64,000 nucleotides of DNA. It comes from a virus. A program made the position numbers and the translations under genes. The stretch covers positions 32,001 to 96,000 of IMG/VR virus record IMGVR_UViG_3300022188_000007, one strand, 5' to 3'. The notes under the pieces are model-generated. The model was not told where the DNA came from, made no database searches, and was given only the letters and a program-made list of their open reading frames with translations. Shown piece by piece: positions 1-64,000 of this stretch; position 1 is the first letter of the stretch; the number at the start of each line of letters is the position of its first letter.

Positions 1-357
1 TTAGATAATATTCCAGGAGCATTAACTAGTAATGTTAATAATTTTATTAATGCATTAAGCCTTAGAAATGAGACATGTTGTTTAAAACATGGACCCAAAG
101 AAATGAAGATTAGGGCACCAAAAGCGGTAGATTTTTTATGTCAGTGTTTAGGTCTTAAAGAGGAAAATAAAACCACCGAGTTATTAAGAATCCCCATTTG
201 TAGTGAATGTGTGGAAGGCTTGTTTAATTCTGAGTGGTTATTGGTGTACTGTGTGAACTGTAACAGCTCACAATGGATATTTAAACCTGAATCATCTATT
301 AAAACTACTGAGGATATGATTTGGTTAGATGAATGTCCTGAGTGTAAGGAGGTGTAG
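1..357 (+). CDS. Cys-rich (Zn-finger) hypothetical protein, 5'-truncated by the window edge
   Basis: The frame of ORF 103..357 stays open back to base 1 (LDNIPGALTSNV...). Motifs CCLKH, CSEC, CVNC, CPEC. Confidence 0.6.
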   Translation, partial: LDNIPGALTSNVNNFINALSLRNETCCLKHGPKEMKIRAPKAVDFLCQCLGLKEENKTTELLRIPICSECVEGLFNSEWLLVYCVNCNSSQWIFKPESSIKTTEDMIWLDECPECKEV

Positions 358-358
358 T

Positions 359-580
359 ATGCCAAAAACAAAAGGTTGGGGCTATTCAGAAAAAAAGCTT
401 CTCAAAAAGAACTATGGTAAACTAACCATTAAAGAGTTAGAACAGTTATTTCCAAATAGATCAAGAGAGTCGATAAATAATAAAATAAAAAGACTTAAAA
501 AATCAGGAGAAATAACAGAAGGTAAAGACGAGGATACTATAAAAAGATCCTATGACCAACGTGGTACAGAAATAGAATAA
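359..580 (+). CDS. Small Myb/SANT-like helix-turn-helix protein
   Basis: AAGGAGG RBS then ATG 359. WGYSEKKLLKKNY...TIKELEQLFPNRSRESINNKIKRL matches the W-x3-E-x2-L...RS-x2-S-I pattern. Confidence 0.55.
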   Translation: MPKTKGWGYSEKKLLKKNYGKLTIKELEQLFPNRSRESINNKIKRLKKSGEITEGKDEDTIKRSYDQRGTEIE

Positions 581-599
581 TTTTAGTAGAGGAGCTTGT

Positions 600-872
600 A
601 TGGAAAATATTGTTAATCCTTTGGAGGCTATATACAAATCAAAGTGTTTCACTTGTAGACATAGATTAAGTAGAGTAGTAGAACCTATTACACAAGAAGA
701 CAAAGAATACTATCTAGAATTCATGGACGTAGAAGACTCAGAGAATTATGATTTATATATAGAACAGCATAAGTGCTTGATGACTGATGAAGATTTAGAC
801 GGTATAATTCTTGAGTGTAACCAATATGAAATGATCAATGATTTTAAATTGATACGGGAGTATAAGTTTTGA
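600..872 (+). CDS. Hypothetical protein with Cys/His residues
   Basis: GAGGAG RBS. CFTCRH and HKC...EC motifs. Confidence 0.55.
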   Translation: MENIVNPLEAIYKSKCFTCRHRLSRVVEPITQEDKEYYLEFMDVEDSENYDLYIEQHKCLMTDEDLDGIILECNQYEMINDFKLIREYKF

Positions 873-1072
873 AAAAGAATAAAAAAAATAAAAAAAATAA
901 ATTTCCAACAATGTTTCAATTTGTAGCTGAACAAAATAGACTAGAACGGACAGGTGGATTACCTGCAGAGCACCCAGAGGGCGCACTAGAGCCATATGAT
1001 GTCCCGTTAACCCCTAGGGAAAGGGATTTCTTTAAACGGCAACTAGAAGAAGCATTAAAAGGATTAGAATAA
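869..1072 (+). CDS. Hypothetical protein
   Basis: TTG start overlaps the upstream TGA stop; fits the operon packing. Confidence 0.45.
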   Translation: MKKNKKNKKNKFPTMFQFVAEQNRLERTGGLPAEHPEGALEPYDVPLTPRERDFFKRQLEEALKGLE

Positions 1073-1088
1073 GGATTAGGAAAGACTT

Positions 1089-1661
1089 ATGGGAATTAAA
1101 AATGAAGGGTTCTATATGGACCTTAATAGGCATGTTGTGGACTTAACTAAAGATAATACAATAGAACGAATAAAAAGTAATAAGATATACGGATGTAGTG
1201 CAAACAGTTTATTTAGAACACTAAGAGATAATGTAGTAAGGGGTGGATGGCAAGACCATGAAGGGTACCCTCTAAGAAGTAAATTTTTTGAGAAGGGTAA
1301 ACTCGCATGTAGTATATCTACTAGAAGATTAGCTAAGATGGTAGGACAGGTAGATAAAACCATCCAAAAAAATGTAAAGAAATTAAAAGGAGTCAGATGG
1401 ATAGAGACATCTAATCAGTACATGGCTAAGAAACAAACTACTTTCATACTAGGTTATTGGGTAGAATATACTGACGCAAAAGGAATAAAAAGGTACAAAG
1501 AAACTTGGTACAGAGATGAAGTTATGGATGGAATTAGACTACTGGATGCTCCTAAAAAAGAGACGTCTATAGAAGAAGATAAGGCCATTTTTGAAGAAGA
1601 AACCCTATCTTTTGGTGATATTTATTTCTACGATACGGCAACTTATTTTGCTCAACCGTAG
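1089..1661 (+). CDS. Winged-helix DNA-binding protein, possible replication initiator
   Basis: SISTRRLAKMVGQVDKTIQKNVKKLKGVRWIE is a wHTH pattern typical of phage initiator N-termini. It is followed directly by direct repeats and an AT-rich tract. Confidence 0.5.
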   Translation: MGIKNEGFYMDLNRHVVDLTKDNTIERIKSNKIYGCSANSLFRTLRDNVVRGGWQDHEGYPLRSKFFEKGKLACSISTRRLAKMVGQVDKTIQKNVKKLKGVRWIETSNQYMAKKQTTFILGYWVEYTDAKGIKRYKETWYRDEVMDGIRLLDAPKKETSIEEDKAIFEEETLSFGDIYFYDTATYFAQP

Positions 1662-1698
1662 TAAAAAGTACTACAGTACCGTAGTAAAAAGTACTACA
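1655..1698. repeat. Two identical 21-bp direct repeats ACCGTAGTAAAAAGTACTACA (23-bp period), each containing the palindrome GTAGTA-N5-TACTAC
   Basis: Read directly at 1655-1675 and 1678-1698. A very AT-rich tract follows at 1699-1800. Confidence 0.85.
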
Positions 1699-1814
1699 TA
1701 TAATATATAAGAATAAAATACTAGATTAACTATTACTACTAGTGTTAATTAAGGTAGTGTTAATAAAAAACTTTTTTAAATTAATTTTAAAAACAAACTG
1801 GATCAAAGATAATA

Positions 1815-2030
1815 ATGGAAACTTTAACAATACACATAGCAAAAAGAACTATGCAATTAAGAGATGTGAATTCTTGCGTAAGTTTTGTAAGTACAATTTG
1901 GAGAGATCAACCGACTATGATCATGTTTAATAATTTAAACAATAAAATCATGAATACTTACTTTTATCCTGCTTATCAAGAAGGTGATATTGAAACGCTA
2001 GAGTATTTAATTTTAGGTTTTTTGAATTAA
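1815..2030 (+). CDS. Hypothetical protein
   Basis: 71-aa ORF in the co-oriented gene run. Confidence 0.4.
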   Translation: METLTIHIAKRTMQLRDVNSCVSFVSTIWRDQPTMIMFNNLNNKIMNTYFYPAYQEGDIETLEYLILGFLN

Positions 2031-2055
2031 AATTTATTAGTTATTTGGAGGGTTT

Positions 2056-2856
2056 ATGGTGAACTTAAAAGAAATATACGAAGTATCTAAAAATCTAAGA
2101 GGTAAGGCGTCCCAAGGTTGGATTCGTCCTACAATAGCTGAATTTTTTACAAGCAAAGATTTTGAAGAAATAGAAAGAATAGATAACATAACAGAAAATG
2201 CAGTTAATGTAGATAGGATGTTTTCTACGCCAGGTGTCGCCTCTAGGGGTATTGCTATTCTAGACAACGGAGACATGGTTACTACTGATCATGAAGCAGA
2301 TCTAATCTACGTACACACAGGGGTAAATGAAGTTATAAGAAATTCTTTTGCTTCTACATATGATTATCCTTGGAGTGCAGTGTATGATTCATCTAGTGAT
2401 AAAGTATTATTATATTCTAACGGTGCCGGTGGTGGAATTGAAACTTATGATTACACGACGGGAGCTGCTGTACACCTTTTTAGTGGAGGTGGTCCAATTA
2501 CAATTGCTAATGGTAATTTAATAGGAGCTACAGGCAATGCTCAGATAACAGAGTATATAGGAATTAACACATCTAATATTAATAATGTAATTGACCTGTC
2601 ATTAGTTTTTGCTGTTGATGGTAGTACCAAAATAGGCGATATTACATTTGACGGAACTAATTTAATTGTTGTAACTAGACTGGCTACTGCTATAATATAT
2701 GTATTTGATGGTATTAGTAATAATTTATTATTTAAATTTAATTCTCCTGGTGTCGGAACTAGTCTTGAATCTAACGGTATTTGTTGGGATCATAGAAGAG
2801 CTAATTTAATAAGTTCTAATACTGGGACTGGTCAGGTATATGTGCACCAAAATTAA
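2056..2856 (+). CDS. Beta-propeller-like (NHL/YVTN-type) repeat protein
   Basis: GGAGG RBS. Repeated blades such as FSTPGVASRGIAILDNGDMVTTDHEADLIYVH and FNSPGVGTSLESNGICWDHRRANLISSNTGTGQVYVH. Confidence 0.55.
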   Translation: MVNLKEIYEVSKNLRGKASQGWIRPTIAEFFTSKDFEEIERIDNITENAVNVDRMFSTPGVASRGIAILDNGDMVTTDHEADLIYVHTGVNEVIRNSFASTYDYPWSAVYDSSSDKVLLYSNGAGGGIETYDYTTGAAVHLFSGGGPITIANGNLIGATGNAQITEYIGINTSNINNVIDLSLVFAVDGSTKIGDITFDGTNLIVVTRLATAIIYVFDGISNNLLFKFNSPGVGTSLESNGICWDHRRANLISSNTGTGQVYVHQN

Positions 2857-2874
2857 AATAATTAATTAAATAAC

Positions 2875-2904
2875 TTGACAAAGACATAAACATGCATATA
2901 TTAT
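2875..2904 (+). promoter_or_regulatory. Sigma70-type promoter upstream of clpP
   Basis: Perfect TTGACA at 2875-2880 with TATATT (16-bp spacer) or TATTAT (18-bp spacer), and an AT-rich UP-like tract upstream. Confidence 0.6.
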
Positions 2905-2962
2905 ATACATGTGGGGGAGAACTCCCGAGATATTAATTAAGAAAAAAAAGGATTTAAGAATT

Positions 2963-3544
2963 ATGGTACCATACGTTATTGAAGCAGGTAAGAATGATCA
3001 GGAAAAAGTATATGACATTTATTCAAGACTTTTGAAAGATAGAATTATTTTTATTAGGGGAGAGTTCGACCATGACCTAGCCGACGCTGTAACTGCACAA
3101 CTCTTATTCCTAGAGTCAGCTGATCCAGATAAAGACATCTTCATGTACATAAACAGTCCTGGAGGAGTGATAGATTCCATGTATAGTATTTATGATACGA
3201 TGAATTACATCAAACCCGATGTATGCACACTTGCTTATGGGCAGGCTTGTTCAGCCGGCTCTTTTATTTTAGCAGCAGGTGCTAAAGGAAAAAGATTTGC
3301 TTTACCTAACTGTAACATTATGATCCATGAGCTATCTGGTGGGAACCAAGGTAAGTTCCACGACATGGAAAATAGTTTTAATAAGACAAAAAATTTATAT
3401 GAAAAAATGGCTAAACATTATGTAGAATTTACTGGGCAGAAACTAGCTAAGGTTAAGAAAGATATGAAAAGAGATCACTACATAAGTTCAGAGGAAGCAG
3501 TAAAATACGGACTGATTGATAAGGTCCAGCATACAAGAGGCTAA
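2963..3544 (+). CDS. clpP: ATP-dependent Clp protease proteolytic subunit
   Basis: YDIYSRLLKDRIIF, QLLFLES, YINSPGG, and catalytic Ser (GQACSAGS), His (IMIHE) and Asp (RDHY). Likely start is ATG 2963 after AAGGA. Confidence 0.95.
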   Translation: MVPYVIEAGKNDQEKVYDIYSRLLKDRIIFIRGEFDHDLADAVTAQLLFLESADPDKDIFMYINSPGGVIDSMYSIYDTMNYIKPDVCTLAYGQACSAGSFILAAGAKGKRFALPNCNIMIHELSGGNQGKFHDMENSFNKTKNLYEKMAKHYVEFTGQKLAKVKKDMKRDHYISSEEAVKYGLIDKVQHTRG

Positions 3545-3545
3545 A

Positions 3546-4178
3546 ATGATTGCATACAACAAAGTATATGAAAAGAAGGATGGCCGGAAGCTAGTAGCTA
3601 CCGGCCCTAGAAGTAATCAGACTAGACAAAAACAGCAGGAAGAAGTTCCTGTTGTTGTGGGTACTTCAGTTATAGAGGCATTAAAAGATGAGCTCAAAAG
3701 TATCACATCTACCATTACCAATAGGTCTAATTCTGACGGTTACACTAAAGATCAAGTAGATGAAATGGTTAATACTGCTATAGAGGAGGTATCTGTAGAG
3801 CTAGAAAAGAAATATATCTTTGAGATAAATACTTTAAAGCAATCATTAAAAGATAGTACCATAAGGATATCAGAACTTACGGCTGTCAATACAGGTCTAC
3901 AAGAAAGAGTAGATAAGAAAGATGATGTGATACTAGAATTAACTAATAAATTAAGTAATTCACCCTCAGTTATTGTGGCTACAGAGAATATGTCATACAC
4001 TCCCGAAGACTCCGACAGGCCTGCTATAGATAATATAGTCATAGACCCTACTGAACGAGGTGCTGGAGATAAGATGGAGTCACATCTTACCGTTAAAGAG
4101 GTTAAATCTCAAAAACCTAAATTATCATCTAATATAGGTAAATTAAAAGAGTTAATGGGTGGGTTACCTAAACTTTAA
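3546..4178 (+). CDS. Coiled-coil protein, possible adaptor of the downstream actin-like ATPase
   Basis: Central heptad-like region. ATG 3546 lies 1 nt after the clpP stop. Confidence 0.6.
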   Translation: MIAYNKVYEKKDGRKLVATGPRSNQTRQKQQEEVPVVVGTSVIEALKDELKSITSTITNRSNSDGYTKDQVDEMVNTAIEEVSVELEKKYIFEINTLKQSLKDSTIRISELTAVNTGLQERVDKKDDVILELTNKLSNSPSVIVATENMSYTPEDSDRPAIDNIVIDPTERGAGDKMESHLTVKEVKSQKPKLSSNIGKLKELMGGLPKL

Positions 4179-4190
4179 TGAGGGGGAGTT

Positions 4191-5363
4191 ATGAATGCAA
4201 AGAATTTTAATAAAACTAAGGGTCCACAAGAGCGTGTACCGAAAATTAAAAATAAGCATGCAAGTGCTGGAGACGAGGAAGTTATGGTAGAAGATACAAC
4301 AAGACCGGCAATAGAAGAGCCCGTAATTGAGCAGGTAATTGAGGAAACGCCTTTAGTGGAGGGAGATCCAGGGCATAAGGGTTTAGATATCGGAACTAAT
4401 ATGTTAGTAGTGGGGAGTATGGATTCAGCAGGGGACGCGTCCTTTAAAATGCAGCGAGATGCTTTTTATAGAATAGAGCCTAAGTCTGAAGTTAATAAAA
4501 ATAGTATTAGAATGTCTTTAGATAAAAGGAAAGCTAGTTATATAATTGATGATGATGAATCGTTTATAGTAGTAGGAGAGGATGCCCTAGAAATAGCAAT
4601 TGAACGACACGACAAAGCTGAACGACCTTTACAGAGAGGGGTAATTTCTCCTCAAAATAAGAAATCATTACCTATGTTGAAATACATTATTAAAGATTTA
4701 CTAGGTCCAGCAAAACCAGGAGCTAAAGTAGTTTATTCAGTACCAGCAGCTCCTACTGATACTAATTTTGATATCGTATATCATACTGAGATTATGGGTA
4801 TGTATTTGAAAGAGTTAGGTTATTCCTCCTCGCCTATAAATGAGTCTTTTGCTATAGCTTTATCAGAACTACTCGATGAAGGACTTACAGGCGTCTGCTT
4901 GTCTTATGGGGCAGGCATGACTAATTGTGTAGTCATCCATCAAGGAGATCCTTTAGTGGAGTTTAGTTTAACTCGGTCCGGAGATTACATTGATCAATCC
5001 GTAGGGAGAGCGCTTGATATTTCACCCAGTCTGGTACAACAGGAGAAGGAAGCTGGTATAGACCTTAATAAACCTGAAGGTGAAATAGCAGAGGCTATAT
5101 CTGTATATTACAGTGCGGTAATTAAATATACATTAGAAAATATAGCATATGAGCTGAGTAAACGAAAGAAAGATTTACCTATTTTTAGGGAAGAAGTCCC
5201 GCTAGTTGTAGCTGGTGGTTTGACTTTAGCTAATGGTTTTGTACCTAAGGTACAGGAGACCATCATTGGTTTAGATTTTCCATTAAAAATTGGGACAGTA
5301 AGAAGAGCCGCTGAACCCATGACAACTGTTGCGCATGGGTGTCTACTAGCTTCTCATTTATAG
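4191..5363 (+). CDS. Actin-like ATPase (MreB/MamK/ParM superfamily)
   Basis: Phosphate-1 GLDIGT, VVGEDAL, RPLQRGVI, VVYSVPA, connect-1 INESFA, phosphate-2-like SYGAGMTN, SGDYIDQ, adenosine motif VAGGLT, connect-2 EPMTTVAHG. Confidence 0.85.
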   Translation: MNAKNFNKTKGPQERVPKIKNKHASAGDEEVMVEDTTRPAIEEPVIEQVIEETPLVEGDPGHKGLDIGTNMLVVGSMDSAGDASFKMQRDAFYRIEPKSEVNKNSIRMSLDKRKASYIIDDDESFIVVGEDALEIAIERHDKAERPLQRGVISPQNKKSLPMLKYIIKDLLGPAKPGAKVVYSVPAAPTDTNFDIVYHTEIMGMYLKELGYSSSPINESFAIALSELLDEGLTGVCLSYGAGMTNCVVIHQGDPLVEFSLTRSGDYIDQSVGRALDISPSLVQQEKEAGIDLNKPEGEIAEAISVYYSAVIKYTLENIAYELSKRKKDLPIFREEVPLVVAGGLTLANGFVPKVQETIIGLDFPLKIGTVRRAAEPMTTVAHGCLLASHL

Positions 5364-5369
5364 TGTTGT

Positions 5370-5395
5370 AATTAAGTAACCTGTTTACGTATAAG
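5370..5395 (+). promoter_or_regulatory. Candidate phage-specific promoter motif AATTAAGTAAC, copy 1
   Basis: Intergenic before the endolysin. The same or similar motif occurs at 12541, 16347, 23289, 23322 and 40805. Confidence 0.4.
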
Positions 5396-5410
5396 GAGAT
5401 ATATAAAAAA

Positions 5411-5806
5411 ATGCCAGCATTTGGAAGAAGATCGCAAGAGAATTTAAGTACAGCTCACCCAGATCTACAGAGATTATTTATTGAGGTAGTTAAACACTTT
5501 GATTGTAGTGTGCTTTGTGGTCATAGAGGTAAAGAAGCTCAGAATGAAGCTTATCACTCAGGTAGGTCTGGGGTAAAGTGGCCTAATGGTGGACATAACA
5601 GTAAGCCATCTTATGCGGTGGATGTAGCCCCTTATATCATAGACTGGGAAGATATAAAAAGGTTTTACATGTTTGTAGGATTCGTTAGAGGCATCGCAGC
5701 CTCTATGAATATAAATATCAGGTGCGGTGCTGACTGGGATGGCGACACTCAAGTCAAGGATCAGAATTTTCACGATCTACCACACTTTGAATTAATTAAA
5801 AATTAG
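5411..5806 (+). CDS. Endolysin, peptidase M15 family (L-Ala-D-Glu peptidase type)
   Basis: HPDLQRL, GHRGKEAQ, Zn-ligand pattern H(N)...AVD...DLPHFEL, and GADWDGD. Confidence 0.85.
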   Translation: MPAFGRRSQENLSTAHPDLQRLFIEVVKHFDCSVLCGHRGKEAQNEAYHSGRSGVKWPNGGHNSKPSYAVDVAPYIIDWEDIKRFYMFVGFVRGIAASMNINIRCGADWDGDTQVKDQNFHDLPHFELIKN

Positions 5807-5821
5807 GAGGAAGTAAATTTA

Positions 5822-6037
5822 ATGGACAACAGAGTTGAAGGTATTGTAAAGTGGTTTAATGATTCTAGAGGTTACGGATTTGTTTATGAGGGTGAAGATT
5901 CACCTGAGGAATTTTTCGTACATTTTAGTGCAATTGAAATGGATGGCTTTAAGACCCTTAAAGAAGGTCAGAAGGTGTCATACACTTTAGTTAAAACAGC
6001 AAAAGGCGTGCAAGCCGCCGATGTAAAGTTAATCTAA
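5822..6037 (+). CDS. csp: Cold-shock domain protein (CspA family)
   Basis: GIVKWFN, RNP1 RGYGFV, RNP2 FFVHFSAI, GFKTLKEGQKV. AGGAGG RBS. Confidence 0.95.
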   Translation: MDNRVEGIVKWFNDSRGYGFVYEGEDSPEEFFVHFSAIEMDGFKTLKEGQKVSYTLVKTAKGVQAADVKLI

Positions 6038-6132
6038 GAGGTTAATCGAACATGATCATCTACCATAATGAAAATCTTACTGGTTTAAATAAAATAGGGG
6101 CTTTAACCAGTAGCCCGTTAAAGGAGAATAAA

Positions 6133-6870
6133 ATGGTATATAATAATCAATTTATAGTAGTAATTAAGCATAAAGGTAAAGTACTAAGGGAGTTTTCAGG
6201 TAACACAGTCAGACTTCCTTTTGGTTCAGACTATTCAATAGCACTGAAGAATAAAGATTCTTCAAGAAAAGCGCTAGTAGAAGTATTTATTGATGGTAAA
6301 GATGCATTAGATGGTAATAGTATTATAGTTGGGTCTAATCAGACTACCGAGCTAAGAGGATTTATGAAAGGGTCAACAGTTAGAAATAAATTTAGGTTTA
6401 TTGAGAAGACTGATGAGATTTCAAAGTATAGAGGAAACTTTATGGAAGATGGCCTAGTGGAGATAAAATATAGCTTTGAGGAACCCCAAACAATACAGTG
6501 GGCTTCTTTAGTTGAAGATAACACTCCAAGAGCGCGCGGTAGTTTTTATAGTGATACTACATTCACTAGTTTTTGTTCTCAGACTAATCAAGTAATTGGT
6601 TGTTCATCAAAGAGCATCAACGATAGTGGCATCACTGTTTCAGGCGCAGAGACTAAGCAAGACTTTCAGATAGGAGTTATAGGTGCAACCGGTTTTAAGT
6701 CATCTATAATTATTCATCTTAAAGGTGAGACTACGGCTACCCCAAAAACTAAAAGGAAAAGGGTAAAGAGACCTATTACTGTCAAGACTAAAATACGTTG
6801 CTCCACATGTGGTCGCCGCTGGAGAAGCAGTATGAAGTATTGTGGTAATTGTTCAACTTATTTGCACTAA
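6133..6870 (+). CDS. Hypothetical protein with C-terminal zinc ribbon
   Basis: AAGGAG RBS before ATG 6133. CSTCG...YCGNCS at the C-terminus. Confidence 0.7.
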   Translation: MVYNNQFIVVIKHKGKVLREFSGNTVRLPFGSDYSIALKNKDSSRKALVEVFIDGKDALDGNSIIVGSNQTTELRGFMKGSTVRNKFRFIEKTDEISKYRGNFMEDGLVEIKYSFEEPQTIQWASLVEDNTPRARGSFYSDTTFTSFCSQTNQVIGCSSKSINDSGITVSGAETKQDFQIGVIGATGFKSSIIIHLKGETTATPKTKRKRVKRPITVKTKIRCSTCGRRWRSSMKYCGNCSTYLH

Positions 6871-6885
6871 AATAAATTACGGTAG

Positions 6886-7281
6886 ATGATTATGTTTTTA
6901 CGACAAAAATTAGATAAAAGAAAAAATATAAAAAATAAAATAAAAGAATTAAAAAGGTGGCTACTAAACTCAGTACCTTCGGACGAATTAATCGCATTGT
7001 TATTAATACAATTAGATGAATTGCAGAATATTAATTTATTAATTGATAAAGTTAATCAACAGACATTAGTTACAATAGGCGGTACTCAGATTAACTTGAC
7101 TACTGCAGTAGAGATAAGAAATACAATTAAATCTAAGGTGGATTTGATAACTGCTTTAATAGCCACTAATACTAGTTTAGATATGACTAATCTTTTAGAA
7201 CAAAGAGATAATTTTATATCTGAATATAGTAGTATAGATGGGGTTATTAGAATAACTGATTGGAATATTAAACTGGATTAA
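6886..7281 (+). CDS. Hypothetical helical protein
   Basis: 131-aa ORF in the operon. Confidence 0.6.
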   Translation: MIMFLRQKLDKRKNIKNKIKELKRWLLNSVPSDELIALLLIQLDELQNINLLIDKVNQQTLVTIGGTQINLTTAVEIRNTIKSKVDLITALIATNTSLDMTNLLEQRDNFISEYSSIDGVIRITDWNIKLD

Positions 7282-7293
7282 AGGAAAAGAATT

Positions 7294-7872
7294 ATGGCAC
7301 TAATAGTAATAAGTGGTAAAGCTAGATCTGGTAAAGATACTTTAGGAGAAATTCTAAAAAATAAATTTAAAAATAATTATTTTACTATGGCTTATGCTAA
7401 TGAGTTAAAACGTAGATTACGTGAGGATTTTGATCTTTCAAGAGAACAACTATACGGTGAGTTGAAGGAAGTGCCGGATGAGCGTTATAGGAAAAACACT
7501 GATAGAGATGAAATAGTTTATTGGACTCCTAGGGAGATTATGCAGTTTATGGGCACTGAGGCTTTTAGGGCCATAGATGATAGTTTTTGGGTAAAACAAT
7601 TATTTAAATATATTAATAGAAATAATTTAAAAAATGTAATTATTACCGATGGTAGATTTCCTAGTGAAATTAACGCTGTTAAAGAACGCGGTGGTATCCA
7701 CATAAGAATAGAAAGAACACATGATTTGGAAGTACATGGAACTTCTCACGCTTCAGAGATTTCATTAGATAATTACACTGAGGCAGATTTTAATATACTT
7801 AATCACGGCACTATTGTAGATTTAGAAGCAATGGCCGAAACAATTATAAAGGAGATTGAAAATGGCAGATAG
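7294..7872 (+). CDS. Deoxynucleoside monophosphate kinase (phage dNMP kinase)
   Basis: P-loop SGKARSGKDT, TPREIMQFMGTE, ITDGRFPSE, HASE. Confidence 0.88.
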   Translation: MALIVISGKARSGKDTLGEILKNKFKNNYFTMAYANELKRRLREDFDLSREQLYGELKEVPDERYRKNTDRDEIVYWTPREIMQFMGTEAFRAIDDSFWVKQLFKYINRNNLKNVIITDGRFPSEINAVKERGGIHIRIERTHDLEVHGTSHASEISLDNYTEADFNILNHGTIVDLEAMAETIIKEIENGR

Positions 7873-8269
7873 CGACTTCAACGTCATGATAGACGTTAAG
7901 ACAGTGAAAAATGTTAGTATTAGTAGGTATAGTGATGGATATAACTATGCAAACGTATCCTCTAAATTAGGGGACAACGAGTATATGAGTGTGCATTATG
8001 AATGGAAAGGTAAGCAGATTCCAGAGTTTGCTTTAAATGTAATGGAGATTATGAAATCCCTAGGTAAAGAGGAAGCCTCTAAAGATAATGACTATGCGGC
8101 CTCCCTTGAAAGGGCCGGCAATTTTTTCATTGAGCAGGCAGCAAAAGCTAAGGATGATAAGAAGAAGGACAAAAAGGATAAGAAGAAAGATAAGAAAGAT
8201 GATAAGGACACCGAAGAGAAAGACGATAAAGGATTCCCTTTCAATAAGAAAAAAAATAAAAAAAAATAA
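7862..8269 (+). CDS. Hypothetical protein with K/D-rich low-complexity tail
   Basis: AAGGAG RBS. The tail reads KDDKKKDKKDKKKDKKDDKD. Confidence 0.65.
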   Translation: MADSDFNVMIDVKTVKNVSISRYSDGYNYANVSSKLGDNEYMSVHYEWKGKQIPEFALNVMEIMKSLGKEEASKDNDYAASLERAGNFFIEQAAKAKDDKKKDKKDKKKDKKDDKDTEEKDDKGFPFNKKKNKKK

Positions 8270-8289
8270 ATTAACTTAGGAGATATTAT

Positions 8290-8535
8290 ATGCCAATTAG
8301 TGAAGGTGAATTCAGAAACCCTCAGTTGAGTAGATATCAAGAAAGATATCCGATGACTTACAATAAGAATGAGCGTTACACTGCTACTATAGTTAATCCT
8401 AAGATTTTTCAGGGCAGATCTAATAGTATAGATGGTAGTGGTTGGAAGGTTCCAGGGTACAACCCAAACCACAACTCTATAGCTATTGAGCGAGTTAATT
8501 TAACTACGGAAGCCCCCTCATTTAGACCATATTAG
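8290..8535 (+). CDS. Hypothetical protein
   Basis: AGGAG RBS, 81 aa. Confidence 0.6.
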   Translation: MPISEGEFRNPQLSRYQERYPMTYNKNERYTATIVNPKIFQGRSNSIDGSGWKVPGYNPNHNSIAIERVNLTTEAPSFRPY

Positions 8536-8555
8536 AATTAAAGGAATTATGACTT

Positions 8556-9125
8556 ATGAATACAGAACAAAGATTAGAGGTGTTTAAAGCAGAATTAGCA
8601 GCTATTTCAGATAATAGGGTAAGAGAGTTTACTAAATTATGTTTGGCTGAAGGTCCAGACTATTTTTTTACTGATTGTCCTGCTAGTACTACCGGTAAAT
8701 ATCACCCGCTAAATGAGATTAGTTGGGATGGTACTATGATTCATACGAAGAAAGTTTTTAATATTGCTTATACTTTATCTAGAGGTTTGGGTATAGAATA
8801 TAATAGAGACCCAATACTATGTGCTTGTATAGTACATGACTTGGTAAAAAAAGGGTTAAAAGGTTCCCCATGGGCCCAAAAAAATCATCCTCAATTAGCT
8901 GCTGGTCTTGTAGACCAGATACAGAAGGATACCCAGTTATTAACGCAAGAGGAATTTGATATAGTGTATAATAGTATATATTATCATTATGGTCCATGGA
9001 CTACTAGAGCGGTATCAAAGCCCATGAGCGAGTATTCGTTAGAAGAATTGTGCTTATATGTTAGTGATTATGTGGCCTCTAAAAGATTTGTAGAGGTGCA
9101 GTATAAGGATGTAACCCATGAGTAG
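8556..9125 (+). CDS. HD-domain phosphohydrolase
   Basis: PASTTGKYHP, HTKKV, VHDLVK, NHP, HYGPW and SDY give the HD-superfamily H...HD...D arrangement. Confidence 0.82.
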   Translation: MNTEQRLEVFKAELAAISDNRVREFTKLCLAEGPDYFFTDCPASTTGKYHPLNEISWDGTMIHTKKVFNIAYTLSRGLGIEYNRDPILCACIVHDLVKKGLKGSPWAQKNHPQLAAGLVDQIQKDTQLLTQEEFDIVYNSIYYHYGPWTTRAVSKPMSEYSLEELCLYVSDYVASKRFVEVQYKDVTHE

Positions 9126-9519
9126 TAGTACTAAATATTTAGATGACTTCTTGTTAGATGGTAAAGGCCAGATAACTAAAGATGTGATGGATACAATTAA
9201 AGATTATTGTGGTTTATTTGCGTTCATAATGACTATATGCAATGATACAGAATTATCGGAGCAAGCTAAGGTAGCATTAATCAGAAACATAATCGAGTCT
9301 TCTTTAAAATTTATGGATAGGCGCTACGCAGCTAATTTAAATTTATATAAAAAACAAGTTACTGAAAATTTAAAGTCTGGTAAGCTTTTTGAAGCCCTAT
9401 CTGAGATTCCTGCTAAAATGCAGGAAGATTATGAGATGGGTATAGAAGGGGCCCGCAATTTTATTTATACAGAAGTACGTGACATTTTAAAAATTTTAAA
9501 GATTGATTTAGAAATATAA
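9118..9519 (+). CDS. Hypothetical protein
   Basis: Overlaps the HD gene stop; 133 aa. Confidence 0.6.
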   Translation: MSSSTKYLDDFLLDGKGQITKDVMDTIKDYCGLFAFIMTICNDTELSEQAKVALIRNIIESSLKFMDRRYAANLNLYKKQVTENLKSGKLFEALSEIPAKMQEDYEMGIEGARNFIYTEVRDILKILKIDLEI

Positions 9520-9531
9520 GAGGAGACGTTT

Positions 9532-9831
9532 ATGTCAATAGATAATCATTTTGGAAGTTTAGGTACTGGAGAATTACGACCAGGGGAAACACCTCGTAGA
9601 TGGGAACCTGAAAGTGGGGTAAATAAATTAAATCAAAGAATACACAAGGAGAGTAAGTTTGCCGATACTCATAAGAATTTACCTTTTTCCTTTAGGAAAC
9701 CACCTAAAGCTAAAGGTAGGTCCTCTTTAATTAAGTGCGATAATTGTGGTACAGTGACTTATGGCACTACCCTTACTGTAGGCATTATATGTAAGCAATG
9801 TAATAAATTTTCATCAGTGTCGGAGGTATAG
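9532..9831 (+). CDS. Zn-ribbon hypothetical protein
   Basis: GAGGAG RBS. CDNC...CKQC. Confidence 0.65.
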   Translation: MSIDNHFGSLGTGELRPGETPRRWEPESGVNKLNQRIHKESKFADTHKNLPFSFRKPPKAKGRSSLIKCDNCGTVTYGTTLTVGIICKQCNKFSSVSEV

Positions 9832-9832
9832 T

Positions 9833-10270
9833 TTGAAAGTTAACACTGTTAAACAGGGTAGAAAAGGAAGGCCAATTGGTTTTAGGCTTAGTGAGGCCAG
9901 TAAACGTGCAATAAGTGAGGCCAAGAAAGGGCAAAGACATAAGGAAACAACTAAAAATAAAATATCTAGATCATTACAGAATTATTTTAGGAAGAAAAAT
10001 CCACTGTCTGAAGAAATAATTAATACCTATTGTAGAGTATCCGATGATGTTATGTGTGAATGGTTGTGTGAAGTCACCGAGGAGTTGGATAATAGTAGAG
10101 ATGTATTAACCCAGAGGGCTATGTTTAATAAACTCAGGATGGAGATCTCCTATGGGCATAATATAGAGGAGATTTTTAGTCACGCTATTACTCCAGAACT
10201 ACTTTTAATGGCCAAAGAAGCTTTACAATTAAAAGAAGGTAAAGATAATTTTGAGGAGGATTTAGAGTAA
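9833..10270 (+). CDS. NUMOD3-motif DNA-binding protein with no visible nuclease domain
   Basis: LSEASKRAISEAKKGQRHKETTKNKISRSL contains two NUMOD3-like units. Confidence 0.6.
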   Translation: MKVNTVKQGRKGRPIGFRLSEASKRAISEAKKGQRHKETTKNKISRSLQNYFRKKNPLSEEIINTYCRVSDDVMCEWLCEVTEELDNSRDVLTQRAMFNKLRMEISYGHNIEEIFSHAITPELLLMAKEALQLKEGKDNFEEDLE

Positions 10271-10797
10271 TGGGTGGAACAGGGAGTGGAAAACCTAAAA
10301 AACCAGTCATCAAAAAATTAATAAAAGAAATTATACCTACAGACAAGATTTTTTCAAAAGATGAGGCTCAGATGTATGAAGACTATATGGAAGCCTACTT
10401 GGCAGATTTCGATGCAGACGAATTAATTTCTAGTGATATGGACGACATTATGAATTTGTCCCTTAATAAGGTATTATCTTTTAGACTGCTGAAGGAAAGT
10501 AAGGATGACACTGATCGTCAAATAGATATAGCAGCTACTTTAGAGAAACTAGATAAACGTAATGAGAAAATAAAGGAAAGTTTATCTACTAGAAGACGGG
10601 ATAGAATAAACCCTAACGAGTTAAAGGGATTTTCTATAGTAGACATAGCAGTAGCTTTTGATCAGGAAGCAAAAAATGTCCAAGCTAAACGTATGCTTAA
10701 GTTGAGAAAGGAAGAAAAAGAAATGTTGAAAAAAAGAGAGTCTTACGAGGGTAATAGAAATGATGTCGAAGAGAATAGAAGAGGTGAAGATGATTAA
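10270..10797 (+). CDS. Putative terminase small subunit
   Basis: Translationally coupled (TAATG) directly upstream of TerL. N-terminus MGGTGSGKPKK; helical. Confidence 0.5.
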   Translation: MGGTGSGKPKKPVIKKLIKEIIPTDKIFSKDEAQMYEDYMEAYLADFDADELISSDMDDIMNLSLNKVLSFRLLKESKDDTDRQIDIAATLEKLDKRNEKIKESLSTRRRDRINPNELKGFSIVDIAVAFDQEAKNVQAKRMLKLRKEEKEMLKKRESYEGNRNDVEENRRGEDD

Positions 10798-12542
10798 TGG
10801 CTAAACAACGCCACAATTTAGATGAATTAATGACACGAGGTAAAGAACTCATTGAGTTCTATAGAGCCCATCCTTGTGTAGCTGCTTATGAGTTGCTAGG
10901 TGTGGATTTCGCCCCCATACAGCGCTTGGTTTTTAGAGATATGTGGTTTAAAAACTATGTTATAGCAGTAGCTGGTCGTGGGTTTGGTAAAACTTTTATG
11001 CTGGGGTCTTTAGCTACATTAAGTTGTATGCTATATCCTGGCTATAGAGTAGGACTAATAGCACCAGTATTTAGACAGAGTAAGATGATCTTTGCAGAAG
11101 TAGAAAAATTATATGACCAGTCCTCTATCCTTAGAGAAGCCACCGCAAAAAAACCTACGCGTGGTTCAGACACAGCCTATTTAAGATTTAAATCAGTGGG
11201 AGGTAAAACACCTTCCTACCTTGAAGCGTTGCCTCTAGGTGACGGTAATAAGATTCGTGGGTCACGTTTCTATTTAATTCTAGTGGATGAGTTAGCACAA
11301 GTACCAGACCAAACACTTGATATGGTTGTGCGTCCAATGGGGGCTACATCGTTAGCACCTATGGAGCGTGTTCGTCGTTTAGAGGAGCAGACCAGACTTA
11401 TAAACGCTGGGTTAGCTGTGGCTGGAGACTTTGCAGAAGAAAAAGTAAATAAAATGGTAATGACTTCTTCCGGTTATTACAAGTTTAATCATATGTGGCG
11501 TAGAATGCAAGATCATTGGAGAATGATGGCAGAGGCAGAAGCTAAAGGTGAAGAGAGTGAGTATACTGTATGGCAAGTACCTTATTGGGATTTACCAGAA
11601 GGTTTTCTAGATAAAAAGAATATTGCAGAAGCTAAACGTATCATGAGTACCCATGAATATAGTATGGAGTATGAAGCTGCTATGGTATCAGATTCTGAAG
11701 GTTTTTTTAAAGCGTCACTCCTGGAAGAATGCACATTAGATTCTGATTTCACTATACTACATAAAGGTGACTCAAATAAGAGTTATATTATAGGCATTGA
11801 TCCTAATCAAGGTGGAGCGGCCAGCTGTGGTGTGGTAGTGACTGAGATAGGTAAACCTAATAAGATAGTAAGTGTAATAGAATTGATGTCTAAAACCACT
11901 CAAGGATTGACTCAGGCTGTTCAGGCTTTATGTGAACAGTTTAAGGTGCTTAGAATATTCATGGATAGAGGTGGTGGAGGTAAGGCCATAATGGATTTAT
12001 TGGAAGAAGGGTACGGTAATGTAGAGCCTATCATAGATAGGGGGAATCCTGATAACGTACACAAAGACGGTCGTCATATACTGGAAATGGTAAACTTTAA
12101 TCCTTCTTGGATTTCAGATGCTAACTTTACTGCTAAGTCTATGTTCGAAGATAAAAGCCTCAGGTTCCCAGAATTACCTGTTAATGCTAATGATTTAATG
12201 GCTAGAACTTATAATTCAATAATTACGCTGAAATCACAGCTATTAAGTATAGTAGTAACTCAGACTGCTACTGGTATTCTTCACTTCGATACACCAACTA
12301 AAAGTATGAATAAGGATTTATACTCTGCATTAATATTAGCTGCTCATGGTACTAGGATGGTAGAACGTGAATTAGAAGAAGGTGAGGAGCCAATTTTACA
12401 TAACGATAGTGGTCTTTTTAGAAACCGTTCAGGTCGCCAAAGCTTCAATTATTTAGGAGCCTTGGGAAGTACTGGATTAGGTGCTCCTCCTGTAGGAAGA
12501 TTTGGCTTAGGGGATGCTGTACTTCATAAGAAGAAAAAGTAA
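10797..12542 (+). CDS. terL: Terminase large subunit
   Basis: Walker A AGRGFGKT, IAPVFRQS, KIRGSR, Walker B ILVDE, motif III MTSS, MEYEA, RNase H-like GIDP and KDLYSA. Confidence 0.93.
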   Translation: MAKQRHNLDELMTRGKELIEFYRAHPCVAAYELLGVDFAPIQRLVFRDMWFKNYVIAVAGRGFGKTFMLGSLATLSCMLYPGYRVGLIAPVFRQSKMIFAEVEKLYDQSSILREATAKKPTRGSDTAYLRFKSVGGKTPSYLEALPLGDGNKIRGSRFYLILVDELAQVPDQTLDMVVRPMGATSLAPMERVRRLEEQTRLINAGLAVAGDFAEEKVNKMVMTSSGYYKFNHMWRRMQDHWRMMAEAEAKGEESEYTVWQVPYWDLPEGFLDKKNIAEAKRIMSTHEYSMEYEAAMVSDSEGFFKASLLEECTLDSDFTILHKGDSNKSYIIGIDPNQGGAASCGVVVTEIGKPNKIVSVIELMSKTTQGLTQAVQALCEQFKVLRIFMDRGGGGKAIMDLLEEGYGNVEPIIDRGNPDNVHKDGRHILEMVNFNPSWISDANFTAKSMFEDKSLRFPELPVNANDLMARTYNSIITLKSQLLSIVVTQTATGILHFDTPTKSMNKDLYSALILAAHGTRMVERELEEGEEPILHNDSGLFRNRSGRQSFNYLGALGSTGLGAPPVGRFGLGDAVLHKKKK

Positions 12543-12582
12543 TTAACTAACCTCTTTATTAAATAGAGCGTTTAGAATAGAA

Positions 12583-12651
12583 TATGGTAGGGTTACAGTT
12601 AGTAGTGATGAAAATTAAGTTAAAGTCTACAAACACTGTTCCCCTACCATA
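12583..12651 (+). other. Long imperfect stem-loop in the leader of the portal operon
   Basis: TATGGTAGGGTTACAGT (12583-12599) pairs with ACTGTTCCCCTACCATA (12635-12651) at 15 of 17 positions. Inner GTAG/CTAC helix. Confidence 0.6.
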
Positions 12652-12676
12652 ATATATATAAAAGGAGAAATAAACT

Positions 12677-12880
12677 ATGTCCGACGATAGAGTAAGAAAT
12701 GATTTTACTACACCTCCTTGGTGGACAACTCCCCCCTCAAATGATTATACCAAACATAGAACCGGTCCTATTACTTACACAATGGATGATCTTATTGGTA
12801 GAAAAGATACTAATAAATTTACACTGGTTACTTCTGATGTCACTACTGTATCAGGCAACCCAGGGACAGTTCTAATATAA
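12677..12880 (+). CDS. Small hypothetical protein, possibly virion
   Basis: AAGGAG RBS. Lies between TerL and portal. Confidence 0.65.
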   Translation: MSDDRVRNDFTTPPWWTTPPSNDYTKHRTGPITYTMDDLIGRKDTNKFTLVTSDVTTVSGNPGTVLI

Positions 12881-12891
12881 GGGATTAAGTA

Positions 12892-14883
12892 ATGACAAAC
12901 GATACCATAGACACACATAAACTTACAGCTGATTTACAGCAGAAATACCCTAATGCTGGGATAGAGTCTATAGAGATAGATGAAGTCTCAGGTAAGTCAA
13001 CTTTCATGCTCACTCCTAATAAACAGAATTTAGCTTTTCTGGATAAACCTGGGATGGCTATCACACCACACGTTCATTCTGAATCAGCTGCTACCGTTAA
13101 TAGGGATTTTATGTCCCGTCAAACACTCGATTTAGCCGTCAGTAAAAGTGCCTATGATGAAGACCCTAAAGCATTATTTAAGAAGGCAGATGAATTTTAC
13201 TATACTGACCCTTTACTAGGGTCTACTACTAATATTCTAGCATCGTTAGCTATGAAAGGTTTTGAAAATGATATTGATGATCCTAATATAAAACAATTCT
13301 TTGATACTTGGACGTTTGATGTCAATTTTGATGAGTTATTAGAGTGGATATTTTTAGACTTTTTTAAGATAGGGCAAGTTACTACTTATAAGGTATTAGC
13401 TAAATATGAACCAAGGGTTTCTCATCTATCTCCAGTCCCCGGCCAAAAAACAAAAACATCTAAATCACCGAAGGCAAAAGCAGAACAAGAGAGGTTATTT
13501 AAATTACACGCAAAGTTTGAAGACCTAAAAGATGTAGAGGTTAAGGCTATAGTGGCACAAGCAAAAGCTGCTGGAGTATCTCAAGTAGATTTAGCTAAAT
13601 TTGAGCAGGCAGCAAAGAAGAATATATGGTCAAAAGGACATTTACCTGTGGCGTACACAGTATTGAATCCTCAATTAGTTACTATTGAAGGTAATTTATT
13701 ATTTGATAATGTAGCAATTAAGTTAACCCCTCCTCAAGAACTAGGTCAATTACTTAAGAAACCCACATCAGAGTTAACAGAAGATGAAAAAGAATTGATC
13801 AAAGCATTACCTAAAGAAATCAAGTCGGCTGCTGAGAAGGGCGGAGATTTTCAGTTAGACTCAAGATTGGTAGGTTCAGTCACTTATAGAAAGCAACCCT
13901 ATGAGCGTTATGCTAGACCTAGATCAACTAGAGTATTTGATACCATTAATTACAAGCAGCAATTAAAGAATGCAGACATTAGTACATTAGATGGTATATC
14001 TAATTATATATTAAAAATTACTATAGGTAATGATGAGTTCCCAGTAACTAAACAGTCTGAATTAGAAACTGTGGCTAAACTTTTTGACACCCCATCCAAA
14101 TCATTTGATGTAGTATGGAATCATACATTAGATATACAGAAGATAGTTTCTCCTGAGATAGAGTCTATCCTAGGTCAAGATAAGTATAAACAAGTTAATG
14201 AAGATATGACTGCTGGTACTGCAGTATCTAGAGCTATTATAGATGGCTCTGGTGACATAAATACTGCTGAAGTAGGGCTACTTACTAAAGGTATAATGGA
14301 GGAAATTAACTATGCTAGACGTCAAGTAGAGAAGTGGATTTACAAAGAATACCGCCAGATTGCTGAGGCAATGGGTTTTGATCGCTTCCCTAAAATTAGA
14401 TGGGATGAGAGCGTTTTAAAGGACGAAGTGCTCTATATGGCAACTCTGAGTTCATTAGTTGATAGAAGAATGCTTAGTTATAATACAGCTTTGGAGGCAC
14501 TGGGGTTCGATTATGAAACAGAGCTTAAAAATATGCAGACTGAGTTACCACTAGTAGAGGATGGAATTTTTGGAATCATAGGATCGCCGTTTCAAAAGGC
14601 TGCTGAAGGTCCTGGGGTTCAACCTAAACAGAAATCACCTACTGGTACACCTAGTAAGGGTAGACCAGCTGGAGAAACAAAAACAAAGAAGAAACCAAAT
14701 ACCAATCCAAGTAAACAGCCTGGAAGTAAACCAGCAAAACCAAAAAAGACTGCCTCTATTGAGGATGTAAAAGATATGACTAATGAACAATACGCTGCAT
14801 TTCTTAGCGGAGCAAGAGGTGTACTAGATGCCAAAGAATACGCTAATTTTCTAGATTCAATGGGGGAGATTAGGTATGGGTAA
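12892..14883 (+). CDS. Portal protein
   Basis: 663 aa, between TerL and the protease. Portal-like segments (YYTDPLLGSTTNILA, VLNPQLV, ILKITIG, PKIRW, DYETELK) and a basic Pro-rich tail. Confidence 0.8.
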   Translation: MTNDTIDTHKLTADLQQKYPNAGIESIEIDEVSGKSTFMLTPNKQNLAFLDKPGMAITPHVHSESAATVNRDFMSRQTLDLAVSKSAYDEDPKALFKKADEFYYTDPLLGSTTNILASLAMKGFENDIDDPNIKQFFDTWTFDVNFDELLEWIFLDFFKIGQVTTYKVLAKYEPRVSHLSPVPGQKTKTSKSPKAKAEQERLFKLHAKFEDLKDVEVKAIVAQAKAAGVSQVDLAKFEQAAKKNIWSKGHLPVAYTVLNPQLVTIEGNLLFDNVAIKLTPPQELGQLLKKPTSELTEDEKELIKALPKEIKSAAEKGGDFQLDSRLVGSVTYRKQPYERYARPRSTRVFDTINYKQQLKNADISTLDGISNYILKITIGNDEFPVTKQSELETVAKLFDTPSKSFDVVWNHTLDIQKIVSPEIESILGQDKYKQVNEDMTAGTAVSRAIIDGSGDINTAEVGLLTKGIMEEINYARRQVEKWIYKEYRQIAEAMGFDRFPKIRWDESVLKDEVLYMATLSSLVDRRMLSYNTALEALGFDYETELKNMQTELPLVEDGIFGIIGSPFQKAAEGPGVQPKQKSPTGTPSKGRPAGETKTKKKPNTNPSKQPGSKPAKPKKTASIEDVKDMTNEQYAAFLSGARGVLDAKEYANFLDSMGEIRYG

Positions 14884-15577
14884 AAAACTTTCATATGAAT
14901 TTGTCAAATCACGGTTCGAGATTGAAGGTTACACACTTATTAGTACAGAGTACATAAATTCTACTACTAAATTGGAATTTATTTGTCCTAATGAGCATAA
15001 ACATTTTATTAAGTGGAATGATTTTAAATCAGGATATAGATGCGGTAAATGTTATGGTAATGTAAAATTGAGTATAAACGATATACGAAGTTCATTTAAA
15101 AAAGAAGGTTATACTCTTTTAAGTACTGTTTATACTAATGCTAGGTTTTATCTTGAATATAAATGTCCTAATGGGCACAAGGGAAAAATGATTTGGATAA
15201 ATTGGTATCAAGGGAATAGATGTGGTGAGTGTGAGAAGATTAGAAAATCAGAAAGCATGATTGGTAGTATGAATTTTAATTGGAGAGGTGGAATAGCTTA
15301 TGCGCCATATTGTTCCCAGTGGGGAGACAAAGAGTATAAAAAATTTATTAGAGATAGAGATGGTAATAGGTGTTTAAATCCTTGTTGTAATAACAAAGAT
15401 AAAAGATTAGTTATTCATCATATAGATTACAATAAAAAGAATTGTAGACCAAGTAATTTAATAACAGTTTGTAGTTCGTGTAATACTAAAGCTAATTTTA
15501 ATAGAAAGTGGCATGTTGCCTGGTACCAATCTATTATTAAAAAAAGATATAATATAGGAGCAATAAATGGATATTAA
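14876..15577 (+). CDS. HNH homing endonuclease 1 with two N-terminal Zn-binding repeats
   Basis: Repeat EGYTLxSxxY...CPNxH...W...GxRCxxC occurs twice. C-terminal IRDRDGNRC...IHHIDYNKKNC..NLITVCSSCN. Confidence 0.88.
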   Translation: MGKKLSYEFVKSRFEIEGYTLISTEYINSTTKLEFICPNEHKHFIKWNDFKSGYRCGKCYGNVKLSINDIRSSFKKEGYTLLSTVYTNARFYLEYKCPNGHKGKMIWINWYQGNRCGECEKIRKSESMIGSMNFNWRGGIAYAPYCSQWGDKEYKKFIRDRDGNRCLNPCCNNKDKRLVIHHIDYNKKNCRPSNLITVCSSCNTKANFNRKWHVAWYQSIIKKRYNIGAINGY

Positions 15578-16682
15578 AAATAAATTTTATTTAACAGCCA
15601 GTATTAAAATGGCAGAAGAAACGGAAGCTTTAAAAAAAGAGGTAGCATCTGTAATAAATCTTCCAGAGGGTAGCGAAAAACAACCTGATTTAAGTTATTT
15701 TTCTGCTATCTTAGTATCCACCGGCACTAATTTAAATAATGCCTGCTTTTTAGGTAGTGAGTTGGTAGCTGCTAAGGATACTATAATTAGTAAAGCTATG
15801 GATGTAGAACATATTGAACATGAAATTATAGGACATATTTATTCTAGTGCTTTTACTGATGATGGTGGGGAAGCTTTAAGTACCATAGAATTAGCTTCTA
15901 CAGAGACAGCTACTTTGGATACAAAAGATATGCATATTCAGATAGGCTCTATTATATATAAAAGTAGATTTCCTGAATTATCCAAAGAAATAGCTAATGA
16001 TGAGTGGAGTGTAAGTATGGAGTGTTTTTTTAAGGACTTCGATGTTAAGATAGGTGACATGATCATCCCTAAAGAAGCAGCAACGGTTTTAGGAATAGAG
16101 ATAGCAGACGAAGCATCATACGGTAAATTTGCAAAAGTAATTAAAGACGGGAAAGAAGTAGCAGAAGGTACTATAGCTAGAGTATTAAGAGGGATATGTT
16201 TTTCAGGTTGCGGTATTGTAAAGAATCCAGCTAACCCTCCATCAGTTATTCTAGAAACAGCTACAGAGACTGTTAAGGACGACACAGTCATCTTTAATTT
16301 AGACTTACTAGAACCTACTACCACTGAGGAAGATACAGCTGAAAGTATTAATGTAACCTCTAAAGAGATAGAAGCACAACAAAAAGAAGAATCAGATTTA
16401 GAATATAATGACTCAGTAGGAATATGTGTGAGTTATAAAAAACGTCTTGAAGATAAAGATGGTACTTTATTGAATGAGGAATGGTGTGCAGAGTTTTCAC
16501 AAAGCTGCACTTCAACATTTCTAGGTGACGCTTCTGACCAAAGTTGTCTCAGAAATAAGGTAATGAAAACTGCAGCTTCATACGTTGAAAAACTTTTTAA
16601 AAGTAAACATTCAGAAAATACTACGGTAGCTTATCTGGAACGTTTACAGTCCGCTTTAGATAAAGCAGACAAAGTAATTTAA
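15567..16682 (+). CDS. Putative prohead (capsid maturation) protease
   Basis: After the portal. NLNNACF, MDVEH...IIGHI, SVSMEC, FSGCGIVKNPANP resemble phage prohead serine proteases. Confidence 0.7.
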   Translation: MDIKNKFYLTASIKMAEETEALKKEVASVINLPEGSEKQPDLSYFSAILVSTGTNLNNACFLGSELVAAKDTIISKAMDVEHIEHEIIGHIYSSAFTDDGGEALSTIELASTETATLDTKDMHIQIGSIIYKSRFPELSKEIANDEWSVSMECFFKDFDVKIGDMIIPKEAATVLGIEIADEASYGKFAKVIKDGKEVAEGTIARVLRGICFSGCGIVKNPANPPSVILETATETVKDDTVIFNLDLLEPTTTEEDTAESINVTSKEIEAQQKEESDLEYNDSVGICVSYKKRLEDKDGTLLNEEWCAEFSQSCTSTFLGDASDQSCLRNKVMKTAASYVEKLFKSKHSENTTVAYLERLQSALDKADKVI

Positions 16683-16706
16683 TTATTAGAATAAGGAGGA
16701 GTTAAT

Positions 16707-17132
16707 ATGCCACAATTAGGACAGGCTCAAACAGGGTCTCTTAGAAGTACACCTAAACAGCTAAAGATGACAGCATCTGACAAGGCTGCCGCAGTATACA
16801 AGAATATGGGCAATAACCATAATGTACCATTTATTTGGTCTGCATCGGCTACTGTATCTGGCACAGCCACAGAAGTAGAATTGGCTAATGGGCTTAAATT
16901 CTACGACATGGATCTTGCAAGTTACGCTGTTGTTACGGTGACTCCAACGTCTGACCCAGGTGATACTTATTGGGTAGAACATGATACAGGAGCCAATACT
17001 ATTACATTAGTAGTTGGCTCTGCTGTACCTGCGGATGTTGAATTTAATGTTATGTTTATGCTGGGTGCACCTATTGATGTAAGTACACTAAGCACTAGAG
17101 GATCTGGCGCACCTGCGCAAAGTTATCCTTAA
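16707..17132 (+). CDS. Putative minor head or virion protein
   Basis: Strong AAGGAGG RBS, inside the head module, beta-rich. Confidence 0.55.
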   Translation: MPQLGQAQTGSLRSTPKQLKMTASDKAAAVYKNMGNNHNVPFIWSASATVSGTATEVELANGLKFYDMDLASYAVVTVTPTSDPGDTYWVEHDTGANTITLVVGSAVPADVEFNVMFMLGAPIDVSTLSTRGSGAPAQSYP

Positions 17133-17251
17133 ATAACGATTTAAAATGAATTAGTTAACGGTAAAGGATTTTAATTTGAATTAACCAGGTTGGTAACCTA
17201 AGAAGAAGAAAAATAACAATATTTTAATTATATAAGGAGGAAAACCTTACT

Positions 17252-17986
17252 ATGGAAGACGCATTAAAGCAAGACATTGAAAATTTAGTCAAAAACATCT
17301 TCTCTAATAAAGAGGAAGCTAGTCAAATGCAGAGAACACAAGATGCTCTTAATGAATCGGCAGAGACTATTGAAAGACTTACTCAGAACCTAGAAGATTC
17401 TAAGACAGAACTATCAGCAGCCAAGGATTCTACGAAAGAAGAAGTGGCTGAAAAAGATTCTAAGATTTCCGAACTTACTACTGAGCTAGAGGCAGCCCAG
17501 GCAAAGTTGGAAGAAACAGAGGCCAGTTTAACTGCTTCTGAAGAATCTTTGGACAATATGAAAAAAGACCAACTAGCAGAAGCTAGAATGGCCGAACTCC
17601 AAGAAGCTAAAGTAGCTATGGGGAGTGACCTGGAATCTCAAACAGCTAAAGTGAGAGAGTTTTCAGATGAAGAGTTCGCTACTTACAAGACTGATCGAAT
17701 TGAACTTCGTGATGCTGTAAAGAAAGAACTAGAGGCTGCAGCAACGGTTGCGGCTACTGAAACAAATACTGAAGGTGAAGAAGGAACAACTACTACTGAA
17801 GAAGCCGGTGAAGGAACCGTTTCTACTGAAGAAGAAGTTACTACAACCCCTGCAGAAGTAGCACCTGGCCAGGCAATGGCCGCTGCTATGAATTTTGAAA
17901 ATAAACCCTCAGATGATATGGTAAGTAAATATGAAGCAATGGGTAAAGCCATGGCTGCTAGTTTGTCACCTAAGTCTGATAATTAA
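17252..17986 (+). CDS. Putative capsid scaffolding protein
   Basis: Acidic coiled coil between the protease and capsid genes. AAGGAGG RBS. Confidence 0.65.
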   Translation: MEDALKQDIENLVKNIFSNKEEASQMQRTQDALNESAETIERLTQNLEDSKTELSAAKDSTKEEVAEKDSKISELTTELEAAQAKLEETEASLTASEESLDNMKKDQLAEARMAELQEAKVAMGSDLESQTAKVREFSDEEFATYKTDRIELRDAVKKELEAAATVAATETNTEGEEGTTTTEEAGEGTVSTEEEVTTTPAEVAPGQAMAAAMNFENKPSDDMVSKYEAMGKAMAASLSPKSDN

Positions 17987-18004
17987 TAAGGAGGAAGAAA
18001 AGGT

Positions 18005-18634
18005 ATGTTTATTCCTAGACATTCAGTTGTAGAAAACCAATTTTGTAGCTATTCGGAAGATAATGCATTTGGCGGAGCCGGAACCGGCGACGTTGTTGCA
18101 TATGCGGGTTCAGTAATTTATCTAGACCCAACCGCAGCTAACGAGGAACCAATGGTTAAGGCAATGACAGGTGTTGTTACTGAAGCCCCTTTTGGTTTCA
18201 TGATGCAGAAAGTTAAGGTAGGGTACCATAATGTACATCCTACTGGATTTGTTATGCCAGGTGATTTGGGTTCTAGTGATGCTATTGCTCAACCATTATA
18301 TAGCGCTCAGGGTGCTATTGTAGGGCATAAGTCTGTACCAGTTGGCGTTGCTCATCTTGGTATTTTTGACACTGTTCACTATATCTGCGAAGCTACTGGT
18401 GGAACTGCTGATGAGAAAATGGCCCCAGGCCAGTCTCTATATGCAGGAGCTTTTCAGGCTAGAGTTACTAACTCTACTAACTCTACTCCAGCTACAGATG
18501 CTACCGGTCAGACCGGTGATAGAGCATCTAATACTGTTGTAGCTCGCGTTGTTAAAGGCGCAAGTTTGGCAAAATGCCAGGCTAATATGGATAATGTTAC
18601 ACTTTACCCAATTAGGGTAAAATTACTTGTTTGA
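18005..18634 (+). CDS. Putative capsid decoration or cement protein
   Basis: Gly/Ala-rich beta protein directly upstream of the major capsid gene. Confidence 0.55.
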   Translation: MFIPRHSVVENQFCSYSEDNAFGGAGTGDVVAYAGSVIYLDPTAANEEPMVKAMTGVVTEAPFGFMMQKVKVGYHNVHPTGFVMPGDLGSSDAIAQPLYSAQGAIVGHKSVPVGVAHLGIFDTVHYICEATGGTADEKMAPGQSLYAGAFQARVTNSTNSTPATDATGQTGDRASNTVVARVVKGASLAKCQANMDNVTLYPIRVKLLV

Positions 18635-18707
18635 TAAAAAAAATATTTGGATTAATGTGAATTTTAACACATCCAAAACTAATAAATATTAGGAGGAAAT
18701 ATATATA

Positions 18708-19775
18708 ATGGAAAGACAGGAAATGATGGAACTTTTCAAAGCTACTTCAGAGATAAATACTCCTGAAGGTATGGCAGCTTATCGTGCATTTGCTGCAGCT
18801 TTGACCACTCCAATCTTACAAAAAATTGAGTTGGACTCTATTATGAGAACACTCTTTACTGTGGAAAGACTAGGTCCAGGAGCACAGGCGGTATATCCTG
18901 TAGCAGAAGACTTCGAGATCCCTGTATGGGTTCTCCCAGGTCTTGGTTATGTAGCTCAGAACTTTATAGAAGGTATCGGAGAAGAGGTGTATGTACCTAC
19001 TTTTACGATTGATGCTGCTGCCGACTGGAAGATCACTTATGCGAGAGATTCGAGAATCGATATAGCATCTAGAGCTGCTAATCGTGCCGCAAAAGATCTA
19101 GCAAATTATGAGGAAGAATGTGGTTGGCGTGTAATTATGCCAGCAGCTACATCTGCTTTCTCGGGTAAAGGGCTGTTAGGGTCTAGACCCGCACCTATTT
19201 ATGAAATTAACCCTGCTGCACAGGGTGCCGGCTATCTATCTAAAGAACTTATTAATAAGATGATAGTAGGCTTTAAGAGAATTGGAAGAACTCTTACTGA
19301 TTTGTACGTATCCCCAGAGGATGCTGCAGATATCAGAGAGTGGACCGATACTGATATTGATCCAATCACTCGTAGAGAAATTTTCCAGGCGTCCGGTATG
19401 GGCAGTCTTTGGAATGTATCTCTCCATGAGATTCAGCATTTAGGCGCAACCGGAATGTTTAATATCAATGGTGATGGTTCTGCGTATGGTAAATTTGTGG
19501 CTCCAGGTAATGTCTATAATGGATATTCCATAGATAACCCGAATATTACTTCTGCTGATGGTACTGTAGGTACCCTTGGTGAAACTCAGATCCTTGGGTT
19601 TGATCTTAGTATGAATGATTCTCTCGTTATGCCTATTCGTAAAGAATATGAAGCGCATGACGATCCCACTCTACTCCGTGTACAGAAACAAGGTTTCTTT
19701 GGATGGGCAGAACTTGGTTTTGCTTGTCTCGATAGTAGGATGCTAGGTATGGGTATTATTGATCGTAGTTTATAA
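18708..19775 (+). CDS. Major capsid protein (HK97-fold inferred)
   Basis: 355 aa after scaffold and decoration genes. Strong RBS and a 3' stem-loop. C-terminal GFFGWAELGFACLDSR is typical of the HK97 final strand. Confidence 0.8.
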   Translation: MERQEMMELFKATSEINTPEGMAAYRAFAAALTTPILQKIELDSIMRTLFTVERLGPGAQAVYPVAEDFEIPVWVLPGLGYVAQNFIEGIGEEVYVPTFTIDAAADWKITYARDSRIDIASRAANRAAKDLANYEEECGWRVIMPAATSAFSGKGLLGSRPAPIYEINPAAQGAGYLSKELINKMIVGFKRIGRTLTDLYVSPEDAADIREWTDTDIDPITRREIFQASGMGSLWNVSLHEIQHLGATGMFNINGDGSAYGKFVAPGNVYNGYSIDNPNITSADGTVGTLGETQILGFDLSMNDSLVMPIRKEYEAHDDPTLLRVQKQGFFGWAELGFACLDSRMLGMGIIDRSL

Positions 19776-19797
19776 TATAAACTAATTTAATATAATA

Positions 19798-19836
19798 AGG
19801 TGCAAGGGTATGGGGTTTTCCCCATACCTTGTGCCT
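19798..19836 (+). terminator. Strong stem-loop after the major capsid gene (terminator or mRNA stabiliser)
   Basis: GGTATGGGG-TTTT-CCCCATACC with an extended outer helix. No clear U-tract follows. Confidence 0.55.
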
Positions 19837-19853
19837 AAAAGGAAAAAGTATTA

Positions 19854-20165
19854 GTGATAGTTATATTGATAGAGATATTAATGACCGTAATATTTACTGA
19901 AGCTTTAACTGAATTGGTTGTTAAGTCTGAATTGTTTGAGCCTCTACGAAAACTACTATTTGAGTCCGACAGTAAAGTGTTAAATTTTATACATCGAATC
20001 TTAGATTGTGGTTACTGTTTCTCAGTTTGGGCTGCTGCATTCTCATCAATACTAATATTTACTTTAGATAATAAAATCATAGATTTTTTTATAATGTGTA
20101 TCATTGTACATCGTTTGTCCAACTTATTCCATTTTATAATGGATAGAGTACGGGGTAACGAATAA
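19854..20165 (+). CDS. Small membrane protein with CxxC (DUF1360-like)
   Basis: Hydrophobic segments around LFEPLR...CGYCFSVW. Confidence 0.6.
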   Translation: MIVILIEILMTVIFTEALTELVVKSELFEPLRKLLFESDSKVLNFIHRILDCGYCFSVWAAAFSSILIFTLDNKIIDFFIMCIIVHRLSNLFHFIMDRVRGNE

Positions 20166-20214
20166 AAGATAGAAAAGGACAAGGCTAAACTAAACAGAAA
20201 AGGAGAAGATTATT

Positions 20215-20706
20215 ATGGAAGGATTTGTAAAGAATAAATCATCAGAGTGGGCGTATGCAATGAAACGTTCAATACGACCTGGAGGTGAAGTTCCTCTAAA
20301 GGAATTATACGAACAATACGGCAAAAAATACGACATGGACCCTGGTGATGAGTTTGTAAAATGGTTAAAAGAGGTCAAGTTACAGAATTCAGATAGATGG
20401 GATATAGTATTTGACTTTAAAGATGTTAATAGTAAGACTGAGGCTGTTGTTGTTCAAGAAGCAACTCCAGTTAAAGTTACTAGTAATTCTTCAGATTCAG
20501 ATTTCACTTCCTCTGTAGCTATCAAACAGTTACAGGTAGAGGATGTAGTTAATCTTACGGTAAGAAAAGCTAGAGAGCTTTTACCGAGAGTAATGGATTT
20601 GAATTTATTAAAATATGCTTTGACAGAAGCAAGACAACTGACTGATAAAGACAGTTTATGTAGGTTACTACAGAAGAGAGTAAAAGAATTGCAGATTTCC
20701 AGATAA
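20215..20706 (+). CDS. Hypothetical protein
   Basis: AAGGAG RBS, 163 aa. Confidence 0.65.
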   Translation: MEGFVKNKSSEWAYAMKRSIRPGGEVPLKELYEQYGKKYDMDPGDEFVKWLKEVKLQNSDRWDIVFDFKDVNSKTEAVVVQEATPVKVTSNSSDSDFTSSVAIKQLQVEDVVNLTVRKARELLPRVMDLNLLKYALTEARQLTDKDSLCRLLQKRVKELQISR

Positions 20707-20738
20707 ATATAATTAAAATAACAGGCGGGATAGTATAA

Positions 20739-21065
20739 ATGATTGTTTTAAGAAAAATCAACTCAAGATTAGTTGAAAAAACTATACAACCTGGACAGAC
20801 GGAAGAATTTTTTACTCTTGATTTGAATAAGTATGAAGCGTTTGATTGGAATGTAAAAATTCTAAGTGGTGGAAACAGCGGAATTACTAAAATTTCAAGC
20901 TTATACAATGATAATGTTATGGAATCTACAGCGTATGCTTTTTTAGGTAAAAGATTTAAAGCGGTCACTGATATTTCAGTGATTAATGGTACTCATTGCC
21001 AGTTGAAGATAACGAATAATGAGACAGAATTAATTAAATGTAGTGTTAAATTAAAAACTTTTTAA
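20739..21065 (+). CDS. Putative virion protein resembling the C-terminal domain of the downstream fibre
   Basis: FDWNVKI...KISSLYND...TAYAFLG...LKITN parallels AKWFVIA...EIYAMHDG...TEYAILTIG...LTVDN in 21080..23203. Confidence 0.5.
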   Translation: MIVLRKINSRLVEKTIQPGQTEEFFTLDLNKYEAFDWNVKILSGGNSGITKISSLYNDNVMESTAYAFLGKRFKAVTDISVINGTHCQLKITNNETELIKCSVKLKTF

Positions 21066-21079
21066 GGAGGAATTAAATT

Positions 21080-23203
21080 ATGGCACTTTTTGGTATAAAA
21101 GAAGGTCTAAGGATCTTCGGTAGCGACGCTGAAGCTGATGTACTTAACGGTACGAGTGACCCGTCATCGGCTGCAGGTATTGCGGCCCCTCTAGGTTCTT
21201 TATATTTAAGAGCGGACGGAGTTAGTTATAAGAAAACCGGTGCATCAGATACAGATTGGCAACCATATAGTGAAATTGAGGGTGGGGGACTTCTTTGGTC
21301 CACTATTAGTGGTACTACTACTCTTGAGGCTAGTAAAGGATATATTTTAGATTCAAACAGCGCAGCGTTCACTATAACCATGCCTGCAGCTCCTGAAGAA
21401 GGCGACTCTGTCGGCTTCGCTGGGCTAGGTGATATTGAAACTAACAACGTTACCGTAGATTTGAATGGATTAAACATGAACGGGTCAGGTGATGACCTTG
21501 TTATAGATTTAAATTATTGCTATTTTGAGATGCTTTACACAGGGGATGCTACCACTGGTTGGGTACTTTCTAACACTGATGAGTCTGGTAATGTTGATAA
21601 CATCCAAGCTTTTGTTGGTAATGATGACAATGTAGATCCAGCAGTAACTGAGTTTACTGAGGAAAACTATATTGTAGGTGGAGATTCGTTGGAGGACGCT
21701 ATTGATAAACTGGATATGGCGCTTAATGACACTGATGCCACTATTTCAGGCACGGATGTTGATCTTACTACTTTATCAGGTAGAGTAGACACTAATGAGA
21801 CCAATATCTCTTCTAATGACACAGACATTGCAACCAATGTTACAGACATTGCAACTAATGTTACTAATATTGCGACTAATGCTAGTGGTATTACGGCTCT
21901 TGAATCTTATACTGGCTCTGCCGGTGATTCAGCTCCTGATTATAATCAAGAAAATTATATTACTGATGGAGACTCTCTTGAAGAGGCTATTAGTAAACTT
22001 GACGCCGCTATCCAAGCAGTAGATAATATCGCTGCAACTGGAGTTAATTGGCGTCAATCCATAATGGGTGCTACTGGTGATGTTATTACTACTGGTGTCG
22101 CTGATTATGCTGGTACTGACCATTTCTCTGATGATGATGTTCCTTTCTGGACACATGATCAATGGTCCAATGGCGACCAGATGTTGTCTTTGAATGCTAC
22201 TACTTCTGGTATTATTTATACTTGGGACGATGGGGCCGATCAATGGGTAGAGACTGACGCACTTGGTGCTAATGACGCTGTATCTGTAAGATACGACTTC
22301 CCAGATGATCCAGGCAGCCAGGAAGATGGTGCTTCTTATATGATGAATTCTGCTGAGACAGAGGTTATTAAGATCGCCGACTTTGATATGGAAACTGCTG
22401 CTACTATTGCTCTTTCCTCAGGGTATACTGCTACTTCTGGTACCATTTCTGACACTGACTCTGTAGAGAGTGCAATCGAGAAATTAGACTATAAAGCAGA
22501 TGCTGCTAGTGGTGATATTTCAACTCTTGAAGGCAGAGTAACTGTCAATGAGGGTGATATTTTTAGTAACGACATTGATATAGCCACCAATGCTTCTGGT
22601 ATAGCGGTTAATGGTGCTGATATTGATGATTTAGAAGCCGCTGTTGGTTCCGCTACTGGTCTTGCCGGTATGGACTACTCTACAGAAAATTATGTAGCTG
22701 CTGATACTTCAGCTGTCGCTGCAATTTCTGCTTTGGACGCAGCTCTCGCTTCTACTGATGCTACTGTGTCTGGGCTAGGTGTTACCGCTAATGATAACTA
22801 TACCTACATTACTAATGTAGATACAGCGCATGACAATCTTGCTGCTGCAGTTCTTAAAGAGGCTACTACTGCTGTAGGCGCTTCTTCTACTGATACTGTA
22901 GTTGATACGGTTCCTCAGGCTGGAAATCTAGGCGCTAAGTGGTTTGTAATTGCTTATGACGGTAGTGGTAATAGATACGCTGCTGAAATTTATGCTATGC
23001 ATGATGGTACAACATCTGCAGATCTAACTGAATATGCTATTCTTACAATTGGTACTAAGCTTAAAGTCGATTTTGACGTTGCTGCTAATGGTACCTCTAT
23101 GAGTCTAACTGTCGATAATGCCGATGCGGCAGCTGTTACAGTTAAAACTCAGAGAATAACTGTTCAGACTGCTTCTGTTGATACTGTAGCAGTGCTTAGT
23201 TAA
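21080..23203 (+). CDS. Acidic fibre-like virion protein (head or tail fibre)
   Basis: Four D-S-[LVA]-x-x-AI-x-[KA]-LD units and coiled-coil IATNVTD repeats. AAGGAGG RBS and its own terminator. Confidence 0.65.
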   Translation: MALFGIKEGLRIFGSDAEADVLNGTSDPSSAAGIAAPLGSLYLRADGVSYKKTGASDTDWQPYSEIEGGGLLWSTISGTTTLEASKGYILDSNSAAFTITMPAAPEEGDSVGFAGLGDIETNNVTVDLNGLNMNGSGDDLVIDLNYCYFEMLYTGDATTGWVLSNTDESGNVDNIQAFVGNDDNVDPAVTEFTEENYIVGGDSLEDAIDKLDMALNDTDATISGTDVDLTTLSGRVDTNETNISSNDTDIATNVTDIATNVTNIATNASGITALESYTGSAGDSAPDYNQENYITDGDSLEEAISKLDAAIQAVDNIAATGVNWRQSIMGATGDVITTGVADYAGTDHFSDDDVPFWTHDQWSNGDQMLSLNATTSGIIYTWDDGADQWVETDALGANDAVSVRYDFPDDPGSQEDGASYMMNSAETEVIKIADFDMETAATIALSSGYTATSGTISDTDSVESAIEKLDYKADAASGDISTLEGRVTVNEGDIFSNDIDIATNASGIAVNGADIDDLEAAVGSATGLAGMDYSTENYVAADTSAVAAISALDAALASTDATVSGLGVTANDNYTYITNVDTAHDNLAAAVLKEATTAVGASSTDTVVDTVPQAGNLGAKWFVIAYDGSGNRYAAEIYAMHDGTTSADLTEYAILTIGTKLKVDFDVAANGTSMSLTVDNADAAAVTVKTQRITVQTASVDTVAVLS

Positions 23204-23247
23204 TAGTTATGAAAATTTGAATTAAATTATAATTAGTTAAGACTTAT

Positions 23248-23289
23248 AGAAAGGGCCCGTATTTATAAAATGCGGGCCCTTTCTTTTTA
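23248..23289 (+). terminator. Rho-independent terminator
   Basis: AGAAAGGGCCCGTATTT pairs with AAATGCGGGCCCTTTCT, followed by a T-tract. Confidence 0.85.
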
Positions 23290-23381
23290 TTTAAGTAACT
23301 TGTTTATAGATAGTAGGTTGTAATTATGTAACTTACCTATAATTAGGGGAAGTTTATTCAAAAGAAAAGGAGAATTATACT

Positions 23382-23540
23382 ATGTTTAAAAAGGTTAAGG
23401 ATTTTATTTTAAGATTTACACTCTGTACGTTCACAATACATAAAAAAGGTGGTAAAATTCAATCACACAGGGAATATGATATTTACTCTTGTGAGCGGTG
23501 TGGTAATTTATTTGGTTCAAAGAAAGACAAATATAAATAA
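23382..23540 (+). CDS. 52-aa Zn-binding mini-protein (missed by the ORF track)
   Basis: AAGGAG RBS. MFKKVKDFILRFTLCTFTIHKKGGKIQSHREYDIYSCERCGNLFGSKKDKYK has C-x4-H...CxRC. Confidence 0.6.
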   Translation: MFKKVKDFILRFTLCTFTIHKKGGKIQSHREYDIYSCERCGNLFGSKKDKYK

Positions 23541-23556
23541 TTAATAGGAGAATTTG

Positions 23557-24087
23557 ATGGTTAGAACCAGTTACTTAAATGCTAAACATGGTATAGAAAT
23601 ATTACATGAAGACAGGTTAACTCAAATTCTGGCTGGTACAGGCGATCCTAGTCTAGCTGGATTAGTAGCTGATTTAGGTTCTATATTTCTACGTAATGAT
23701 AACGGCGGTGGTATCTATAGTAAGGTAGGACTATTAAATACTGATTGGGCGCCAGTAGGCTCTTCTGGTACTGGGTACGTTACAAGTAGTGGGATTGATC
23801 CATCACAGCATATAGCACTACATAATGGTAGCAAGTTTGTAGAGTACACAAGGACTGGACATAAAATATCTTCAGTAGATGAGTGGATTGATAATACCAA
23901 AACATACCACATAAGTTCTACAGTTTTAAATAGAACTGGAGGAAGAGTAACTTCCTTCGTTAAATATATATATGATTATGAGACAGGGGCACATGTGGTA
24001 GCTACTATTTCTGGAGCGATTCATAGGGTAGCTGGTAAAGTAACCTCTGTCGAATACTCCAGAGATAATCTTATAGGAGGGTATTAA
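23557..24087 (+). CDS. Virion or fibre-associated protein
   Basis: N-terminal GTGDPSLAGLVADLGSIFLRND is paralogous to GTSDPSSAAGIAAPLGSLYLRAD of the 21080 fibre. Confidence 0.6.
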   Translation: MVRTSYLNAKHGIEILHEDRLTQILAGTGDPSLAGLVADLGSIFLRNDNGGGIYSKVGLLNTDWAPVGSSGTGYVTSSGIDPSQHIALHNGSKFVEYTRTGHKISSVDEWIDNTKTYHISSTVLNRTGGRVTSFVKYIYDYETGAHVVATISGAIHRVAGKVTSVEYSRDNLIGGY

Positions 24088-24089
24088 TT

Positions 24090-24515
24090 ATGGAGTATGT
24101 AATAATAGAAGGTGAAGTAACATTAGTAGATAATTTAGGTAATACTTTGTCAACTATAAGTGGTATAAATGGTCCAAAACTAGAAGTAGTTACTGAATTG
24201 GCTACTACCGTAAGTGGAGGGGTCATAAAAGTAAGGGAGCAAAATATTGATCCAGAAGGTTATATTAAAAACTCCTCACATAATATGGCACATAAGGAAG
24301 GAAATTGGGCCCCTTTAAATCTGGATACTGAAGGGAGATTACGTGTAGTTACTGAGGTAGTAGCCCAGCCACATACGTTAAGTGGCACTGGTCATATAGG
24401 GTATTTATCAGATACTCAAATTCCAGAAAATATTGTAAGAGATTACGAATTATTAACAACTTCAGGCACCTTGAGATATGATATAGAACATATTGATGGC
24501 GGAGCCTTCATTTAA
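24090..24515 (+). CDS. Virion or fibre-associated protein
   Basis: Ends in IDGGAFI, like the next gene (VDGGTFV). Confidence 0.55.
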   Translation: MEYVIIEGEVTLVDNLGNTLSTISGINGPKLEVVTELATTVSGGVIKVREQNIDPEGYIKNSSHNMAHKEGNWAPLNLDTEGRLRVVTEVVAQPHTLSGTGHIGYLSDTQIPENIVRDYELLTTSGTLRYDIEHIDGGAFI

Positions 24516-24529
24516 AAAGGAGAAATATT

Positions 24530-25573
24530 ATGGCAATAGAGATTAGAATTAGACGAGGTACTAAGGTTCAATTAGATACTGTTATGGGAGGCGGCACCCC
24601 TCTTCAAAGTGGAGAGATGGGGTATACCACTGATACTAAAGAAGTATTTATATCTGATGGGGCAGTGGCACATAAAGTGGGTAGAGTATTAGTAGGCTTA
24701 CTAGCTGTACGCCCTACAGCAGGAGTATCAGGAAGAATGTATCATGCTACTGATGATTTATCTACTTGGGTAGATAATGGAGTTGCATGGAGAGATGTTT
24801 CTGGAGGAATTTCTAGTTTAGATGATGTATCAGACGGTCTCACTTATGGTAAGGTATTAAATACTTATTTAGATACTAATAGACCTGATGGTTTATGGGA
24901 TGGTAGTGGTAAACTAACTGGCAGTGCTCTAAGAACACATTTAGACGCCATAGCATTGCATAGAACTATTAATGACTCCGGTAATTTAGTAACAGATCTA
25001 TGGTCTGCTAACAAAATCAGTATAGCAATTGATCAAGCAATGACAGGTTTGGATTTTCAAGCGGATGTTTTAGGTATACAAGAAGATGCTTCGTTAGTTC
25101 CAACTACGTCTAATGGCGATAGGTATATTATAACTAATGCTGCTACACTTAATGCCGGTTTTGGTACCATAACTGGCCTGCAAAATAACGATATAGTGGC
25201 GTATGATGGCACCTCTTTTGTTGTAGTTTATGATGTGTCTACTGAAGGTGAGGGCGCTCTTGTATGGGATCGTGCTACTGATACATACCAGAAATGGGAT
25301 GGGGTTATTTGGTCTGAGTTTGGAGGGCTAGCAGGAATAACAGCCGGAGCAGGGTTAACTAAATCAGGTAATACTCTGAATGTAGGAGGAGGTAATGGAT
25401 TAACAGTGGGGGCAGATAATATAACAGTAAACCCAGATGTTTCTACAGGTCCTGGTATAGCACCTGTAGCCGTAACATCTAACGGTGTAGGAGTAATAGT
25501 TGATAATGACTCTATTGGGCACTCCGGAGGTTCAATAGAAGTGAGAAAGGTAGATGGTGGGACATTTGTATAA
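24530..25573 (+). CDS. Tail fibre-like protein with Mtd/hyaluronidase-type N-terminal anchor
   Basis: IRIRRGT...LQSGEMGYTTDTKEVFISDG and a beta-spiral-like AGAGLTKSGNTLNVGGGNGLTVGAD. Confidence 0.65.
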   Translation: MAIEIRIRRGTKVQLDTVMGGGTPLQSGEMGYTTDTKEVFISDGAVAHKVGRVLVGLLAVRPTAGVSGRMYHATDDLSTWVDNGVAWRDVSGGISSLDDVSDGLTYGKVLNTYLDTNRPDGLWDGSGKLTGSALRTHLDAIALHRTINDSGNLVTDLWSANKISIAIDQAMTGLDFQADVLGIQEDASLVPTTSNGDRYIITNAATLNAGFGTITGLQNNDIVAYDGTSFVVVYDVSTEGEGALVWDRATDTYQKWDGVIWSEFGGLAGITAGAGLTKSGNTLNVGGGNGLTVGADNITVNPDVSTGPGIAPVAVTSNGVGVIVDNDSIGHSGGSIEVRKVDGGTFV

Positions 25574-25583
25574 GGAGTAAACT

Positions 25584-26723
25584 ATGACTACTGAGATAAA
25601 AATAAGAAAGGGTACAGAAGCTCAGCTCCCTACATTAGGACTGGCTGAGCCAGGATTTACTACAGATACTAAATGTTTATATATTGGTGATGGTGTAGGT
25701 AATATACTTATAGGCCCAAGCGGTAATAATACTACTCTTAGTGGTTTGCCATTAGCTGCTGTTCAGGCACGTGGGACATCTAATATTACATTAACTACTA
25801 CTTTTCAGTATATATCTTTTGACACTTTAGATGTATCTACTGATACTTCAGTATTAGAACTTGATAATCTTGTGGATTCTAGGATAAATATTAAAGAAAC
25901 TGGAGTGTACTTAATAAATTATTCTTCTAGTGTCAGGTCTTCTGGTAATAGCAGAGATGTGATAAGTAAAGTGGTGGCTAATGGTACTAATGATTTAAAT
26001 GGAAGCTATGTATTACAGAATTTATATCAGGATGAAACGCATAGTCAAGCAAGTATGTTTATAGTTAGTTTAACTACTGGAGATTTTATTGAGCTAGCTA
26101 TTTCTTGTGGGTCTACGCCGGTAGATTGTTTATCAGATCAATTCTTAAGTATAGTAAAACTTACTGGAGCGCAAGGCCCTCCTGGAGCAGATGGCACGAA
26201 TGGTTCAGGATCTACTTTAATTATAAAGGAAGAGGGCACTAATTTAGTTAATACCCCTCATTCAGCCATAAATTTTATAGGGGAAAATGTAACTGCCCAG
26301 GATGTAGGCGGAGGAGTAGTAGATATAACTATTAACATTCCAACTTCTTTATCTTTTGGAACCTGGTACGCTTGGGGTGGAGATGCCTCTTTATCTAGTA
26401 CTAATAGTACTAGTTATATAGAAAAAGCAAGTCTATCAGTAGTTGGTATACCTACTGGATACTATAGATTAGGATGGTACTTTGAGTGGCGTAGAAAGGA
26501 TACTAGGTCTGATTTTGAGGCAAGAGTAACTATAGACGACACAGATACAGTGATGGAGATTAATCAAGAGTCTAAAGATAATAATTCATACCATGCAATT
26601 AATGGATTTGTAATTACTCAATTATTAGCAGGTGATCATTTCTTTGATATAGACTATGGTGGGGAAACAAATAAAACATCATATATTAGAAGAGCACGAT
26701 TAGAAATATGGAGGGTAGCATAA
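25584..26723 (+). CDS. Tail fibre-like protein (Mtd-type N-terminus, C1q/BclA-like domain, short collagen-like stretch)
   Basis: IKIRKGT...EPGFTTDTKCLYIGDG, IKETGVYLINYS...LTTGDFIEL, GAQGPPGADG. Confidence 0.65.
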   Translation: MTTEIKIRKGTEAQLPTLGLAEPGFTTDTKCLYIGDGVGNILIGPSGNNTTLSGLPLAAVQARGTSNITLTTTFQYISFDTLDVSTDTSVLELDNLVDSRINIKETGVYLINYSSSVRSSGNSRDVISKVVANGTNDLNGSYVLQNLYQDETHSQASMFIVSLTTGDFIELAISCGSTPVDCLSDQFLSIVKLTGAQGPPGADGTNGSGSTLIIKEEGTNLVNTPHSAINFIGENVTAQDVGGGVVDITINIPTSLSFGTWYAWGGDASLSSTNSTSYIEKASLSVVGIPTGYYRLGWYFEWRRKDTRSDFEARVTIDDTDTVMEINQESKDNNSYHAINGFVITQLLAGDHFFDIDYGGETNKTSYIRRARLEIWRVA

Positions 26724-27757
26724 TGACAGATATAAAATATACTTATTTAATTACAGATTTCTTAAATGATGAAGTAGATATAACTAAATTCGATAATGAA
26801 ATAAGAGGATCATCAATAACTACATCATTAGCTTTTTTAGCTACAGGGGGCATTGAATGTGACTGTTGGTTTAGAGATACTTTGCAACCTAAAGATATTA
26901 CTACATTAAGTGGATTAGTATCTTCACATGACGGTATTTCAGATGACATAGATGATGCCCAATATGTGGTAATTAAAAGTTCTGAACAGAATTTAAATGT
27001 AGATATTTCAGATGAGTTAAGAGATAGATCCGGTAAATTAAGATTTCATCAAACGTCTAGAAAAACTGGTACGGTTATTTGTTGGACAGGTGAAGGCGAT
27101 GATCCTGCTGATCCATCAGTAGTGGGTGGTGGTGAGCCATTCTCATTTAATTATCTTGTTGGGCAACCGGACCCTTTGGTGAAATATATTGATTTTAATA
27201 TGGTAGAGAATGAGACTTGGCTTCATGAAGGTTATGTTACTTGGAGCAACTGTTACTTAGACACTTTAGATTTAGCAATGGTGACTAGAGCAACTTCTTT
27301 TACTGTAACTAGTGGGACCAGTTATAATTTGTATGGCGGATATCTAATAATTCCAACTATCCCAGGAACAGGCACTATAAATATTACGTCAAATATAGCG
27401 GAACATGATGGAGGGTTGGTATACATACCTAAAAATGATTTAGGCATCAGACCTACCGCATTCTGGGATGCTATTTGGGATACCGCAACAAAGAAATTTA
27501 TAAATATAACCCCTAATATCACCGGAGCAGGCGAATATAACCTATTTGCTGCTGAAATACCGATAGCACACTTTGTAAGAAAAATGCCCTTGTTAGATTC
27601 AGGGTTTATAGCACTTAATTCATCCGATACAGACCAGTTAGGGCATGGTATGCGTTTGAAGATGGTAGCTGATACTAATACTACCATTAGTGGTATAGGT
27701 GATCATGACTGGTCAATAGCTTGTACTATGTGTTTACATAGAGCTAAAACTGTATAA
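26723..27757 (+). CDS. Putative virion protein
   Basis: Coupled by TAATG to the upstream fibre gene; beta-rich. Confidence 0.55.
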   Translation: MTDIKYTYLITDFLNDEVDITKFDNEIRGSSITTSLAFLATGGIECDCWFRDTLQPKDITTLSGLVSSHDGISDDIDDAQYVVIKSSEQNLNVDISDELRDRSGKLRFHQTSRKTGTVICWTGEGDDPADPSVVGGGEPFSFNYLVGQPDPLVKYIDFNMVENETWLHEGYVTWSNCYLDTLDLAMVTRATSFTVTSGTSYNLYGGYLIIPTIPGTGTINITSNIAEHDGGLVYIPKNDLGIRPTAFWDAIWDTATKKFINITPNITGAGEYNLFAAEIPIAHFVRKMPLLDSGFIALNSSDTDQLGHGMRLKMVADTNTTISGIGDHDWSIACTMCLHRAKTV

Positions 27758-27778
27758 ATTCATATAGGAGGAGAATAA

Positions 27779-28354
27779 ATGAAAAATAAAAAAAGCCTTA
27801 TTAGAGTTATTAAAGAAGCAATAGTGGATTTTTTTGGGAACATTAGACTTTATGCTGGGGGGATAATTTTATTTGGAGATTCTAAATATAAATTAAAAGG
27901 GCCTGATTGGCGAAGTATTATAAATATATTACAGCCAGGAGATATAGTAGGTAGTGCCCATGATCATTATATAAGTTCTTGGTTCATAAAAGGGGATTTT
28001 GGGCACGTGGGTATTTATGTAGGGGATAATCAAGTCATACATGTACGTACAGATGGTATAGTTAGAGAGGATATTCTTACATTTTTAAGGGCGGATAAGG
28101 CTTTTGTAGTAAGGCGTACCGACCAAAGTCTAGTGGATATTGCTATTCAAAAGGCTTATGAACAACTAGCAAAAGATGTAGAATACGACTATGATTTTGA
28201 TAAACAGGACACAGAGCAATTTTATTGTTCGGAATTTACTGATTTTTGTTATGATTATCCGTTAAGGGGAGGGGTCTCTAAAGATAAGAGTTTTATCTAT
28301 CCTGACGACTATTTAGTACCTTCCGATTTATTTGACATTATCTGGAAAAAATAA
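27779..28354 (+). CDS. Permuted papain-like NlpC/P60 amidase (YaeF/YiiX-like)
   Basis: LQPGDIV, FGHVGIY (catalytic His), YDYDF, FYCSE (catalytic Cys after the His, i.e. permuted), IYPDD. Confidence 0.85.
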   Translation: MKNKKSLIRVIKEAIVDFFGNIRLYAGGIILFGDSKYKLKGPDWRSIINILQPGDIVGSAHDHYISSWFIKGDFGHVGIYVGDNQVIHVRTDGIVREDILTFLRADKAFVVRRTDQSLVDIAIQKAYEQLAKDVEYDYDFDKQDTEQFYCSEFTDFCYDYPLRGGVSKDKSFIYPDDYLVPSDLFDIIWKK

Positions 28355-28369
28355 TAAAGAGGGTATTAT

Positions 28370-28906
28370 ATGATAGAGGCCAACAAAAACGAGTCGTTCC
28401 CAATAACAGTATCACTTATCGATGATGTTACTGCTGAACTTGTAGCCGATCAAACTGTCACCTATGATGTGAGGACAATTGATGATGCATTACTATCTCC
28501 TCCAGTAAGTGGTAGTTTAAGTGAGTCTACAGTTGAAGGCGGGATATATAAAACTCAGCTTAGTTTACCTGATTCTGGTGCTTATATATGTTACGCTACT
28601 TGCTCTGGTTTTTTGGCTGGCACTGAAGAGATAATAATTAATAATGAAAATATTTATGAAGTAACAAAGGCCAACAGACCTCATAACTTTTCAATAATAG
28701 ATATACCTAGAATTACTGCTTCGGGCACTCCTAATCCTTCACAAATTTATCGTAAAGTGCCTCCCGGCAGAACTGATTATATCGTAACACTTATAAAGAA
28801 CGATAGTGATTTGAATTGGGATAACCCAGTAAGCTCTGGTATCTCATATGCCCATTATGAATCAGTGAGCTCAGAGCTTCCTTATATGATGGGAGGGGAA
28901 TTCTAA
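28370..28906 (+). CDS. Putative virion protein
   Basis: Ig-like beta N-terminal half (EGGIYK...GAYICY). Confidence 0.5.
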   Translation: MIEANKNESFPITVSLIDDVTAELVADQTVTYDVRTIDDALLSPPVSGSLSESTVEGGIYKTQLSLPDSGAYICYATCSGFLAGTEEIIINNENIYEVTKANRPHNFSIIDIPRITASGTPNPSQIYRKVPPGRTDYIVTLIKNDSDLNWDNPVSSGISYAHYESVSSELPYMMGGEF

Positions 28907-29347
28907 ATGGACATACGCCCACTAGCAGCAAGGGGCTTTGACATGTGGAGTCCTCAAATAATAACAACTACCGTTTCTGGAGGAGCTTCCTTTGGCAGCG
29001 GTACTATTGAGTTAGAAAAAGGTTGGCAGCTGGCGGCAATTCCAGTAGAGCTGGGATATTGGAGCACTAATTTACATAAGCATGTACATGATGAGGCCAC
29101 TGTTGCCAAATTTGAAAATTATGTGTATGATCAAATACTGGATTTGTATGGTGATATTGTAGAAGTAAGTAATACTTATATTGGAAACCAACAGGCTTTT
29201 TTTAGCTACGTTTGTGGATCAACCCCTACATCCAGCCCACATAACTTTAATTTAGTATATAATGATAATAGTCATATGGAAATATCTGGGTTTTGGATCA
29301 AAATTACAGGTGATTTGGGACCTTATATAGTAAGTTGGGGTAATTAA
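28907..29347 (+). CDS. Putative virion protein
   Basis: LEKGWQLAAIP...GFWIK pattern; abuts the upstream gene. Confidence 0.5.
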   Translation: MDIRPLAARGFDMWSPQIITTTVSGGASFGSGTIELEKGWQLAAIPVELGYWSTNLHKHVHDEATVAKFENYVYDQILDLYGDIVEVSNTYIGNQQAFFSYVCGSTPTSSPHNFNLVYNDNSHMEISGFWIKITGDLGPYIVSWGN

Positions 29348-29348
29348 T

Positions 29349-30215
29349 ATGTCAAAAAAATTAACGTATAGTTTTGTAAAAAACTCTTTTGAAGAAGAGG
29401 GGTATACTCTTTTAAGTAGGGGGTATAAAGATGCACATACTAAACTTAATTTTATTTGTAATAATGGACATAAACATAGTATAAATTGGAGTTCATGGTA
29501 CAATGGGCGACGATGTTTTCATTGCACAGGTTACAGAAAATATATGATCACTGAAGTAAAAGATGCTTTTACGTTAGAAGGTTATAATTTAATTAGTACC
29601 AGTTATAACGGGAACAAAGGCAAGTTAAAATATATTTGTCCAGAAGGCCATACAGGTACCATAACTTTTAATGCCTGGTTACTAGGGAGCAGATGTGCGA
29701 AGTGCGCAAGAATAAAGATTGCCAATAATAGTAGACTATCTGTAGATTTTGTTAGGTCAACTTTTGAGGATGAAGGATATAAACTGTTAAGTGGTTACAA
29801 TGGAGTCAATTCGCCTATAGATTATGAATGTAATTTTGGACATAGAGGTACTACTAGATGGGCTAATTGGCAGCAGGGAGCTAGATGTCTTACTTGTTCC
29901 CATATAAAGATATCTGGTCAAGGAAGCCCACATTGGAAAGGCGGTATATCCTTTGAACCCTATTGTGAAGCTTGGAAAGATAAAGAGTACAAACAAGACA
30001 TAAAAGATCGTGATGGTAATAAATGTTTAAATCCTTATTGTGATTCACCTAATAAGAATGATTTAACTATTCATCATATTGATTATAATAAGAAAAATTG
30101 TAAACCTAGTAACTTAATTACTGTTTGTAGGTCTTGTAATAGTAAGGCTAATACTGACAGTGATTGGAATAAGTCTTGGTATAACAGTATATTGTGTAAA
30201 AGAGGTGCCGTTTAA
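29349..30215 (+). CDS. HNH homing endonuclease 2 with three N-terminal Zn-binding repeats
   Basis: Same repeat three times, then WKGGISFEPYCEAWKDKEYKQDIKDRDG...IHHIDYNKKNCKPSNLITVCRSCN. Confidence 0.88.
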   Translation: MSKKLTYSFVKNSFEEEGYTLLSRGYKDAHTKLNFICNNGHKHSINWSSWYNGRRCFHCTGYRKYMITEVKDAFTLEGYNLISTSYNGNKGKLKYICPEGHTGTITFNAWLLGSRCAKCARIKIANNSRLSVDFVRSTFEDEGYKLLSGYNGVNSPIDYECNFGHRGTTRWANWQQGARCLTCSHIKISGQGSPHWKGGISFEPYCEAWKDKEYKQDIKDRDGNKCLNPYCDSPNKNDLTIHHIDYNKKNCKPSNLITVCRSCNSKANTDSDWNKSWYNSILCKRGAV

Positions 30216-32882
30216 ATGTCACTTAATATTACCCTAGATGGCTATGCTTATGATACAGATGTATCACTAGGCAATAGTGATATATACTATCAGGCTTATT
30301 TTTATAATAATAGTACCTCTTCTAGTTCGTCTAAATGGAATGATGTAAGGGTAATAGAAAGTTCTGGGTATTGGAACTGTAATTTAGGTGATAGTGATTT
30401 TTTAGGTCAAACCGGTGTCGTCTTAGCAGGTTCAAAAGTAGTACTGGTGTTTTGGAAAGGTGACCCAGATAGGACAGCTGACTGTGGAGTATTGACTGAG
30501 TGGGGAGCATTTGAATTGGATATAACATCAGCATCCTTTTATACTAATGATATCCAAACTAAGGTTAATATAGCGCCTAATTTAGTATGGGCTAATAATA
30601 TCCCAGCTCACGGCTACGTGAATACTACTTATACTATATCTAATAGTAGTACTGATGTACATGAATGGAATTTTACTGGTATATTGTCGCCTGGAAGCGT
30701 TACTATGAATCATTGGTACACACGCTATGGCCAGGATATAAACAGCGTTAATAGGATAGAATATACCGATTATGTGTGGGGGGATAGTGAGTCCTCTTTA
30801 GGATTAACTGGCACTACTAATGGTACCCATTCTTATGATACTGCTGGTACGTATACTATAGATATAGAAGTATTTGACTACTGCGGAGGCTCAATAACTG
30901 ATTCAGTAGAGGTTGATATGTATTGGCATATACCAGCTCCAAATATAACTAGATGTACTGAGGTTGGAGCAACACAAGGTAATACTATATATCCCCCAGA
31001 TACAGAGGTTTTCTTTAAGTATGTAGGTACAGATGTAGATGATACTATAACGTCCATAGACTGGATAATACACGACAGTGGGGCCTATGGAAATACAGAC
31101 ACTATAGTTACTGTTAGTAGGGATGATATAATAGCTCATACTGCGGGCGAGGGTACCTCATGGGATGGGCATGTTGCTACACCAGGGGCGTTTACAAATC
31201 CAGGCACTCGTAATGTATCGATGGTGGTCCATTGGTATGACGGCTATCAGTCTCAGACAGTGACTTATAATGAGAATTTTACTCAGTCTACATTCAGCGG
31301 CCCTCCAGTAGCCAATTTAATATGTAATGAAGCTACTGGTAATAATGTTCCAATACCAAGTACTCTAGTGTCTTTTGACTACACAGGTACTAATCCGGAT
31401 TCTAGGATAACCGGTATTGATTGGAATATTAATGATGATGCCACAGATACTGTTATAACTAATGTACCTTATAATACTACAGTACATCATACGGAAGGTC
31501 TGGGGGGAAGTTGGTATGGAAGTTTATCTACTCCAGGGGCATTTTCTAACTCTGGTAGCCACTCTATAGCTATCAAGGTACACTGGAACGATGGGTGGGC
31601 TGATAGAGAAGTTAATTACAGTGAGAATATCACACAAGGGCTGTTCTCAGGACCGGTGCTTAGTATGGATCAAGTACCACCTAAGGCAGTAGTAGCTAGT
31701 GGAGTAACATTTGTTAATACATCTACTAACATTGATAGGGTAGGATTAAGTCTACCAGACCATGAGGAGTATAAGTGGGTTTGGGCTGATAAATTCTTAG
31801 TAGAGTCTGAATTAGACAAACCTTATGAGTACGAGTTTACAAAGGTGCCCACCTCAGCACAATGTATAGTTTATTTATATGCTGATTGGTCAGATGGGTG
31901 GTCGCATAAAACATCTTGGATAGATGAGACTGTAGTCTTTGATACTACTGTGACCGTTACGCCTGAAGACTGCTATTATAGTATTAATATAATAGGTACT
32001 TCTTCTGATGGTTCAGCTACTAGTTATAATTGGACAGTGTCCTCAGGTATATCTGAGACGGGCCCATGGGATGTAGTTTGGGAAAGCCCAACAGATATAG
32101 ATCAACAGCAAAAGACCTTATGTTTTTCTGCTACTGGTTGGTATAAAGTTACAGGGTATGTTAATGGTACAGGTGCTACCACTAGTGATTATGAGACTTT
32201 ATTAATTACAGAAACCTGCCCGGACTCTGCGGCTATTTACAATATATGGAATGGTACGGGTATACTAGATATAGAAGTAGATTGGCAGAGAACAGGAGCA
32301 GGGGTTGAGACAACTGCTTCTAAGTACAGAGGTACAAATGGATTAGATGTAATATACGACAAGGCAGACAGTGTAGTAGAATTTACTAGAACTACAGACT
32401 CTGATATTAATGATTATGACTTCTTATCTTTTTGGATTAATATTAGAGAATGGGATAGTAAGAAAGATGTTTATATTAAATTATTTTCTTCTAACTACAC
32501 TTATGGTACTACGTTAGGTTTAAGTAATTATATCAATACATCTAATATAAATACTTGGACAAGGGTGATGATACCTTTATCCAGATTCAATTTAAAGGCT
32601 CAATTTGCTGAGTTAGGCTGGCCTACATTAATTAATAGTTTAACTTTTGAAACAAAAGGCAACATTGACTATTGGTTAGATAATGTGGCGTTAAGCATGG
32701 GTTCTTTGGTTACAGTACCTGTGTGTCCACCAGACATGGAAATTGCGGACATAGGTGATTTGACTATGACAGCGCAGAATATAGGGACAGTACCAATGGT
32801 GGCTACTGAGCCTCCAGGAATAGAACCAATAACACCAGATGTTTCGGTTATTAGTCCTTTTCCGAAACCAATAAATATATAA
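30216..32882 (+). CDS. Large PKD/Ig-like repeat virion protein with a C-terminal galactose-binding-like domain
   Basis: WGD...HSYDTAGTYTI PKD signature, a duplicated ~120-aa unit (IDW...TPGAF.N.G...VHW.DG...FSGP), and C-terminal YDFLSFWI...WTRVMIPLSRF...YWLDNV. Confidence 0.65.
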   Translation: MSLNITLDGYAYDTDVSLGNSDIYYQAYFYNNSTSSSSSKWNDVRVIESSGYWNCNLGDSDFLGQTGVVLAGSKVVLVFWKGDPDRTADCGVLTEWGAFELDITSASFYTNDIQTKVNIAPNLVWANNIPAHGYVNTTYTISNSSTDVHEWNFTGILSPGSVTMNHWYTRYGQDINSVNRIEYTDYVWGDSESSLGLTGTTNGTHSYDTAGTYTIDIEVFDYCGGSITDSVEVDMYWHIPAPNITRCTEVGATQGNTIYPPDTEVFFKYVGTDVDDTITSIDWIIHDSGAYGNTDTIVTVSRDDIIAHTAGEGTSWDGHVATPGAFTNPGTRNVSMVVHWYDGYQSQTVTYNENFTQSTFSGPPVANLICNEATGNNVPIPSTLVSFDYTGTNPDSRITGIDWNINDDATDTVITNVPYNTTVHHTEGLGGSWYGSLSTPGAFSNSGSHSIAIKVHWNDGWADREVNYSENITQGLFSGPVLSMDQVPPKAVVASGVTFVNTSTNIDRVGLSLPDHEEYKWVWADKFLVESELDKPYEYEFTKVPTSAQCIVYLYADWSDGWSHKTSWIDETVVFDTTVTVTPEDCYYSINIIGTSSDGSATSYNWTVSSGISETGPWDVVWESPTDIDQQQKTLCFSATGWYKVTGYVNGTGATTSDYETLLITETCPDSAAIYNIWNGTGILDIEVDWQRTGAGVETTASKYRGTNGLDVIYDKADSVVEFTRTTDSDINDYDFLSFWINIREWDSKKDVYIKLFSSNYTYGTTLGLSNYINTSNINTWTRVMIPLSRFNLKAQFAELGWPTLINSLTFETKGNIDYWLDNVALSMGSLVTVPVCPPDMEIADIGDLTMTAQNIGTVPMVATEPPGIEPITPDVSVISPFPKPINI

Positions 32883-32898
32883 TACGAAGGAGAGCATT

Positions 32899-33903
32899 AT
32901 GATAGGTTTATCATTTACAATTGACAATATATCGACAGTACTTACCGCGTATAATCATATACAAATCGCTAAGTACACAGGAACAGAGTCTGATCAACCA
33001 CCAGGTCCTACAGATGACGTAGATAATTGGGTTACTATGTCAGGATCGGCTGAGTTTCCAATACCAATAGCTCTATCAGCTAACCAGTCTTTCTATCAAG
33101 CATATGACAATGACGGAGAGTATAATGATTGGTATAGCTCTAGGTATATCTGGATGACTACGGAGAGCGGAGTCAGTACTATAGACACTGCTAACGGCTG
33201 GTCCTCACCCATTCTGGGGGAGACTGGTGATCTTTACTATGACCCAGAGTTTCCAAAAGAAGTCAATTATGGTACAGCTGATCAACGTATTATAGATAGA
33301 ATAAGGATATATACCGGCGATCCTCTTTCTCTCAGAAGAGAGTATGGTGAAGAAGCTATGGCATCTATCCACCCTGATGGTAAAACCTATGAGCTTTCAG
33401 AGTCTGGTTGGCCAGTTTTTATAACTATGGGCGGTAAGGCTTTCAATGATACTTTAAACCCGTCAGTAAATGGTTATAGATATTTGAAGTTTCAAGAGTA
33501 TATAGATGAAATGTGCTCCACCTGTTCAGGTATCACAAGTGTTTGTGGAGAAGAAATAATAAAAGAAACCGTTCATGGAGTTGATATTTGGTATTATTCT
33601 TTCCGAGAGTCAGATCGTCAAATAATGAATGCATATGAAACATGCCCTGTGCCCTCACAATTAACTGAAACTACTGCAACTCCATCAGTTTATATGATAC
33701 AAACAGCTATAGATTTATTACGTAAAGAACTGATTGAAGATTCGACGGAATCAGGGGCAAAAATTCGTGATGAGGGTTCTTCATATGACCCCTCGGAAGG
33801 ATTAAAAATCAGAAAAGCTTTACTAGATGATTTAAAGAAGCGGTTAGATGAAATGATAAAAACTCTAATGATGCAATCTATTTCTGGGGTACTTATTGAT
33901 TAG
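32899..33903 (+). CDS. Putative head-tail adaptor (neck) protein
   Basis: IDRIRIYTGD...SDRQI...AIDLL...KIRDEGSSYDPS pattern and position before the tail genes. Confidence 0.5.
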   Translation: MIGLSFTIDNISTVLTAYNHIQIAKYTGTESDQPPGPTDDVDNWVTMSGSAEFPIPIALSANQSFYQAYDNDGEYNDWYSSRYIWMTTESGVSTIDTANGWSSPILGETGDLYYDPEFPKEVNYGTADQRIIDRIRIYTGDPLSLRREYGEEAMASIHPDGKTYELSESGWPVFITMGGKAFNDTLNPSVNGYRYLKFQEYIDEMCSTCSGITSVCGEEIIKETVHGVDIWYYSFRESDRQIMNAYETCPVPSQLTETTATPSVYMIQTAIDLLRKELIEDSTESGAKIRDEGSSYDPSEGLKIRKALLDDLKKRLDEMIKTLMMQSISGVLID

Positions 33904-33912
33904 GAGTACGAC

Positions 33913-34785
33913 ATGAGTAAAAAATTAACAATTGACTATGTAAGAGGGCAGTTTAAGAAAGATAATTATACACTACTCAGTAGAGAGTATGTTAACGCCC
34001 ACACTAAATTAGATTTTGTATGCCCTAAAGGACATACAGGTGGTATTAGGTGGAATGATTGGAGTCAGGGTACCAGATGCCCTTATTGTGTTGGATTAGG
34101 TAAACCTACTATAGAAGAGGTTCAAAATTCTTTTGAGAAGGTAGGTTTTATACTTTTAAGTAATGAATACGTAAATAGTAAAATAAACTTAAAATATAAA
34201 TGTCCAGAAGGACATATTAATTCATTAAGGTGGGCAGATTGGCAACGAGGAGCAAGATGTAAAGTATGTACTAGAAATATTATAACAACACAGCAACGAA
34301 TAGATAAAAGTATTATAATAAAAAGTTTTGAAGATAGTGGTTGGAAGTTATTAAACTTTGAATATATATCCGCCCATAAACAATTTAAATGTGTTTGTCC
34401 TAATGGGCATGAGCAGACTAAAACTTGGAATAAATGGAGTAGAGGACGAAGGTGTAAGATATGTTCTGATATAAGTAATTCTGGAGGGAATTGTCATCTT
34501 TGGAAAGGCGGTATTTCTTTTGAGCCATACTGTGAAGCTTGGAAGGATAAGGAATATAAACAAGATATACGAGATCGTGATGGCAATAGGTGCTTAAATC
34601 CAGATTGTTGGAAAAAAGATGGTATGTTATCAATACATCATATTGATTACGATAAGAAGAATTGTAAACCTAGTAATTTGATAACAGTATGTCGTTCTTG
34701 TAACTCTAGAGCAAACACTGATAGACAATGGCATAAAGCCTGGTATAAAGCAATAATTAAAAATAGATATCAAAGAGAGGTTTAG
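33913..34785 (+). CDS. HNH homing endonuclease 3 with three N-terminal Zn-binding repeats
   Basis: C-terminal domain nearly identical to that of 29349..30215. Confidence 0.88.
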   Translation: MSKKLTIDYVRGQFKKDNYTLLSREYVNAHTKLDFVCPKGHTGGIRWNDWSQGTRCPYCVGLGKPTIEEVQNSFEKVGFILLSNEYVNSKINLKYKCPEGHINSLRWADWQRGARCKVCTRNIITTQQRIDKSIIIKSFEDSGWKLLNFEYISAHKQFKCVCPNGHEQTKTWNKWSRGRRCKICSDISNSGGNCHLWKGGISFEPYCEAWKDKEYKQDIRDRDGNRCLNPDCWKKDGMLSIHHIDYDKKNCKPSNLITVCRSCNSRANTDRQWHKAWYKAIIKNRYQREV

Positions 34786-34786
34786 T

Positions 34787-35377
34787 ATGGGATATAGCGG
34801 AATAAGTTCTAATACAAAACGTAGGTACAGAAAAGCCATGAAGAAGGTCATCAAAACTTTAAGCCGAAAGATTGTTGTTTATAAACAACCTTTAAAGGCG
34901 GAATGTCCTAATTGCTATTATGATAAGTTAACTGATAGTTCCACAGGCAAATGTAAATGGACTGCGTTGGAGGCTAGAAATAAACAGATAGAGATAGGAT
35001 TAGACAAGGAGCTTCGTTACAAATTCTTCAAGGTGGGTAGGTGCCCAATATGTAAAGGTAAGGGTTACTTAGAAACTCCTAGAAAGGTCTGGATTGATTG
35101 TTTGATTATTTGGAATCCTAATAACCGTAACAGTGTGTCATATACTCCTGCTGGAACTGAAGGATCTACCATAGTTGAATTAAAATCAGATACAAGACAC
35201 TTTGAGTTATTTAAAAACTGTGATAAGTTAACTATTGATGGTATTACTTGTAGATTATCTAAGCCCCCTATATTGAGAGGGTTAGGTAATCAAACTGTTT
35301 TAATAATAACAGCTTTCACTACTGATAAGGCTAGTATTGATAGTAATGAAATACTAAAGAATTATTCAGGAGACTAA
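34787..35377 (+). CDS. Putative head-closure or neck protein with CxxC pairs
   Basis: CPNC...CPICKGKG; located in the neck cluster. Confidence 0.5.
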   Translation: MGYSGISSNTKRRYRKAMKKVIKTLSRKIVVYKQPLKAECPNCYYDKLTDSSTGKCKWTALEARNKQIEIGLDKELRYKFFKVGRCPICKGKGYLETPRKVWIDCLIIWNPNNRNSVSYTPAGTEGSTIVELKSDTRHFELFKNCDKLTIDGITCRLSKPPILRGLGNQTVLIITAFTTDKASIDSNEILKNYSGD

Positions 35378-35994
35378 TGAATAGAATATTTAGAGAATCT
35401 CGTAAACATATAACTACTAGATTAGAACAATCACTAGAAGTTCAGGTTGAAGTCATCAAAGAAATTATTATGGATGCCTATGATAGTTTGTCTGTCAAAG
35501 TAAGCGATCCAAAAAGTAAGACCAATCCTGAGATGTTTAGGGACCGATTCAAAGAGAGATTAGAGATTTTTGAATATTTATATAAGAGTGGAGAAGTTAC
35601 AGAATTAATTTTACCTGCATTAGATAATTTTAATTTTACAGGTATACCTATAGTGGAACAGATACTAGAGGGGACGGTTGGTACTTTTGTAGAAATTTCT
35701 CATGAAGATCTTACTAAACTTACAGGTAAATCTACCATTAATAATGAACCTATAGATCCTACAGTTACTAAACAAAAGAGGGTCTACCTAGTAAAATATG
35801 ATGATAAAATAAGACGGGGTGAAAAAAATATTTTAAAGAAAAAATTAATAAAGTTTTCTTTCTCCAACACACCTGCTTTAGATGCTACTGTCTTTGGGCC
35901 GGCAGAAGAGTATGTGGATAGTAATATAGAAAAGTGGATAGAAGGTACATTGAAGATAAGTATAAAAGAAATCTCACAAAAGTATGGGGTATAA
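35377..35994 (+). CDS. Putative neck or tail-completion protein
   Basis: Coupled by TAATG; position only. Confidence 0.45.
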   Translation: MNRIFRESRKHITTRLEQSLEVQVEVIKEIIMDAYDSLSVKVSDPKSKTNPEMFRDRFKERLEIFEYLYKSGEVTELILPALDNFNFTGIPIVEQILEGTVGTFVEISHEDLTKLTGKSTINNEPIDPTVTKQKRVYLVKYDDKIRRGEKNILKKKLIKFSFSNTPALDATVFGPAEEYVDSNIEKWIEGTLKISIKEISQKYGV

Positions 35995-36967
35995 TATGAA
36001 AAATTTAAGAAAAGAAGATTTAAGTTTGTATCGTTATATAAAGGATACAGTTCTAAGAGACTTTATAGAAAAAGAAGAAATGGTGCCTTTAGAGTTACTA
36101 ACCGAATTATCATGTAATGGGAGTTATGTTTATCAAGCGCAATCTCCACTGGAACCTTCCCCAATTGATAGGGGTAGAGGGTGGGTGTTCTTTGATTGCC
36201 CAGCGTACGATGATAATGGTGATTGTATATATTCTACTGATAATTGTATCTCTGAATTTGTAACAGTTACAGGTACTGACTATGGTAATACTATATCAGG
36301 TACTGAATACCCAGGCAATCCTTGTACAGGTACCCCTGAGCAATCTAATAGGGTGGTACTGTATGATGAGAATCTAGTTGTTATATCCGGCACACCTTAT
36401 TTAGTAGATTACACAGATGGTAGAATTATAATGGAAACCAATACAGTAGTACCTAAGTACATAGACTACTATTGGAATTATATAAGTGTTGTAGATGAGT
36501 GGGCTTCTATTGAAGCTTCAGAACCACCGGTTGTAGTAATAGACACTAGTGGTACTGATAAGGAAGGTTATCAATTAGGTGGCGGAAAAAAAGTTAAAAG
36601 GAAAGCAGAAATACATGTTTTTGCTGGAAATACTTCTGAACGTAACGATATTATAGAGACCATTCATGATGGCCTATATAATAAGTCAGCACCGGTTTAT
36701 AATTTTGCTACTGGGGATGTGTTAGACTATGACGGAACTTTTTATGGTCGAAAATATACCTCCAATAAACTAACCTCCTTATTTAATAGAACGTCTTTAA
36801 ATGATTTAGGTCAGCTTCATGGAGGAATGACTTTTAATAAAGTCTCGTCCAGGCATGTTAATTTACCGTTATTAATGTCTAGGGATCGTGGAGAAGTAAT
36901 GTTAAGTGATCTAAATGCTTACAGATCTAGAATAAGTTTTGAAATAGAAACTTATACAAGAAAATAA
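35984..36967 (+). CDS. Putative tail terminator or completion protein
   Basis: PPVVVID...GYQLGGG...IHVFA...ERNDI pattern, directly before the tail tube gene. True start may be ATG 35996. Confidence 0.55.
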   Translation: MGYNMKNLRKEDLSLYRYIKDTVLRDFIEKEEMVPLELLTELSCNGSYVYQAQSPLEPSPIDRGRGWVFFDCPAYDDNGDCIYSTDNCISEFVTVTGTDYGNTISGTEYPGNPCTGTPEQSNRVVLYDENLVVISGTPYLVDYTDGRIIMETNTVVPKYIDYYWNYISVVDEWASIEASEPPVVVIDTSGTDKEGYQLGGGKKVKRKAEIHVFAGNTSERNDIIETIHDGLYNKSAPVYNFATGDVLDYDGTFYGRKYTSNKLTSLFNRTSLNDLGQLHGGMTFNKVSSRHVNLPLLMSRDRGEVMLSDLNAYRSRISFEIETYTRK

Positions 36968-36970
36968 GGA

Positions 36971-37037
36971 CAGGCTCGTTGCTGGTGAGATAGCCTCATT
37001 AATCCAGTGATGAGAGGACGTTTTAACTACCAACCTG
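36971..37037 (+). other. Structured leader upstream of the major tail gene
   Basis: CTCGTTGCTGG (36975-36985) pairs with CCAGTGATGAG (37004-37014) using GU pairs. Inner TGAG/CTCA hairpin and outer CAGG/CCTG helix. Confidence 0.45.
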
Positions 37038-37075
37038 AGTGCTATTTAAAAAAATAACAGGAGGAAAGAATAAAT

Positions 37076-38674
37076 ATGGCACGTAATAGAATAATTTATG
37101 CTTCACAATCCGTATGGGTTGATGGTGAAGTACTTTATAGAGTACAGTCTCTAGGTACAACTACATCTTTCACATCTGAGGATATCTTTGAGCTTGGTCA
37201 CCTTGATATTATCGATGTTGTTGATGATGTACCTGCAGTAACTGTAACTTTGAACACCAATGATTTTGGTGACGTAAAAACATTCGCTAAACTAGCACAA
37301 GTGGCTCCAGCAAAAATTGCTATGGACGCTACTGCTGATATAACTAATGCTAATCTTATTGCAAATGGAACTTATATGCATGGGGTGGCGCTAGCTGATT
37401 TCGCAGTAACTTGTGGTAATCTTACCGGTGTTACTTTATGGGCGCCAGTTCAGGACGAGTGTTCTATTGGTACTTTGGCTAATAACATTGATCAAACTTT
37501 GTTTCTCGATGAAGTGTATATCAATAGTCTGGAATACAGCTATACAACTGGAGCTAACGCTACAGAGAATTATGGCGCGGAAACAGACAATAAAATGTGG
37601 TTACTGAATGATGGTAGGTTTGTCAATTTTGAATCAACAATTTCAGGTTCTATGGCAGATACTGATGTTACTAATGCACTTAATGCTACCCATATAGGTA
37701 ATGGTTACGTCGAACTTAGTTTAGGGGCAGGTGTAATTGCTGACCTTTCAACAGGTTTAGGTTTTTTGAGAAAAGATAACAATGGAGTTTCAGCCGTCAC
37801 TCATTATAATATGGTAGCTGGAACCGCTGAAAATGTAGCAGTTGTAGCAGGAGTAGCAGCAGCTGTTGATACTTATGTTTATAATTCTACAGGACATCTA
37901 ATTTATTTCCCAACAGGGCCTAATGCTCCAGTGCTTGGGGATGTTCTTGCAGTTGTTTACTCAGCTGATGCCTATTCAGCAGCGATGAATAATTACTTTG
38001 TACCTCTAACAGAGGAAACTACTAGACCTGATGCCGTAGGCGCATTAAGACAGGGCCAAGTAGAAGTATACATTGTTGATCCAGACTCTAGTGCAGTTGA
38101 TTATGATAATGCTTGGAGATTAACTGGTGCTACTATCTCTACTGACCTTACTCGTGAACCCCTTGCGGAGCTCGGGCACTTGGGTCCTTATGATAGACCA
38201 CTTACTCTACCTATTCCAATTACTATGAGTATTGATACTACTGCTGGTGACTTGGAAAACTGGGCCAAGTTTGCAGGAAAACTGGTCGACTATGATGCAA
38301 CGACTATCCAATCTATAGATCTTACAGATCTTATGACTAAAGATAATCTGACTCTAGTTGTTAAAGTTTTTGAACAAACTGATGAAGAAGCTGGTGGGGC
38401 TACTGGTGCAGGACGTAAAGTTCTTACAGGCAGTGATATGATTGGCGACGAATATTTTCTTGACGGTACAATGACAACGTATAGCGCACTCGATCAAGAG
38501 TATGCACTTAAAACTATAGTTGTTAAAAACCTTAAGATCACCGATGAGGGTATGACCCTTGACGTTGGTTCTAATGCAACACAGACATTTGGTTTCAAAT
38601 CCAGTAATGACCTGTACGTAGTTAAAGGTGATATATCTTACGCTAACGTTAATGCTATCATGCGTAATGCTTAA
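37076..38674 (+). CDS. Major tail (tube) protein
   Basis: RVQSL...EDIFELG at the N-terminus and a second copy TREPLAELG. Strong AGGAGG RBS, 3' stem-loop, followed by chaperone-like genes and the tape measure. Confidence 0.7.
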   Translation: MARNRIIYASQSVWVDGEVLYRVQSLGTTTSFTSEDIFELGHLDIIDVVDDVPAVTVTLNTNDFGDVKTFAKLAQVAPAKIAMDATADITNANLIANGTYMHGVALADFAVTCGNLTGVTLWAPVQDECSIGTLANNIDQTLFLDEVYINSLEYSYTTGANATENYGAETDNKMWLLNDGRFVNFESTISGSMADTDVTNALNATHIGNGYVELSLGAGVIADLSTGLGFLRKDNNGVSAVTHYNMVAGTAENVAVVAGVAAAVDTYVYNSTGHLIYFPTGPNAPVLGDVLAVVYSADAYSAAMNNYFVPLTEETTRPDAVGALRQGQVEVYIVDPDSSAVDYDNAWRLTGATISTDLTREPLAELGHLGPYDRPLTLPIPITMSIDTTAGDLENWAKFAGKLVDYDATTIQSIDLTDLMTKDNLTLVVKVFEQTDEEAGGATGAGRKVLTGSDMIGDEYFLDGTMTTYSALDQEYALKTIVVKNLKITDEGMTLDVGSNATQTFGFKSSNDLYVVKGDISYANVNAIMRNA

Positions 38675-38691
38675 TTAGAAAGACAATATAT

Positions 38692-38727
38692 TAAGAAGGG
38701 AGGGGGATTTCCCCCCTCCTATTCTTA
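38692..38727 (+). terminator. Stem-loop after the major tail gene
   Basis: GGAGGGGG pairs with CCCCCTCC, with an outer TAAGAA/TTCTTA helix. Confidence 0.6.
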
Positions 38728-38760
38728 GGACAAGAATATGACTAAAGGAAGGTAAAGGCT

Positions 38761-39015
38761 ATGGGAGAAAGATTTCAGGACAACAGCCGGAAAAAGCTGG
38801 TTCAAGCTATGCGTAAGGAAGTCACTAAAATGATGGAAAAGACATTAGATTTTGCTGACGTAGCTTGTCCTAAAGATAATTTTAAACAACTAAGATCTAA
38901 AATATTACGTGTGGGAAATGACTGCATGCGTAATCTTACTAAGGAGTTCGATGGGTACGTAATTGAATACGATAAACTTGGTGAAGAGATCATCGAATTT
39001 AGAAATAAAGGATAA
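38761..39015 (+). CDS. Hypothetical protein
   Basis: 84-aa helical ORF in the tail operon. Confidence 0.6.
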   Translation: MGERFQDNSRKKLVQAMRKEVTKMMEKTLDFADVACPKDNFKQLRSKILRVGNDCMRNLTKEFDGYVIEYDKLGEEIIEFRNKG

Positions 39016-39027
39016 GGAGAAACTAAG

Positions 39028-39780
39028 ATGGTAGAAGAAATTTTTGAAGACAGAAGAAGTTTTACAGGCTCTGATGAAGAGACAGAGTACTTTATTGGAA
39101 CCCCCAGCGCAGAAGATATTCGTGGGGCTGACTGGCAATACAGCAAAGTGTACACTAAATGTTTAACTGAAGGCATCCCCACAAGTGCAGAACTTATGGA
39201 TATTTTGCGGAGACGTGGGGTAATAGGGGACGACTTTGATAGACGTGCACAAGAATTATCAATCACTCTAAACGAACTCATAACTAGATTAAATGGCACA
39301 GAGGTATACAACGACAAAGCTGCTCTAGCGGTAGAAGTTTCTCAAGCCAGAGAAGCTTTATTTCAGTGGAATCAACGTCTTAGTGGTCCTATGAGTAATA
39401 CTTGTGAGCAAATGGCTGATGACGCAAGACTTGAATACCTCACTGCTTGTATTCTACAAAATAAAGATGCTACTAAAGTTTGGGAAGACTATGATAAATT
39501 TTTGGCTTCCACAGATCAAAGTCTAACACTGAAGTCTAGATATGAGGTTATGTTATTCCTACAGGGGTATGAATCTAATTTTCTAGAGAATACACCTGAG
39601 GCTAGAGCTATGAAAGAAGTGGAGACTAGTATTCTACAGGAAGCCGCTGCAGCAGTAGAAGCGGAAGCAGCTGAAAAAATTGCAGAAGAAGCAGCGCTTA
39701 AAAAGAAAGAGAAACCAAAAACTAAGCCAAAAGCTAAAGCAAAAGCTAAAGCCAAAACTAAGCCGGCTGAAAAAAAATAA
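39028..39780 (+). CDS. Putative tail assembly chaperone
   Basis: Between tail tube and tape measure; helical with a K/A-rich tail. Confidence 0.55.
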   Translation: MVEEIFEDRRSFTGSDEETEYFIGTPSAEDIRGADWQYSKVYTKCLTEGIPTSAELMDILRRRGVIGDDFDRRAQELSITLNELITRLNGTEVYNDKAALAVEVSQAREALFQWNQRLSGPMSNTCEQMADDARLEYLTACILQNKDATKVWEDYDKFLASTDQSLTLKSRYEVMLFLQGYESNFLENTPEARAMKEVETSILQEAAAAVEAEAAEKIAEEAALKKKEKPKTKPKAKAKAKAKTKPAEKK

Positions 39781-39794
39781 GGAACTAATAAAGA

Positions 39795-40802
39795 ATGCTG
39801 CTAGAGGATGAGGAAGTTGAAAGACTTATTACAAGAATTTCTACAGGAGTAAGCATTAGTATAATTGGAGATAAACCAATTGTATTTAAATTCCCTAGCA
39901 ATATGGTTAAATTAGAAGCTGATGTTCTTTATGATAAAGAATACCAAGACGCTATTGATAATGGCCTATTAAATAGATCCTCATTAGAAGAATTAATTGA
40001 AAAAAGAAATTTATTCACTAGAGAGGATCAAAAGAAATTGGATGGCTTGAAAACAAAGCTAGAAGGGCAAAGAATTTTACTTGCCAAAACTACAGTTGTA
40101 AAAGCCAATCAATCTAGAATTAAGGGAGTTATGGCAAAATTAAAATCTGAGATTTATGAGCTTACTACCCAGAAGACTTCCAAGCTTATGATGTCTGCAG
40201 AAGTAAAAGCTAACGAAGAGAAGTCATTATTCCTATGTTGGAGATGTACTTTTAGAGCTGATAAATTATTATGGAAAACTTTTAAAGATTTTAAACACAC
40301 TACTGATTTAAAATTTAGAGATAAAGTTTTAACTCCATTCCTTATATTTTATTCTGGTTTATCAGCGGATGAGATTAGATTTATTGCTCGTCATAATCTT
40401 TGGCGAATTAGGTATGTTAATAGTCAAAAATTATCTGAAGCTTTATTTGGAGTTCCTTCTACAGAATATACAACTGATATGTTAAGTTTAGCATATTGGT
40501 CAAACTATTATGATAATATATACCAAATGATGTCGGAAGATAGACCTAGTGATTTAATTATAGAAGATGATGAAGCACTTGATGCTTTCATGAAAGCTTT
40601 TTACGAGGAAAGGACCCGCGAGGACGCCGCAAGGCGAAGTAAAAGTAGGTCACCAGGTAAACTATCAGCATTTGATTCCGAAGAAGTTATAGTAACAGCT
40701 TCTAATGAATTGTACCAAGATATAGAATATGATACTCCAAGAGAAGCCCAAAAACTTAAAGAGAGAAATGAAATTAAAAAAAGGACAAAGAGGACTGGCT
40801 AG
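39795..40802 (+). CDS. Putative tail assembly chaperone (pre-tape-measure)
   Basis: Directly upstream of the tape-measure gene. N-terminal half resembles the preceding gene. WSNYYDNIY...PSDLIIEDDEALDAF. Confidence 0.55.
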   Translation: MLLEDEEVERLITRISTGVSISIIGDKPIVFKFPSNMVKLEADVLYDKEYQDAIDNGLLNRSSLEELIEKRNLFTREDQKKLDGLKTKLEGQRILLAKTTVVKANQSRIKGVMAKLKSEIYELTTQKTSKLMMSAEVKANEEKSLFLCWRCTFRADKLLWKTFKDFKHTTDLKFRDKVLTPFLIFYSGLSADEIRFIARHNLWRIRYVNSQKLSEALFGVPSTEYTTDMLSLAYWSNYYDNIYQMMSEDRPSDLIIEDDEALDAFMKAFYEERTREDAARRSKSRSPGKLSAFDSEEVIVTASNELYQDIEYDTPREAQKLKERNEIKKRTKRTG

Positions 40803-40867
40803 GTAATTAAGTAACTACTAAAGGTTTAAAGGGATTTTTTTCTCAAAAATTTAGGGGGGCTATTAAC

Positions 40868-43800
40868 TTGGTTAAAAAATATATATTCGAACATGCTTCA
40901 AATGAATCTAAAACATCTAGTAAGAGCGGAGGTTCTAAAGGCGTAGCGGTTGTAGAACTTTCCAAATCCGATCAAGCAAATCAGAAAAAAGTCCATGATG
41001 GCTTAAGAGAGATCAAGGAAGTATTAAAAAAACAAACTAAAGACACTTCTAGTAGCGCACTAATGCGCATGCTGGAAAAAGTCATAAAGGCTTCAGGCCA
41101 ATCTTCTAAGATAAGTTCGGCAGAACTTAAAACACTAGCCACAGCTTTCGCAAATGAACTCTCACGCAAGGGTTTTGGAGGGAGTGGTAGTGCTACAGTT
41201 TCCGGCCCACAGGGCAAAGCCTTAGATCCTAATATTATTGCTAAAGCAATAAGTAACCAAATAGCCCCAGCCCTGAAATCAGTTTTCAAATCTTTAGAGA
41301 CTAAAGATATTAAAATTGATCCTAAATCCCAAGAAGCTCTTCGTAAAGCGATGGAGTCTTCTGTATCTGATATTATCCCTTCAAAATTCTATAAAGTAAT
41401 AAATGACTTAAATTCTACACTTACCTCTGTGTTGGCGTTAAGTAAGACTAGCTTAAAGGCGTTTAATTCTGCAAAAGGAATGGCCTCTGACAAAGGCGGT
41501 CTTGAAGTAAAAGAGATTACTGGTTTTTATACTAATTTAAAAAAAGGAAGTAGCGAACTAAAAACTTTAGTAGGTCATATCAGTTCTCTTGTAAGAGAGG
41601 CAGATAAGCTTCCAGCTGAGCTTAGGGCTGCCGCCAAAGGTATGATAGACGCCGCCAGAGAAGCAAAAGATAAAACGGTACGTGGTGCTAGGGCGGTTCG
41701 TGAGGGAGCTCAAGTCCCTCAAGCCAAACTTGTTAAAGAGGTTACTAAACTTTTAGCTTCAGAGATAAAAAAACACACAACTGGTTCCACCAATCCAGCC
41801 GTCAACAATCTTATAAAAGCCCTTGATACTTTTAGTTCTAGCGCCGATGAGTTGACTAAATTAACTAAAGCACTTGATAATTTTGGAAAATCTATAGGCT
41901 CATTACAGTCAGACGGCGGAGTAGACCTAAAAGGCCTTCAAGGTGTATTGGGTAAGTTAGAAAAGACTATTAGTGCTATACCAACAGAAATTAAAGGTGG
42001 GGCTGTAAAAAGTGATGAGTGGAAGGATTTCATAGATCAGGCTAATAAAGTTATAAACACTGTAAAAACATTAGTTGTAAAGATTCAATTACCTAAAGAT
42101 GAAATAGATAGGTTCGTGAAACAGTTACCAGGTGAGTTTGACGTGGTAGCTAATATAGACATTTCTAATGTGCCTAAGGCTATAAAAGAAATAACTAAAC
42201 CGGTAGGTATACCAGTTAAGACTATCTTTTCTGCAGATGACATACAGAGGCGATTACGTTATGAGCATCCTGAAATTAGTGTAACCCAGCGAATCACAAC
42301 AGTTCATAAACAAGTCGAGGAATACCAATCTTCTAAGTCAGGTAAAGCCGTTAAAGAAGTTAGTTTACCTAATGCTAAGAGTGAAGCAGTTAAATTTTCT
42401 AAGGATCTTAATACTAGTGTAAATAATCTAATAAAAGTCTTAGAAGGGCTAAGTAAAGTTCATGCCACTGCTTACGGGAAACCGGTAGCTCAAGGATCAG
42501 CAGGAGATATAGCTAGTGATAGAATATCAGAGTTAATACATAAAATCCAAGACAAGAGAGGTAATACCTCTCAATTAAGGGAGTATGTAGATAAAACTCA
42601 AGGCCATGCCCATAAGACAGGAATACTTAGTCAGGCTGCCAGAGATGGGATTAAAGAGGTATATGAGATATTACACTCTACAACTGATGATGTTTTTAAT
42701 TCAGTTAAAAAATCTTCAGATCAAGCAACAAAGAATCTTGAGAGTGTAAGTAAGGCCTTTGATGCTGTAAATAAATCTTCGAAACAAATGGCAGACACCG
42801 CTAAAAATAATTTAGCTCAAACCCAACCATCTACAATACCTAGTAGTAGGCATGGAGCAACGTCAGTTAACACTGCCAGACAGGCACCTGCTTCTACTCA
42901 AAAGGAAGTATATAAATACTTTGAAGGTAATATCACACCTGGCAAGACAGCAAATATTGATGCAGGTAAGAAGTTAAATCTTGGAGAGGATTCTAGGAAG
43001 ATAGTTCAAGAGCATGTAAGCGGTTTAGCAAATTCGTTGTTAGACTTACAGTCGTATATGGTATCAACCCTTGAGAAAGAATTTGCTAAAGTACGTAAGG
43101 AAAGCAACTCTGGTAAAGATTGGAGGATAGTAGGTAAAACTGATACTGGCTCTATATCCGATTATTTTAAACTCACTGAAGGGTATAATCAAAAAACTTC
43201 AGGCAACGAGTATAGTTTTAAAATTGCGGATGTAAAAAATCTTAAGAGGGTTACTGGTAGTAAGACTAATGACCCCACAGCATTGATTAGTAAATTTAAA
43301 GAAGGGGTGTTTAAAGAGTTATTAGCTAAGAATGAAGCTACTATAGCAGAGTCAATTGGTAGATGGATGAAAAGGTTCTCAGAATCAGATATTTCTAGTT
43401 GGAAAGGGTTAGACTCTAGTACAGCAAGGCAATTAGCCGATATCAAATCTACCCATGATAAGGGACAAGGGACCGCACCATCCAAGAGGATGGTAGAGGC
43501 TATAAAGGGGTTAGGGGCTACAGACCCATCCGCCTTAAATAGAATATTTGAAAAGACAATTAGTGACATTGAAGCCACTCGTAGATTAGGCGAGAGAAAG
43601 TATGGCAGCTCAGTTCTAGTTAAGAAAATAGCTATACCAGCAGCTAAATTATCTGCAACTGGAGCGGCTACTATTGACACAGCTACTGGTAGTAAACGTA
43701 TCATTCCTAAATTTGCAACGTATAAAACCGGCTTTGAGAAGGTCTTCGAATCACTACAGAAAACTAAAACTTTTGATGTAGAGCAGGATTATCAAGGTAA

Positions 43801-46800
43801 AGTTAGGAAATTGGGAATCAGGCCTTCCGGCACCCAGTTTGAGGAAGCAAATAAAGTAGCTAAAGCAATGTTGATAGACCTAAGTAGGGTCAAGGATATT
43901 GTAAATGCTACAGGACAGACTACAGTGGATTCAGGCGCTGTTAGGGCTGATCTTGCTAAGCAACTAGAAACCTCCGTCGTATTAAAGGCAGGAAAATTAG
44001 AAAAATCAAAACACGTGACATCGGCTTCCGATGTATTAGCAAAAATAGACAAGAGTATTTATGCTGAGTTTGCTTCGGGCACAAAAACAATGGAAGAATT
44101 CATAGCTGCTACTTCTAAGGCCGGAGTATCTGCTTATGATCTAGTTAAAGGTATGGAGAGTATAGACTTTCAAAATATATACCAAATTTTTCAGAAGATA
44201 CTTGAGGGAACTGACTCTGTTAGTTCACCTCTTAAAGCTGTAGGAAAGAATCCAGATTTTTCTAAGAGTGTGAGGGATTTGGAATCTTATATTGGTAAAA
44301 TGGTGGGCACCATACCTATAGCGGACCCATCTCGCCCAAGACGGGCGTCTCATCAAGAAAAAGTAATTAATCTTATGAGTATGACCTCCCCTATTTACAG
44401 TCAAAAAGGTAAGGTAGGTACACAAGGATTGACCGCAGAAGGCCAGAAACAGTTCCTTAGAGATTTGAACTTATCTTTGCGGGAGTTTGTCAGGGATACA
44501 GCTATATTAAAAGATGCTGGTATGGGGCAGGGTAGATTACCCGCAGATGTTAGGACTCTATCTAGTTTGGGAGTACCTGAATCTCAAGCTGGAACTATAT
44601 CAGAATATAGAAAAGACGGTAGAAATGAAAATACGAAATATCTGGCTGCTCTTAATGCTACGACTGTTAAAATGTATTCTGATTCACTTTCAGAGATGGC
44701 TCCGTTTGGAGCACAATTTCAACAACTAGGTAGGAATATTTCCAACACTACTAATGCTATGGCATATAGACCTGGTGGAGGAGGGGTAGGGACAGACTTC
44801 CCAAGTTTACGTTCTGAGAGAGAAACTAAGTTGATCTCTGGCGGAAGGTACGGCGACAAAGGTTACGGTTTTAATGTTATAGCAGAGTTAAGAAACACCG
44901 CCTCTACTTTTGAAGATCAGATAGTAATATCAGGGAAGCTTGCTGATGTATTAACTTCTGTAACTAAGACTATAGTTCAACCAGATAAATTAGGTAGATT
45001 GAATTTAGTTGGTTCAGATGGCCAAGTGTCCTCATCACAGGAAGGTAGGGTAGGAGATATTAAACCTGATCAACAGTTAATAGGTGCTATTGAAACCGCC
45101 AATAAAGTATTTCAGGATGTTCTAGGAGTTAAACAAGAGTACAGAGGTAGAGCTGATAACGCACTTATCAAAGAGGTAACGAGTGCTTTAACTACCGTTA
45201 GAGGTAAAGATGTGCAAGTCCAGTCAGCCAAAATAGCTGAAACTTTTTTTAACCACTACGGTAGAAAGTTTACTACTAGGTATGGGTCCAAGGGTGTTTC
45301 TATAACAGCTCCTGGCGGTACAGGTGAATTAACAGGTAAGCAGTTAAAAGATTTATATGCGGATAAGAAAGTAAAAGTTTTAAGTAAGTCTGAAAGAGCT
45401 ACTGCTGGATTAGGGACTGTAGCTTTACCTAAAAGTATGGGACAATTAGTGCAGGAAATATATAAGGAGTATGCTAAAGAATTAGGACTATCTAACGCGG
45501 ATCTGGATGAGTCTCGTAAAGCGCTTATTAATAGTGGTAATAAATTCATGCTTAGTATGTTCACTGATTCATCCTTAGGGGTAGTTCCTGAAGGCAAAGA
45601 CGTAAAAGCACAACAGACTTTATTTACTAAAACAAAAAAAGCTTTAGCTAAGTTAGATTTTGATTTAGCTAAAGATATTAGCGGTATAGAGGGCTTAATT
45701 GAAGTTTATAAAGGAATGGATGGCTCTAAATTATATGAAGAAAAGCCTATAGATATTCGTATTAGTTCTCATGGTATTGCTAAGCGTGGACTTCAGGCTG
45801 AGAATCTAGAAGCTATAATGAATAATGTCATAGATGCTGGAGTTGCAGGTTCTACATCTTTAAAAACTAAATTTGACCCAAGTACTTATAAAAGATTATT
45901 GGGTACAGAAGAAGACACTACTGGTAAATTTCCAAGTCTTAGTGAGATTAGTAAGGCTTTAGGTTTTGAGAGTCAAGGTAATCCTAAAAAAAGAGGTCTC
46001 TTAGTCAAGGACATGATGAAACTACTTAAATCTAGAAATGTCCCGGGCACTGAGGATAAGTTACTAGCACAAGCCGGAAAACTAGCTGATTTGGAGATTG
46101 GATCTAGTTTCTATAGTGATATGCGAGATGAGTTTGGAAAGAGCAGGAAGAGCCTAATAGGGCCCAAATTCGTTGAAGTAATCGAAGACCCTAATGCAAA
46201 TCCAGCATGGAGCGAAACTGATATAAAGAAACAGGTAGCCGGCCAGAAGATAAATATACCTGCCTTCGGCGCTTATGCTACTGTATTTGGCGAGCAATCC
46301 CAATTCATTAAACAGATGACCTCATCTATTCCTTTAGACTCTAAGAAGCACTGGGAGTACTTAAAAGCTCTACAGGTATTAAATGATGACAGTTCAGAGA
46401 TGGCAACGCAGTTGTTATCCTCTGCTCAAGAGGTAGACGTAAGTAGTTTAAGAACCTTTACAAAATCTACTGGAAAATTTGTATCTAGAGCATCAATGTC
46501 TAATATAACTGAGATGCCTGAAGAAGATCAAGAGAGGGTTTTAAATGATACTATATTGGATATTGCAAAATTTCCTGGAGCAATGAATTTAAAAATACCT
46601 AGTACTAAAGATCCTTCTAAACGTGAATCTTTTTATGTACCAGGTGCATTAGCTCGTACTACTTACCCTGAACCTTCTTTGGCAGGAGAACGCGGCCTAG
46701 ATATGACGGCTCGTAGATTACAGGCAGTCGTAAACGCGGCAAAGAACGTAGACGAAGTAGCCGGCCAGTCAGATGAGTCAGGTAGTAAAAAGTTATGGAA

Positions 46801-49800
46801 TACTGTAGGTAGAATTAAGAAGAGATTAGCTGGTTATAGAGGGAGAGTTAAAGGGATAGTTGGGGAGTCTCCAGGTACTAAACAATTAACTTCTGGTGAG
46901 GTAGGTGAACTTGAAGGTATTTTAAGCACACTATTAGTTACATTAGATCAATCATCTGCCGATGAGAGAATGCTTTATAAGAATCAGCAGCATTTAAAGG
47001 GTGGTACTAGAGGTGATGTTATCAGAGCGTTTAAAGATAATAAATCTGGTGAAGGCAAATCACAGGCCCAAGTTTACCAAACTACTATAGATCAGGCTGT
47101 GGACCAACTTATAGGCCCGCAAGGAAGCCCCGACCCTAAAAATCCTCAGTGGGCCAGTAGGTATGACAAGCAGGCTAATGTATTAGGAGGTAAGGCTTAT
47201 AACGCTGGTCTAGCATCAGTAGAGCAGTTCGCCAAAAGCTTGAATGTACAACCATCTGATTCTGAAGATGACTTAAAGAAAGCCCTTCAATCATTAGAAA
47301 GAGCGAAAATTGAATACTATAATACCTTGGCTACTTCTGCTTTAGGTAAGACAGGTTCAGTACAAGAATTTCTATTTAATAGAAAAATGCCAGCAGTAAT
47401 GGGCAAAGCCATAAATGCTACAGTGGATAAAACAGAGGATCTAGATAATTTTAGTAAAGAACTGCTTTCAATCAGCTCGTCTGCTGGAGGTATAGGGGTA
47501 GATTTAAGTGCTTTAGAGGAAGCCTCTGAAAATATAAAAAAAATAAAAATAGAGCATGCTGAAAATGTGGAGAGTGCGCGTTCTAAAGGGATGCCTGTAT
47601 TAACTCAACATCAAGTTGGTATCCCTGAAAGTTACGCATCTAAGCTACCTACTAACTTTGCTAGAAGGTATGAGGTAGATGGAGGAACCGTACAAGAATT
47701 AAAAAAACCTATTTTTGAAAAATCTAATTTAGCTAAAATGTTGGATTATAGAGAAGAGATACAAGGAGCCCTTGATAATGTAGCCCCCGGTATGCGCTCT
47801 AAGATGGAAGCCTATTTGGAATCAGAGCTTTCTCCTTATTTAGAAAGTATGCGTTTCCCTGTCACAGGTGTAGCGTCTATTCAGCCATATGAAGCCAAGC
47901 TATTAAAACAAGGAGAAGGTCGTCAAATGACCAAACATACTTTAATGGCCCCAGGTATGCCAGAGATAGATATGGGTAAGTTTGATGCAGCTAAAAAACA
48001 AGTTGACTCAGTAATTGACGAACTAACCGAACAAAGAAAACTAGAGTATAAAGAAGAGTCCCCTGATCTGGAAAGAATAAATCAGTTAACTGCTACTATA
48101 GCCGCACTAGATAAGGCTATCTCTGATGTAATTCCTAAGTTTATAGCAGTCCAACAGAATCTAGATTTTGACGGTGATCAGATACAATTACACGCCGCTA
48201 AGACAGCTCTAGCGAGGCAAGAAATTTCACAACACTTTAAAACTATAACTGATTATGATAAGCAGGGAGGCACTACTGCTCAAGCTTTAAGAGACCAATC
48301 CACCTATAAAGCTTTAATACCATCTACAGAGAAATATACTTTAGCAGAACAGCAGATAGCCTTTTCAAAGAAGTTCCCAGAAAAAGAAGGGTTCGGTTTT
48401 ATGACTAAACCTTTCCTTACTGAGGGGCTAGATTATTTAAAACCTCAAGAACAACTAGATATTTTAAGTACTTTTCCTGGAGCTGGTGGAACAGAGAATA
48501 CCCCATTAACTGTTTTAAATAATCTATTACCAGAGCTTTTTAGAAATGAAAAACATATGGCTAAAATTGCCATGACATTGCAGGCAGTAAAACCGGAAGC
48601 CGGTAAAGATACCGCATCCAGTCAAGCGCTATTAAACGCATTAGCAAAAATGAAGCCGGTAGAAGACCAACCCAGTAGTGGTAGAGAAAAGGCCGTATTT
48701 GAAGAAGGTATAAAGACTAAGTTATATGATACTAAAATGACTAATGCTATTAATGCCAACTTTTTTAAACTTAATACCGGACAAGACACTGAAGCTCTGA
48801 ATAGGCAGTTGAAGTTATTTGAAAGAAACTTAGGGTACGGTGGCGGAGTTATACGACAGGGTGCTCAATATGAGCCTACTGCTAATTTAGCAAGTCGTTT
48901 TCCCCTAGACCTTAAATCCATGGGCAACACAATGGGGGAAGAACTACATACCATGATGAATGAGTTTTTACGTGTAGGGGTACAGAAAGGGCTGGATGTA
49001 AAACATGCTGGAGAGACCCCAATTGCTACTGAAATGGCAAATCTAATATCTAAAGGGTCCCCAGGCGTTTCAAGCTTAATAGAAAAGATAAATGCCGGAG
49101 AAGGCTCATACGGCGACCTTACTGATTTTGCAGAGGCAAATAAGAAATCCTTAGGGCGTAGATTAGGTGGTATGTCTACCGAAGATTTGTATCTTGATGC
49201 AGCCAGTATTGCTGGAGGTAGAGGTGAGTCTACTACTAAACTAGATCCAGGTAATAGAGAAGAGCTTAAAGAATACATCACTAAATCTATAGGATTTGAG
49301 GGCTTTCTTCACGAGCTGAGTAATCAAGTAATTGAAGCGGCGCATGAAGGGCTTATGAAGTCAGTTAGTGCTTGGTCCGATACCAAAAAACAAAAAGAAT
49401 TTAAAGGTAGTTCAGCAGAAGACTATGTAAAGGCTTCTATTAGAAAACAACTTAAGGGTGACGGTATTAATATATTGGATTCAGCGGAAAGTCCTCTAAT
49501 GCCTTTATATAAAATGAGGACCTCTGGCGCATCAGGCTATCAACAACGTGGTCTATATCAGGATAAATATGGTGACGTAGAGGCTCCTGAACTCGAAGGA
49601 ATCTTCCAAGGCAAAGAGGCTGATGCTTATGCCGCTAAGTATAAGGAAGCTAAAGCAGTAGCTAAAAATATACAGGATGCTCTTATAGACTTTAGTTCTA
49701 ATAAAGGTGGTAATAAGAAAGGCAGTTATTCAATGCTACTTGAAAGCAGTATAGAGAATATCTACGCTGATCAGAAAGAGATTATGAAGTTAGTACAGGA

Positions 49801-52800
49801 AATGACACTTGAGAAAGATAGAACTTCTTCAAGTGTAATGGATAGATTAAGTGGTGACGCACCTATGCATGGTTTTGCCAGGGAAGCTCTAGGTAAGAAG
49901 AACAGTAAAACTCAGAAAGAATTTCTAGAGAAATATAGTAGAATTGTAGGAGTTCCTAGCCTAGGTCAAGAATCCACAGCACTTCTGAAACAAGAGTATC
50001 TTCCTCAGGCAGCTTTCCTAGCTAATGCAGAGAAGGGGCCAGCACCACTTCAAGGTGAAACTACAGACGGAGCATATCAAGATATATTAGATGCCCATGA
50101 TAAAGCTGTAGATAAGTTAAAAGAACAATATCTAGCGGATGCTATAGTAATAGCTCAAACAGATAATATATTAAAAGCAGCCAAAACTAAAACAGGAGAA
50201 GCAACCTTTTTAACGCAACTACTCCCCACCTCTAAAGGTGATTATGCTAGTAAATCTTATGATGATCGTAGACAACGTATATCTCAAATCGCAAAGGAGA
50301 AAGTCCAAAGAGCTAATTTTGAACAACTCACTCATCCAAGAGGCTTAGAGAGAGATGCTTTTGGCAGATCAATGCCAAGTGGAGGAGGTCCAGGAGGTCC
50401 AGGAGCACTGAGCGTAGGTGGTACAGGGCCAATTGTGGACGTAAATATTGCTAGTGTTGCTGAAGGTGTAGGCGTCTTCCTAGGAAGGGCAGCCGGAATG
50501 GCCAAGACTACTGAGGATACTAGTCCTAGATTTACAATTTCTGAAGAATTAGAAAAAAAATTAGTAAGGGCTGAGGAGATAGTAGATGAGATTACCGGTG
50601 GTTTAAATAAGGCTACAGGTGATAGTTTTGCTAATAAATATAGAGCCAGTGGGTTAAAGGGAGGTCAAGGGCTAGACCAAATAAATGAAATTAAAAAACA
50701 GATGCAGGGCATCAAAGCGGGTAGGAAAGCCCGAGATATTCTAGATTCATCATCTTTACTAGGTACAGGCATTCATGCTAAACTAGAAGATAGTTATAAG
50801 AAGGAGTATATAACAGAGAGACCAGTCAGGTACGACTCAGTAGCTGGAGAAATCTCTGGCACAGTAGATGCAATTAAATATGATGATAATGAGATTGCTA
50901 CTCATATAGTAGATATTAAAACTACAAGTCAAAAGAACTACGACGATTTAAAACAAGCTGTAGCTAGATTCCAAGAAAAAACTGGTAAAGAAACTCCTAC
51001 ACTAGATGAGATAAAAGACTATGTAGGTAAGAATCTAAAAGATAGTAAATTAGGTGATGTAGCCTCTCAGCTGAATCTATATCTTGCTGCCACCAGTGAG
51101 GATGCTAAAGCATCCGCTCATTTCTATAGTAGAACTAACCCTGATCAAGAACCTATTAAGCTAGACCAGTTTTTTGATAAAGAGCGGCTAGATAATGATG
51201 TTGCTGCGGTAGGTCAAGCTAGAAGGGAGATTAAGTTGGAAGGCGGATCATTCGCTAAAACAGCTTCTTATACTGAAGCCGAAGAGATAGAAGTTTTACT
51301 GAAAAAGAAAGAAGTGGCCGAAGCAACTATAGCTGAATTAATAGCTACCAGTACAGAGTATTATACACTAGTAACAAAGCAGGGTCTCCGTGCAAGAAAG
51401 AATCTACCTTCAACAGGCGGCCTATCTGATAAAAGTTTAAATATGATAGGTACACGTGCTAGAGAATTTCAAGCACAGTCTGTTAAATTTGATGATATGG
51501 TTACAGCGAATCCTATAGCTGAAGGTCGAGAGACTTATAAAGTGCATCAGAACCTTAATGTGCTGCATGAGCGTGCTAAATATTTTCAACAAAAAGAGGG
51601 TTATGAAACGTCTGGTCCCCGGTTTGATAAAATGCACCCCCAGATCCAAGAAAGAGTAACGGAGCACGGCGAGAAGGGCCCAGGGGGCGCAGCCTTTAGT
51701 GCCCTAGTGACTGAGCTTAAAGATACTGGTAAAATTGAGGGCGGAGAGATTAATGCAGCATGGAAGGCATACAGATTAGCTGTGGGGGATTACTTTGTTA
51801 AAAAGATGGCTGCTGCAAGAAAGGAATTAGATAATACAGACCCAGGGGCTGATAATATAGTAAATGTTTTCGGTGCCTACCAGAAGTCTGTTCAAGCTTT
51901 TCAGGATTTTGCTAAGCATGGTCTAGGCAAACCTACAGATATTTATACTTATAATAAACAGTACTTACATGCAGAATCTGCAAGAGGGGCCGGAATTTAT
52001 ATGGATTCAGCTGCCCTTCAAAAAAAAGCATCTCAGCCTCTAGGAGAAGACCCCACATTACGTAATATCTTCCAAAATATGACTAATCTAGAGGGCGACT
52101 CGGTACCAATTCCTAGAGATTCTGTTAGGGCAGCATTGGAAGATTTAATGGATATGGATAGATCATTGATTAATCTTTATACAAATGCAGAAAAAGTAGC
52201 CCATATGGGCAAAGATATAAATCTAGGATGGAATTTTGATAAAGTAAAAGGCGGATTATCTAGATTAAGAGCAGCCCTAGACTTACAACTGAAACAACCA
52301 GTAGGTGAGCTTTATAATGAAGATCAGATAACCTATCTTAGAACAGTTTTAAAGGAATTAAAAGGACTGGAGACTATTTATATCAGCCTAGATCTGGATA
52401 CAGACTCTTTTAAGAATCCCACAGGTGAATATAAATTCCCGACTTTAGTTCCTGTACCGAAACAATTATCTAGAGACCAGCAGTCTGCCATGCATTACCA
52501 GAATATTGAAAAAATTAAAGGTCATTATAGAACACCAGAGGCAGAAGGTGGGGCCAGGGAAGGGGATTCCTTTGTTTATAATGCTAAGACTTTCGGGCCT
52601 AGCGGTAAACAGATGGATAACCAGAGATTTGTAATTTCTAAATACGGTGAAGCAATAAATAGTGCAGGGAAGTCTGTTCCAATTCTGAAAAGTAGGCTAG
52701 ATAACTTAAATAAATCCTTAGTGGACGGTAACAGAACTTTCAGTGTTGCTATAGAGAGAGTAGTTAAATGGGGCGCAGCCGCCACACTAGTTTATGGTGG

Positions 52801-55800
52801 ACTAAGTTATATTAAAGATGCTGTTAAACACATGTCTGATGTTGAGACTGCTATGGCTAGATTACAGATGGTGATGAATCCATTAACTACTGATTTCGAC
52901 TCTCTACAAAAAGCAGCTTTAGGTTTTGCTAAGCAGTATGGTGTGGAGACTACGGATGTTTTAGGTAGTATGAAGGTATTTGCACAGCAAGGTTTGAGCC
53001 AAGGGGAAGTAGAAGAGAGGACCCAAACTTCTACATTAGCAGCTAATGTTACAACTTTGAGTGCTGTAGACGCTACTGAAGCCTTAACTGCAGCTATGAA
53101 GGTATTTAGAGCCGAGGGTGAGAGTTCTATGAGGTTCTTAGATTCTTGGAGTCAAGTAGAGGCAAGGGCAGCTATTACAGCCGGCGATTTAGCCGATGCC
53201 ATAAAAAAATCAGCTTCTGCTGGTAGGAATGCCGGGTTCACTTTTGATGAGTTGAATGGTATGGTAGCTGCTATAGGGTCTACTACACGTCAAACAGGTA
53301 AAGAGGTAGGTACTTCTTTAAGATTTATCTTCAGACGAATTTCAGCGGATAAAGGACCTAAAGCTCTAAAAGGTGTAGGAGTAGCAACTACTACACCGAA
53401 AGGCACACTCAGACCTGGTTATAAGGTACTTGAGGATTTGGCAGGTAAGTGGGAAGAGTTAGAACAAGCTCAAAAACTAAGTATAGCCCAGGCTATTGGT
53501 GGTACTCGTCAGTACAACCAGGTATTAGTATTGATGGATAACTGGGACCAAGTAGTGAAAAGCACAACCGATAGTATGAATGCTAAAGGTTCAGCTGAAA
53601 GAAGAAACCTTAAGTTGATGAAAACTTATTCTAAGCAATTAGAACAAACTAAAGCAGTCTTTTCTGCGTTAAAAGTAGAAGTAGGTAAAGTAGTTCTTCC
53701 TAGTTTTAAAGCAGGTCTAACCGGTATAAGAGGATTGGTAGAAGCGGTGAATAATGTCCCCGCATCTTTTAAATTAGCTGGAGCCGGGATGGTGTTATTT
53801 GTGGGATATATAACTAAAGGGGCTGAGGCCCTTAATACCATAATGAGCCTAGTAGATAGAACTAAACTTTCTTTTTCAGCCCTAAAAGATGATTTTTCTA
53901 AAGGGATAGATAAAGGGATGTTTGAGGTCTTTGGTAAAGGTACTCCAGAGCTAGATTCAGATTTATTTGGTCTTTCTAAGTTAAGTGATACTGGTACTGT
54001 AAATATTGATGATATGGAAAGCTCTTTAGGTAAGTTAGCTTTCGGGGCTTTATCAGCAGGTCAAGCCTTCAATAAATTCGCAGGCATAGTAGGCTCTGAC
54101 TCTGCGTCTGCAGTTTCTGCAGTCGGTAAATACGTGACAGCCTTTGGCGCTCTAGTAGAAAAAACAGGCACCGGTATATCTTTAATACCAGGGATACCTG
54201 GTCCAGTAGACGAAGCTGTAGGGGTAGCAACAAGCTTTACAGGCAAAGCAATAAAAGGTACTGGCGGAGCTTTTGATTTTGTAGGTGATAAGGTGGGTAA
54301 AGGGGCCCAGTCCTGGATGGAGGGCTTTGCTTCACAGAATACATCTGCAATGAAATCAATGGCCCCACTTTTAGGTACATTAGGGGGGATAGCTTTATTA
54401 GCCCCAACAATAATAGACGCATTCAAAAACTTAACTCAATCTGCAACAGACTATAAAGATGAGCAGTTAAATAGGTTGGAGGTAGATGCTAAGGAGATTG
54501 ATTCTCTACAGGGATTAATTACTTCATATAAAAATTTACAAGATCAGAAAGAGAAGATAACTAGATTATCAGACCCAAAGGTTCAGGCTAAGGGTATAAA
54601 ACGTGGCGAATATAAAAGCCCTATCTTGGAAAAGATTGACGCTTTAAAGGCTACTAGAACATTTGATTCTAACTTAGGCGCTATGGACCCTAGCATGATA
54701 GCAGGTTTCGATGAGTTTGGCCGTGTAATATTAAGTAATACAGCTAATCTAACAGGATATCTAGAGGAATTAAAAAGAGCCAAGACTGTCACACTAGCCT
54801 TATCTAAACTTAAAATAGCAGCCCGTTTTACAGACGATCTTACTGAGACGGGGGGCAATCAAGAATGGAAGCAGCAGGTTAAATCACTTGCAGCCGAATT
54901 CCCATTAATTGGTGAAATGTTGGCTAAGAATATCACTGTAGGGCCTAAGAAAGCACTAGAAGTTATAAGAGAAGAGCTAGATCAACTTTTAGCGGCTAAA
55001 GCAGAAGCCCCTATGTCTACGGCATTTGATTCAGACATAGAGAGATCATTAACAGCACATGCTAAAGTATTAAAAACTTTCAGTGCTACATATGCAGAAC
55101 TAGGTAAAACCTTAAGTAGTATAAGTACTGAAGGTGCTACTGTAACTGATATCGCGGATCTATATAAATCACCAGACGCATTGAAGACGTTTGATCTTCA
55201 GGCCGCATATGAAGATAAATACCAGATTGCTGAAGTAAGGGGAACTGTTAGTGGTAGAGACATCGCAGCATCTAAAGTATTAAGAACTCAATCAAGTGGA
55301 CTGGGTTCTTATATAGAAGCGTCTAGTGTTCTTACTGAAGCTAATTTATTTTCGGCAGGACGATTACCTAGGAAACCCAAGAAAGATGGCACTATAGGTG
55401 CATCAGATAATGACCTTGTTACACTTAATAAAAACTTTGCAGAGAAATATGGTATTGCTACAGGCCAAGCTACTTTGAAAATAGGTAAAGACCATAAGTT
55501 ATTCTTAGAATTTATAGACGCACTCACAACAACCCCGACTACTAAAGAGTTTTCACAAGCAGAAATTGAAGCAGCAGCAAGAGCTTTTTTCCCTGTTGAT
55601 GAGATATTACAAAAGGCCCAAATAAGTGTAACTAAGCTTAATACTTTTGTAGCTGGAGCGTCAGCAGGTATATTAGGGGTATCTGAAAAAAAATTAAATA
55701 CACGTCAGTTTGATTTAGGTGAACGCTTCTACGATCAAATTCCTACTAATGTATTATTACAGACTGAAAAAGGTTACAATACAAAAACAGGTACTTTTGG

Positions 55801-58800
55801 AAAACAGGACTATAAAGAAGATTATAGTTCAGACTTTATTGATAAGTATTATGATCCCCTACAAAAGTATAACACAGCCAAATCTGCCTTAGGGGGAGAC
55901 AACGCCTCATTGGACGCCTCAGTATTAGGAGGTCTGGCCGAACAACTTCGAGGCCTACAAGATATTTTAAAAAACAATTCAATAGCTTTTCAATATAGAG
56001 CAGCAATAGAGGATTTAAATAAAGCACTGTATGAGGGGGCTAGAGCCACAAGGAAAAGTATACTTGTAGAACAAGAAAGGCAAAAAGTTGATAAACATAC
56101 TGCTGGGTTTATGCGCGGTAAAACTAAAGGCGTGGCTTCTATTGATCAGGGGGTTACTAACTATAAAGATTTAAATGATCAGCAAAGAGCCTCGTTAATG
56201 TTTAAAGATTATGATGCCCTAGCAAAGAAAATTCTTGTACAAGAGACTAGTATTGAAGGCTTAATAGGCCAGTCTAAGTCAGTTGCAAGCACCTATGCGG
56301 ATATCCAAGAGATAGGTAAAGCTCCTGAAGGTTTTGATGCAATAATGACTAGGGGCCGTAATGTTGAGTTAATGAGTATTATGGATAAAGTAGATAACGA
56401 TAAGGGGGCTGCTCAAATTTCAATGAGAGTTTCGGAACTGAAGTCTCCTTTAGAGGGTATTTTAGCGAACACCGACATAATGGCCGCCAATACCTATGGA
56501 AGACCAGGGGATATTAAAAGAGCTGCAGCTACTGCAGAAGAGAACTTAGTTATAGCCGAACAAAGGAAGCTTGCAGGTAAAGGCCCATTGGATAATACTG
56601 TTGACAATAAAACTGATCCAGTGAAAACATTCAAAAGTCTTCAGAAACTAATGACCATCAGAGACGCCGCCGCAAAGGAAGGAGATACTGTTACTGTACG
56701 TGCACTGGACAATACACTTGCTGATTCTTATGGTAGGGCTTTGAAAGTATATGGTATGAAGGATTTTGCTAGGTTAACTAAACTAGTTGCTCCTACCAAG
56801 TTTTTTTCTTCCAATAACAAGGAATTAGTGGCATCAAGGGCATCCGCTTTAGCACAAAAAGGTATAGGTACAACTCCAGACAGAATGATGCAATCTATAG
56901 AGTCTGCTAAGATGGCAAAAGCCGCCCTAAGGACTCAGAGCTTTATTGATAAGTTAACTGCCTTTAAAGCCCCTGAGAAAGAGATCGAGCGTGCAAAGAA
57001 TAGGCAGTGGTATGTACCTTCTAAAGAAGTAAGGGACTATGAAAAAGCCTACGCAACAGATCCCAGTAAACCACTAATAAATCCTAAAATATTTGAGAAG
57101 GCTCTAATCGCTGGAGCAATACTTCCTGCTTTTCAGGGGAAATCTTTGGGTGAGAAGAGAACTACTATAGAAGATCAAATAAACAGGTTACAGAAACAAA
57201 AAGATAATTACCCTAAGGAAGGTAAAGAGGCTGAAAAGCTAGGGATTGATAAAAAAATAGAAGGCTATCAAAAGATATTAACGGATGATTTAGATCCTCA
57301 ACAATTTGTAACTTCCACTTTACAAGGGCTATCAACAACAGCACTTGCTGCATACGAAGGGGTGGGAATATTCGGAGGCTCCCAGTCTGATAAAGAAAAT
57401 ATGGCTGCCGTAGGTGCAGGTCTTTTTGTTATAATGAAATCACTAGAGTCTAGAATAGGTAAAGACAATATGCCACAATATTTCAAGGACTTTTCTAAAG
57501 AAGCAGTGGATAAGATTAAGATCGCGGTTGAAACAGGAGATTACTCTGATATGGCCAATGATCTAGGTAAAAAAACCAAAAAGTTTTTAAAGGGTTTTAA
57601 TAAGTCCATGGAAGCTCAAACCGAAAAGGCGGAAGACGCAGGCATTGACCCTGAGAAAGACATTAGAGAACGTCGTAAAAGACTAAAAAAGTTAAATGCT
57701 ACCCTGGATCTGGAGAGTACTACTAAGTCTCTTAATGAGGTCACTGATGTAGGGAGCAACAATTTGTTGAGAGGGTTAGAAGCCATAGCAGTTGTAATGA
57801 CTGCGCAAGCAGTTGGGGGCTGGAAATCTAAAAAAGGGGAAACAGCAGCCAGAGTCAAGGATGGTGTAAACGTAGCTAAACAACAAGGTCTAGCTTCTTT
57901 AGCTTACTCTGAAAAGAATGCTGCAGCCGTAGATGCCTACATAGGAAAGCTTGTACTGACCCAAAAGGAGTTGGCAGAGAAGAAAGGTCCTGATGGCGGA
58001 GCAATTAATATAGTTATGGATGTTATGGAGGACTTTAAAACTAGTTTAACATTGGCTGCTGCCGAAGGTAAAACACTTGAGGAAGCAATGTCAGGGCTTC
58101 AAGATAAAATAGGTGACACTAAAGTTTTTACCGGTATTTACACAGATGTGGCTAAATTAATAGGAGCTATGGAGAACTTTAGAGCAGAACTTCAAAAATC
58201 ATTTACAACTTTTGATGATAAACGTTTATTAGATCCTACACGTTCTTTAAAGGGAGAGTTATTGGGTTTTGGGGGCGAGACAACTCTTCCAATAGGTAGA
58301 CGTGACATGTCGACTCAACAAAGAGCTTACGCAGGTGGGTCAGACTCCTTAAGGTCATCCTTTGCAGTAATGTCTAAAGGGATTTTGATACAAGAGGCCC
58401 AAATAAAAACTTTAGGTTTTGTTAGATCTCAGATAGCTGACACTGAACAAAATATAGATTTTGGTACCAAATATGGAACATCTGATTCACAATTAGAAGC
58501 TTGGGAGATGCACTTAAAGGGGCTTGAAGGCACTCTGGCTAACTTACAAAACGTGACTACTTTAACTAGCCAACAGTTGCAGGCGTTGGGTACTTCTATG
58601 CGAGGGGCTATTAAGTACTCAGAGGCTATCAACAAATTAAATGATGCTTTGGCAGATGTTTCTGTGGAGCACGCTGTAACTGGTATAACAGGATTAAAAA
58701 CTTATTTTGATTCTTTTGAGGTGTTGCTAGGTGGCTCAGATCCGTTAGCCGCCCAACCTGTTTCACCAGAACAAGAAAGAATGGGAGCTAAGGTAGGAGT

Positions 58801-61800
58801 AAGATTAGTTTCTGGTGAATCAACCTCTATGGATATAGAACGTGCCCAGTTACTCACAGAGATAAAGAATGCCACAGACTCTAAATCTAGAACTGCTGCT
58901 AGTATAAAACTAGGAGATCTTGATGAGAAGTATAGAAGGTTAGGTATTGATAAAGAACAACAAGTCGAGAACCAGCGGCTTGGTTCTACTATGAAGCCTT
59001 ATGAGGATTTTTACCGTAATATGGAAGGGTTGTTAGGAAGTAATGAATTAAATGATAAACAATATGGAGAAATTAGTGGCGTTAAAAATGAATTTAAAGA
59101 AGCCATGAAAAGAGCTACGGAAAAAATACCTATAGATGAGGCAATAGCTCAGCTGGAAGGGCAAAAAGACAACTTAGGGGCTAATCAATTCAAGGAAGCC
59201 ATGAAAGAATTAGTGGCAATGAAAGCAACAGGGACTACACAAGTATATAGAGGTATGGATAGAACCAAAGACTGGCAAGGTATTATGAGTAGAGTCATGG
59301 CAGGTTATGATAAAGAAATAGATGCATACAAGGCTGCAACCGGTACTACTGATTTAGATACTTCTTTAGAAAACATGGTAACTAACCCACTAGTAAATGT
59401 TATTGGGATGTCTAATCTACTTCTAGCTGAATTAGTGACACACTTTGTAGACAAAAAAACTGCGGCAGACATACTCAATGGGCCTCAAAAAAAAGAGTTA
59501 GAACCAGATTACTTATTTTCTTCAATAGTCCCTGATAAAAAAGTTGTATTAGCAGAAGCACAAGATTTTCTGAAAGGCATTAGTATTAATCCTGCGGACA
59601 ATTTAAAAACACAGCCATATGATTTCAATAACGACAATATTGATCCAAATAGAGGCCGCCCTACATTGTTTGGTAGACCTGTAGGTCCAATAAGTAAAGA
59701 TGCGCTTGGGTTGCCTCCAATACAAGATAAGGTAGTACCTCCACCTCCAACAGAGGTCGAATTAGCTGCTAAAAAGCATCCTAGGTTTAAGGAAATGGAG
59801 ACTTACGTGAAAAATATAAGCCTTGATCCTATAGCTAATTTAAAAACAGAGCCATTTGGCCCTAATTCTGAGCAAGACAATTCACAAATTGTAGCTGTAA
59901 ATGAACTTCAGTTAGTAACTCTAAAAAAAATAGCTACCAGTCTTAGCAGTAATGGTTCTGGTGATTCCACTGAACCTACTACTAAAGCCGCAGGCGGAAG
60001 AATCTTTGGAGAAGGTGGTCCAAGAGAAGATAAGGTACCCGCTTATTTAAGTCCAGGAGAGTTTGTAATAAGAGCAGCTGCTGCACAACGGCTTGGTTAT
60101 GAGAATCTAGATGTAATGAATAAGAAAGGGCAGGTCCCTGTGGCTTTTGAGAGTGGGGGCTCCTTAAACCAGAGGCACATAACACAAGCACATCAGTATT
60201 TTGTAGATCCTGATGCGGTACTGCCCCCAGAGTTTAATCCAGAGTCAGAGCTATATAATAAAGGAATAACAGGTAAATATATTGATTTACGGAAGTCAAT
60301 GCTTTCTGAAGAACAGCGGGAAGCTGTTGCAGGTATCTCCACATTAAAGGGATTATATAATACTTTTTCTGATATGGCTGGTAATGATGAGGATAAATTA
60401 AATTCTTTATTTCCTGAAGATATAATGCCTGTAATGGAGCGTTTCGAAGAGAACAAAAAAGCCCAAGAAGAGAAAGGTATATTGGGTTGGATGAAAGGAA
60501 AATTAAAAACCAAAAATAAGGCAACAGCAGGTGCAAGGGCAGTTACAGGCCTTGATAAGGCCGAGTTATTAAAAGAAATAAGTACCTATGCTGACGGTGG
60601 CCGAACCATTAGTACTGTTACTGGTAAACCTATACCCACAGCAGAGGAAACAGAAGAGGGTATGGCAAAGATGCGAGAAGCTTTAGGTTTTGTAGCTTCT
60701 GTAGGTCACCCAATTACTTCTATCCCCACCTCTATCTATGGCATGTATCAAGGTTTTAAAGAAAAAGGTCTTAGTGCCCAACCAGCTGTTGAAGGTTTTG
60801 GGGGCTTAGAACTATTAAATTATATACCACAGGCTAAAAGACTCGGTAAAATGAAAACAATTTTAAGTAAAGGTTTTGGTAGATATTTTGATAACGCAGG
60901 GGACGTGAATGATTATTTTGATATTACTGGTAAGTTAGGGGGTAAACTAACTTCATCACACGGAGATGATTTTGACGCGTTACTAGCTTCCGAGAATACT
61001 TTTGAGGAGGGCGGCTTATCTCTTTGGGATAAATTACTGGGTAAACAGTTCGATCCTACAGAGAGATGGAAGGGTAAAAAGTTACCATCAGGTATGGGAA
61101 AATTTGATAAACCTGAGGTGACAAAAAAATTAGAAGACGAAATAAAAGCTACAAAACGCCATGATGTTCATTCTTTTAGTTTCCTACGCGAAAAACATGG
61201 TTTTGTGAAAGCATTACAACTTTATGGTGCAGGATCTCGTTTACAAGAAGGGGCAGATATATTAAAGAAGGCTGATGGTGGTAAGATAAGAAGTTTTATA
61301 GGTGATTCCACAGGAGTAGCAGAGGTAGGAGAAGAGTTATTTAATGAAAGAATCAATGCCCCTGTACTAACTCGGTCTGTGGCCAGTATGATTAAATCAG
61401 AGTTTGGCACCTCAGACGTAGGTAACAATCAATTAGGTGCGCCAGTAGATAAATTAATGGGCACTTCGTTTGATCCATCTGCTACCATGTTAAAAGATAG
61501 TAGAGCTTTTACAGCTGTTGGTAATAATATAAAATCATATGCTTCTACAGCCGATTTTAATACCGGTAGAGCGAAGTCTGATAAATTGAAGGGCAATATA
61601 GGTAAAGGTAATATAATCCCAGGTATGGATGGATTAACCTCTATATATGATGGATTCTTAACTTCCAAATACAATAGCCCCTTCTTATCGCAAGAAGAGC
61701 AATCCAACAATAGGGCTTGGTATGAAGCCACTAGAGAGCAAGAGATAACCAATAAACAGAAATATGAATTATTAGGTGATGCAAAAACAGACGCAGATAG

Positions 61801-64000
61801 GAAACAGCTTACTGACTACTGGCAGTCTGTGGGTAAGGCTGCTCCAAGTAAGTTTGCTGATGGAGGGAATGTCGATGAAGAAGAGCCTGTGATTGAGTGG
61901 GGACATACTACTGCTAAAGCTGTCATGGATAAATGGACAGCGGAAGCTAAAGATGCGGCTATGTATAGATCGTTACATGCTATGTCTAGTGCTGAAGATT
62001 TTGCATTAAAATTGGATAGAAATAAAAAAGCTAGAACCGACATGACCAGAATTCTAGCTGATAACGAATACTTAGATAAAGACACCCAAGAAGGGTATGA
62101 TTATTCATTTGATAAACACCGAGGATTAAGAATACTTACTGATGAAGATTCGGGGGTGAAGGTAGGTAGAGTAATTACTAAGTCATATCGTTCTGTAGAT
62201 GAAAGTTATAGACCTAGATCTATGGCAACTGTTAAGAAACAAGTACATGACCCATTTGCTATATCCGAAGATGCTTATTCTTCTGGCGCGCTTACTGATT
62301 TCTCCGAGAGATTATCTCTAGACAGTAACTATGGTAATGAGGCTTTTAGGTACCACGGTGAGGGCCGTGATATATGGAAGAATATGCAACGCTATAAGAA
62401 ATTATTTTATGGCTCTCCGGGTGAAAGTAAAGCATCTGAAGGGTATTTAGCAAAATTTCAAGCAGGCCAAAAGAACCTTGATAAAGTACGTTTAGTGATG
62501 AAGGTTTTAGAAGAAGGTGGTAATATTTATGATGACTCCAGACTTCAACAGAAAGTGGGCGGACCAGCTAGGTTAGAGGCTTTTGATTTTGGAGGTAAGA
62601 AAGGTACTGTAGATATACCTACTAGAAATTTCAAAAGAGCTGAACTACTTAAAGAATTACAAGCGTTATATGGGGATGAATCTCAAGGGGCCATCATTAG
62701 TGCTGAGAGGATAAAGAATGAAATCTCCGCTTTAAACGCGCAGAAAATAGAAACTTCTGATGGTACAGTGGAATACATAAGGGCAGATGAACAGAAATAT
62801 ACGTCTGTTTTACAGGATATTAAAGACGCCGCCGTAATTGCACGAGGTGAGTTAGATCCTAAAGGCAAAAATGCAAGAAGACGGGCTGTTACAAGAGCTC
62901 AGTCCCCTCTATTATATAATTATTCTAATACGCTACGGGACAAAGAATTGGCAAGAGCAGGGTTCCTAAAGCAGACTGGCCCACCGAAAGATTTTTCCGA
63001 CTTCGATAAAAAAGATATTCCAGATATGAAAAAATGGCTGGCTGCTGGAGATTATGGCTATGTAACTAGTGACACAGTGCAACGAATGAAGGACTTTATT
63101 ACGAGTGAGACATACAATGTGGGTGGTGTAGCTACTAGATCTATGCCAGTTAAACATTTTGGCGGTGTGGTAACACAAACTGGCCCAGTATTTGCTCAGA
63201 AAGGTGAATACATTATACCTAAAGGATTTAAAGATGGTACTTCGGGTTTGGGTGGTGTAACCTCCAGTCCAGCTTCCCAAGCTTTAACTTCAGGATCGAT
63301 GAGATTAGATGGTTCTGAGGTATTATCACAATTAAATAGTTTAAGTTTAAAGGTGGATAATACTACGGTTAAGGTAGACACTACTGAGGCAGCAAGTAGA
63401 CTATCATCTTCTATTAGTGATGCTTTTAGTGGTATAGAACCATTTAAAGTAGAAGATAAAACTCTATTAGTAGAAGATAAGGTTTTCTCAGTAGAAGATA
63501 AAAAGTTAACTGTGGAAGATAAAACTTTTACTATTGAAGATAAAACTTTTAAGGTAGAGGATAAAATTTTCTCAGTAGAAGATAAAAAGTTAACTGTGGA
63601 AGATAAAACTTTTACTATTGAAGATAAAACTTTTAAGGTAGAGGATAAAATTTTCTCAGTGGAAGACAAAAAATTAACCGTGGAAGACAAGGTTTTTACT
63701 ATTGAGGATAAGGTTTTTAAGGTAGAGGATAAAATTTTCTCAGTGGAAGACAAAAAATTAACCGTGGAAGACAAGGTTTTTACTATTGAGGATAAGGTTT
63801 TTAAGGTAGAGGATAAAGTACTAACAATAGATGCTTCTAATATTTCAGTAGATATCGGCGATGCAGAGGCTAGATTAGCTTCAGCGATTAGCAATGCGAT
63901 TAGTAGTGCGGTAGTTAATATAAAAGTTGAGGCCCCTACTACTGGAGGGTCAGTCGGCGCGGATAAATTCGATCAGTTAGCCCAAACAGTATCAGATGTA
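40868..64000 (+). CDS. Giant tape-measure polyprotein (at least 7,711 aa, 3'-truncated): two-barrel RNA polymerase + PD-(D/E)XK nuclease + tape-measure core
   Basis: TTG 40868 follows a G-rich RBS. The same frame reads sensibly everywhere I translated it, from MVKKYIFEH... to ...DKFDQLAQTVSDV at 64000. The ORF track lists no closed ORF in this frame, which implies no stop codon. Confidence 0.9.
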   Translation, partial: MVKKYIFEHASNESKTSSKSGGSKGVAVVELSKSDQANQKKVHDGLREIKEVLKKQTKDTSSSALMRMLEKVIKASGQSSKISSAELKTLATAFANELSRKGFGGSGSATVSGPQGKALDPNIIAKAISNQIAPALKSVFKSLETKDIKIDPKSQEALRKAMESSVSDIIPSKFYKVINDLNSTLTSVLALSKTSLKAFNSAKGMASDKGGLEVKEITGFYTNLKKGSSELKTLVGHISSLVREADKLPAELRAAAKGMIDAAREAKDKTVRGARAVREGAQVPQAKLVKEVTKLLASEIKKHTTGSTNPAVNNLIKALDTFSSSADELTKLTKALDNFGKSIGSLQSDGGVDLKGLQGVLGKLEKTISAIPTEIKGGAVKSDEWKDFIDQANKVINTVKTLVVKIQLPKDEIDRFVKQLPGEFDVVANIDISNVPKAIKEITKPVGIPVKTIFSADDIQRRLRYEHPEISVTQRITTVHKQVEEYQSSKSGKAVKEVSLPNAKSEAVKFSKDLNTSVNNLIKVLEGLSKVHATAYGKPVAQGSAGDIASDRISELIHKIQDKRGNTSQLREYVDKTQGHAHKTGILSQAARDGIKEVYEILHSTTDDVFNSVKKSSDQATKNLESVSKAFDAVNKSSKQMADTAKNNLAQTQPSTIPSSRHGATSVNTARQAPASTQKEVYKYFEGNITPGKTANIDAGKKLNLGEDSRKIVQEHVSGLANSLLDLQSYMVSTLEKEFAKVRKESNSGKDWRIVGKTDTGSISDYFKLTEGYNQKTSGNEYSFKIADVKNLKRVTGSKTNDPTALISKFKEGVFKELLAKNEATIAESIGRWMKRFSESDISSWKGLDSSTARQLADIKSTHDKGQGTAPSKRMVEAIKGLGATDPSALNRIFEKTISDIEATRRLGERKYGSSVLVKKIAIPAAKLSATGAATIDTATGSKRIIPKFATYKTGFEKVFESLQKTKTFDVEQDYQGKVRKLGIRPSGTQFEEANKVAKAMLIDLSRVKDIVNATGQTTVDSGAVRADLAKQLETSVVLKAGKLEKSKHVTSASDVLAKIDKSIYAEFASGTKTMEEFIAATSKAGVSAYDLVKGMESIDFQNIYQIFQKILEGTDSVSSPLKAVGKNPDFSKSVRDLESYIGKMVGTIPIADPSRPRRASHQEKVINLMSMTSPIYSQKGKVGTQGLTAEGQKQFLRDLNLSLREFVRDTAILKDAGMGQGRLPADVRTLSSLGVPESQAGTISEYRKDGRNENTKYLAALNATTVKMYSDSLSEMAPFGAQFQQLGRNISNTTNAMAYRPGGGGVGTDFPSLRSERETKLISGGRYGDKGYGFNVIAELRNTASTFEDQIVISGKLADVLTSVTKTIVQPDKLGRLNLVGSDGQVSSSQEGRVGDIKPDQQLIGAIETANKVFQDVLGVKQEYRGRADNALIKEVTSALTTVRGKDVQVQSAKIAETFFNHYGRKFTTRYGSKGVSITAPGGTGELTGKQLKDLYADKKVKVLSKSERATAGLGTVALPKSMGQLVQEIYKEYAKELGLSNADLDESRKALINSGNKFMLSMFTDSSLGVVPEGKDVKAQQTLFTKTKKALAKLDFDLAKDISGIEGLIEVYKGMDGSKLYEEKPIDIRISSHGIAKRGLQAENLEAIMNNVIDAGVAGSTSLKTKFDPSTYKRLLGTEEDTTGKFPSLSEISKALGFESQGNPKKRGLLVKDMMKLLKSRNVPGTEDKLLAQAGKLADLEIGSSFYSDMRDEFGKSRKSLIGPKFVEVIEDPNANPAWSETDIKKQVAGQKINIPAFGAYATVFGEQSQFIKQMTSSIPLDSKKHWEYLKALQVLNDDSSEMATQLLSSAQEVDVSSLRTFTKSTGKFVSRASMSNITEMPEEDQERVLNDTILDIAKFPGAMNLKIPSTKDPSKRESFYVPGALARTTYPEPSLAGERGLDMTARRLQAVVNAAKNVDEVAGQSDESGSKKLWNTVGRIKKRLAGYRGRVKGIVGESPGTKQLTSGEVGELEGILSTLLVTLDQSSADERMLYKNQQHLKGGTRGDVIRAFKDNKSGEGKSQAQVYQTTIDQAVDQLIGPQGSPDPKNPQWASRYDKQANVLGGKAYNAGLASVEQFAKSLNVQPSDSEDDLKKALQSLERAKIEYYNTLATSALGKTGSVQEFLFNRKMPAVMGKAINATVDKTEDLDNFSKELLSISSSAGGIGVDLSALEEASENIKKIKIEHAENVESARSKGMPVLTQHQVGIPESYASKLPTNFARRYEVDGGTVQELKKPIFEKSNLAKMLDYREEIQGALDNVAPGMRSKMEAYLESELSPYLESMRFPVTGVASIQPYEAKLLKQGEGRQMTKHTLMAPGMPEIDMGKFDAAKKQVDSVIDELTEQRKLEYKEESPDLERINQLTATIAALDKAISDVIPKFIAVQQNLDFDGDQIQLHAAKTALARQEISQHFKTITDYDKQGGTTAQALRDQSTYKALIPSTEKYTLAEQQIAFSKKFPEKEGFGFMTKPFLTEGLDYLKPQEQLDILSTFPGAGGTENTPLTVLNNLLPELFRNEKHMAKIAMTLQAVKPEAGKDTASSQALLNALAKMKPVEDQPSSGREKAVFEEGIKTKLYDTKMTNAINANFFKLNTGQDTEALNRQLKLFERNLGYGGGVIRQGAQYEPTANLASRFPLDLKSMGNTMGEELHTMMNEFLRVGVQKGLDVKHAGETPIATEMANLISKGSPGVSSLIEKINAGEGSYGDLTDFAEANKKSLGRRLGGMSTEDLYLDAASIAGGRGESTTKLDPGNREELKEYITKSIGFEGFLHELSNQVIEAAHEGLMKSVSAWSDTKKQKEFKGSSAEDYVKASIRKQLKGDGINILDSAESPLMPLYKMRTSGASGYQQRGLYQDKYGDVEAPELEGIFQGKEADAYAAKYKEAKAVAKNIQDALIDFSSNKGGNKKGSYSMLLESSIENIYADQKEIMKLVQEMTLEKDRTSSSVMDRLSGDAPMHGFAREALGKKNSKTQKEFLEKYSRIVGVPSLGQESTALLKQEYLPQAAFLANAEKGPAPLQGETTDGAYQDILDAHDKAVDKLKEQYLADAIVIAQTDNILKAAKTKTGEATFLTQLLPTSKGDYASKSYDDRRQRISQIAKEKVQRANFEQLTHPRGLERDAFGRSMPSGGGPGGPGALSVGGTGPIVDVNIASVAEGVGVFLGRAAGMAKTTEDTSPRFTISEELEKKLVRAEEIVDEITGGLNKATGDSFANKYRASGLKGGQGLDQINEIKKQMQGIKAGRKARDILDSSSLLGTGIHAKLEDSYKKEYITERPVRYDSVAGEISGTVDAIKYDDNEIATHIVDIKTTSQKNYDDLKQAVARFQEKTGKETPTLDEIKDYVGKNLKDSKLGDVASQLNLYLAATSEDAKASAHFYSRTNPDQEPIKLDQFFDKERLDNDVAAVGQARREIKLEGGSFAKTASYTEAEEIEVLLKKKEVAEATIAELIATSTEYYTLVTKQGLRARKNLPSTGGLSDKSLNMIGTRAREFQAQSVKFDDMVTANPIAEGRETYKVHQNLNVLHERAKYFQQKEGYETSGPRFDKMHPQIQERVTEHGEKGPGGAAFSALVTELKDTGKIEGGEINAAWKAYRLAVGDYFVKKMAAARKELDNTDPGADNIVNVFGAYQKSVQAFQDFAKHGLGKPTDIYTYNKQYLHAESARGAGIYMDSAALQKKASQPLGEDPTLRNIFQNMTNLEGDSVPIPRDSVRAALEDLMDMDRSLINLYTNAEKVAHMGKDINLGWNFDKVKGGLSRLRAALDLQLKQPVGELYNEDQITYLRTVLKELKGLETIYISLDLDTDSFKNPTGEYKFPTLVPVPKQLSRDQQSAMHYQNIEKIKGHYRTPEAEGGAREGDSFVYNAKTFGPSGKQMDNQRFVISKYGEAINSAGKSVPILKSRLDNLNKSLVDGNRTFSVAIERVVKWGAAATLVYGGLSYIKDAVKHMSDVETAMARLQMVMNPLTTDFDSLQKAALGFAKQYGVETTDVLGSMKVFAQQGLSQGEVEERTQTSTLAANVTTLSAVDATEALTAAMKVFRAEGESSMRFLDSWSQVEARAAITAGDLADAIKKSASAGRNAGFTFDELNGMVAAIGSTTRQTGKEVGTSLRFIFRRISADKGPKALKGVGVATTTPKGTLRPGYKVLEDLAGKWEELEQAQKLSIAQAIGGTRQYNQVLVLMDNWDQVVKSTTDSMNAKGSAERRNLKLMKTYSKQLEQTKAVFSALKVEVGKVVLPSFKAGLTGIRGLVEAVNNVPASFKLAGAGMVLFVGYITKGAEALNTIMSLVDRTKLSFSALKDDFSKGIDKGMFEVFGKGTPELDSDLFGLSKLSDTGTVNIDDMESSLGKLAFGALSAGQAFNKFAGIVGSDSASAVSAVGKYVTAFGALVEKTGTGISLIPGIPGPVDEAVGVATSFTGKAIKGTGGAFDFVGDKVGKGAQSWMEGFASQNTSAMKSMAPLLGTLGGIALLAPTIIDAFKNLTQSATDYKDEQLNRLEVDAKEIDSLQGLITSYKNLQDQKEKITRLSDPKVQAKGIKRGEYKSPILEKIDALKATRTFDSNLGAMDPSMIAGFDEFGRVILSNTANLTGYLEELKRAKTVTLALSKLKIAARFTDDLTETGGNQEWKQQVKSLAAEFPLIGEMLAKNITVGPKKALEVIREELDQLLAAKAEAPMSTAFDSDIERSLTAHAKVLKTFSATYAELGKTLSSISTEGATVTDIADLYKSPDALKTFDLQAAYEDKYQIAEVRGTVSGRDIAASKVLRTQSSGLGSYIEASSVLTEANLFSAGRLPRKPKKDGTIGASDNDLVTLNKNFAEKYGIATGQATLKIGKDHKLFLEFIDALTTTPTTKEFSQAEIEAAARAFFPVDEILQKAQISVTKLNTFVAGASAGILGVSEKKLNTRQFDLGERFYDQIPTNVLLQTEKGYNTKTGTFGKQDYKEDYSSDFIDKYYDPLQKYNTAKSALGGDNASLDASVLGGLAEQLRGLQDILKNNSIAFQYRAAIEDLNKALYEGARATRKSILVEQERQKVDKHTAGFMRGKTKGVASIDQGVTNYKDLNDQQRASLMFKDYDALAKKILVQETSIEGLIGQSKSVASTYADIQEIGKAPEGFDAIMTRGRNVELMSIMDKVDNDKGAAQISMRVSELKSPLEGILANTDIMAANTYGRPGDIKRAAATAEENLVIAEQRKLAGKGPLDNTVDNKTDPVKTFKSLQKLMTIRDAAAKEGDTVTVRALDNTLADSYGRALKVYGMKDFARLTKLVAPTKFFSSNNKELVASRASALAQKGIGTTPDRMMQSIESAKMAKAALRTQSFIDKLTAFKAPEKEIERAKNRQWYVPSKEVRDYEKAYATDPSKPLINPKIFEKALIAGAILPAFQGKSLGEKRTTIEDQINRLQKQKDNYPKEGKEAEKLGIDKKIEGYQKILTDDLDPQQFVTSTLQGLSTTALAAYEGVGIFGGSQSDKENMAAVGAGLFVIMKSLESRIGKDNMPQYFKDFSKEAVDKIKIAVETGDYSDMANDLGKKTKKFLKGFNKSMEAQTEKAEDAGIDPEKDIRERRKRLKKLNATLDLESTTKSLNEVTDVGSNNLLRGLEAIAVVMTAQAVGGWKSKKGETAARVKDGVNVAKQQGLASLAYSEKNAAAVDAYIGKLVLTQKELAEKKGPDGGAINIVMDVMEDFKTSLTLAAAEGKTLEEAMSGLQDKIGDTKVFTGIYTDVAKLIGAMENFRAELQKSFTTFDDKRLLDPTRSLKGELLGFGGETTLPIGRRDMSTQQRAYAGGSDSLRSSFAVMSKGILIQEAQIKTLGFVRSQIADTEQNIDFGTKYGTSDSQLEAWEMHLKGLEGTLANLQNVTTLTSQQLQALGTSMRGAIKYSEAINKLNDALADVSVEHAVTGITGLKTYFDSFEVLLGGSDPLAAQPVSPEQERMGAKVGVRLVSGESTSMDIERAQLLTEIKNATDSKSRTAASIKLGDLDEKYRRLGIDKEQQVENQRLGSTMKPYEDFYRNMEGLLGSNELNDKQYGEISGVKNEFKEAMKRATEKIPIDEAIAQLEGQKDNLGANQFKEAMKELVAMKATGTTQVYRGMDRTKDWQGIMSRVMAGYDKEIDAYKAATGTTDLDTSLENMVTNPLVNVIGMSNLLLAELVTHFVDKKTAADILNGPQKKELEPDYLFSSIVPDKKVVLAEAQDFLKGISINPADNLKTQPYDFNNDNIDPNRGRPTLFGRPVGPISKDALGLPPIQDKVVPPPPTEVELAAKKHPRFKEMETYVKNISLDPIANLKTEPFGPNSEQDNSQIVAVNELQLVTLKKIATSLSSNGSGDSTEPTTKAAGGRIFGEGGPREDKVPAYLSPGEFVIRAAAAQRLGYENLDVMNKKGQVPVAFESGGSLNQRHITQAHQYFVDPDAVLPPEFNPESELYNKGITGKYIDLRKSMLSEEQREAVAGISTLKGLYNTFSDMAGNDEDKLNSLFPEDIMPVMERFEENKKAQEEKGILGWMKGKLKTKNKATAGARAVTGLDKAELLKEISTYADGGRTISTVTGKPIPTAEETEEGMAKMREALGFVASVGHPITSIPTSIYGMYQGFKEKGLSAQPAVEGFGGLELLNYIPQAKRLGKMKTILSKGFGRYFDNAGDVNDYFDITGKLGGKLTSSHGDDFDALLASENTFEEGGLSLWDKLLGKQFDPTERWKGKKLPSGMGKFDKPEVTKKLEDEIKATKRHDVHSFSFLREKHGFVKALQLYGAGSRLQEGADILKKADGGKIRSFIGDSTGVAEVGEELFNERINAPVLTRSVASMIKSEFGTSDVGNNQLGAPVDKLMGTSFDPSATMLKDSRAFTAVGNNIKSYASTADFNTGRAKSDKLKGNIGKGNIIPGMDGLTSIYDGFLTSKYNSPFLSQEEQSNNRAWYEATREQEITNKQKYELLGDAKTDADRKQLTDYWQSVGKAAPSKFADGGNVDEEEPVIEWGHTTAKAVMDKWTAEAKDAAMYRSLHAMSSAEDFALKLDRNKKARTDMTRILADNEYLDKDTQEGYDYSFDKHRGLRILTDEDSGVKVGRVITKSYRSVDESYRPRSMATVKKQVHDPFAISEDAYSSGALTDFSERLSLDSNYGNEAFRYHGEGRDIWKNMQRYKKLFYGSPGESKASEGYLAKFQAGQKNLDKVRLVMKVLEEGGNIYDDSRLQQKVGGPARLEAFDFGGKKGTVDIPTRNFKRAELLKELQALYGDESQGAIISAERIKNEISALNAQKIETSDGTVEYIRADEQKYTSVLQDIKDAAVIARGELDPKGKNARRRAVTRAQSPLLYNYSNTLRDKELARAGFLKQTGPPKDFSDFDKKDIPDMKKWLAAGDYGYVTSDTVQRMKDFITSETYNVGGVATRSMPVKHFGGVVTQTGPVFAQKGEYIIPKGFKDGTSGLGGVTSSPASQALTSGSMRLDGSEVLSQLNSLSLKVDNTTVKVDTTEAASRLSSSISDAFSGIEPFKVEDKTLLVEDKVFSVEDKKLTVEDKTFTIEDKTFKVEDKIFSVEDKKLTVEDKTFTIEDKTFKVEDKIFSVEDKKLTVEDKVFTIEDKVFKVEDKIFSVEDKKLTVEDKVFTIEDKVFKVEDKVLTIDASNISVDIGDAEARLASAISNAISSAVVNIKVEAPTTGGSVGADKFDQLAQTVSDV
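44690..49010 (+). other. Domain: single-chain two-barrel (DPBB) DNA-dependent RNA polymerase, beta-like then beta'-like
   Basis: FEDQIVIS 44909, GRKFTTRYGSKGV 45260, PIDIRISSHGIAKRG 45746, GQKIN 46241, GKTGSVQEFLFNRK 47345, HQVGIP 47609, RFP 47852, NLDFDGDQIQLH 48158, QKGLDVKH 48983. Confidence 0.9.
50635..51240 (+). other. Domain: RecB-family PD-(D/E)XK nuclease
   Basis: GTGIH 50762, E (ITER), GTVD 50858, DIKT 50912, QLNLY 51068. Confidence 0.8.
52742..53820 (+). other. Domain: phage tail tape-measure core (TP901-like)
   Basis: DVETAMARLQMVM...FAKQYG...FAQQG...EALTAAMKVF...DLADAIKKSAS...GKEVGTSLRFIF...DLAGKW...AIGGTRQYN...GSAERRN, followed by hydrophobic Gly/Ala segments. Confidence 0.9.
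63449..63826 (+). repeat. Coding tandem repeat: 18 x 21 bp ([VI]EDKxxx) organised as an 84-bp higher-order unit
   Basis: VEDKTLL-(VEDKxFS-VEDKKLT-VEDKxFT-IEDKxFK)x4-VEDKVLT, read directly. Confidence 0.95.

Follow-up and report, generated by a model that had tools for sequence, protein, structure and literature searches.

The locus described here raises the question whether a single phage gene can encode a tail tape-measure protein together with an RNA polymerase (RNAP) and a nuclease, and what use such a product would be. The window, by which we mean the whole analysed stretch of 64,000 nucleotides of viral DNA, carries on its plus strand an open reading frame that begins at TTG 40868 and leaves the window without a stop (40868..64000; 7,711 aa), just as the earlier note had described it. 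In the 144,485-bp contig the stop codon is reached at window coordinate 64273, giving a protein of 7,801 aa that has no cysteine and a frame that is uninterrupted over 23.4 kb in the standard code. A Shine-Dalgarno-like G-rich run lies 8-13 nt 5' of the TTG; further in-frame start codons follow first at ATG 41063 and then at ATG 41069. Contigs from public sequencing runs bridge the domain junctions. Run X1 holds 44001-63512 within one Logan contig that differs in 1 letter, and run X2 holds 45460-51849 in one contig and 51834-54041 in the following one; depth across the junctions is uniform in single contigs of both runs, which are possibly both source samples of the contig. Interruptions of these contigs occur solely at 84-bp tandem repeats (63452-63817). 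The region 49000-52700, where an in-frame stop or a chimeric join had been considered, contains neither and is spanned by contigs of X1 and X2. More than 100 independent contigs from many studies show this architecture with its frame likewise open. Thus, one real open reading frame encodes the giant chain.

The gene is located in a late operon, past the head genes (large terminase, 10797-12542; portal, 12892-14883; major head protein, 18708-19775) and ahead of distal tail and baseplate genes, with baseplate-wedge-like and tail proteins encoded downstream. The tail tube and chaperones that had been assigned to the upstream side could not be confirmed: there was no PHROG or Pfam match and no G/GT frameshift overlap. 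Among 9 upstream and 10 downstream neighbours, PHROGs and Pfam gave almost no matches and no sheath. A -1 frameshift was not found: the ORFs 39028-39780 and 39795-40802 have no overlap of their frames, and shifting by -1 at the terminal A-run leads into a stop codon. Frameshifted chaperones are common, not universal, so that their absence upstream is compatible with a tape-measure assignment. The contig is part of a genome, the relatives having 235-270 kb, and a second RNAP or a sigma factor could therefore lie elsewhere. A beta' profile found no paralogous second RNAP in five related phage records, a search that a very divergent or unrelated enzyme would escape. The phage sequence yielded no tRNAs, and no RNA runs with the locus are listed among public runs. 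Host candidates from MAG contigs (Woesearchaeota, Gammaproteobacteria, Fermentibacteria, Altiarchaeales) were rejected as mis-binned.

Tape-measure part, nuclease and cysteine content

Profile matches support the assignment of the giant protein as a phage tail tape-measure protein of the PF10145/TP901 type. The core, PF10145 PhageMin_Tail at aa 4014-4212 (52907..53503), is matched over the full profile (1-201) with an E-value of 2e-27 and a score of 96.8 bits, the cutoff being 33.2, and eight PHROG tape-measure families match, the best with an E-value of 1.7e-72. The earlier note had begun this core at aa ~3,960 and had placed a Gly/Pro linker near 50375, a PD-(D/E)XK nuclease at aa ~3,260-3,450, xxxGG-punctuated modules from aa ~6,370 and heptad repeats at aa ~7,530, and all of these elements were recovered. 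Ahead of the core, aa ~3550-3960 (51515..52747) form a conserved region that aligns in 39-40 of 42 homologs and has no family match in Pfam. Behind it, two hydrophobic Gly-rich segments recognized by Kyte-Doolittle analysis, aa 4297-4315 and 4497-4519 (53756..54424), are candidate membrane-inserting helices. There follows a long ruler region of largely helical character (aa ~4520-6370; 54425..59977), into which PHROG tape-measure profiles reach and which is conserved as far as about aa 5100 and variable beyond. The C-terminal modules with xADGG/GG punctuation (59978..63307), read from translation and alignments, contain a conserved block at aa 6374-6432 that includes the motif PREDKVPAYLSPGEFVI and is 59-65% identical in relatives; the GG motifs start at aa 6374. 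Close to the end, TRF detects the 84-bp tandem repeat in 4.4 copies (63452..63817), encoding VEDKxFx heptads at aa ~7527-7660. The heptad copy number is unstable, a near-identical database protein being 56 aa shorter at the repeat. With ~0.15 nm for each residue, tail length is predicted to range from ~0.6 µm, if the ruler part alone is counted (aa ~3960-7801), to ~1.2 µm for the whole chain.

The linker PSGGGPGGPG, read off the translation at aa 3170-3179 (50375..50404), sits in a variable spacer (aa ~3000-3230) in which conservation is lower. Beyond this spacer, motifs and profile matches mark a RecB/Cas4-like PD-(D/E)xK nuclease at aa 3231-3476 (50558..51295). Its motifs lie at aa 3299-3405, in the order D3334, D3349-x-K3351 and Q3401-x-x-x-Y3405, and the residues G3299, H3303, E3317, D3334, D3349, K3351, Q3401 and Y3405 are invariant in 20 sequences. 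Cas4/RecB nucleases (SSO0001, 4ic1) have the same motif set of G-x-x-x-H, E, D, D-x-K and Q-x-x-x-Y, and the family profile matches Cas4 SSO0001 (PDB 4ic1) with an E-value of 1.1e-4. The Pfam family PDDEXK_1 matches 5 of the 20 members (best E 4e-6) and scores 19.9 bits on the copy of this protein, under the 22-bit cutoff; with a domain HMM the nuclease was detected in 39 of 43 giants. The invariant motifs and the match to 4ic1 support a putative RecB/Cas4-type nuclease. Compared to Cas4/RecB enzymes it has an insert of ~45 aa between D-x-K and Q-x-x-x-Y, and unlike Cas4 it is placed inside a structural protein and has no Fe-S cluster: because the whole protein is free of cysteine, a four-Cys cluster cannot be formed, which points to a RecB-like nuclease domain rather than a Cas4.

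The lack of cysteine is not confined to this domain. From the other ORFs of the phage ~99 cysteines would be expected in the giant protein, and it has none; 86 giants together have 34 cysteines in 579,319 aa. P23-45 gp96 likewise has 0, compared with 7 in E. coli RpoB and 15 in RpoC. A folded beta-beta' enzyme of ~260 kDa is too large for the lumen of a tail. The near-total absence of cysteine, and with it of zinc sites and disulfides, may adapt the protein to passage in a stretched-out or partly unfolded form.

A predicted beta-beta' polymerase in one chain

The polymerase was seen before at aa ~1,270-2,720, behind an N-terminal region of ~1,250 aa. Its identity as an RNAP stands, whereas its limits had to be revised: it starts at about aa 700, conservation extends as far as about aa 3,000, and the non-polymerase leader is only ~680 aa long. 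This leader (aa 1-~680; 40868..42907) is helical, poorly conserved (alignable in 4-24 of 42 homologs) and of no recognised family; Pfam gave nothing beyond weak coiled-coil-type matches, and an ESM Atlas feature search with aa 1-660 returned scores that were too low or clusters that were unnamed.

The beta/Rpb2-like half at aa ~699-1824 (42962..46339) was recognized by structure modelling. An AF2 model of aa 660-1859, made with a deeper alignment, reached a pLDDT of 78.5 and a pTM of 0.77. The top Foldseek matches of this model are all RNAP beta/Rpb2 chains, with E-values from 5.7e-5, probabilities of ~1.0 and alignments over 1,100-1,300 columns. In VIA-align, 400-490 residues align to beta/Rpb2 chains with Z 15-16, end to end (model residues 40-1130 against chain residues ~10-1100), and the 424 chains with Z of at least 8 are all second-largest RNAP subunits. 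According to the model, aa ~700-1825 is folded as a complete beta/Rpb2 subunit. Giant-virus Rpb2 subunits are matched in BFVD; a 'Minor tail protein' from an uncultured siphovirus also matched there (E 6.9e-5), with poor superposition. The half includes the motif TFEDQ (aa 1347-1351; 44906..44920), in which E1349 and D1350 are invariant in the alignments A1, A3 and A5 and which we take to be the counterpart of NFEDS in E. coli beta. It also includes GRKFTTRYGSKGV (aa 1465-1477; 45260..45298), with the putative active-site lysines K1467 and K1475 and with invariant R, K, T, K and G; the best local hhalign match of this region in E. coli RpoB is GDKMAGRHGNKGV at 1064-1076, the beta GxKG motif.

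At about aa 1825-1840 the chain passes into a beta'/Rpb1-like N-terminal half with the catalytic double-psi barrel (aa 1840-2489; 46385..48334), identified by VIA-align and Foldseek. It was modelled by a first AF2 tile (aa 1290-2489), in which the relative arrangement of domains is unreliable (pTM 0.41). The cut of this tile at aa 1290 splits the beta subunit, so that the beta barrel was mis-modelled as low-confidence helices; the second tile, aa 660-1859, resolved the beta half that the first had missed. Residues 551-1190 of the first tile match beta' residues ~20-500 with Z 8.4-9.5, over 240-280 aligned residues at 14-17% identity, the matched chains being bacterial, archaeal, Pol I/II/III and AR9. 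Foldseek with the tile places the AR9 nvRNAP chain 7s01_d on top (probability 0.90), with no match below E 1e-3. Within NLDFDGDQIQLH, the metal-binding motif DFDGD (aa 2433-2437; 48164..48178; in NLDFDGDQ) has its three aspartates D2433, D2435 and D2437 invariant in alignments of 28 and 71 sequences, together with the G and an H, and the best hhalign match of this region in E. coli RpoC is NADFDGDQMAVH at 457-469, the beta' DFDGD motif. In 10 of 71 members the best-scoring Pfam family is RNA_pol_Rpb1_2 (lowest E-value 8e-5), which scores 17-19 bits on this protein, under the cutoff of 25.3. The conserved continuation, aa 2490-~3000 (48335..49867), is presumed to be the C-terminal half of beta', in which a bridge helix and a trigger loop would be expected; it is alignable in 33-39 of 42 homologs, and several of its columns (K, G, E, N, E, R and K) do not vary. 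For this stretch there was no family match, and hhalign against RpoC and an ESM Atlas search (aa 2440-3050) returned nothing.

When whole E. coli RpoB and RpoC were used, hhalign returned the two short catalytic motifs only, at low probability; a tblastn search with aa 1245-2744 found no match among 50,697 deposited phage genomes, and phmmer of the same segment against PDB sequences gave one spurious WD40 repeat match. The catalytic residues are invariant across relatives at 26-70% identity. Taken with the models, these data support a module at aa ~700-3000 in which beta and then beta' of the multisubunit type follow in one chain, and DFDGD, FED and the two lysines are the predicted catalytic residues of the RNAP.

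Relatives and known systems

This protein is not a singleton. The architecture is present in at least 110 protein clusters (50% identity), nearly all of them giants of 4,000-8,000 aa, and thus belongs to a large metagenomic family that has not been described. Giant open frames were found in 34 of 34 IMG/VR loci and in 80 metagenome loci, and the relatives are jumbo phages of ~235-270 kb from vent and sediment metagenomes. An exhaustive profile search of 1.84 billion representatives retrieved 110 proteins. All proteins above 3,900 aa have the matched part inside a giant chain, and the shorter ones look like fragments cut by contig ends; the search recovered no cellular beta' and no stand-alone form of the polymerase. 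Outside tape-measure proteins this polymerase thus seems not to occur, and the fusion is retained in all >80 full-length members. The stretch between polymerase and core is variable. Some other clades have an RNase T-type exonuclease, presumably in this slot; Pfam found no match on the stretch (L118) expected to hold the RNase_T domain of some relatives. A relative of 12,316 aa is without the nuclease and has an RNA ligase, a 3'-phosphoesterase and an RNase H. We found no published description of the triple-fusion family, in agreement with the earlier statement that a fusion of RNAP, nuclease and tape measure of such size is without precedent.

For the RNAP fused to a tape measure there is one precedent, gp96 of Thermus phage P23-45, which had been named correctly. 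Virions contain its N-terminal RNAP, an enzyme by which pre-early genes are transcribed (Chaban et al., 2024; PMC10770324), and this function serves as the model for our reading. Like the protein described here, gp96 has a two-barrel DFDGD RNAP at the N-terminus of a giant tape-measure protein and is encoded at the same position of a late operon, and both phages come from hot or geothermal habitats. However, gp96 has 5,002 aa and no nuclease, whereas our protein has 7,801 aa and a nuclease. The active core of gp96 comprises ~800 aa (residues 327-1124), is 'flat' and clamp-less and groups with single-chain enzymes of phages, plasmids and the QDE-1 type (PMC10770324). The module described here, with ~2,300 aa for a full beta and beta' of the multisubunit type, is about three times as large, and its beta'-like half aligns to the N-terminal ~500 residues of beta', the part in which cellular enzymes have clamp elements. 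An hhalign comparison of the 28-sequence profile with gp96 1-1200 gave a probability of 0.2% and no meaningful alignment, with a single-sequence template that limits sensitivity. Because the two polymerases differ and share no profile similarity, RNAPs probably became fused to tape measures twice.

The multisubunit RNAPs of phiKZ/AR9-type jumbo phages are delivered by the virion, as is proposed here. They are cellular-type beta/beta' enzymes without alpha, omega and sigma as well, but they consist of four or five polypeptides ejected from the head (PMC7824862), fused neither to each other nor to a tail protein, while the chain described here is one polypeptide. None of them was recovered in the exhaustive profile search. 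N4 gp50 and gp66 of the crAss-like phage phi14:2 are also very large virion RNAPs that start early transcription, and large regions of unknown function are fused to them (PMC10770324). Yet gp50 has a T7-like single-subunit fold and gp66 is a compact QDE-1-like two-barrel enzyme, and neither has a tape-measure part or a nuclease. Beta and beta' 'are fused in some bacteria' (PMC10770324 supplement), in the same order as here; these rpoB-rpoC fusions are housekeeping enzymes with alpha, omega, sigma and zinc-binding cysteines, whereas our chain has none of these cysteines and is highly divergent in sequence. Polyvalent proteins, finally, are multidomain enzymatic chains injected with parasite DNA for the earliest phase of infection, and the cargo cassette described here likewise varies between relatives. 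In their description tape-measure proteins do not occur, and the only RNAP modules are N4-like (Iyer et al., 2017; PMC5512222).

Proposed delivery and use of the cargo

We consider it likely, with a probability of roughly 0.7, that the giant protein is the tail tape measure of an uncultured jumbo phage from hydrothermal vents and sediments and that its N-terminal ~3,500 aa are enzymatic cargo. By analogy to gp96 and to tape-measure proteins, the tail would incorporate a few copies, their C-terminus lying at the tip and their cargo end closest to the head. During infection the protein would leave the tail before the DNA does, and the hydrophobic part may help to form a channel through the envelope. 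The polymerase would then refold at the cytoplasmic end and transcribe the first-entering genes without host RNAP or sigma, and might also help to pull in the ~250-kb genome, while the nuclease would act on DNA there, either the entering genome end or host DNA.

A different fate of the cargo is conceivable but unlikely: the protein might be a polyprotein whose enzymes are cleaved off the ruler, for example at the Gly/Pro spacer, and either kept in the producing cell as a non-virion RNAP or packed into the head as free ejection proteins. The variable, Gly/Pro-rich spacer with its dip in conservation would suit such a cut, the size problem of the tail lumen would disappear, and aa ~3960-7801 alone already give a tail of ~0.6 µm; tape-measure proteins of several phages are processed. 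However, the persistence of the fusion in every full-length member, with no free polymerase in the databases, argues against cleavage, as does the extreme avoidance of cysteine that cargo and ruler part have in common, and gp96 works as a fusion (PMC10770324). A protease site or a partner for cargo release was not identified. Delivery through the tail thus remains our preferred reading, and within it there is an improbable variant in which the RNAP is mainly a motor of DNA import that transcribes the leading end, gene expression being secondary. T7 RNAP reels in the T7 genome by transcribing its leading end. The jumbo genomes of the relatives and the position of the polymerase, which tape-measure topology would place at the ruler end facing the head and thus beside the DNA, are in line with this variant, and a coupling of transcription to translocation has been proposed (PMC10770324), but such a role does not exclude transcription of early genes. 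It is very improbable that the RNAP- and nuclease-like regions have lost their activity and persist merely to add bulk or length to the ruler: the likeness in sequence to cellular RNAPs is limited to short motifs and no Pfam RNAP or nuclease match reaches the curated cutoff on this protein itself, yet every tested catalytic residue (E/D and two Lys of beta, three Asp of beta', and D, D-x-K and Q-x-x-x-Y of the nuclease) is invariant down to 26% identity and the folds of whole subunits are retained. An artefact of assembly or annotation, such as separate genes joined chimerically, has a negligible chance, for although the contig is incomplete, with a poly-G run at its start, and the heptad repeats are unstable in assembly, the junctions lie in evenly covered single contigs of two runs and the identical domain order recurs as an open frame across many studies.

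If the enzymes are indeed delivered by the tail, a rather doubtful extension is that the stretch between polymerase and core is a swappable 'first-responder' cassette that acts alongside a sigma-less polymerase. Here, the RecB-type exonuclease would resect the first-entering genome end and leave a single-stranded 3' tail, where RNA synthesis by a core-like beta-beta' could begin without promoter melting or an initiation factor. The RNA ligase, phosphoesterase and RNase H of the 12,316-aa relative suggest an injected repair of RNA damage inflicted by the host. A composition free of cysteine would then be expected of any enzyme that has to thread through a tail tube, with gp96 as an independent case.

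With at least 110 clusters, gp96, the sole tape-measure-fused polymerase described so far, can no longer be read as an oddity of a thermophile. The enzyme that this family would deliver is essentially a predicted catalytic core of the cellular type, beta plus beta' of ~260 kDa in one chain, and it poses the physical puzzle of how an enzyme far wider than the tail-tube lumen is stored and delivered, to which the nearly complete lack of cysteine, common to this family and gp96, offers a testable clue. The predicted products, 7,801 aa here and 12,316 aa in the relative, are among the largest for any phage, and the tails expected from them would measure 0.6 to more than 1 µm. The variable cassette, with nuclease, RNase T, RNA ligase, phosphoesterase or RNase H, suggests that the tail ruler may be a general carrier of nucleic-acid enzymes. 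A single-chain beta-beta' free of sigma, alpha, omega and zinc would be a model of a minimal multisubunit polymerase, and the beta-beta' fusion family adds a new branch to the debate on the origins of RNAPs.

The open frame, its assembly and its missing cysteines

The giant gene starts at TTG 40868 on the plus strand, with a G-rich, ribosome-binding-like run 8-13 nt upstream, and its frame is the sole large ORF across its stretch. The frame covers 7,711 aa up to the window end. Extended into the 144,485-bp contig, it reaches a stop at window coordinate 64273 and yields a product of 7,801 aa, so that the single open frame described in the earlier note, which was made from the sequence alone, is borne out. 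P0001, the database copy of the protein, has an identical start and end; the sole difference is 56 residues of the heptad array at the C-terminus. The gene sequence is also present in public vent-metagenome runs. In one of them (X1), positions 44001-63512 lie on one contig with a single letter different, and in another (X2) the junctions between polymerase, linker, nuclease and tape measure are bridged by contigs 45460-51849 and 51834-54041. Since the contigs of both runs span the junctions, an in-frame stop or chimera within 49000-52700, the outcome that the earlier note held to speak against its reading, is absent. Contig breaks in the public runs are confined to an 84-bp tandem repeat (window 63452-63817; 4.4 copies, 93% matches) that encodes VEDKxFx heptads, and a near-identical database protein has a heptad array shorter by two 28-aa units; the heptad copy number may be variable. 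A poly-G run, a typical sequencing artefact, forms the first bases of the contig outside the window (C1:1-15). The genome in hand measures 144 kb, against 256-269 kb for complete relatives and 318 kb for a contig recorded for the same protein, and is therefore partial.

The 7,801 residues contain no cysteine, where about 99 are expected from the other ORFs of the phage (Poisson P ~1e-43). Across 86 giants of the family, we count 34 cysteines in 579,319 residues. The tape measure gp96 of Thermus phage P23-45 has none in 5,002 residues, E. coli RpoB has 7 in 1,342 and E. coli RpoC 15 in 1,407. The portal protein (window 12892-14883) likewise has no cysteine in 663 aa, whereas for most of the other large phage proteins the figure is 0.4-2.7%. 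Two more giant genes follow downstream (genome 117624-133820), encoding 1,863 aa (L038:4624-10215, on a stretch outside the window) and 3,391 aa (L038:10645 on); unlike the tape measure, their products are of ordinary cysteine content (39 and 33, respectively).

Polymerase and nuclease modules

Inspection by eye finds the polymerase motifs in the order beta then beta', namely TFEDQ (1347), GRKFTTRYGSKGV (1465), RFPVTG (2329) and NLDFDGDQIQLH (2431). Sub-range alignments were built from 43 giants and then from 34 loci of IMG/VR and 80 of metagenomes; at identities as low as 26% they show no variation in the E/D, the two lysines, R-P-T-G or the three aspartates. A first AF2 model (aa 1290-2489; pLDDT 73, pTM 0.41) superposes with its residues 551-1190 on the N-terminal ~500 residues in bacterial beta', archaeal RpoA', the largest subunits of Pol I/II/III and AR9 nvRNAP (VIA-align Z 8.4-9.5, 240-280 residues aligned, 14-17% identity). 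The Foldseek result with this model lists mostly beta' chains and is by itself not significant. Conservation among homologs begins at aa ~650 and extends to aa ~3000, and a second fold was therefore placed at aa 660-1859. This model (65-sequence alignment; pLDDT 78.5, pTM 0.77) has exclusively second-largest RNAP subunits as top Foldseek hits (1,100-1,300 columns, E from 5.7e-5, probability ~1.0). In VIA-align, its residues 40-1130 match chain residues ~10-1100 with Z 15-16 and 400-490 residues aligned, and 424 chains reach a Z of at least 8; a BFVD search returns giant-virus Rpb2 subunits. As modelled, aa ~700-1825 form a complete beta that is fused directly to beta' from aa ~1840. The conserved part up to aa ~3000, where bridge helix and trigger loop are expected, has no profile match in hhalign, and the ESM Atlas was uninformative. 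The module thus spans ~2,300 aa, with a putative C-terminal end of beta' placed by conservation. A Bacillus-type beta plus beta' is of about the same size. The RNAP proposed in the earlier note is hence present, as judged from folds and catalytic residues, but its extent of ~1,450 aa was too short.

Two deposited phage proteins also match the beta-like model with their first ~1,400 residues, each with poor superposition: BFVD A0A8S5SD80_1, annotated as 'Minor tail protein' in an uncultured siphovirus (E 7e-5), and A0A6J5NLU4_1, an uncharacterised Caudovirales protein (E 7e-4). Going by these model comparisons, they may be further tail-protein-fused polymerases.

The proposed PD-(D/E)xK nuclease (aa 3230-3480) is supported. 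Residues G3299, H3303, E3317, D3334, D3349, K3351, Q3401 and Y3405 are invariant in a 20-sequence alignment, the domain profile matches the Cas4 SSO0001 structure 4ic1 (E 1.1e-4), and PDDEXK_1 is found in five of the 20 members (best E 4e-6), the window's own copy falling just under the cutoff. The domain HMM recovers 39 of 43 giants at an unchanged relative position. A Cas4-type Fe-S cluster is impossible here, because the chain lacks cysteine.

Tape-measure identity, neighbourhood and family

The tape-measure assignment holds, with a PF10145 match at aa 4014-4212 (E 2e-27) and eight PHROG tape-measure families matching from aa ~4000 on. Two hydrophobic segments (aa 4297-4315 and 4497-4519) lie C-terminal of this core. 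Large terminase, portal and major head protein are encoded 5' of the gene; a tail protein and the 3,391-aa protein with baseplate-wedge-like stretches are encoded 3' of it. Since the immediate neighbours have no match in PHROGs or Pfam and the two ORFs directly upstream show no -1 frameshift overlap, the naming of upstream genes as tail tube and chaperones could not be confirmed.

The same structural block carries two paralogous HNH endonuclease genes (window 29349-30215 and 33913-34785; PHROG 559/681, E 1e-23 to 1e-28), which are likely homing endonucleases. Two adjacent proteins begin with an Mtd_N (major tropism determinant N-terminal) domain (window 24530-25573 and 25584-26723), the second with a weak BclA_C match too, and a Peptidase_C92/NlpC-P60-like amidase is encoded nearby (27779-28354). 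Upstream of the window on the same contig lie genes for a 957-aa hybrid sensor kinase (L035:15270-18143; SBP_bac_3, PAS, HisKA, HATPase_c, receiver), a caspase-like Peptidase_C14 (E 5e-35) and a PIN-PhoH protein (L036:6310-7173 and L036:12042-13394), all unusual phage cargo.

An exhaustive HMMER search with the beta' profile over 1.84 billion representative proteins gave 110 matches, 82 of them with E <1e-30 and none a cellular beta'. The majority are 6,400-8,000 aa long with the matched part at residues ~2,000-3,000, and the short ones look like contig-truncated fragments. A distant tier (P0096-P0128; 4,000-5,600 aa, 0-2 cysteines, nuclease absent) has RxGxKG at aa ~710, DFDGD at aa ~1400 and a PF10145-like core at aa ~2500, and judged by these motifs it looks like a smaller subfamily with the same RNAP/tape-measure fusion. 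Related viral records measure 189-269 kb, and two of them, G004 (256,335 bp) and G002 (268,764 bp, CheckV 100%), are 97-100% complete by rating. Each holds a single polymerase match; these relatives are jumbo phages. G004 encodes a 12,316-aa open frame (contig nt 102047-138994; 2 cysteines) in which the RNAP motifs recur, with DFDGD falling at residue 1995, and the core of the tape measure spans 5561-6293. The nuclease HMM has no match in this giant; between RNAP and core it carries an RNA_ligase (aa ~3027-3181), a LigD-type 3'-phosphoesterase (~3361-3466) and, closest to the core, an RNase H-like domain (~3733-3853). Some other relatives bear a precomputed RNase_T annotation, for which Pfam gave no match in the stretch of a relative (L118) where it was expected. 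One relative has a frame shift just past the core (L030:18850-18890), its 4,530-aa P0008 being the upstream part only, and in another the variable beta' insert is broken by in-frame stops (L028:12076-12707); the cause is either sequencing error or a natural split of the gene.

Proposed delivery with the tail and relation to known systems

We establish here the domain identities and their order, the conservation of catalytic residues, the family-wide fusion, the avoidance of cysteine and the late-operon placement. Delivery of polymerase and nuclease as tape-measure-borne enzymes is our preferred reading, with a probability of roughly 0.7. The giant protein would be built into the tail with its cargo end closest to the head and would be expelled before the DNA. 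Its hydrophobic part would form a channel, and the polymerase would refold on reaching the cytoplasmic end and transcribe the entering DNA without sigma, while the target of the nuclease may be the genome end or else host DNA. The chief rival, a processed polyprotein whose cargo is released by proteolysis, is rather improbable. We give small weight to a polymerase that serves as motor only, as we do to polymerase and nuclease regions that are inactive relics; small weight also goes to an artefactual ORF. Overall, the earlier observation is confirmed and its interpretation supported, whereas boundaries and type of the polymerase had to be corrected.

P23-45 gp96 was correctly cited as precedent for a tape-measure-fused virion RNAP (PMC10770324). 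Its residues 327-1124 form an active two-barrel RNAP that is flat and clamp-less; the enzyme is part of the virion, and pre-early genes are its templates (PMC10770324). The polymerase described here, in contrast, has a fold predicted to be of the full multisubunit type. In the dendrogram of that study gp96 belongs to the other major clade than multisubunit-type RNAPs (PMC10770324), and hhalign of our family profile against gp96 (single-sequence template, residues 1-1200) finds no similarity. From these three points we infer that the fusion arose independently of that in gp96. Virion RNAPs of the phiKZ/AR9 type are of cellular type as well, but they are split and head-borne, unlike the single tail-protein chain here. 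The polyvalent-protein concept fits the giant chain, but neither tape measures nor two-barrel RNAPs as cargo come up in the paper on that concept (PMC5512222). Literature searches turned up no account of this family of tape-measure-fused beta-beta' giants. A tape-measure-fused virion RNAP is of an already known kind; unusual are the size and type of the enzyme, the nuclease added to the chain and the cassette that varies, how broad the family is, and the absence of cysteine from the chain.

Follow-up and report, generated by a model that had tools for sequence, protein, structure and literature searches.

To our knowledge, only one RNA polymerase fused to a tail tape measure protein has been described before, the gp96 protein of the Thermus phage P23-45. 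This polymerase is experimentally active, is carried in the virion and transcribes the pre-early genes; it is located at the N-terminus of the protein, shows activity in fragments ~1,050-1,200 aa long, is clamp-less and flat, and falls into the phage/QDE-1 clade of single-subunit enzymes (Chaban et al. 2024, PMC10770324). The gp66 protein of phi14:2, a phage of the crAss-like group, and the YonO protein of a Bacillus prophage, each of which carries both barrels in a single polypeptide, fall within the QDE-1-like clade (PMC10770324). Gp66 is carried in the virion; some phages have it as part of a huge polyprotein. The enzymes of phiKZ and AR9 are assembled from four or five separate phage-encoded polypeptides, which are highly divergent homologues of beta and beta', and they act independently of the host polymerase. 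The copy that enters the virion is stored in the head and has no tape measure fusion.

The window analyzed here, a stretch of 64,000 nt (positions 32,001 to 96,000) of the 144-kb IMG/VR phage contig IMGVR_UViG_3300022188_000007, contains most of an ORF of 7,801 aa which harbours all of the RNA polymerase motifs and whose product is the tail tape measure protein of this large phage. The ORF begins with a TTG codon, with a ribosome-binding site (GGGGGG) 8 nt upstream, and ends 273 nt beyond the end of the window (Table 1). The polymerase signature DFDGD and the PhageMin_Tail and PHROG tape-measure families are found in this same ORF. Its tape-measure domain is the only one found in the contig; of four large relatives that were searched, three gave a match, likewise with a single copy each. 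It is mostly from the genes downstream, which encode adhesin and lectin domains of a kind usual at tail tips, that we infer a position within the tail module; the genes just upstream belong to no recognisable family. A search for a tail sheath found none, suggesting a non-contractile tail.

Along the chain, the beta lobes are followed by barrel B with its two lysines, the clamp-like N-terminal region of beta', the DFDGD-bearing barrel A, and lastly a C-terminal block that is conserved. The first 700 residues contain no known domain, all Pfam matches there being sub-threshold, and the nuclease-like region beyond the linker is aligned in only about 55-60% of the relatives. An earlier sequence-only reading of this DNA had described a streamlined enzyme, extending from 44690 to 49010 (aa 1274-2714). 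The ten peptides that it quoted do lie in one frame, in the order and at the places it gave, and its central proposal, a two-barrel polymerase in a single chain whose beta and beta' elements are colinear, is supported by the structure models, hhalign and Pfam results given below. The polymerase is, however, an internal module of the tape measure ORF and not a gene of its own, it is larger than had been supposed, and with a whole beta homologue and a clamp-like beta' N-terminal region in about 2,250 aa it is not streamlined. Since the module starts at about 42968, position 44690 only marks where the beta-like part enters its C-terminal half, and since the polymerase is internal to a tape measure, the closest functional precedent is P23-45, which that reading had set aside.

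Table 1. Features of the giant ORF, in window coordinates
Feature	Residues (aa)	Position (strand)	Basis or remark
Giant ORF	7,801 in all	40868..64273 (+); within window 40868..64000	Single frame
N-terminal region	1-700	40868..42967 (+)	Poorly conserved
Conserved polymerase module	~700-2950	about 42968-49747 (+)	Length ~2,250 aa
Beta/Rpb2-like module	701-1840	42968..46387 (+)	Foldseek and VIA on predicted structure
Beta1/beta2 (protrusion/lobe)-like part	~715-1154	43010..44329 (+)	VIA to isolated domain structures
Core motifs of barrel B (double-psi barrel, beta-type)		44867..45790 (+)	TFEDQ (E1349, D1350); GRKFTTRYGSKG (K1467, K1475); PIDIRISS..KRG
Peptide GFNV..EDQIVIS	1334-1355	44867-44932 (+)	
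Peptide GRKFTTRYGSKGVS	1465-1478	45260-45301 (+)	
Peptide PIDIRISSHGIAKRG	1627-1641	(+)	
Peptide GQKINIPAFGAY	1792-1803	(+)	
Beta' N-terminal clamp-like region	1841-2327	46388..47848 (+)	VIA and hhalign
Peptide GKTGSVQEFLFNRKM	2160-2174	47345-47389 (+)	Clamp-like region
Peptide LTQHQVGIP	2245-2253	47600-47626 (+)	Clamp-like region
Barrel A (beta'-type double-psi barrel)	2328-2452	47849..48223 (+)	R-x-P-x-TG and NLDFDGDQ
Peptide MRFPVTGVASIQPYE	2328-2342	(+)	Barrel A
Peptide QNLDFDGDQIQLH..	2430-2452	(+)	Barrel A
NLDFDGDQ	2431-2438	D2433, D2435, D2437 at 48164-48178 (+)	DxDxD metal-binding signature
Conserved C-terminal part of beta'-like module	2453-2960	48224..49747 (+)	Conservation in alignment A4
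Block AxxAQLxKxHTGxxTE	~2619-2655	about 48722-48832 (+)	Strongly conserved
Block NExxRFxIQKGMDVKHAG	2697-2716	48956-49015 (+)	Strongly conserved
Peptide VQKGLDVKH	2705-2713	(+)	Putative, bridge-helix-like
Gly/Pro linker PSGGGPGGPG	3170-3179	50375..50404 (+)	
Weak PD-(D/E)XK (Cas4/RecB-like) nuclease match		50801..50962 (+)	Pfam PDDEXK_1 E 0.04; PHROG_1706 E 2e-4
Tape measure core		52736..54559 (+)	PHROG_4211 E 3.9e-80; Pfam PF10145 E 1e-27
PhageMin_Tail (PF10145) within tape measure core		52907-53503 (+)	97.9 bits vs cut-off 33.2
Two hydrophobic segments 3' of PhageMin_Tail	4297-4316 and 4497-4520	53756-53815 and 54356-54427 (+)	Hydropathy
VEDK-based 7-residue repeats in a run, close to C-terminus		63449..63817 (+)	

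The beta-like part was modelled as aa 701-1850 (model m0c5e759b55e2, pLDDT 80, pTM 0.78), and a Foldseek search of pdb with this model returned 357 matches at E<=1e-3, the best 50 of the 357 being without exception second-largest RNA polymerase subunits. In VIA, nine beta-type chains score at Z 13.8-17.2, while the next unrelated rows lie at about 5; the best match, Xanthomonas 6j9e_C (Z 17.2), aligns over 437 residues and places model positions 7..1080 on beta 24..1285, and the phage chains 7s00_C of AR9 (18% identity) and 7ogp_C of phiKZ score Z 16.8 and 15.5, respectively. No chain of the gp66/YonO type is among the VIA matches listed for this model. Isolated beta1 and B1/B2 domain structures are also matched (3mlq_A, Z 7.3; 4kbj_A, Z 6.1), and on the evidence of the model this part is a whole beta/Rpb2 homologue that includes the beta1/beta2 lobes, not a barrel alone.

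In barrel B, all 70 sequences of alignment A3 share E649, D650, R766, K767, K775 and G776 (A3 numbering), and the invariant positions include the two basic residues of GRKFTTRYGSKG (K1467 and K1475); hhalign puts the barrel motifs on E. coli beta 1062-1076 (GRKFTTRYGSKG) and 1092-1118. Structure prediction, which the sequence-only reading had proposed as a check, upholds it in that the models match the beta and beta' barrel regions, but the barrel-B motifs lay at pLDDT <50 in the first model. An insert of about 110 aa between TFEDQ and GRKF is modelled as a long beta-hairpin, at pLDDT of only 41-66; a sandwich-barrel-hybrid “flap” inserted in barrel B is a feature of the beta/Rpb2 clade (Iyer et al. 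2021, PMC7824862).

The beta'-like part (aa 1841-2480) matches more than 40 beta'/Rpb1/A' chains in VIA, with 240-283 residues aligned at Z 8.7-9.6, which is a moderate score obtained with a model of pTM 0.50. Model positions 541..1180 align to about 10..520 of beta'/Rpb1, that is, to the N-terminal ~500 residues, a clamp construct from an archaeon, 3qqc_A, reaches Z 9.0, and by hhalign GKTGSVQEFLFNRKM and LTQHQVGIP fall on residues 321-347 and 359-376 of E. coli beta'. As modelled, this part consists of a clamp-like core and, after it, barrel A, in the same order as in beta' 1-500. Barrel A aligns structurally with the active-site region of beta'; it contains an [RK]xP element (R2329 and P2331) about 101 residues upstream of NLDFDGDQ, with a helical hairpin inserted between R-x-P-x-TG and NLDFDGDQ. 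By hhalign it matches E. coli beta' 457-481 at E 0.006, and the Pfam family RNA_pol_Rpb1_2 (PF00623), another of the proposed checks, is found on it at E 1e-3 in the giant ORF and in 13 of 27 relatives. The three catalytic Asp residues are intact, as had been reported, and they are also conserved, since R489, P491, T493, G494, D593, D595, G596, D597 and H602 (numbering of alignment A4) are invariant in 71 sequences. The region that follows (aa 2453-2960), where the bridge helix and trigger loop would be expected, gave no match to E. coli beta' 730-960 by hhalign (E 0.64); neither element was identified, and the bridge-helix label that the sequence-only reading gave to VQKGLDVKH is putative.

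The family numbers about 100 relatives, all metagenomic and uncharacterised, which measure 6.4-12.3 kaa and lie on contigs of up to 285 kb, one of which (268.8 kb) is 100% complete according to CheckV; the protein is again a single ORF, of 6.4-8 kaa, and in one case of 12,316 aa. In BLAST, the coverage that 48 full-length relatives provide is 7-51% over the N-terminal region and exceeds 90% from aa ~700, and the polymerase and tape-measure blocks are each covered by 92-98% of these relatives, which indicates that the fusion is ancestral to the family. The polymerase module and the tape-measure core are the best-conserved parts of the protein, and the N- and C-terminal parts vary freely. About 70 relatives, at 23-75% identity to the present protein, all keep the aspartates of DxDGD, both barrel lysines and the ED pair, a pattern which points to selection for the predicted catalysis.

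When the family profiles are compared with E. coli RpoC and RpoB by hhalign, the motif pairs of the sequence-only reading emerge as the top, colinear local alignments. The profile searches reached no solved polymerase, so the homology rests on predicted structures and short motifs. A tblastn search of 50,697 phage records, queried with the beta'-like part and the C-terminal half of the beta-like one, returned nothing, and a PHROG scan of the whole giant ORF linked it to no known phage polymerase. The proposal of a distinct lineage finds support at the sequence level with respect to P23-45: when alignments A2, A3 and A4 were compared by hhalign with gp96 1-1200 and with a gp96 profile built from three phages, Prob was <1%, and tblastn with gp96 found Thermus phages only; YonO, the crAss-like enzymes and phiKZ were covered by the general tblastn and PHROG searches, with no matches, and no PHROG or BLAST similarity to AR9 was found either. 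Neither a paralogue, such as the second, non-virion enzyme of P23-45, nor a T7-like enzyme was found in the contig or in relatives that are 87-100% complete; as the contig itself is just 55% complete, another polymerase could sit in its missing half.

The giant protein contains no Cys, against 94.5 expected from the other ORFs of the phage (P about 1e-41), 59 relatives contain 27 Cys in 393,729 aa, and gp96 likewise has none in ~5,000 aa. The zinc-binding cysteine clusters of the beta'/Rpb1 clamp are therefore absent, as the sequence-only reading had proposed for the N-terminal Zn-binding domain of beta', but the Cys-free interval from 46261 to 46640 on which it relied, although real, is uninformative because all 7,801 residues are without Cys.

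The module thus resembles the multisubunit polymerases of cells and large DNA viruses in its fold, matched over nearly the whole of beta and the first ~500 residues of beta', and in its colinear motifs (ED, GxK..GxKG, PxDI, GKxG, LxxHQxGxP, RxPxxxxxSxQ, NxDFDGD), and differs from them in uniting both subunits in one chain inside a virion protein, in lacking zinc-binding cysteines, and in an HMM-level sequence similarity that is below detection. In phiKZ and AR9, beta is split into two proteins at the place that matches aa ~1274, where the sequence-only reading began, whereas the giant ORF has a single chain. Gp66 and YonO, unlike the giant ORF, have neither the beta-type domain set nor a tape measure fusion. 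With gp96 the giant ORF shares a two-barrel polymerase with DFDGD in one chain with a giant tape measure, and probably, by analogy, the role of transcribing the first genes from entering DNA. Unlike clamp-less gp96, it carries complete beta lobes together with a clamp-like N-terminus of beta', and in structure it matches multisubunit enzymes. The internal location of its module, which is far larger than the compact, N-terminal polymerase of gp96 (about 1,100 aa), stands against the analogy.

The giant tape measure is probably a virion RNA polymerase which enters the host with the tail and transcribes the first phage genes. By analogy with gp96, the protein would be assembled into the virion together with the tail and would exit through the tail tip at infection, when the hydrophobic segments of the tape-measure core may join in forming a channel through the envelope; the polymerase module would then transcribe the first phage genes off the entering DNA, independently of the host polymerase. 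A folded polymerase of ~250 kDa cannot fit the tail lumen, so the module would have to travel unfolded or extended and refold afterwards, and the total absence of Cys, which leaves no zinc sites and no disulfides, fits a chain that crosses the envelope and refolds unaided. This would be the second tail-delivered transcription enzyme, delivery being argued by analogy, and it is unrelated in sequence to the one described before; what is new is an apparently full single-chain copy, as judged from the models, of both large subunits of a cellular-type RNA polymerase inside a tape measure.

That the module is instead a catalytically dead remnant which only adds length or bulk is very improbable: tape measures do tolerate large insertions, and the terminal parts of this one vary freely, but filler would not keep catalytic residues, and here all residues of two-metal catalysis are invariant at the divergence noted above, in a module which is among the best-conserved parts of the protein. 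An active enzyme with another role, as a primase or replication initiator, a QDE-1-like RNA-templated polymerase or a PolD-like DNA polymerase, is also improbable. Two-barrel enzymes do include RNA-dependent and DNA polymerases, and a nuclease-like domain lies later in the same chain; QDE-1 itself is among the matches (7y7p_A, Z 8.4), but over 174 residues, fewer than the beta'-like half aligns with beta'/Rpb1, and the beta-like half matches complete beta subunits of DNA-dependent RNA polymerases end to end, and the 50 matches listed (18 chains at Z 5 or above) include neither a QDE-1-type nor a PolD chain.

A polyprotein that is cleaved during assembly, with the polymerase packaged and ejected as separate cargo like the crAss-like gp66 group and the phiKZ virion subunits, is a possible but rather unlikely alternative to a tethered enzyme. 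Proteolytic processing is known for several tape measures, and a Gly/Pro linker lies between the modules. Such processing has been reported for crAss-like polyproteins (bioRxiv 10.1101/2020.03.07.982082). Against cleavage, neither a site for a protease nor a gene encoding one was identified in the present case, and the fusion is retained in all full-length relatives. Tethering is the sole step in which this alternative differs from a tail-delivered polymerase that remains part of the tape measure.

The gene that carries the polymerase motifs is the tape measure protein of the phage. Its reading frame opens with a TTG codon 8 bases downstream of a GGGGGG ribosome-binding site and extends past the window, and in the whole source IMG/VR record (144,485 bp, of which the window comprises bases 32001-96000; completeness 55% by CheckV) it encodes 7,801 residues. 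The Pfam family PhageMin_Tail is matched with 97.9 bits against a cut-off of 33.2, 14 of the 16 PHROG families matched by the protein are tape-measure families (best 3.9e-80), and two hydrophobic segments follow the PhageMin_Tail domain. The tape-measure domain occurs once in the phage's own contig; of four large relatives searched, three also have a single copy, and in the fourth the giant ORF is interrupted by a contig end. The genes downstream encode Big_1, laminin-G and discoidin domains, which are typical of tail tips; the genes directly upstream have no recognisable family, and no tail sheath family was detected. The giant ORF contains no cysteine, where 94.5 are expected from the phage's other ORFs of at least 150 aa (Cys = 1.21%; P about 1e-41), and across the giant-ORF family there are 27 cysteines in 393,729 aa.

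All ten peptides quoted in the sequence-only reading are present, in order and where it had placed them, and profile comparison with hhalign independently recovers its motif pairings: the three top local alignments of the beta'-like family profile with E. coli RpoC are colinear, and the beta-like profile aligns with two segments of RpoB. RNA_pol_Rpb1_2, against which that reading had proposed to check the region, is the only Pfam family matched repeatedly (13 of 27 relatives). Residues invariant in 70-71 sequences comprise E1349, D1350, R1466, K1467 and K1475 in the beta-like part, which includes the beta-type double-psi barrel (barrel B), and R2329, P2331, T2333, G2334, D2433, D2435, G2436, D2437 and H2442 in the beta'-like part; a more distant family member, with GDKFISRGGNKG and GFEDSIIIG, is still nearer the cellular consensus. 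The proposal that the enzyme may belong to a distinct lineage agrees with the lack of any detectable sequence link to known polymerases. With the polymerase part, tblastn against 50,697 phage records gave no match and the PHROGs no family; phmmer and three family HMMs gave only spurious coiled-coil or WD40 matches among PDB sequences, and no solved polymerase; and hhalign of three family profiles against residues 1-1200 of P23-45 gp96, or against a profile of P23-45, stolb3 and TSP4, gave Prob <1%.

The strongest evidence for the fold comes from the beta-like part, for which the AlphaFold2 model of aa 701-1850 (70-sequence alignment) has a pLDDT of 80 and a pTM of 0.78. Foldseek against the PDB returns 357 hits at E<=1e-3, the best 50 of which, from bacterial, archaeal, eukaryotic and poxviral polymerases, are without exception the second-largest subunit, and VIA-align against 48,161 representative chains places nine beta-type chains at Z 13.8-17.2, followed by isolated beta1/beta2 domains (Z 7.3, 6.1) and unrelated rows at Z <=5.4. 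Matches in BFVD include giant-virus Rpb2 proteins. A reduced flap may be represented by the insert in barrel B, which is modelled at low confidence. For aa 1300-2499 the model (27-sequence alignment) is weaker, with a pLDDT of 74, a pTM of 0.50 and values below 50 at the barrel-B motifs; Foldseek found nothing for it at E<=1e-3, and its relation to beta' surfaced with VIA-align alone. More than 40 beta'/Rpb1/A' chains were matched there at Z 8.7-9.6 (240-283 residues aligned, 13-18% identity), in every case with model 541..1180 on the N-terminal ~500-600 residues of the subunit, and the archaeal clamp construct 3qqc_A was also matched (Z 9.0). Because helical-bundle rows, which are noise, reach similar Z in the same list, the beta' half is less strongly supported than the beta half. 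A complex prediction for the barrel-B region and the barrel-A/C-terminal region (score 0.17, mark 0.32) supports neither side, and an ESM Atlas feature search with aa 2500-2960 was uninformative, with low scores (up to 0.87) and solely tape-measure-like clusters. Given the beta-beta' fold matches and the colinear motifs, the single-chain, two-barrel beta-beta' polymerase that had been proposed is real, and it is probably active.

Coordinates of the giant ORF, of its motifs and structural matches, and of other features of the phage
Feature	Coordinates	Evidence or content
Giant ORF	window 40868-64273 (+)
PhageMin_Tail domain	aa 4014-4212	E 1e-27
Hydrophobic segments	aa 4297-4316; aa 4497-4520
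NADFDGD	RpoC 457-481	hhalign E 0.006
GKQGRFRQNLLGKRV	RpoC 321-347	hhalign local alignment
LRLHQCGLP	RpoC 359-376	hhalign local alignment
GDKMAGRHGNKG	RpoB 1062-1076	hhalign, beta-like profile
PVDIVLNPLGVPSRMN	RpoB 1092-1118	hhalign, beta-like profile
Xanthomonas beta 6j9e_C	model 7..1080 to chain 24..1285	VIA-align, beta-like model; Z 17.2, rmsd 5.2, 437 aligned
Pol I A135		VIA-align, beta-like model; Z 16.8, 496 aligned
AR9 7s00_C		VIA-align, beta-like model; Z 16.8, 18% identity
phiKZ 7ogp_C		VIA-align, beta-like model; Z 15.5
PD-(D/E)XK, Cas4/RecB-like nuclease signature	window 50640-51240, aa ~3260-3460	motifs ..GTGIH.., ..DIKT.., QLNLY; without Fe-S cysteines
Motif GG..(x)..P..A..GE[FY][VI]I	window 60050-60080 and 63200-63230 (aa ~6370-6405, ~7420-7455)	2 copies in variable C-terminal part
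Tandem 7-residue repeats on VEDK	window 63449-63817	at least 14 copies, e.g. KVFTIEDKVFKVEDKIFSVEDKKLTVEDK; near tape measure C-terminus
Polymerase and tape-measure frame of distant relative (L035)	G002:C1 ~98.8-136 kb	12,316 aa
Adjacent Mtd_N proteins	window 24530-25573; 25584-26723	E 1e-9; 3e-12
Hybrid histidine kinase (L037)	G000:C1:15270-18143	957 aa; SBP_bac_3, PAS, HisKA, HATPase_c, receiver
PIN domain and PhoH-like ATPase fusion (L038)	G000:C1:30042-31394	PIN_4 E 2e-17; PhoH E 1.5e-21
Large tail-region ORFs (L040)	G000:C1:123645-133820; 117624-123215	3,391 aa, laminin-G and discoidin domains; 1,863 aa, no family

The extent of the polymerase module was read from a conservation profile of the giant ORF, computed as BLAST coverage by 48 full-length relatives. 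Two conserved blocks emerge, the second of which (aa ~3550-5150) is the tape-measure core, while the first 600 and last 2,600 residues are variable; since the first block (aa ~700-2950) is covered by 86-98% of the relatives except around aa 2000, where coverage drops to about 70%, the module comprises about 2,250 aa. The original observation is confirmed and enlarged, and its interpretation is partly supported. The module begins about 570 residues ahead of the start that had been assigned to it, and it is neither the streamlined enzyme that was described nor a stand-alone one, being part of the tape measure protein. Within the conserved C-terminal stretch of the beta'-like part (aa 2453-2960) there are two conspicuous blocks which, by eye, resemble the bridge-helix core (AxxAQLxKxHTGxxTE at ~2625-2645; compare KTANSGYLTRR) and a trigger-loop segment (NExxRFxIQKGMDVKHAG at 2697-2714; compare TQLTMRTFHIGG). 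From this resemblance it may be conjectured that the bridge helix is formed by AQLxKxHTGxxTE and the trigger loop by QKGMDVKHAG, in which case the peptide VQKGLDVKH, previously called bridge-helix-like, would be the trigger loop; hhalign to E. coli beta' supports neither assignment of the two blocks, nor the earlier one. A PD-(D/E)XK-like region that separates the polymerase from the tape-measure core has weak matches to PDDEXK_1 (Pfam, E 0.04) and PHROG_1706 (E 2e-4), and this nuclease-like part (aa ~3000-3500) is covered by just 55-60% of the relatives.

An exhaustive phmmer search with aa 1300-2499 against 1.84 billion representatives returned 109 proteins, of which about 60 have at least 3,000 residues (mostly 6.4-8 kaa), with the match at approximately the same internal position, and scans of IMG/VR and JGI metagenomes returned 34 and 80 loci respectively, on contigs of up to 285 kb. 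The fusion extends to the distant relative IMGVR_UViG_3300005077_000001 (256,335 bp, 97% complete). Ten relatives were looked up, among which three carry source-given names, either 'TP901 family phage tail tape measure protein' or 'hypothetical protein'; standard annotation does not reveal the polymerase. Among the BFVD matches of the beta-like model, an uncultured siphovirus protein named 'Minor tail protein' is possibly a further member. Two candidate stand-alone relatives, P0105 and P0104, were rejected, as they lack any Pfam domain and appear to be fragments truncated by contig ends.

A virion polymerase fused to a tape measure is already known from P23-45 gp96, a tape measure protein of 5,002 aa whose N-terminal ~1,100 residues form an active, virion-borne two-barrel polymerase which transcribes the pre-early genes; that enzyme is flat and has no clamp, its flatness has been proposed to permit passage through the tail, and together with the phage nvRNAP gp64 it falls in a phage/plasmid single-subunit clade that includes QDE-1 (Chaban et al., Nat Commun 2024, PMC10770324). 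The two systems share the fusion of polymerase and tape measure and the lack of cysteine, which is complete in gp96 by our count and near-total in the present family, but the module described here differs from that of gp96 in position, size, domain content and structural neighbours, and tblastn with gp96 finds Thermus phages only. No published account was found of a tape measure that contains a beta-beta'-type polymerase. What is new is the kind of enzyme, which is of cellular type, and its occurrence in a large phage family that is uncharacterised: gp96 is the only tape-measure-fused polymerase described, and the present family is a second, sequence-unrelated one.

The homology, the architecture, the kept catalytic residues, the kept fusion and the absence of cysteine are established, and a mechanism can be proposed by analogy with P23-45 and with general siphophage biology. 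The polymerase-bearing tape measure would be incorporated in the tail and would exit through the tail tip, its hydrophobic segments would form a channel, and the polymerase module would transcribe the entering DNA. The tail lumen is a few nanometres wide, so that a module of this size cannot be folded inside the tail; judging from its size, it would be stored extended, or would protrude at the head-proximal end. The P23-45 ratio (5,002 residues for an 800-nm tail, or 0.16 nm per residue) suggests that the polymerase part of gp96 counts towards the ruler, and the same ratio would give about 1.2 µm for the present tail. It is proposed tentatively, with a little less than even confidence, that tape measures have captured polymerases at least twice independently, and that here a fused, near-complete cellular-type beta-beta' enzyme is stored non-native, cysteine-free and extended in a tail of about a micrometre, refolding to an active enzyme of ~250 kDa after ejection. 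If true, this would provide a delivery route for a full-size polymerase of the multisubunit type, and would be at odds with the view that passage through a phage tail requires a flat enzyme without a clamp. With a second family, whose roughly 100 diverged members come from metagenomic contigs of up to 285 kb, the fusion of tape measure and polymerase may turn from a precedent into a strategy, and with a full-size beta-beta' homologue (about 250 kDa) storage in the tail tube and delivery through it become directly testable. The loss of cysteine in both families may be a hallmark of proteins that refold once they have been ejected. A single-chain beta-beta' enzyme that is fused in nature and free of zinc would be informative about how two-barrel polymerases evolved, and might work in transcription as a self-contained unit.

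In the relatives estimated to be 87-100% complete, among them genomes of 268.8 kb (G001) and 256.3 kb (G002), the family profile matches the giant ORF alone, and one genome only has a sigma-70 region-2 gene. This inventory is consistent with a programme that would be started by the tail-borne enzyme and finished by the host polymerase. No second polymerase was seen when the 144-kb contig (55% complete) was scanned for DxDxD or when five large relatives were searched with the family profile, nor was a T7-type RNA_pol (Pfam) found in the contig and relatives by a weak search whose control matched nowhere. Counts of over-represented k-mers, made for a promoter motif, returned ribosome-binding-site-like words only. 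A scan of 185,579 species genomes gave four family matches (L124-L127), in metagenome-assembled genomes labelled Woesearchaeota, Gammaproteobacteria, Fermentibacteria and Altiarchaeales. These phyla are unrelated, and as the matches are probably mis-binned phage contigs, no host is assigned.

Two adjacent proteins in the window have an N-terminal Mtd_N (Major tropism determinant) domain, the second also having a BclA C-terminal-like domain, and they are possible receptor-binding fibres. Upstream of the window the contig encodes a hybrid histidine kinase, which is unusual phage cargo, and, just upstream, a fusion of a PIN domain with a PhoH-like ATPase. Downstream of the window, two very large tail-region ORFs are cysteine-rich (30 and 39 Cys), unlike the tape measure.
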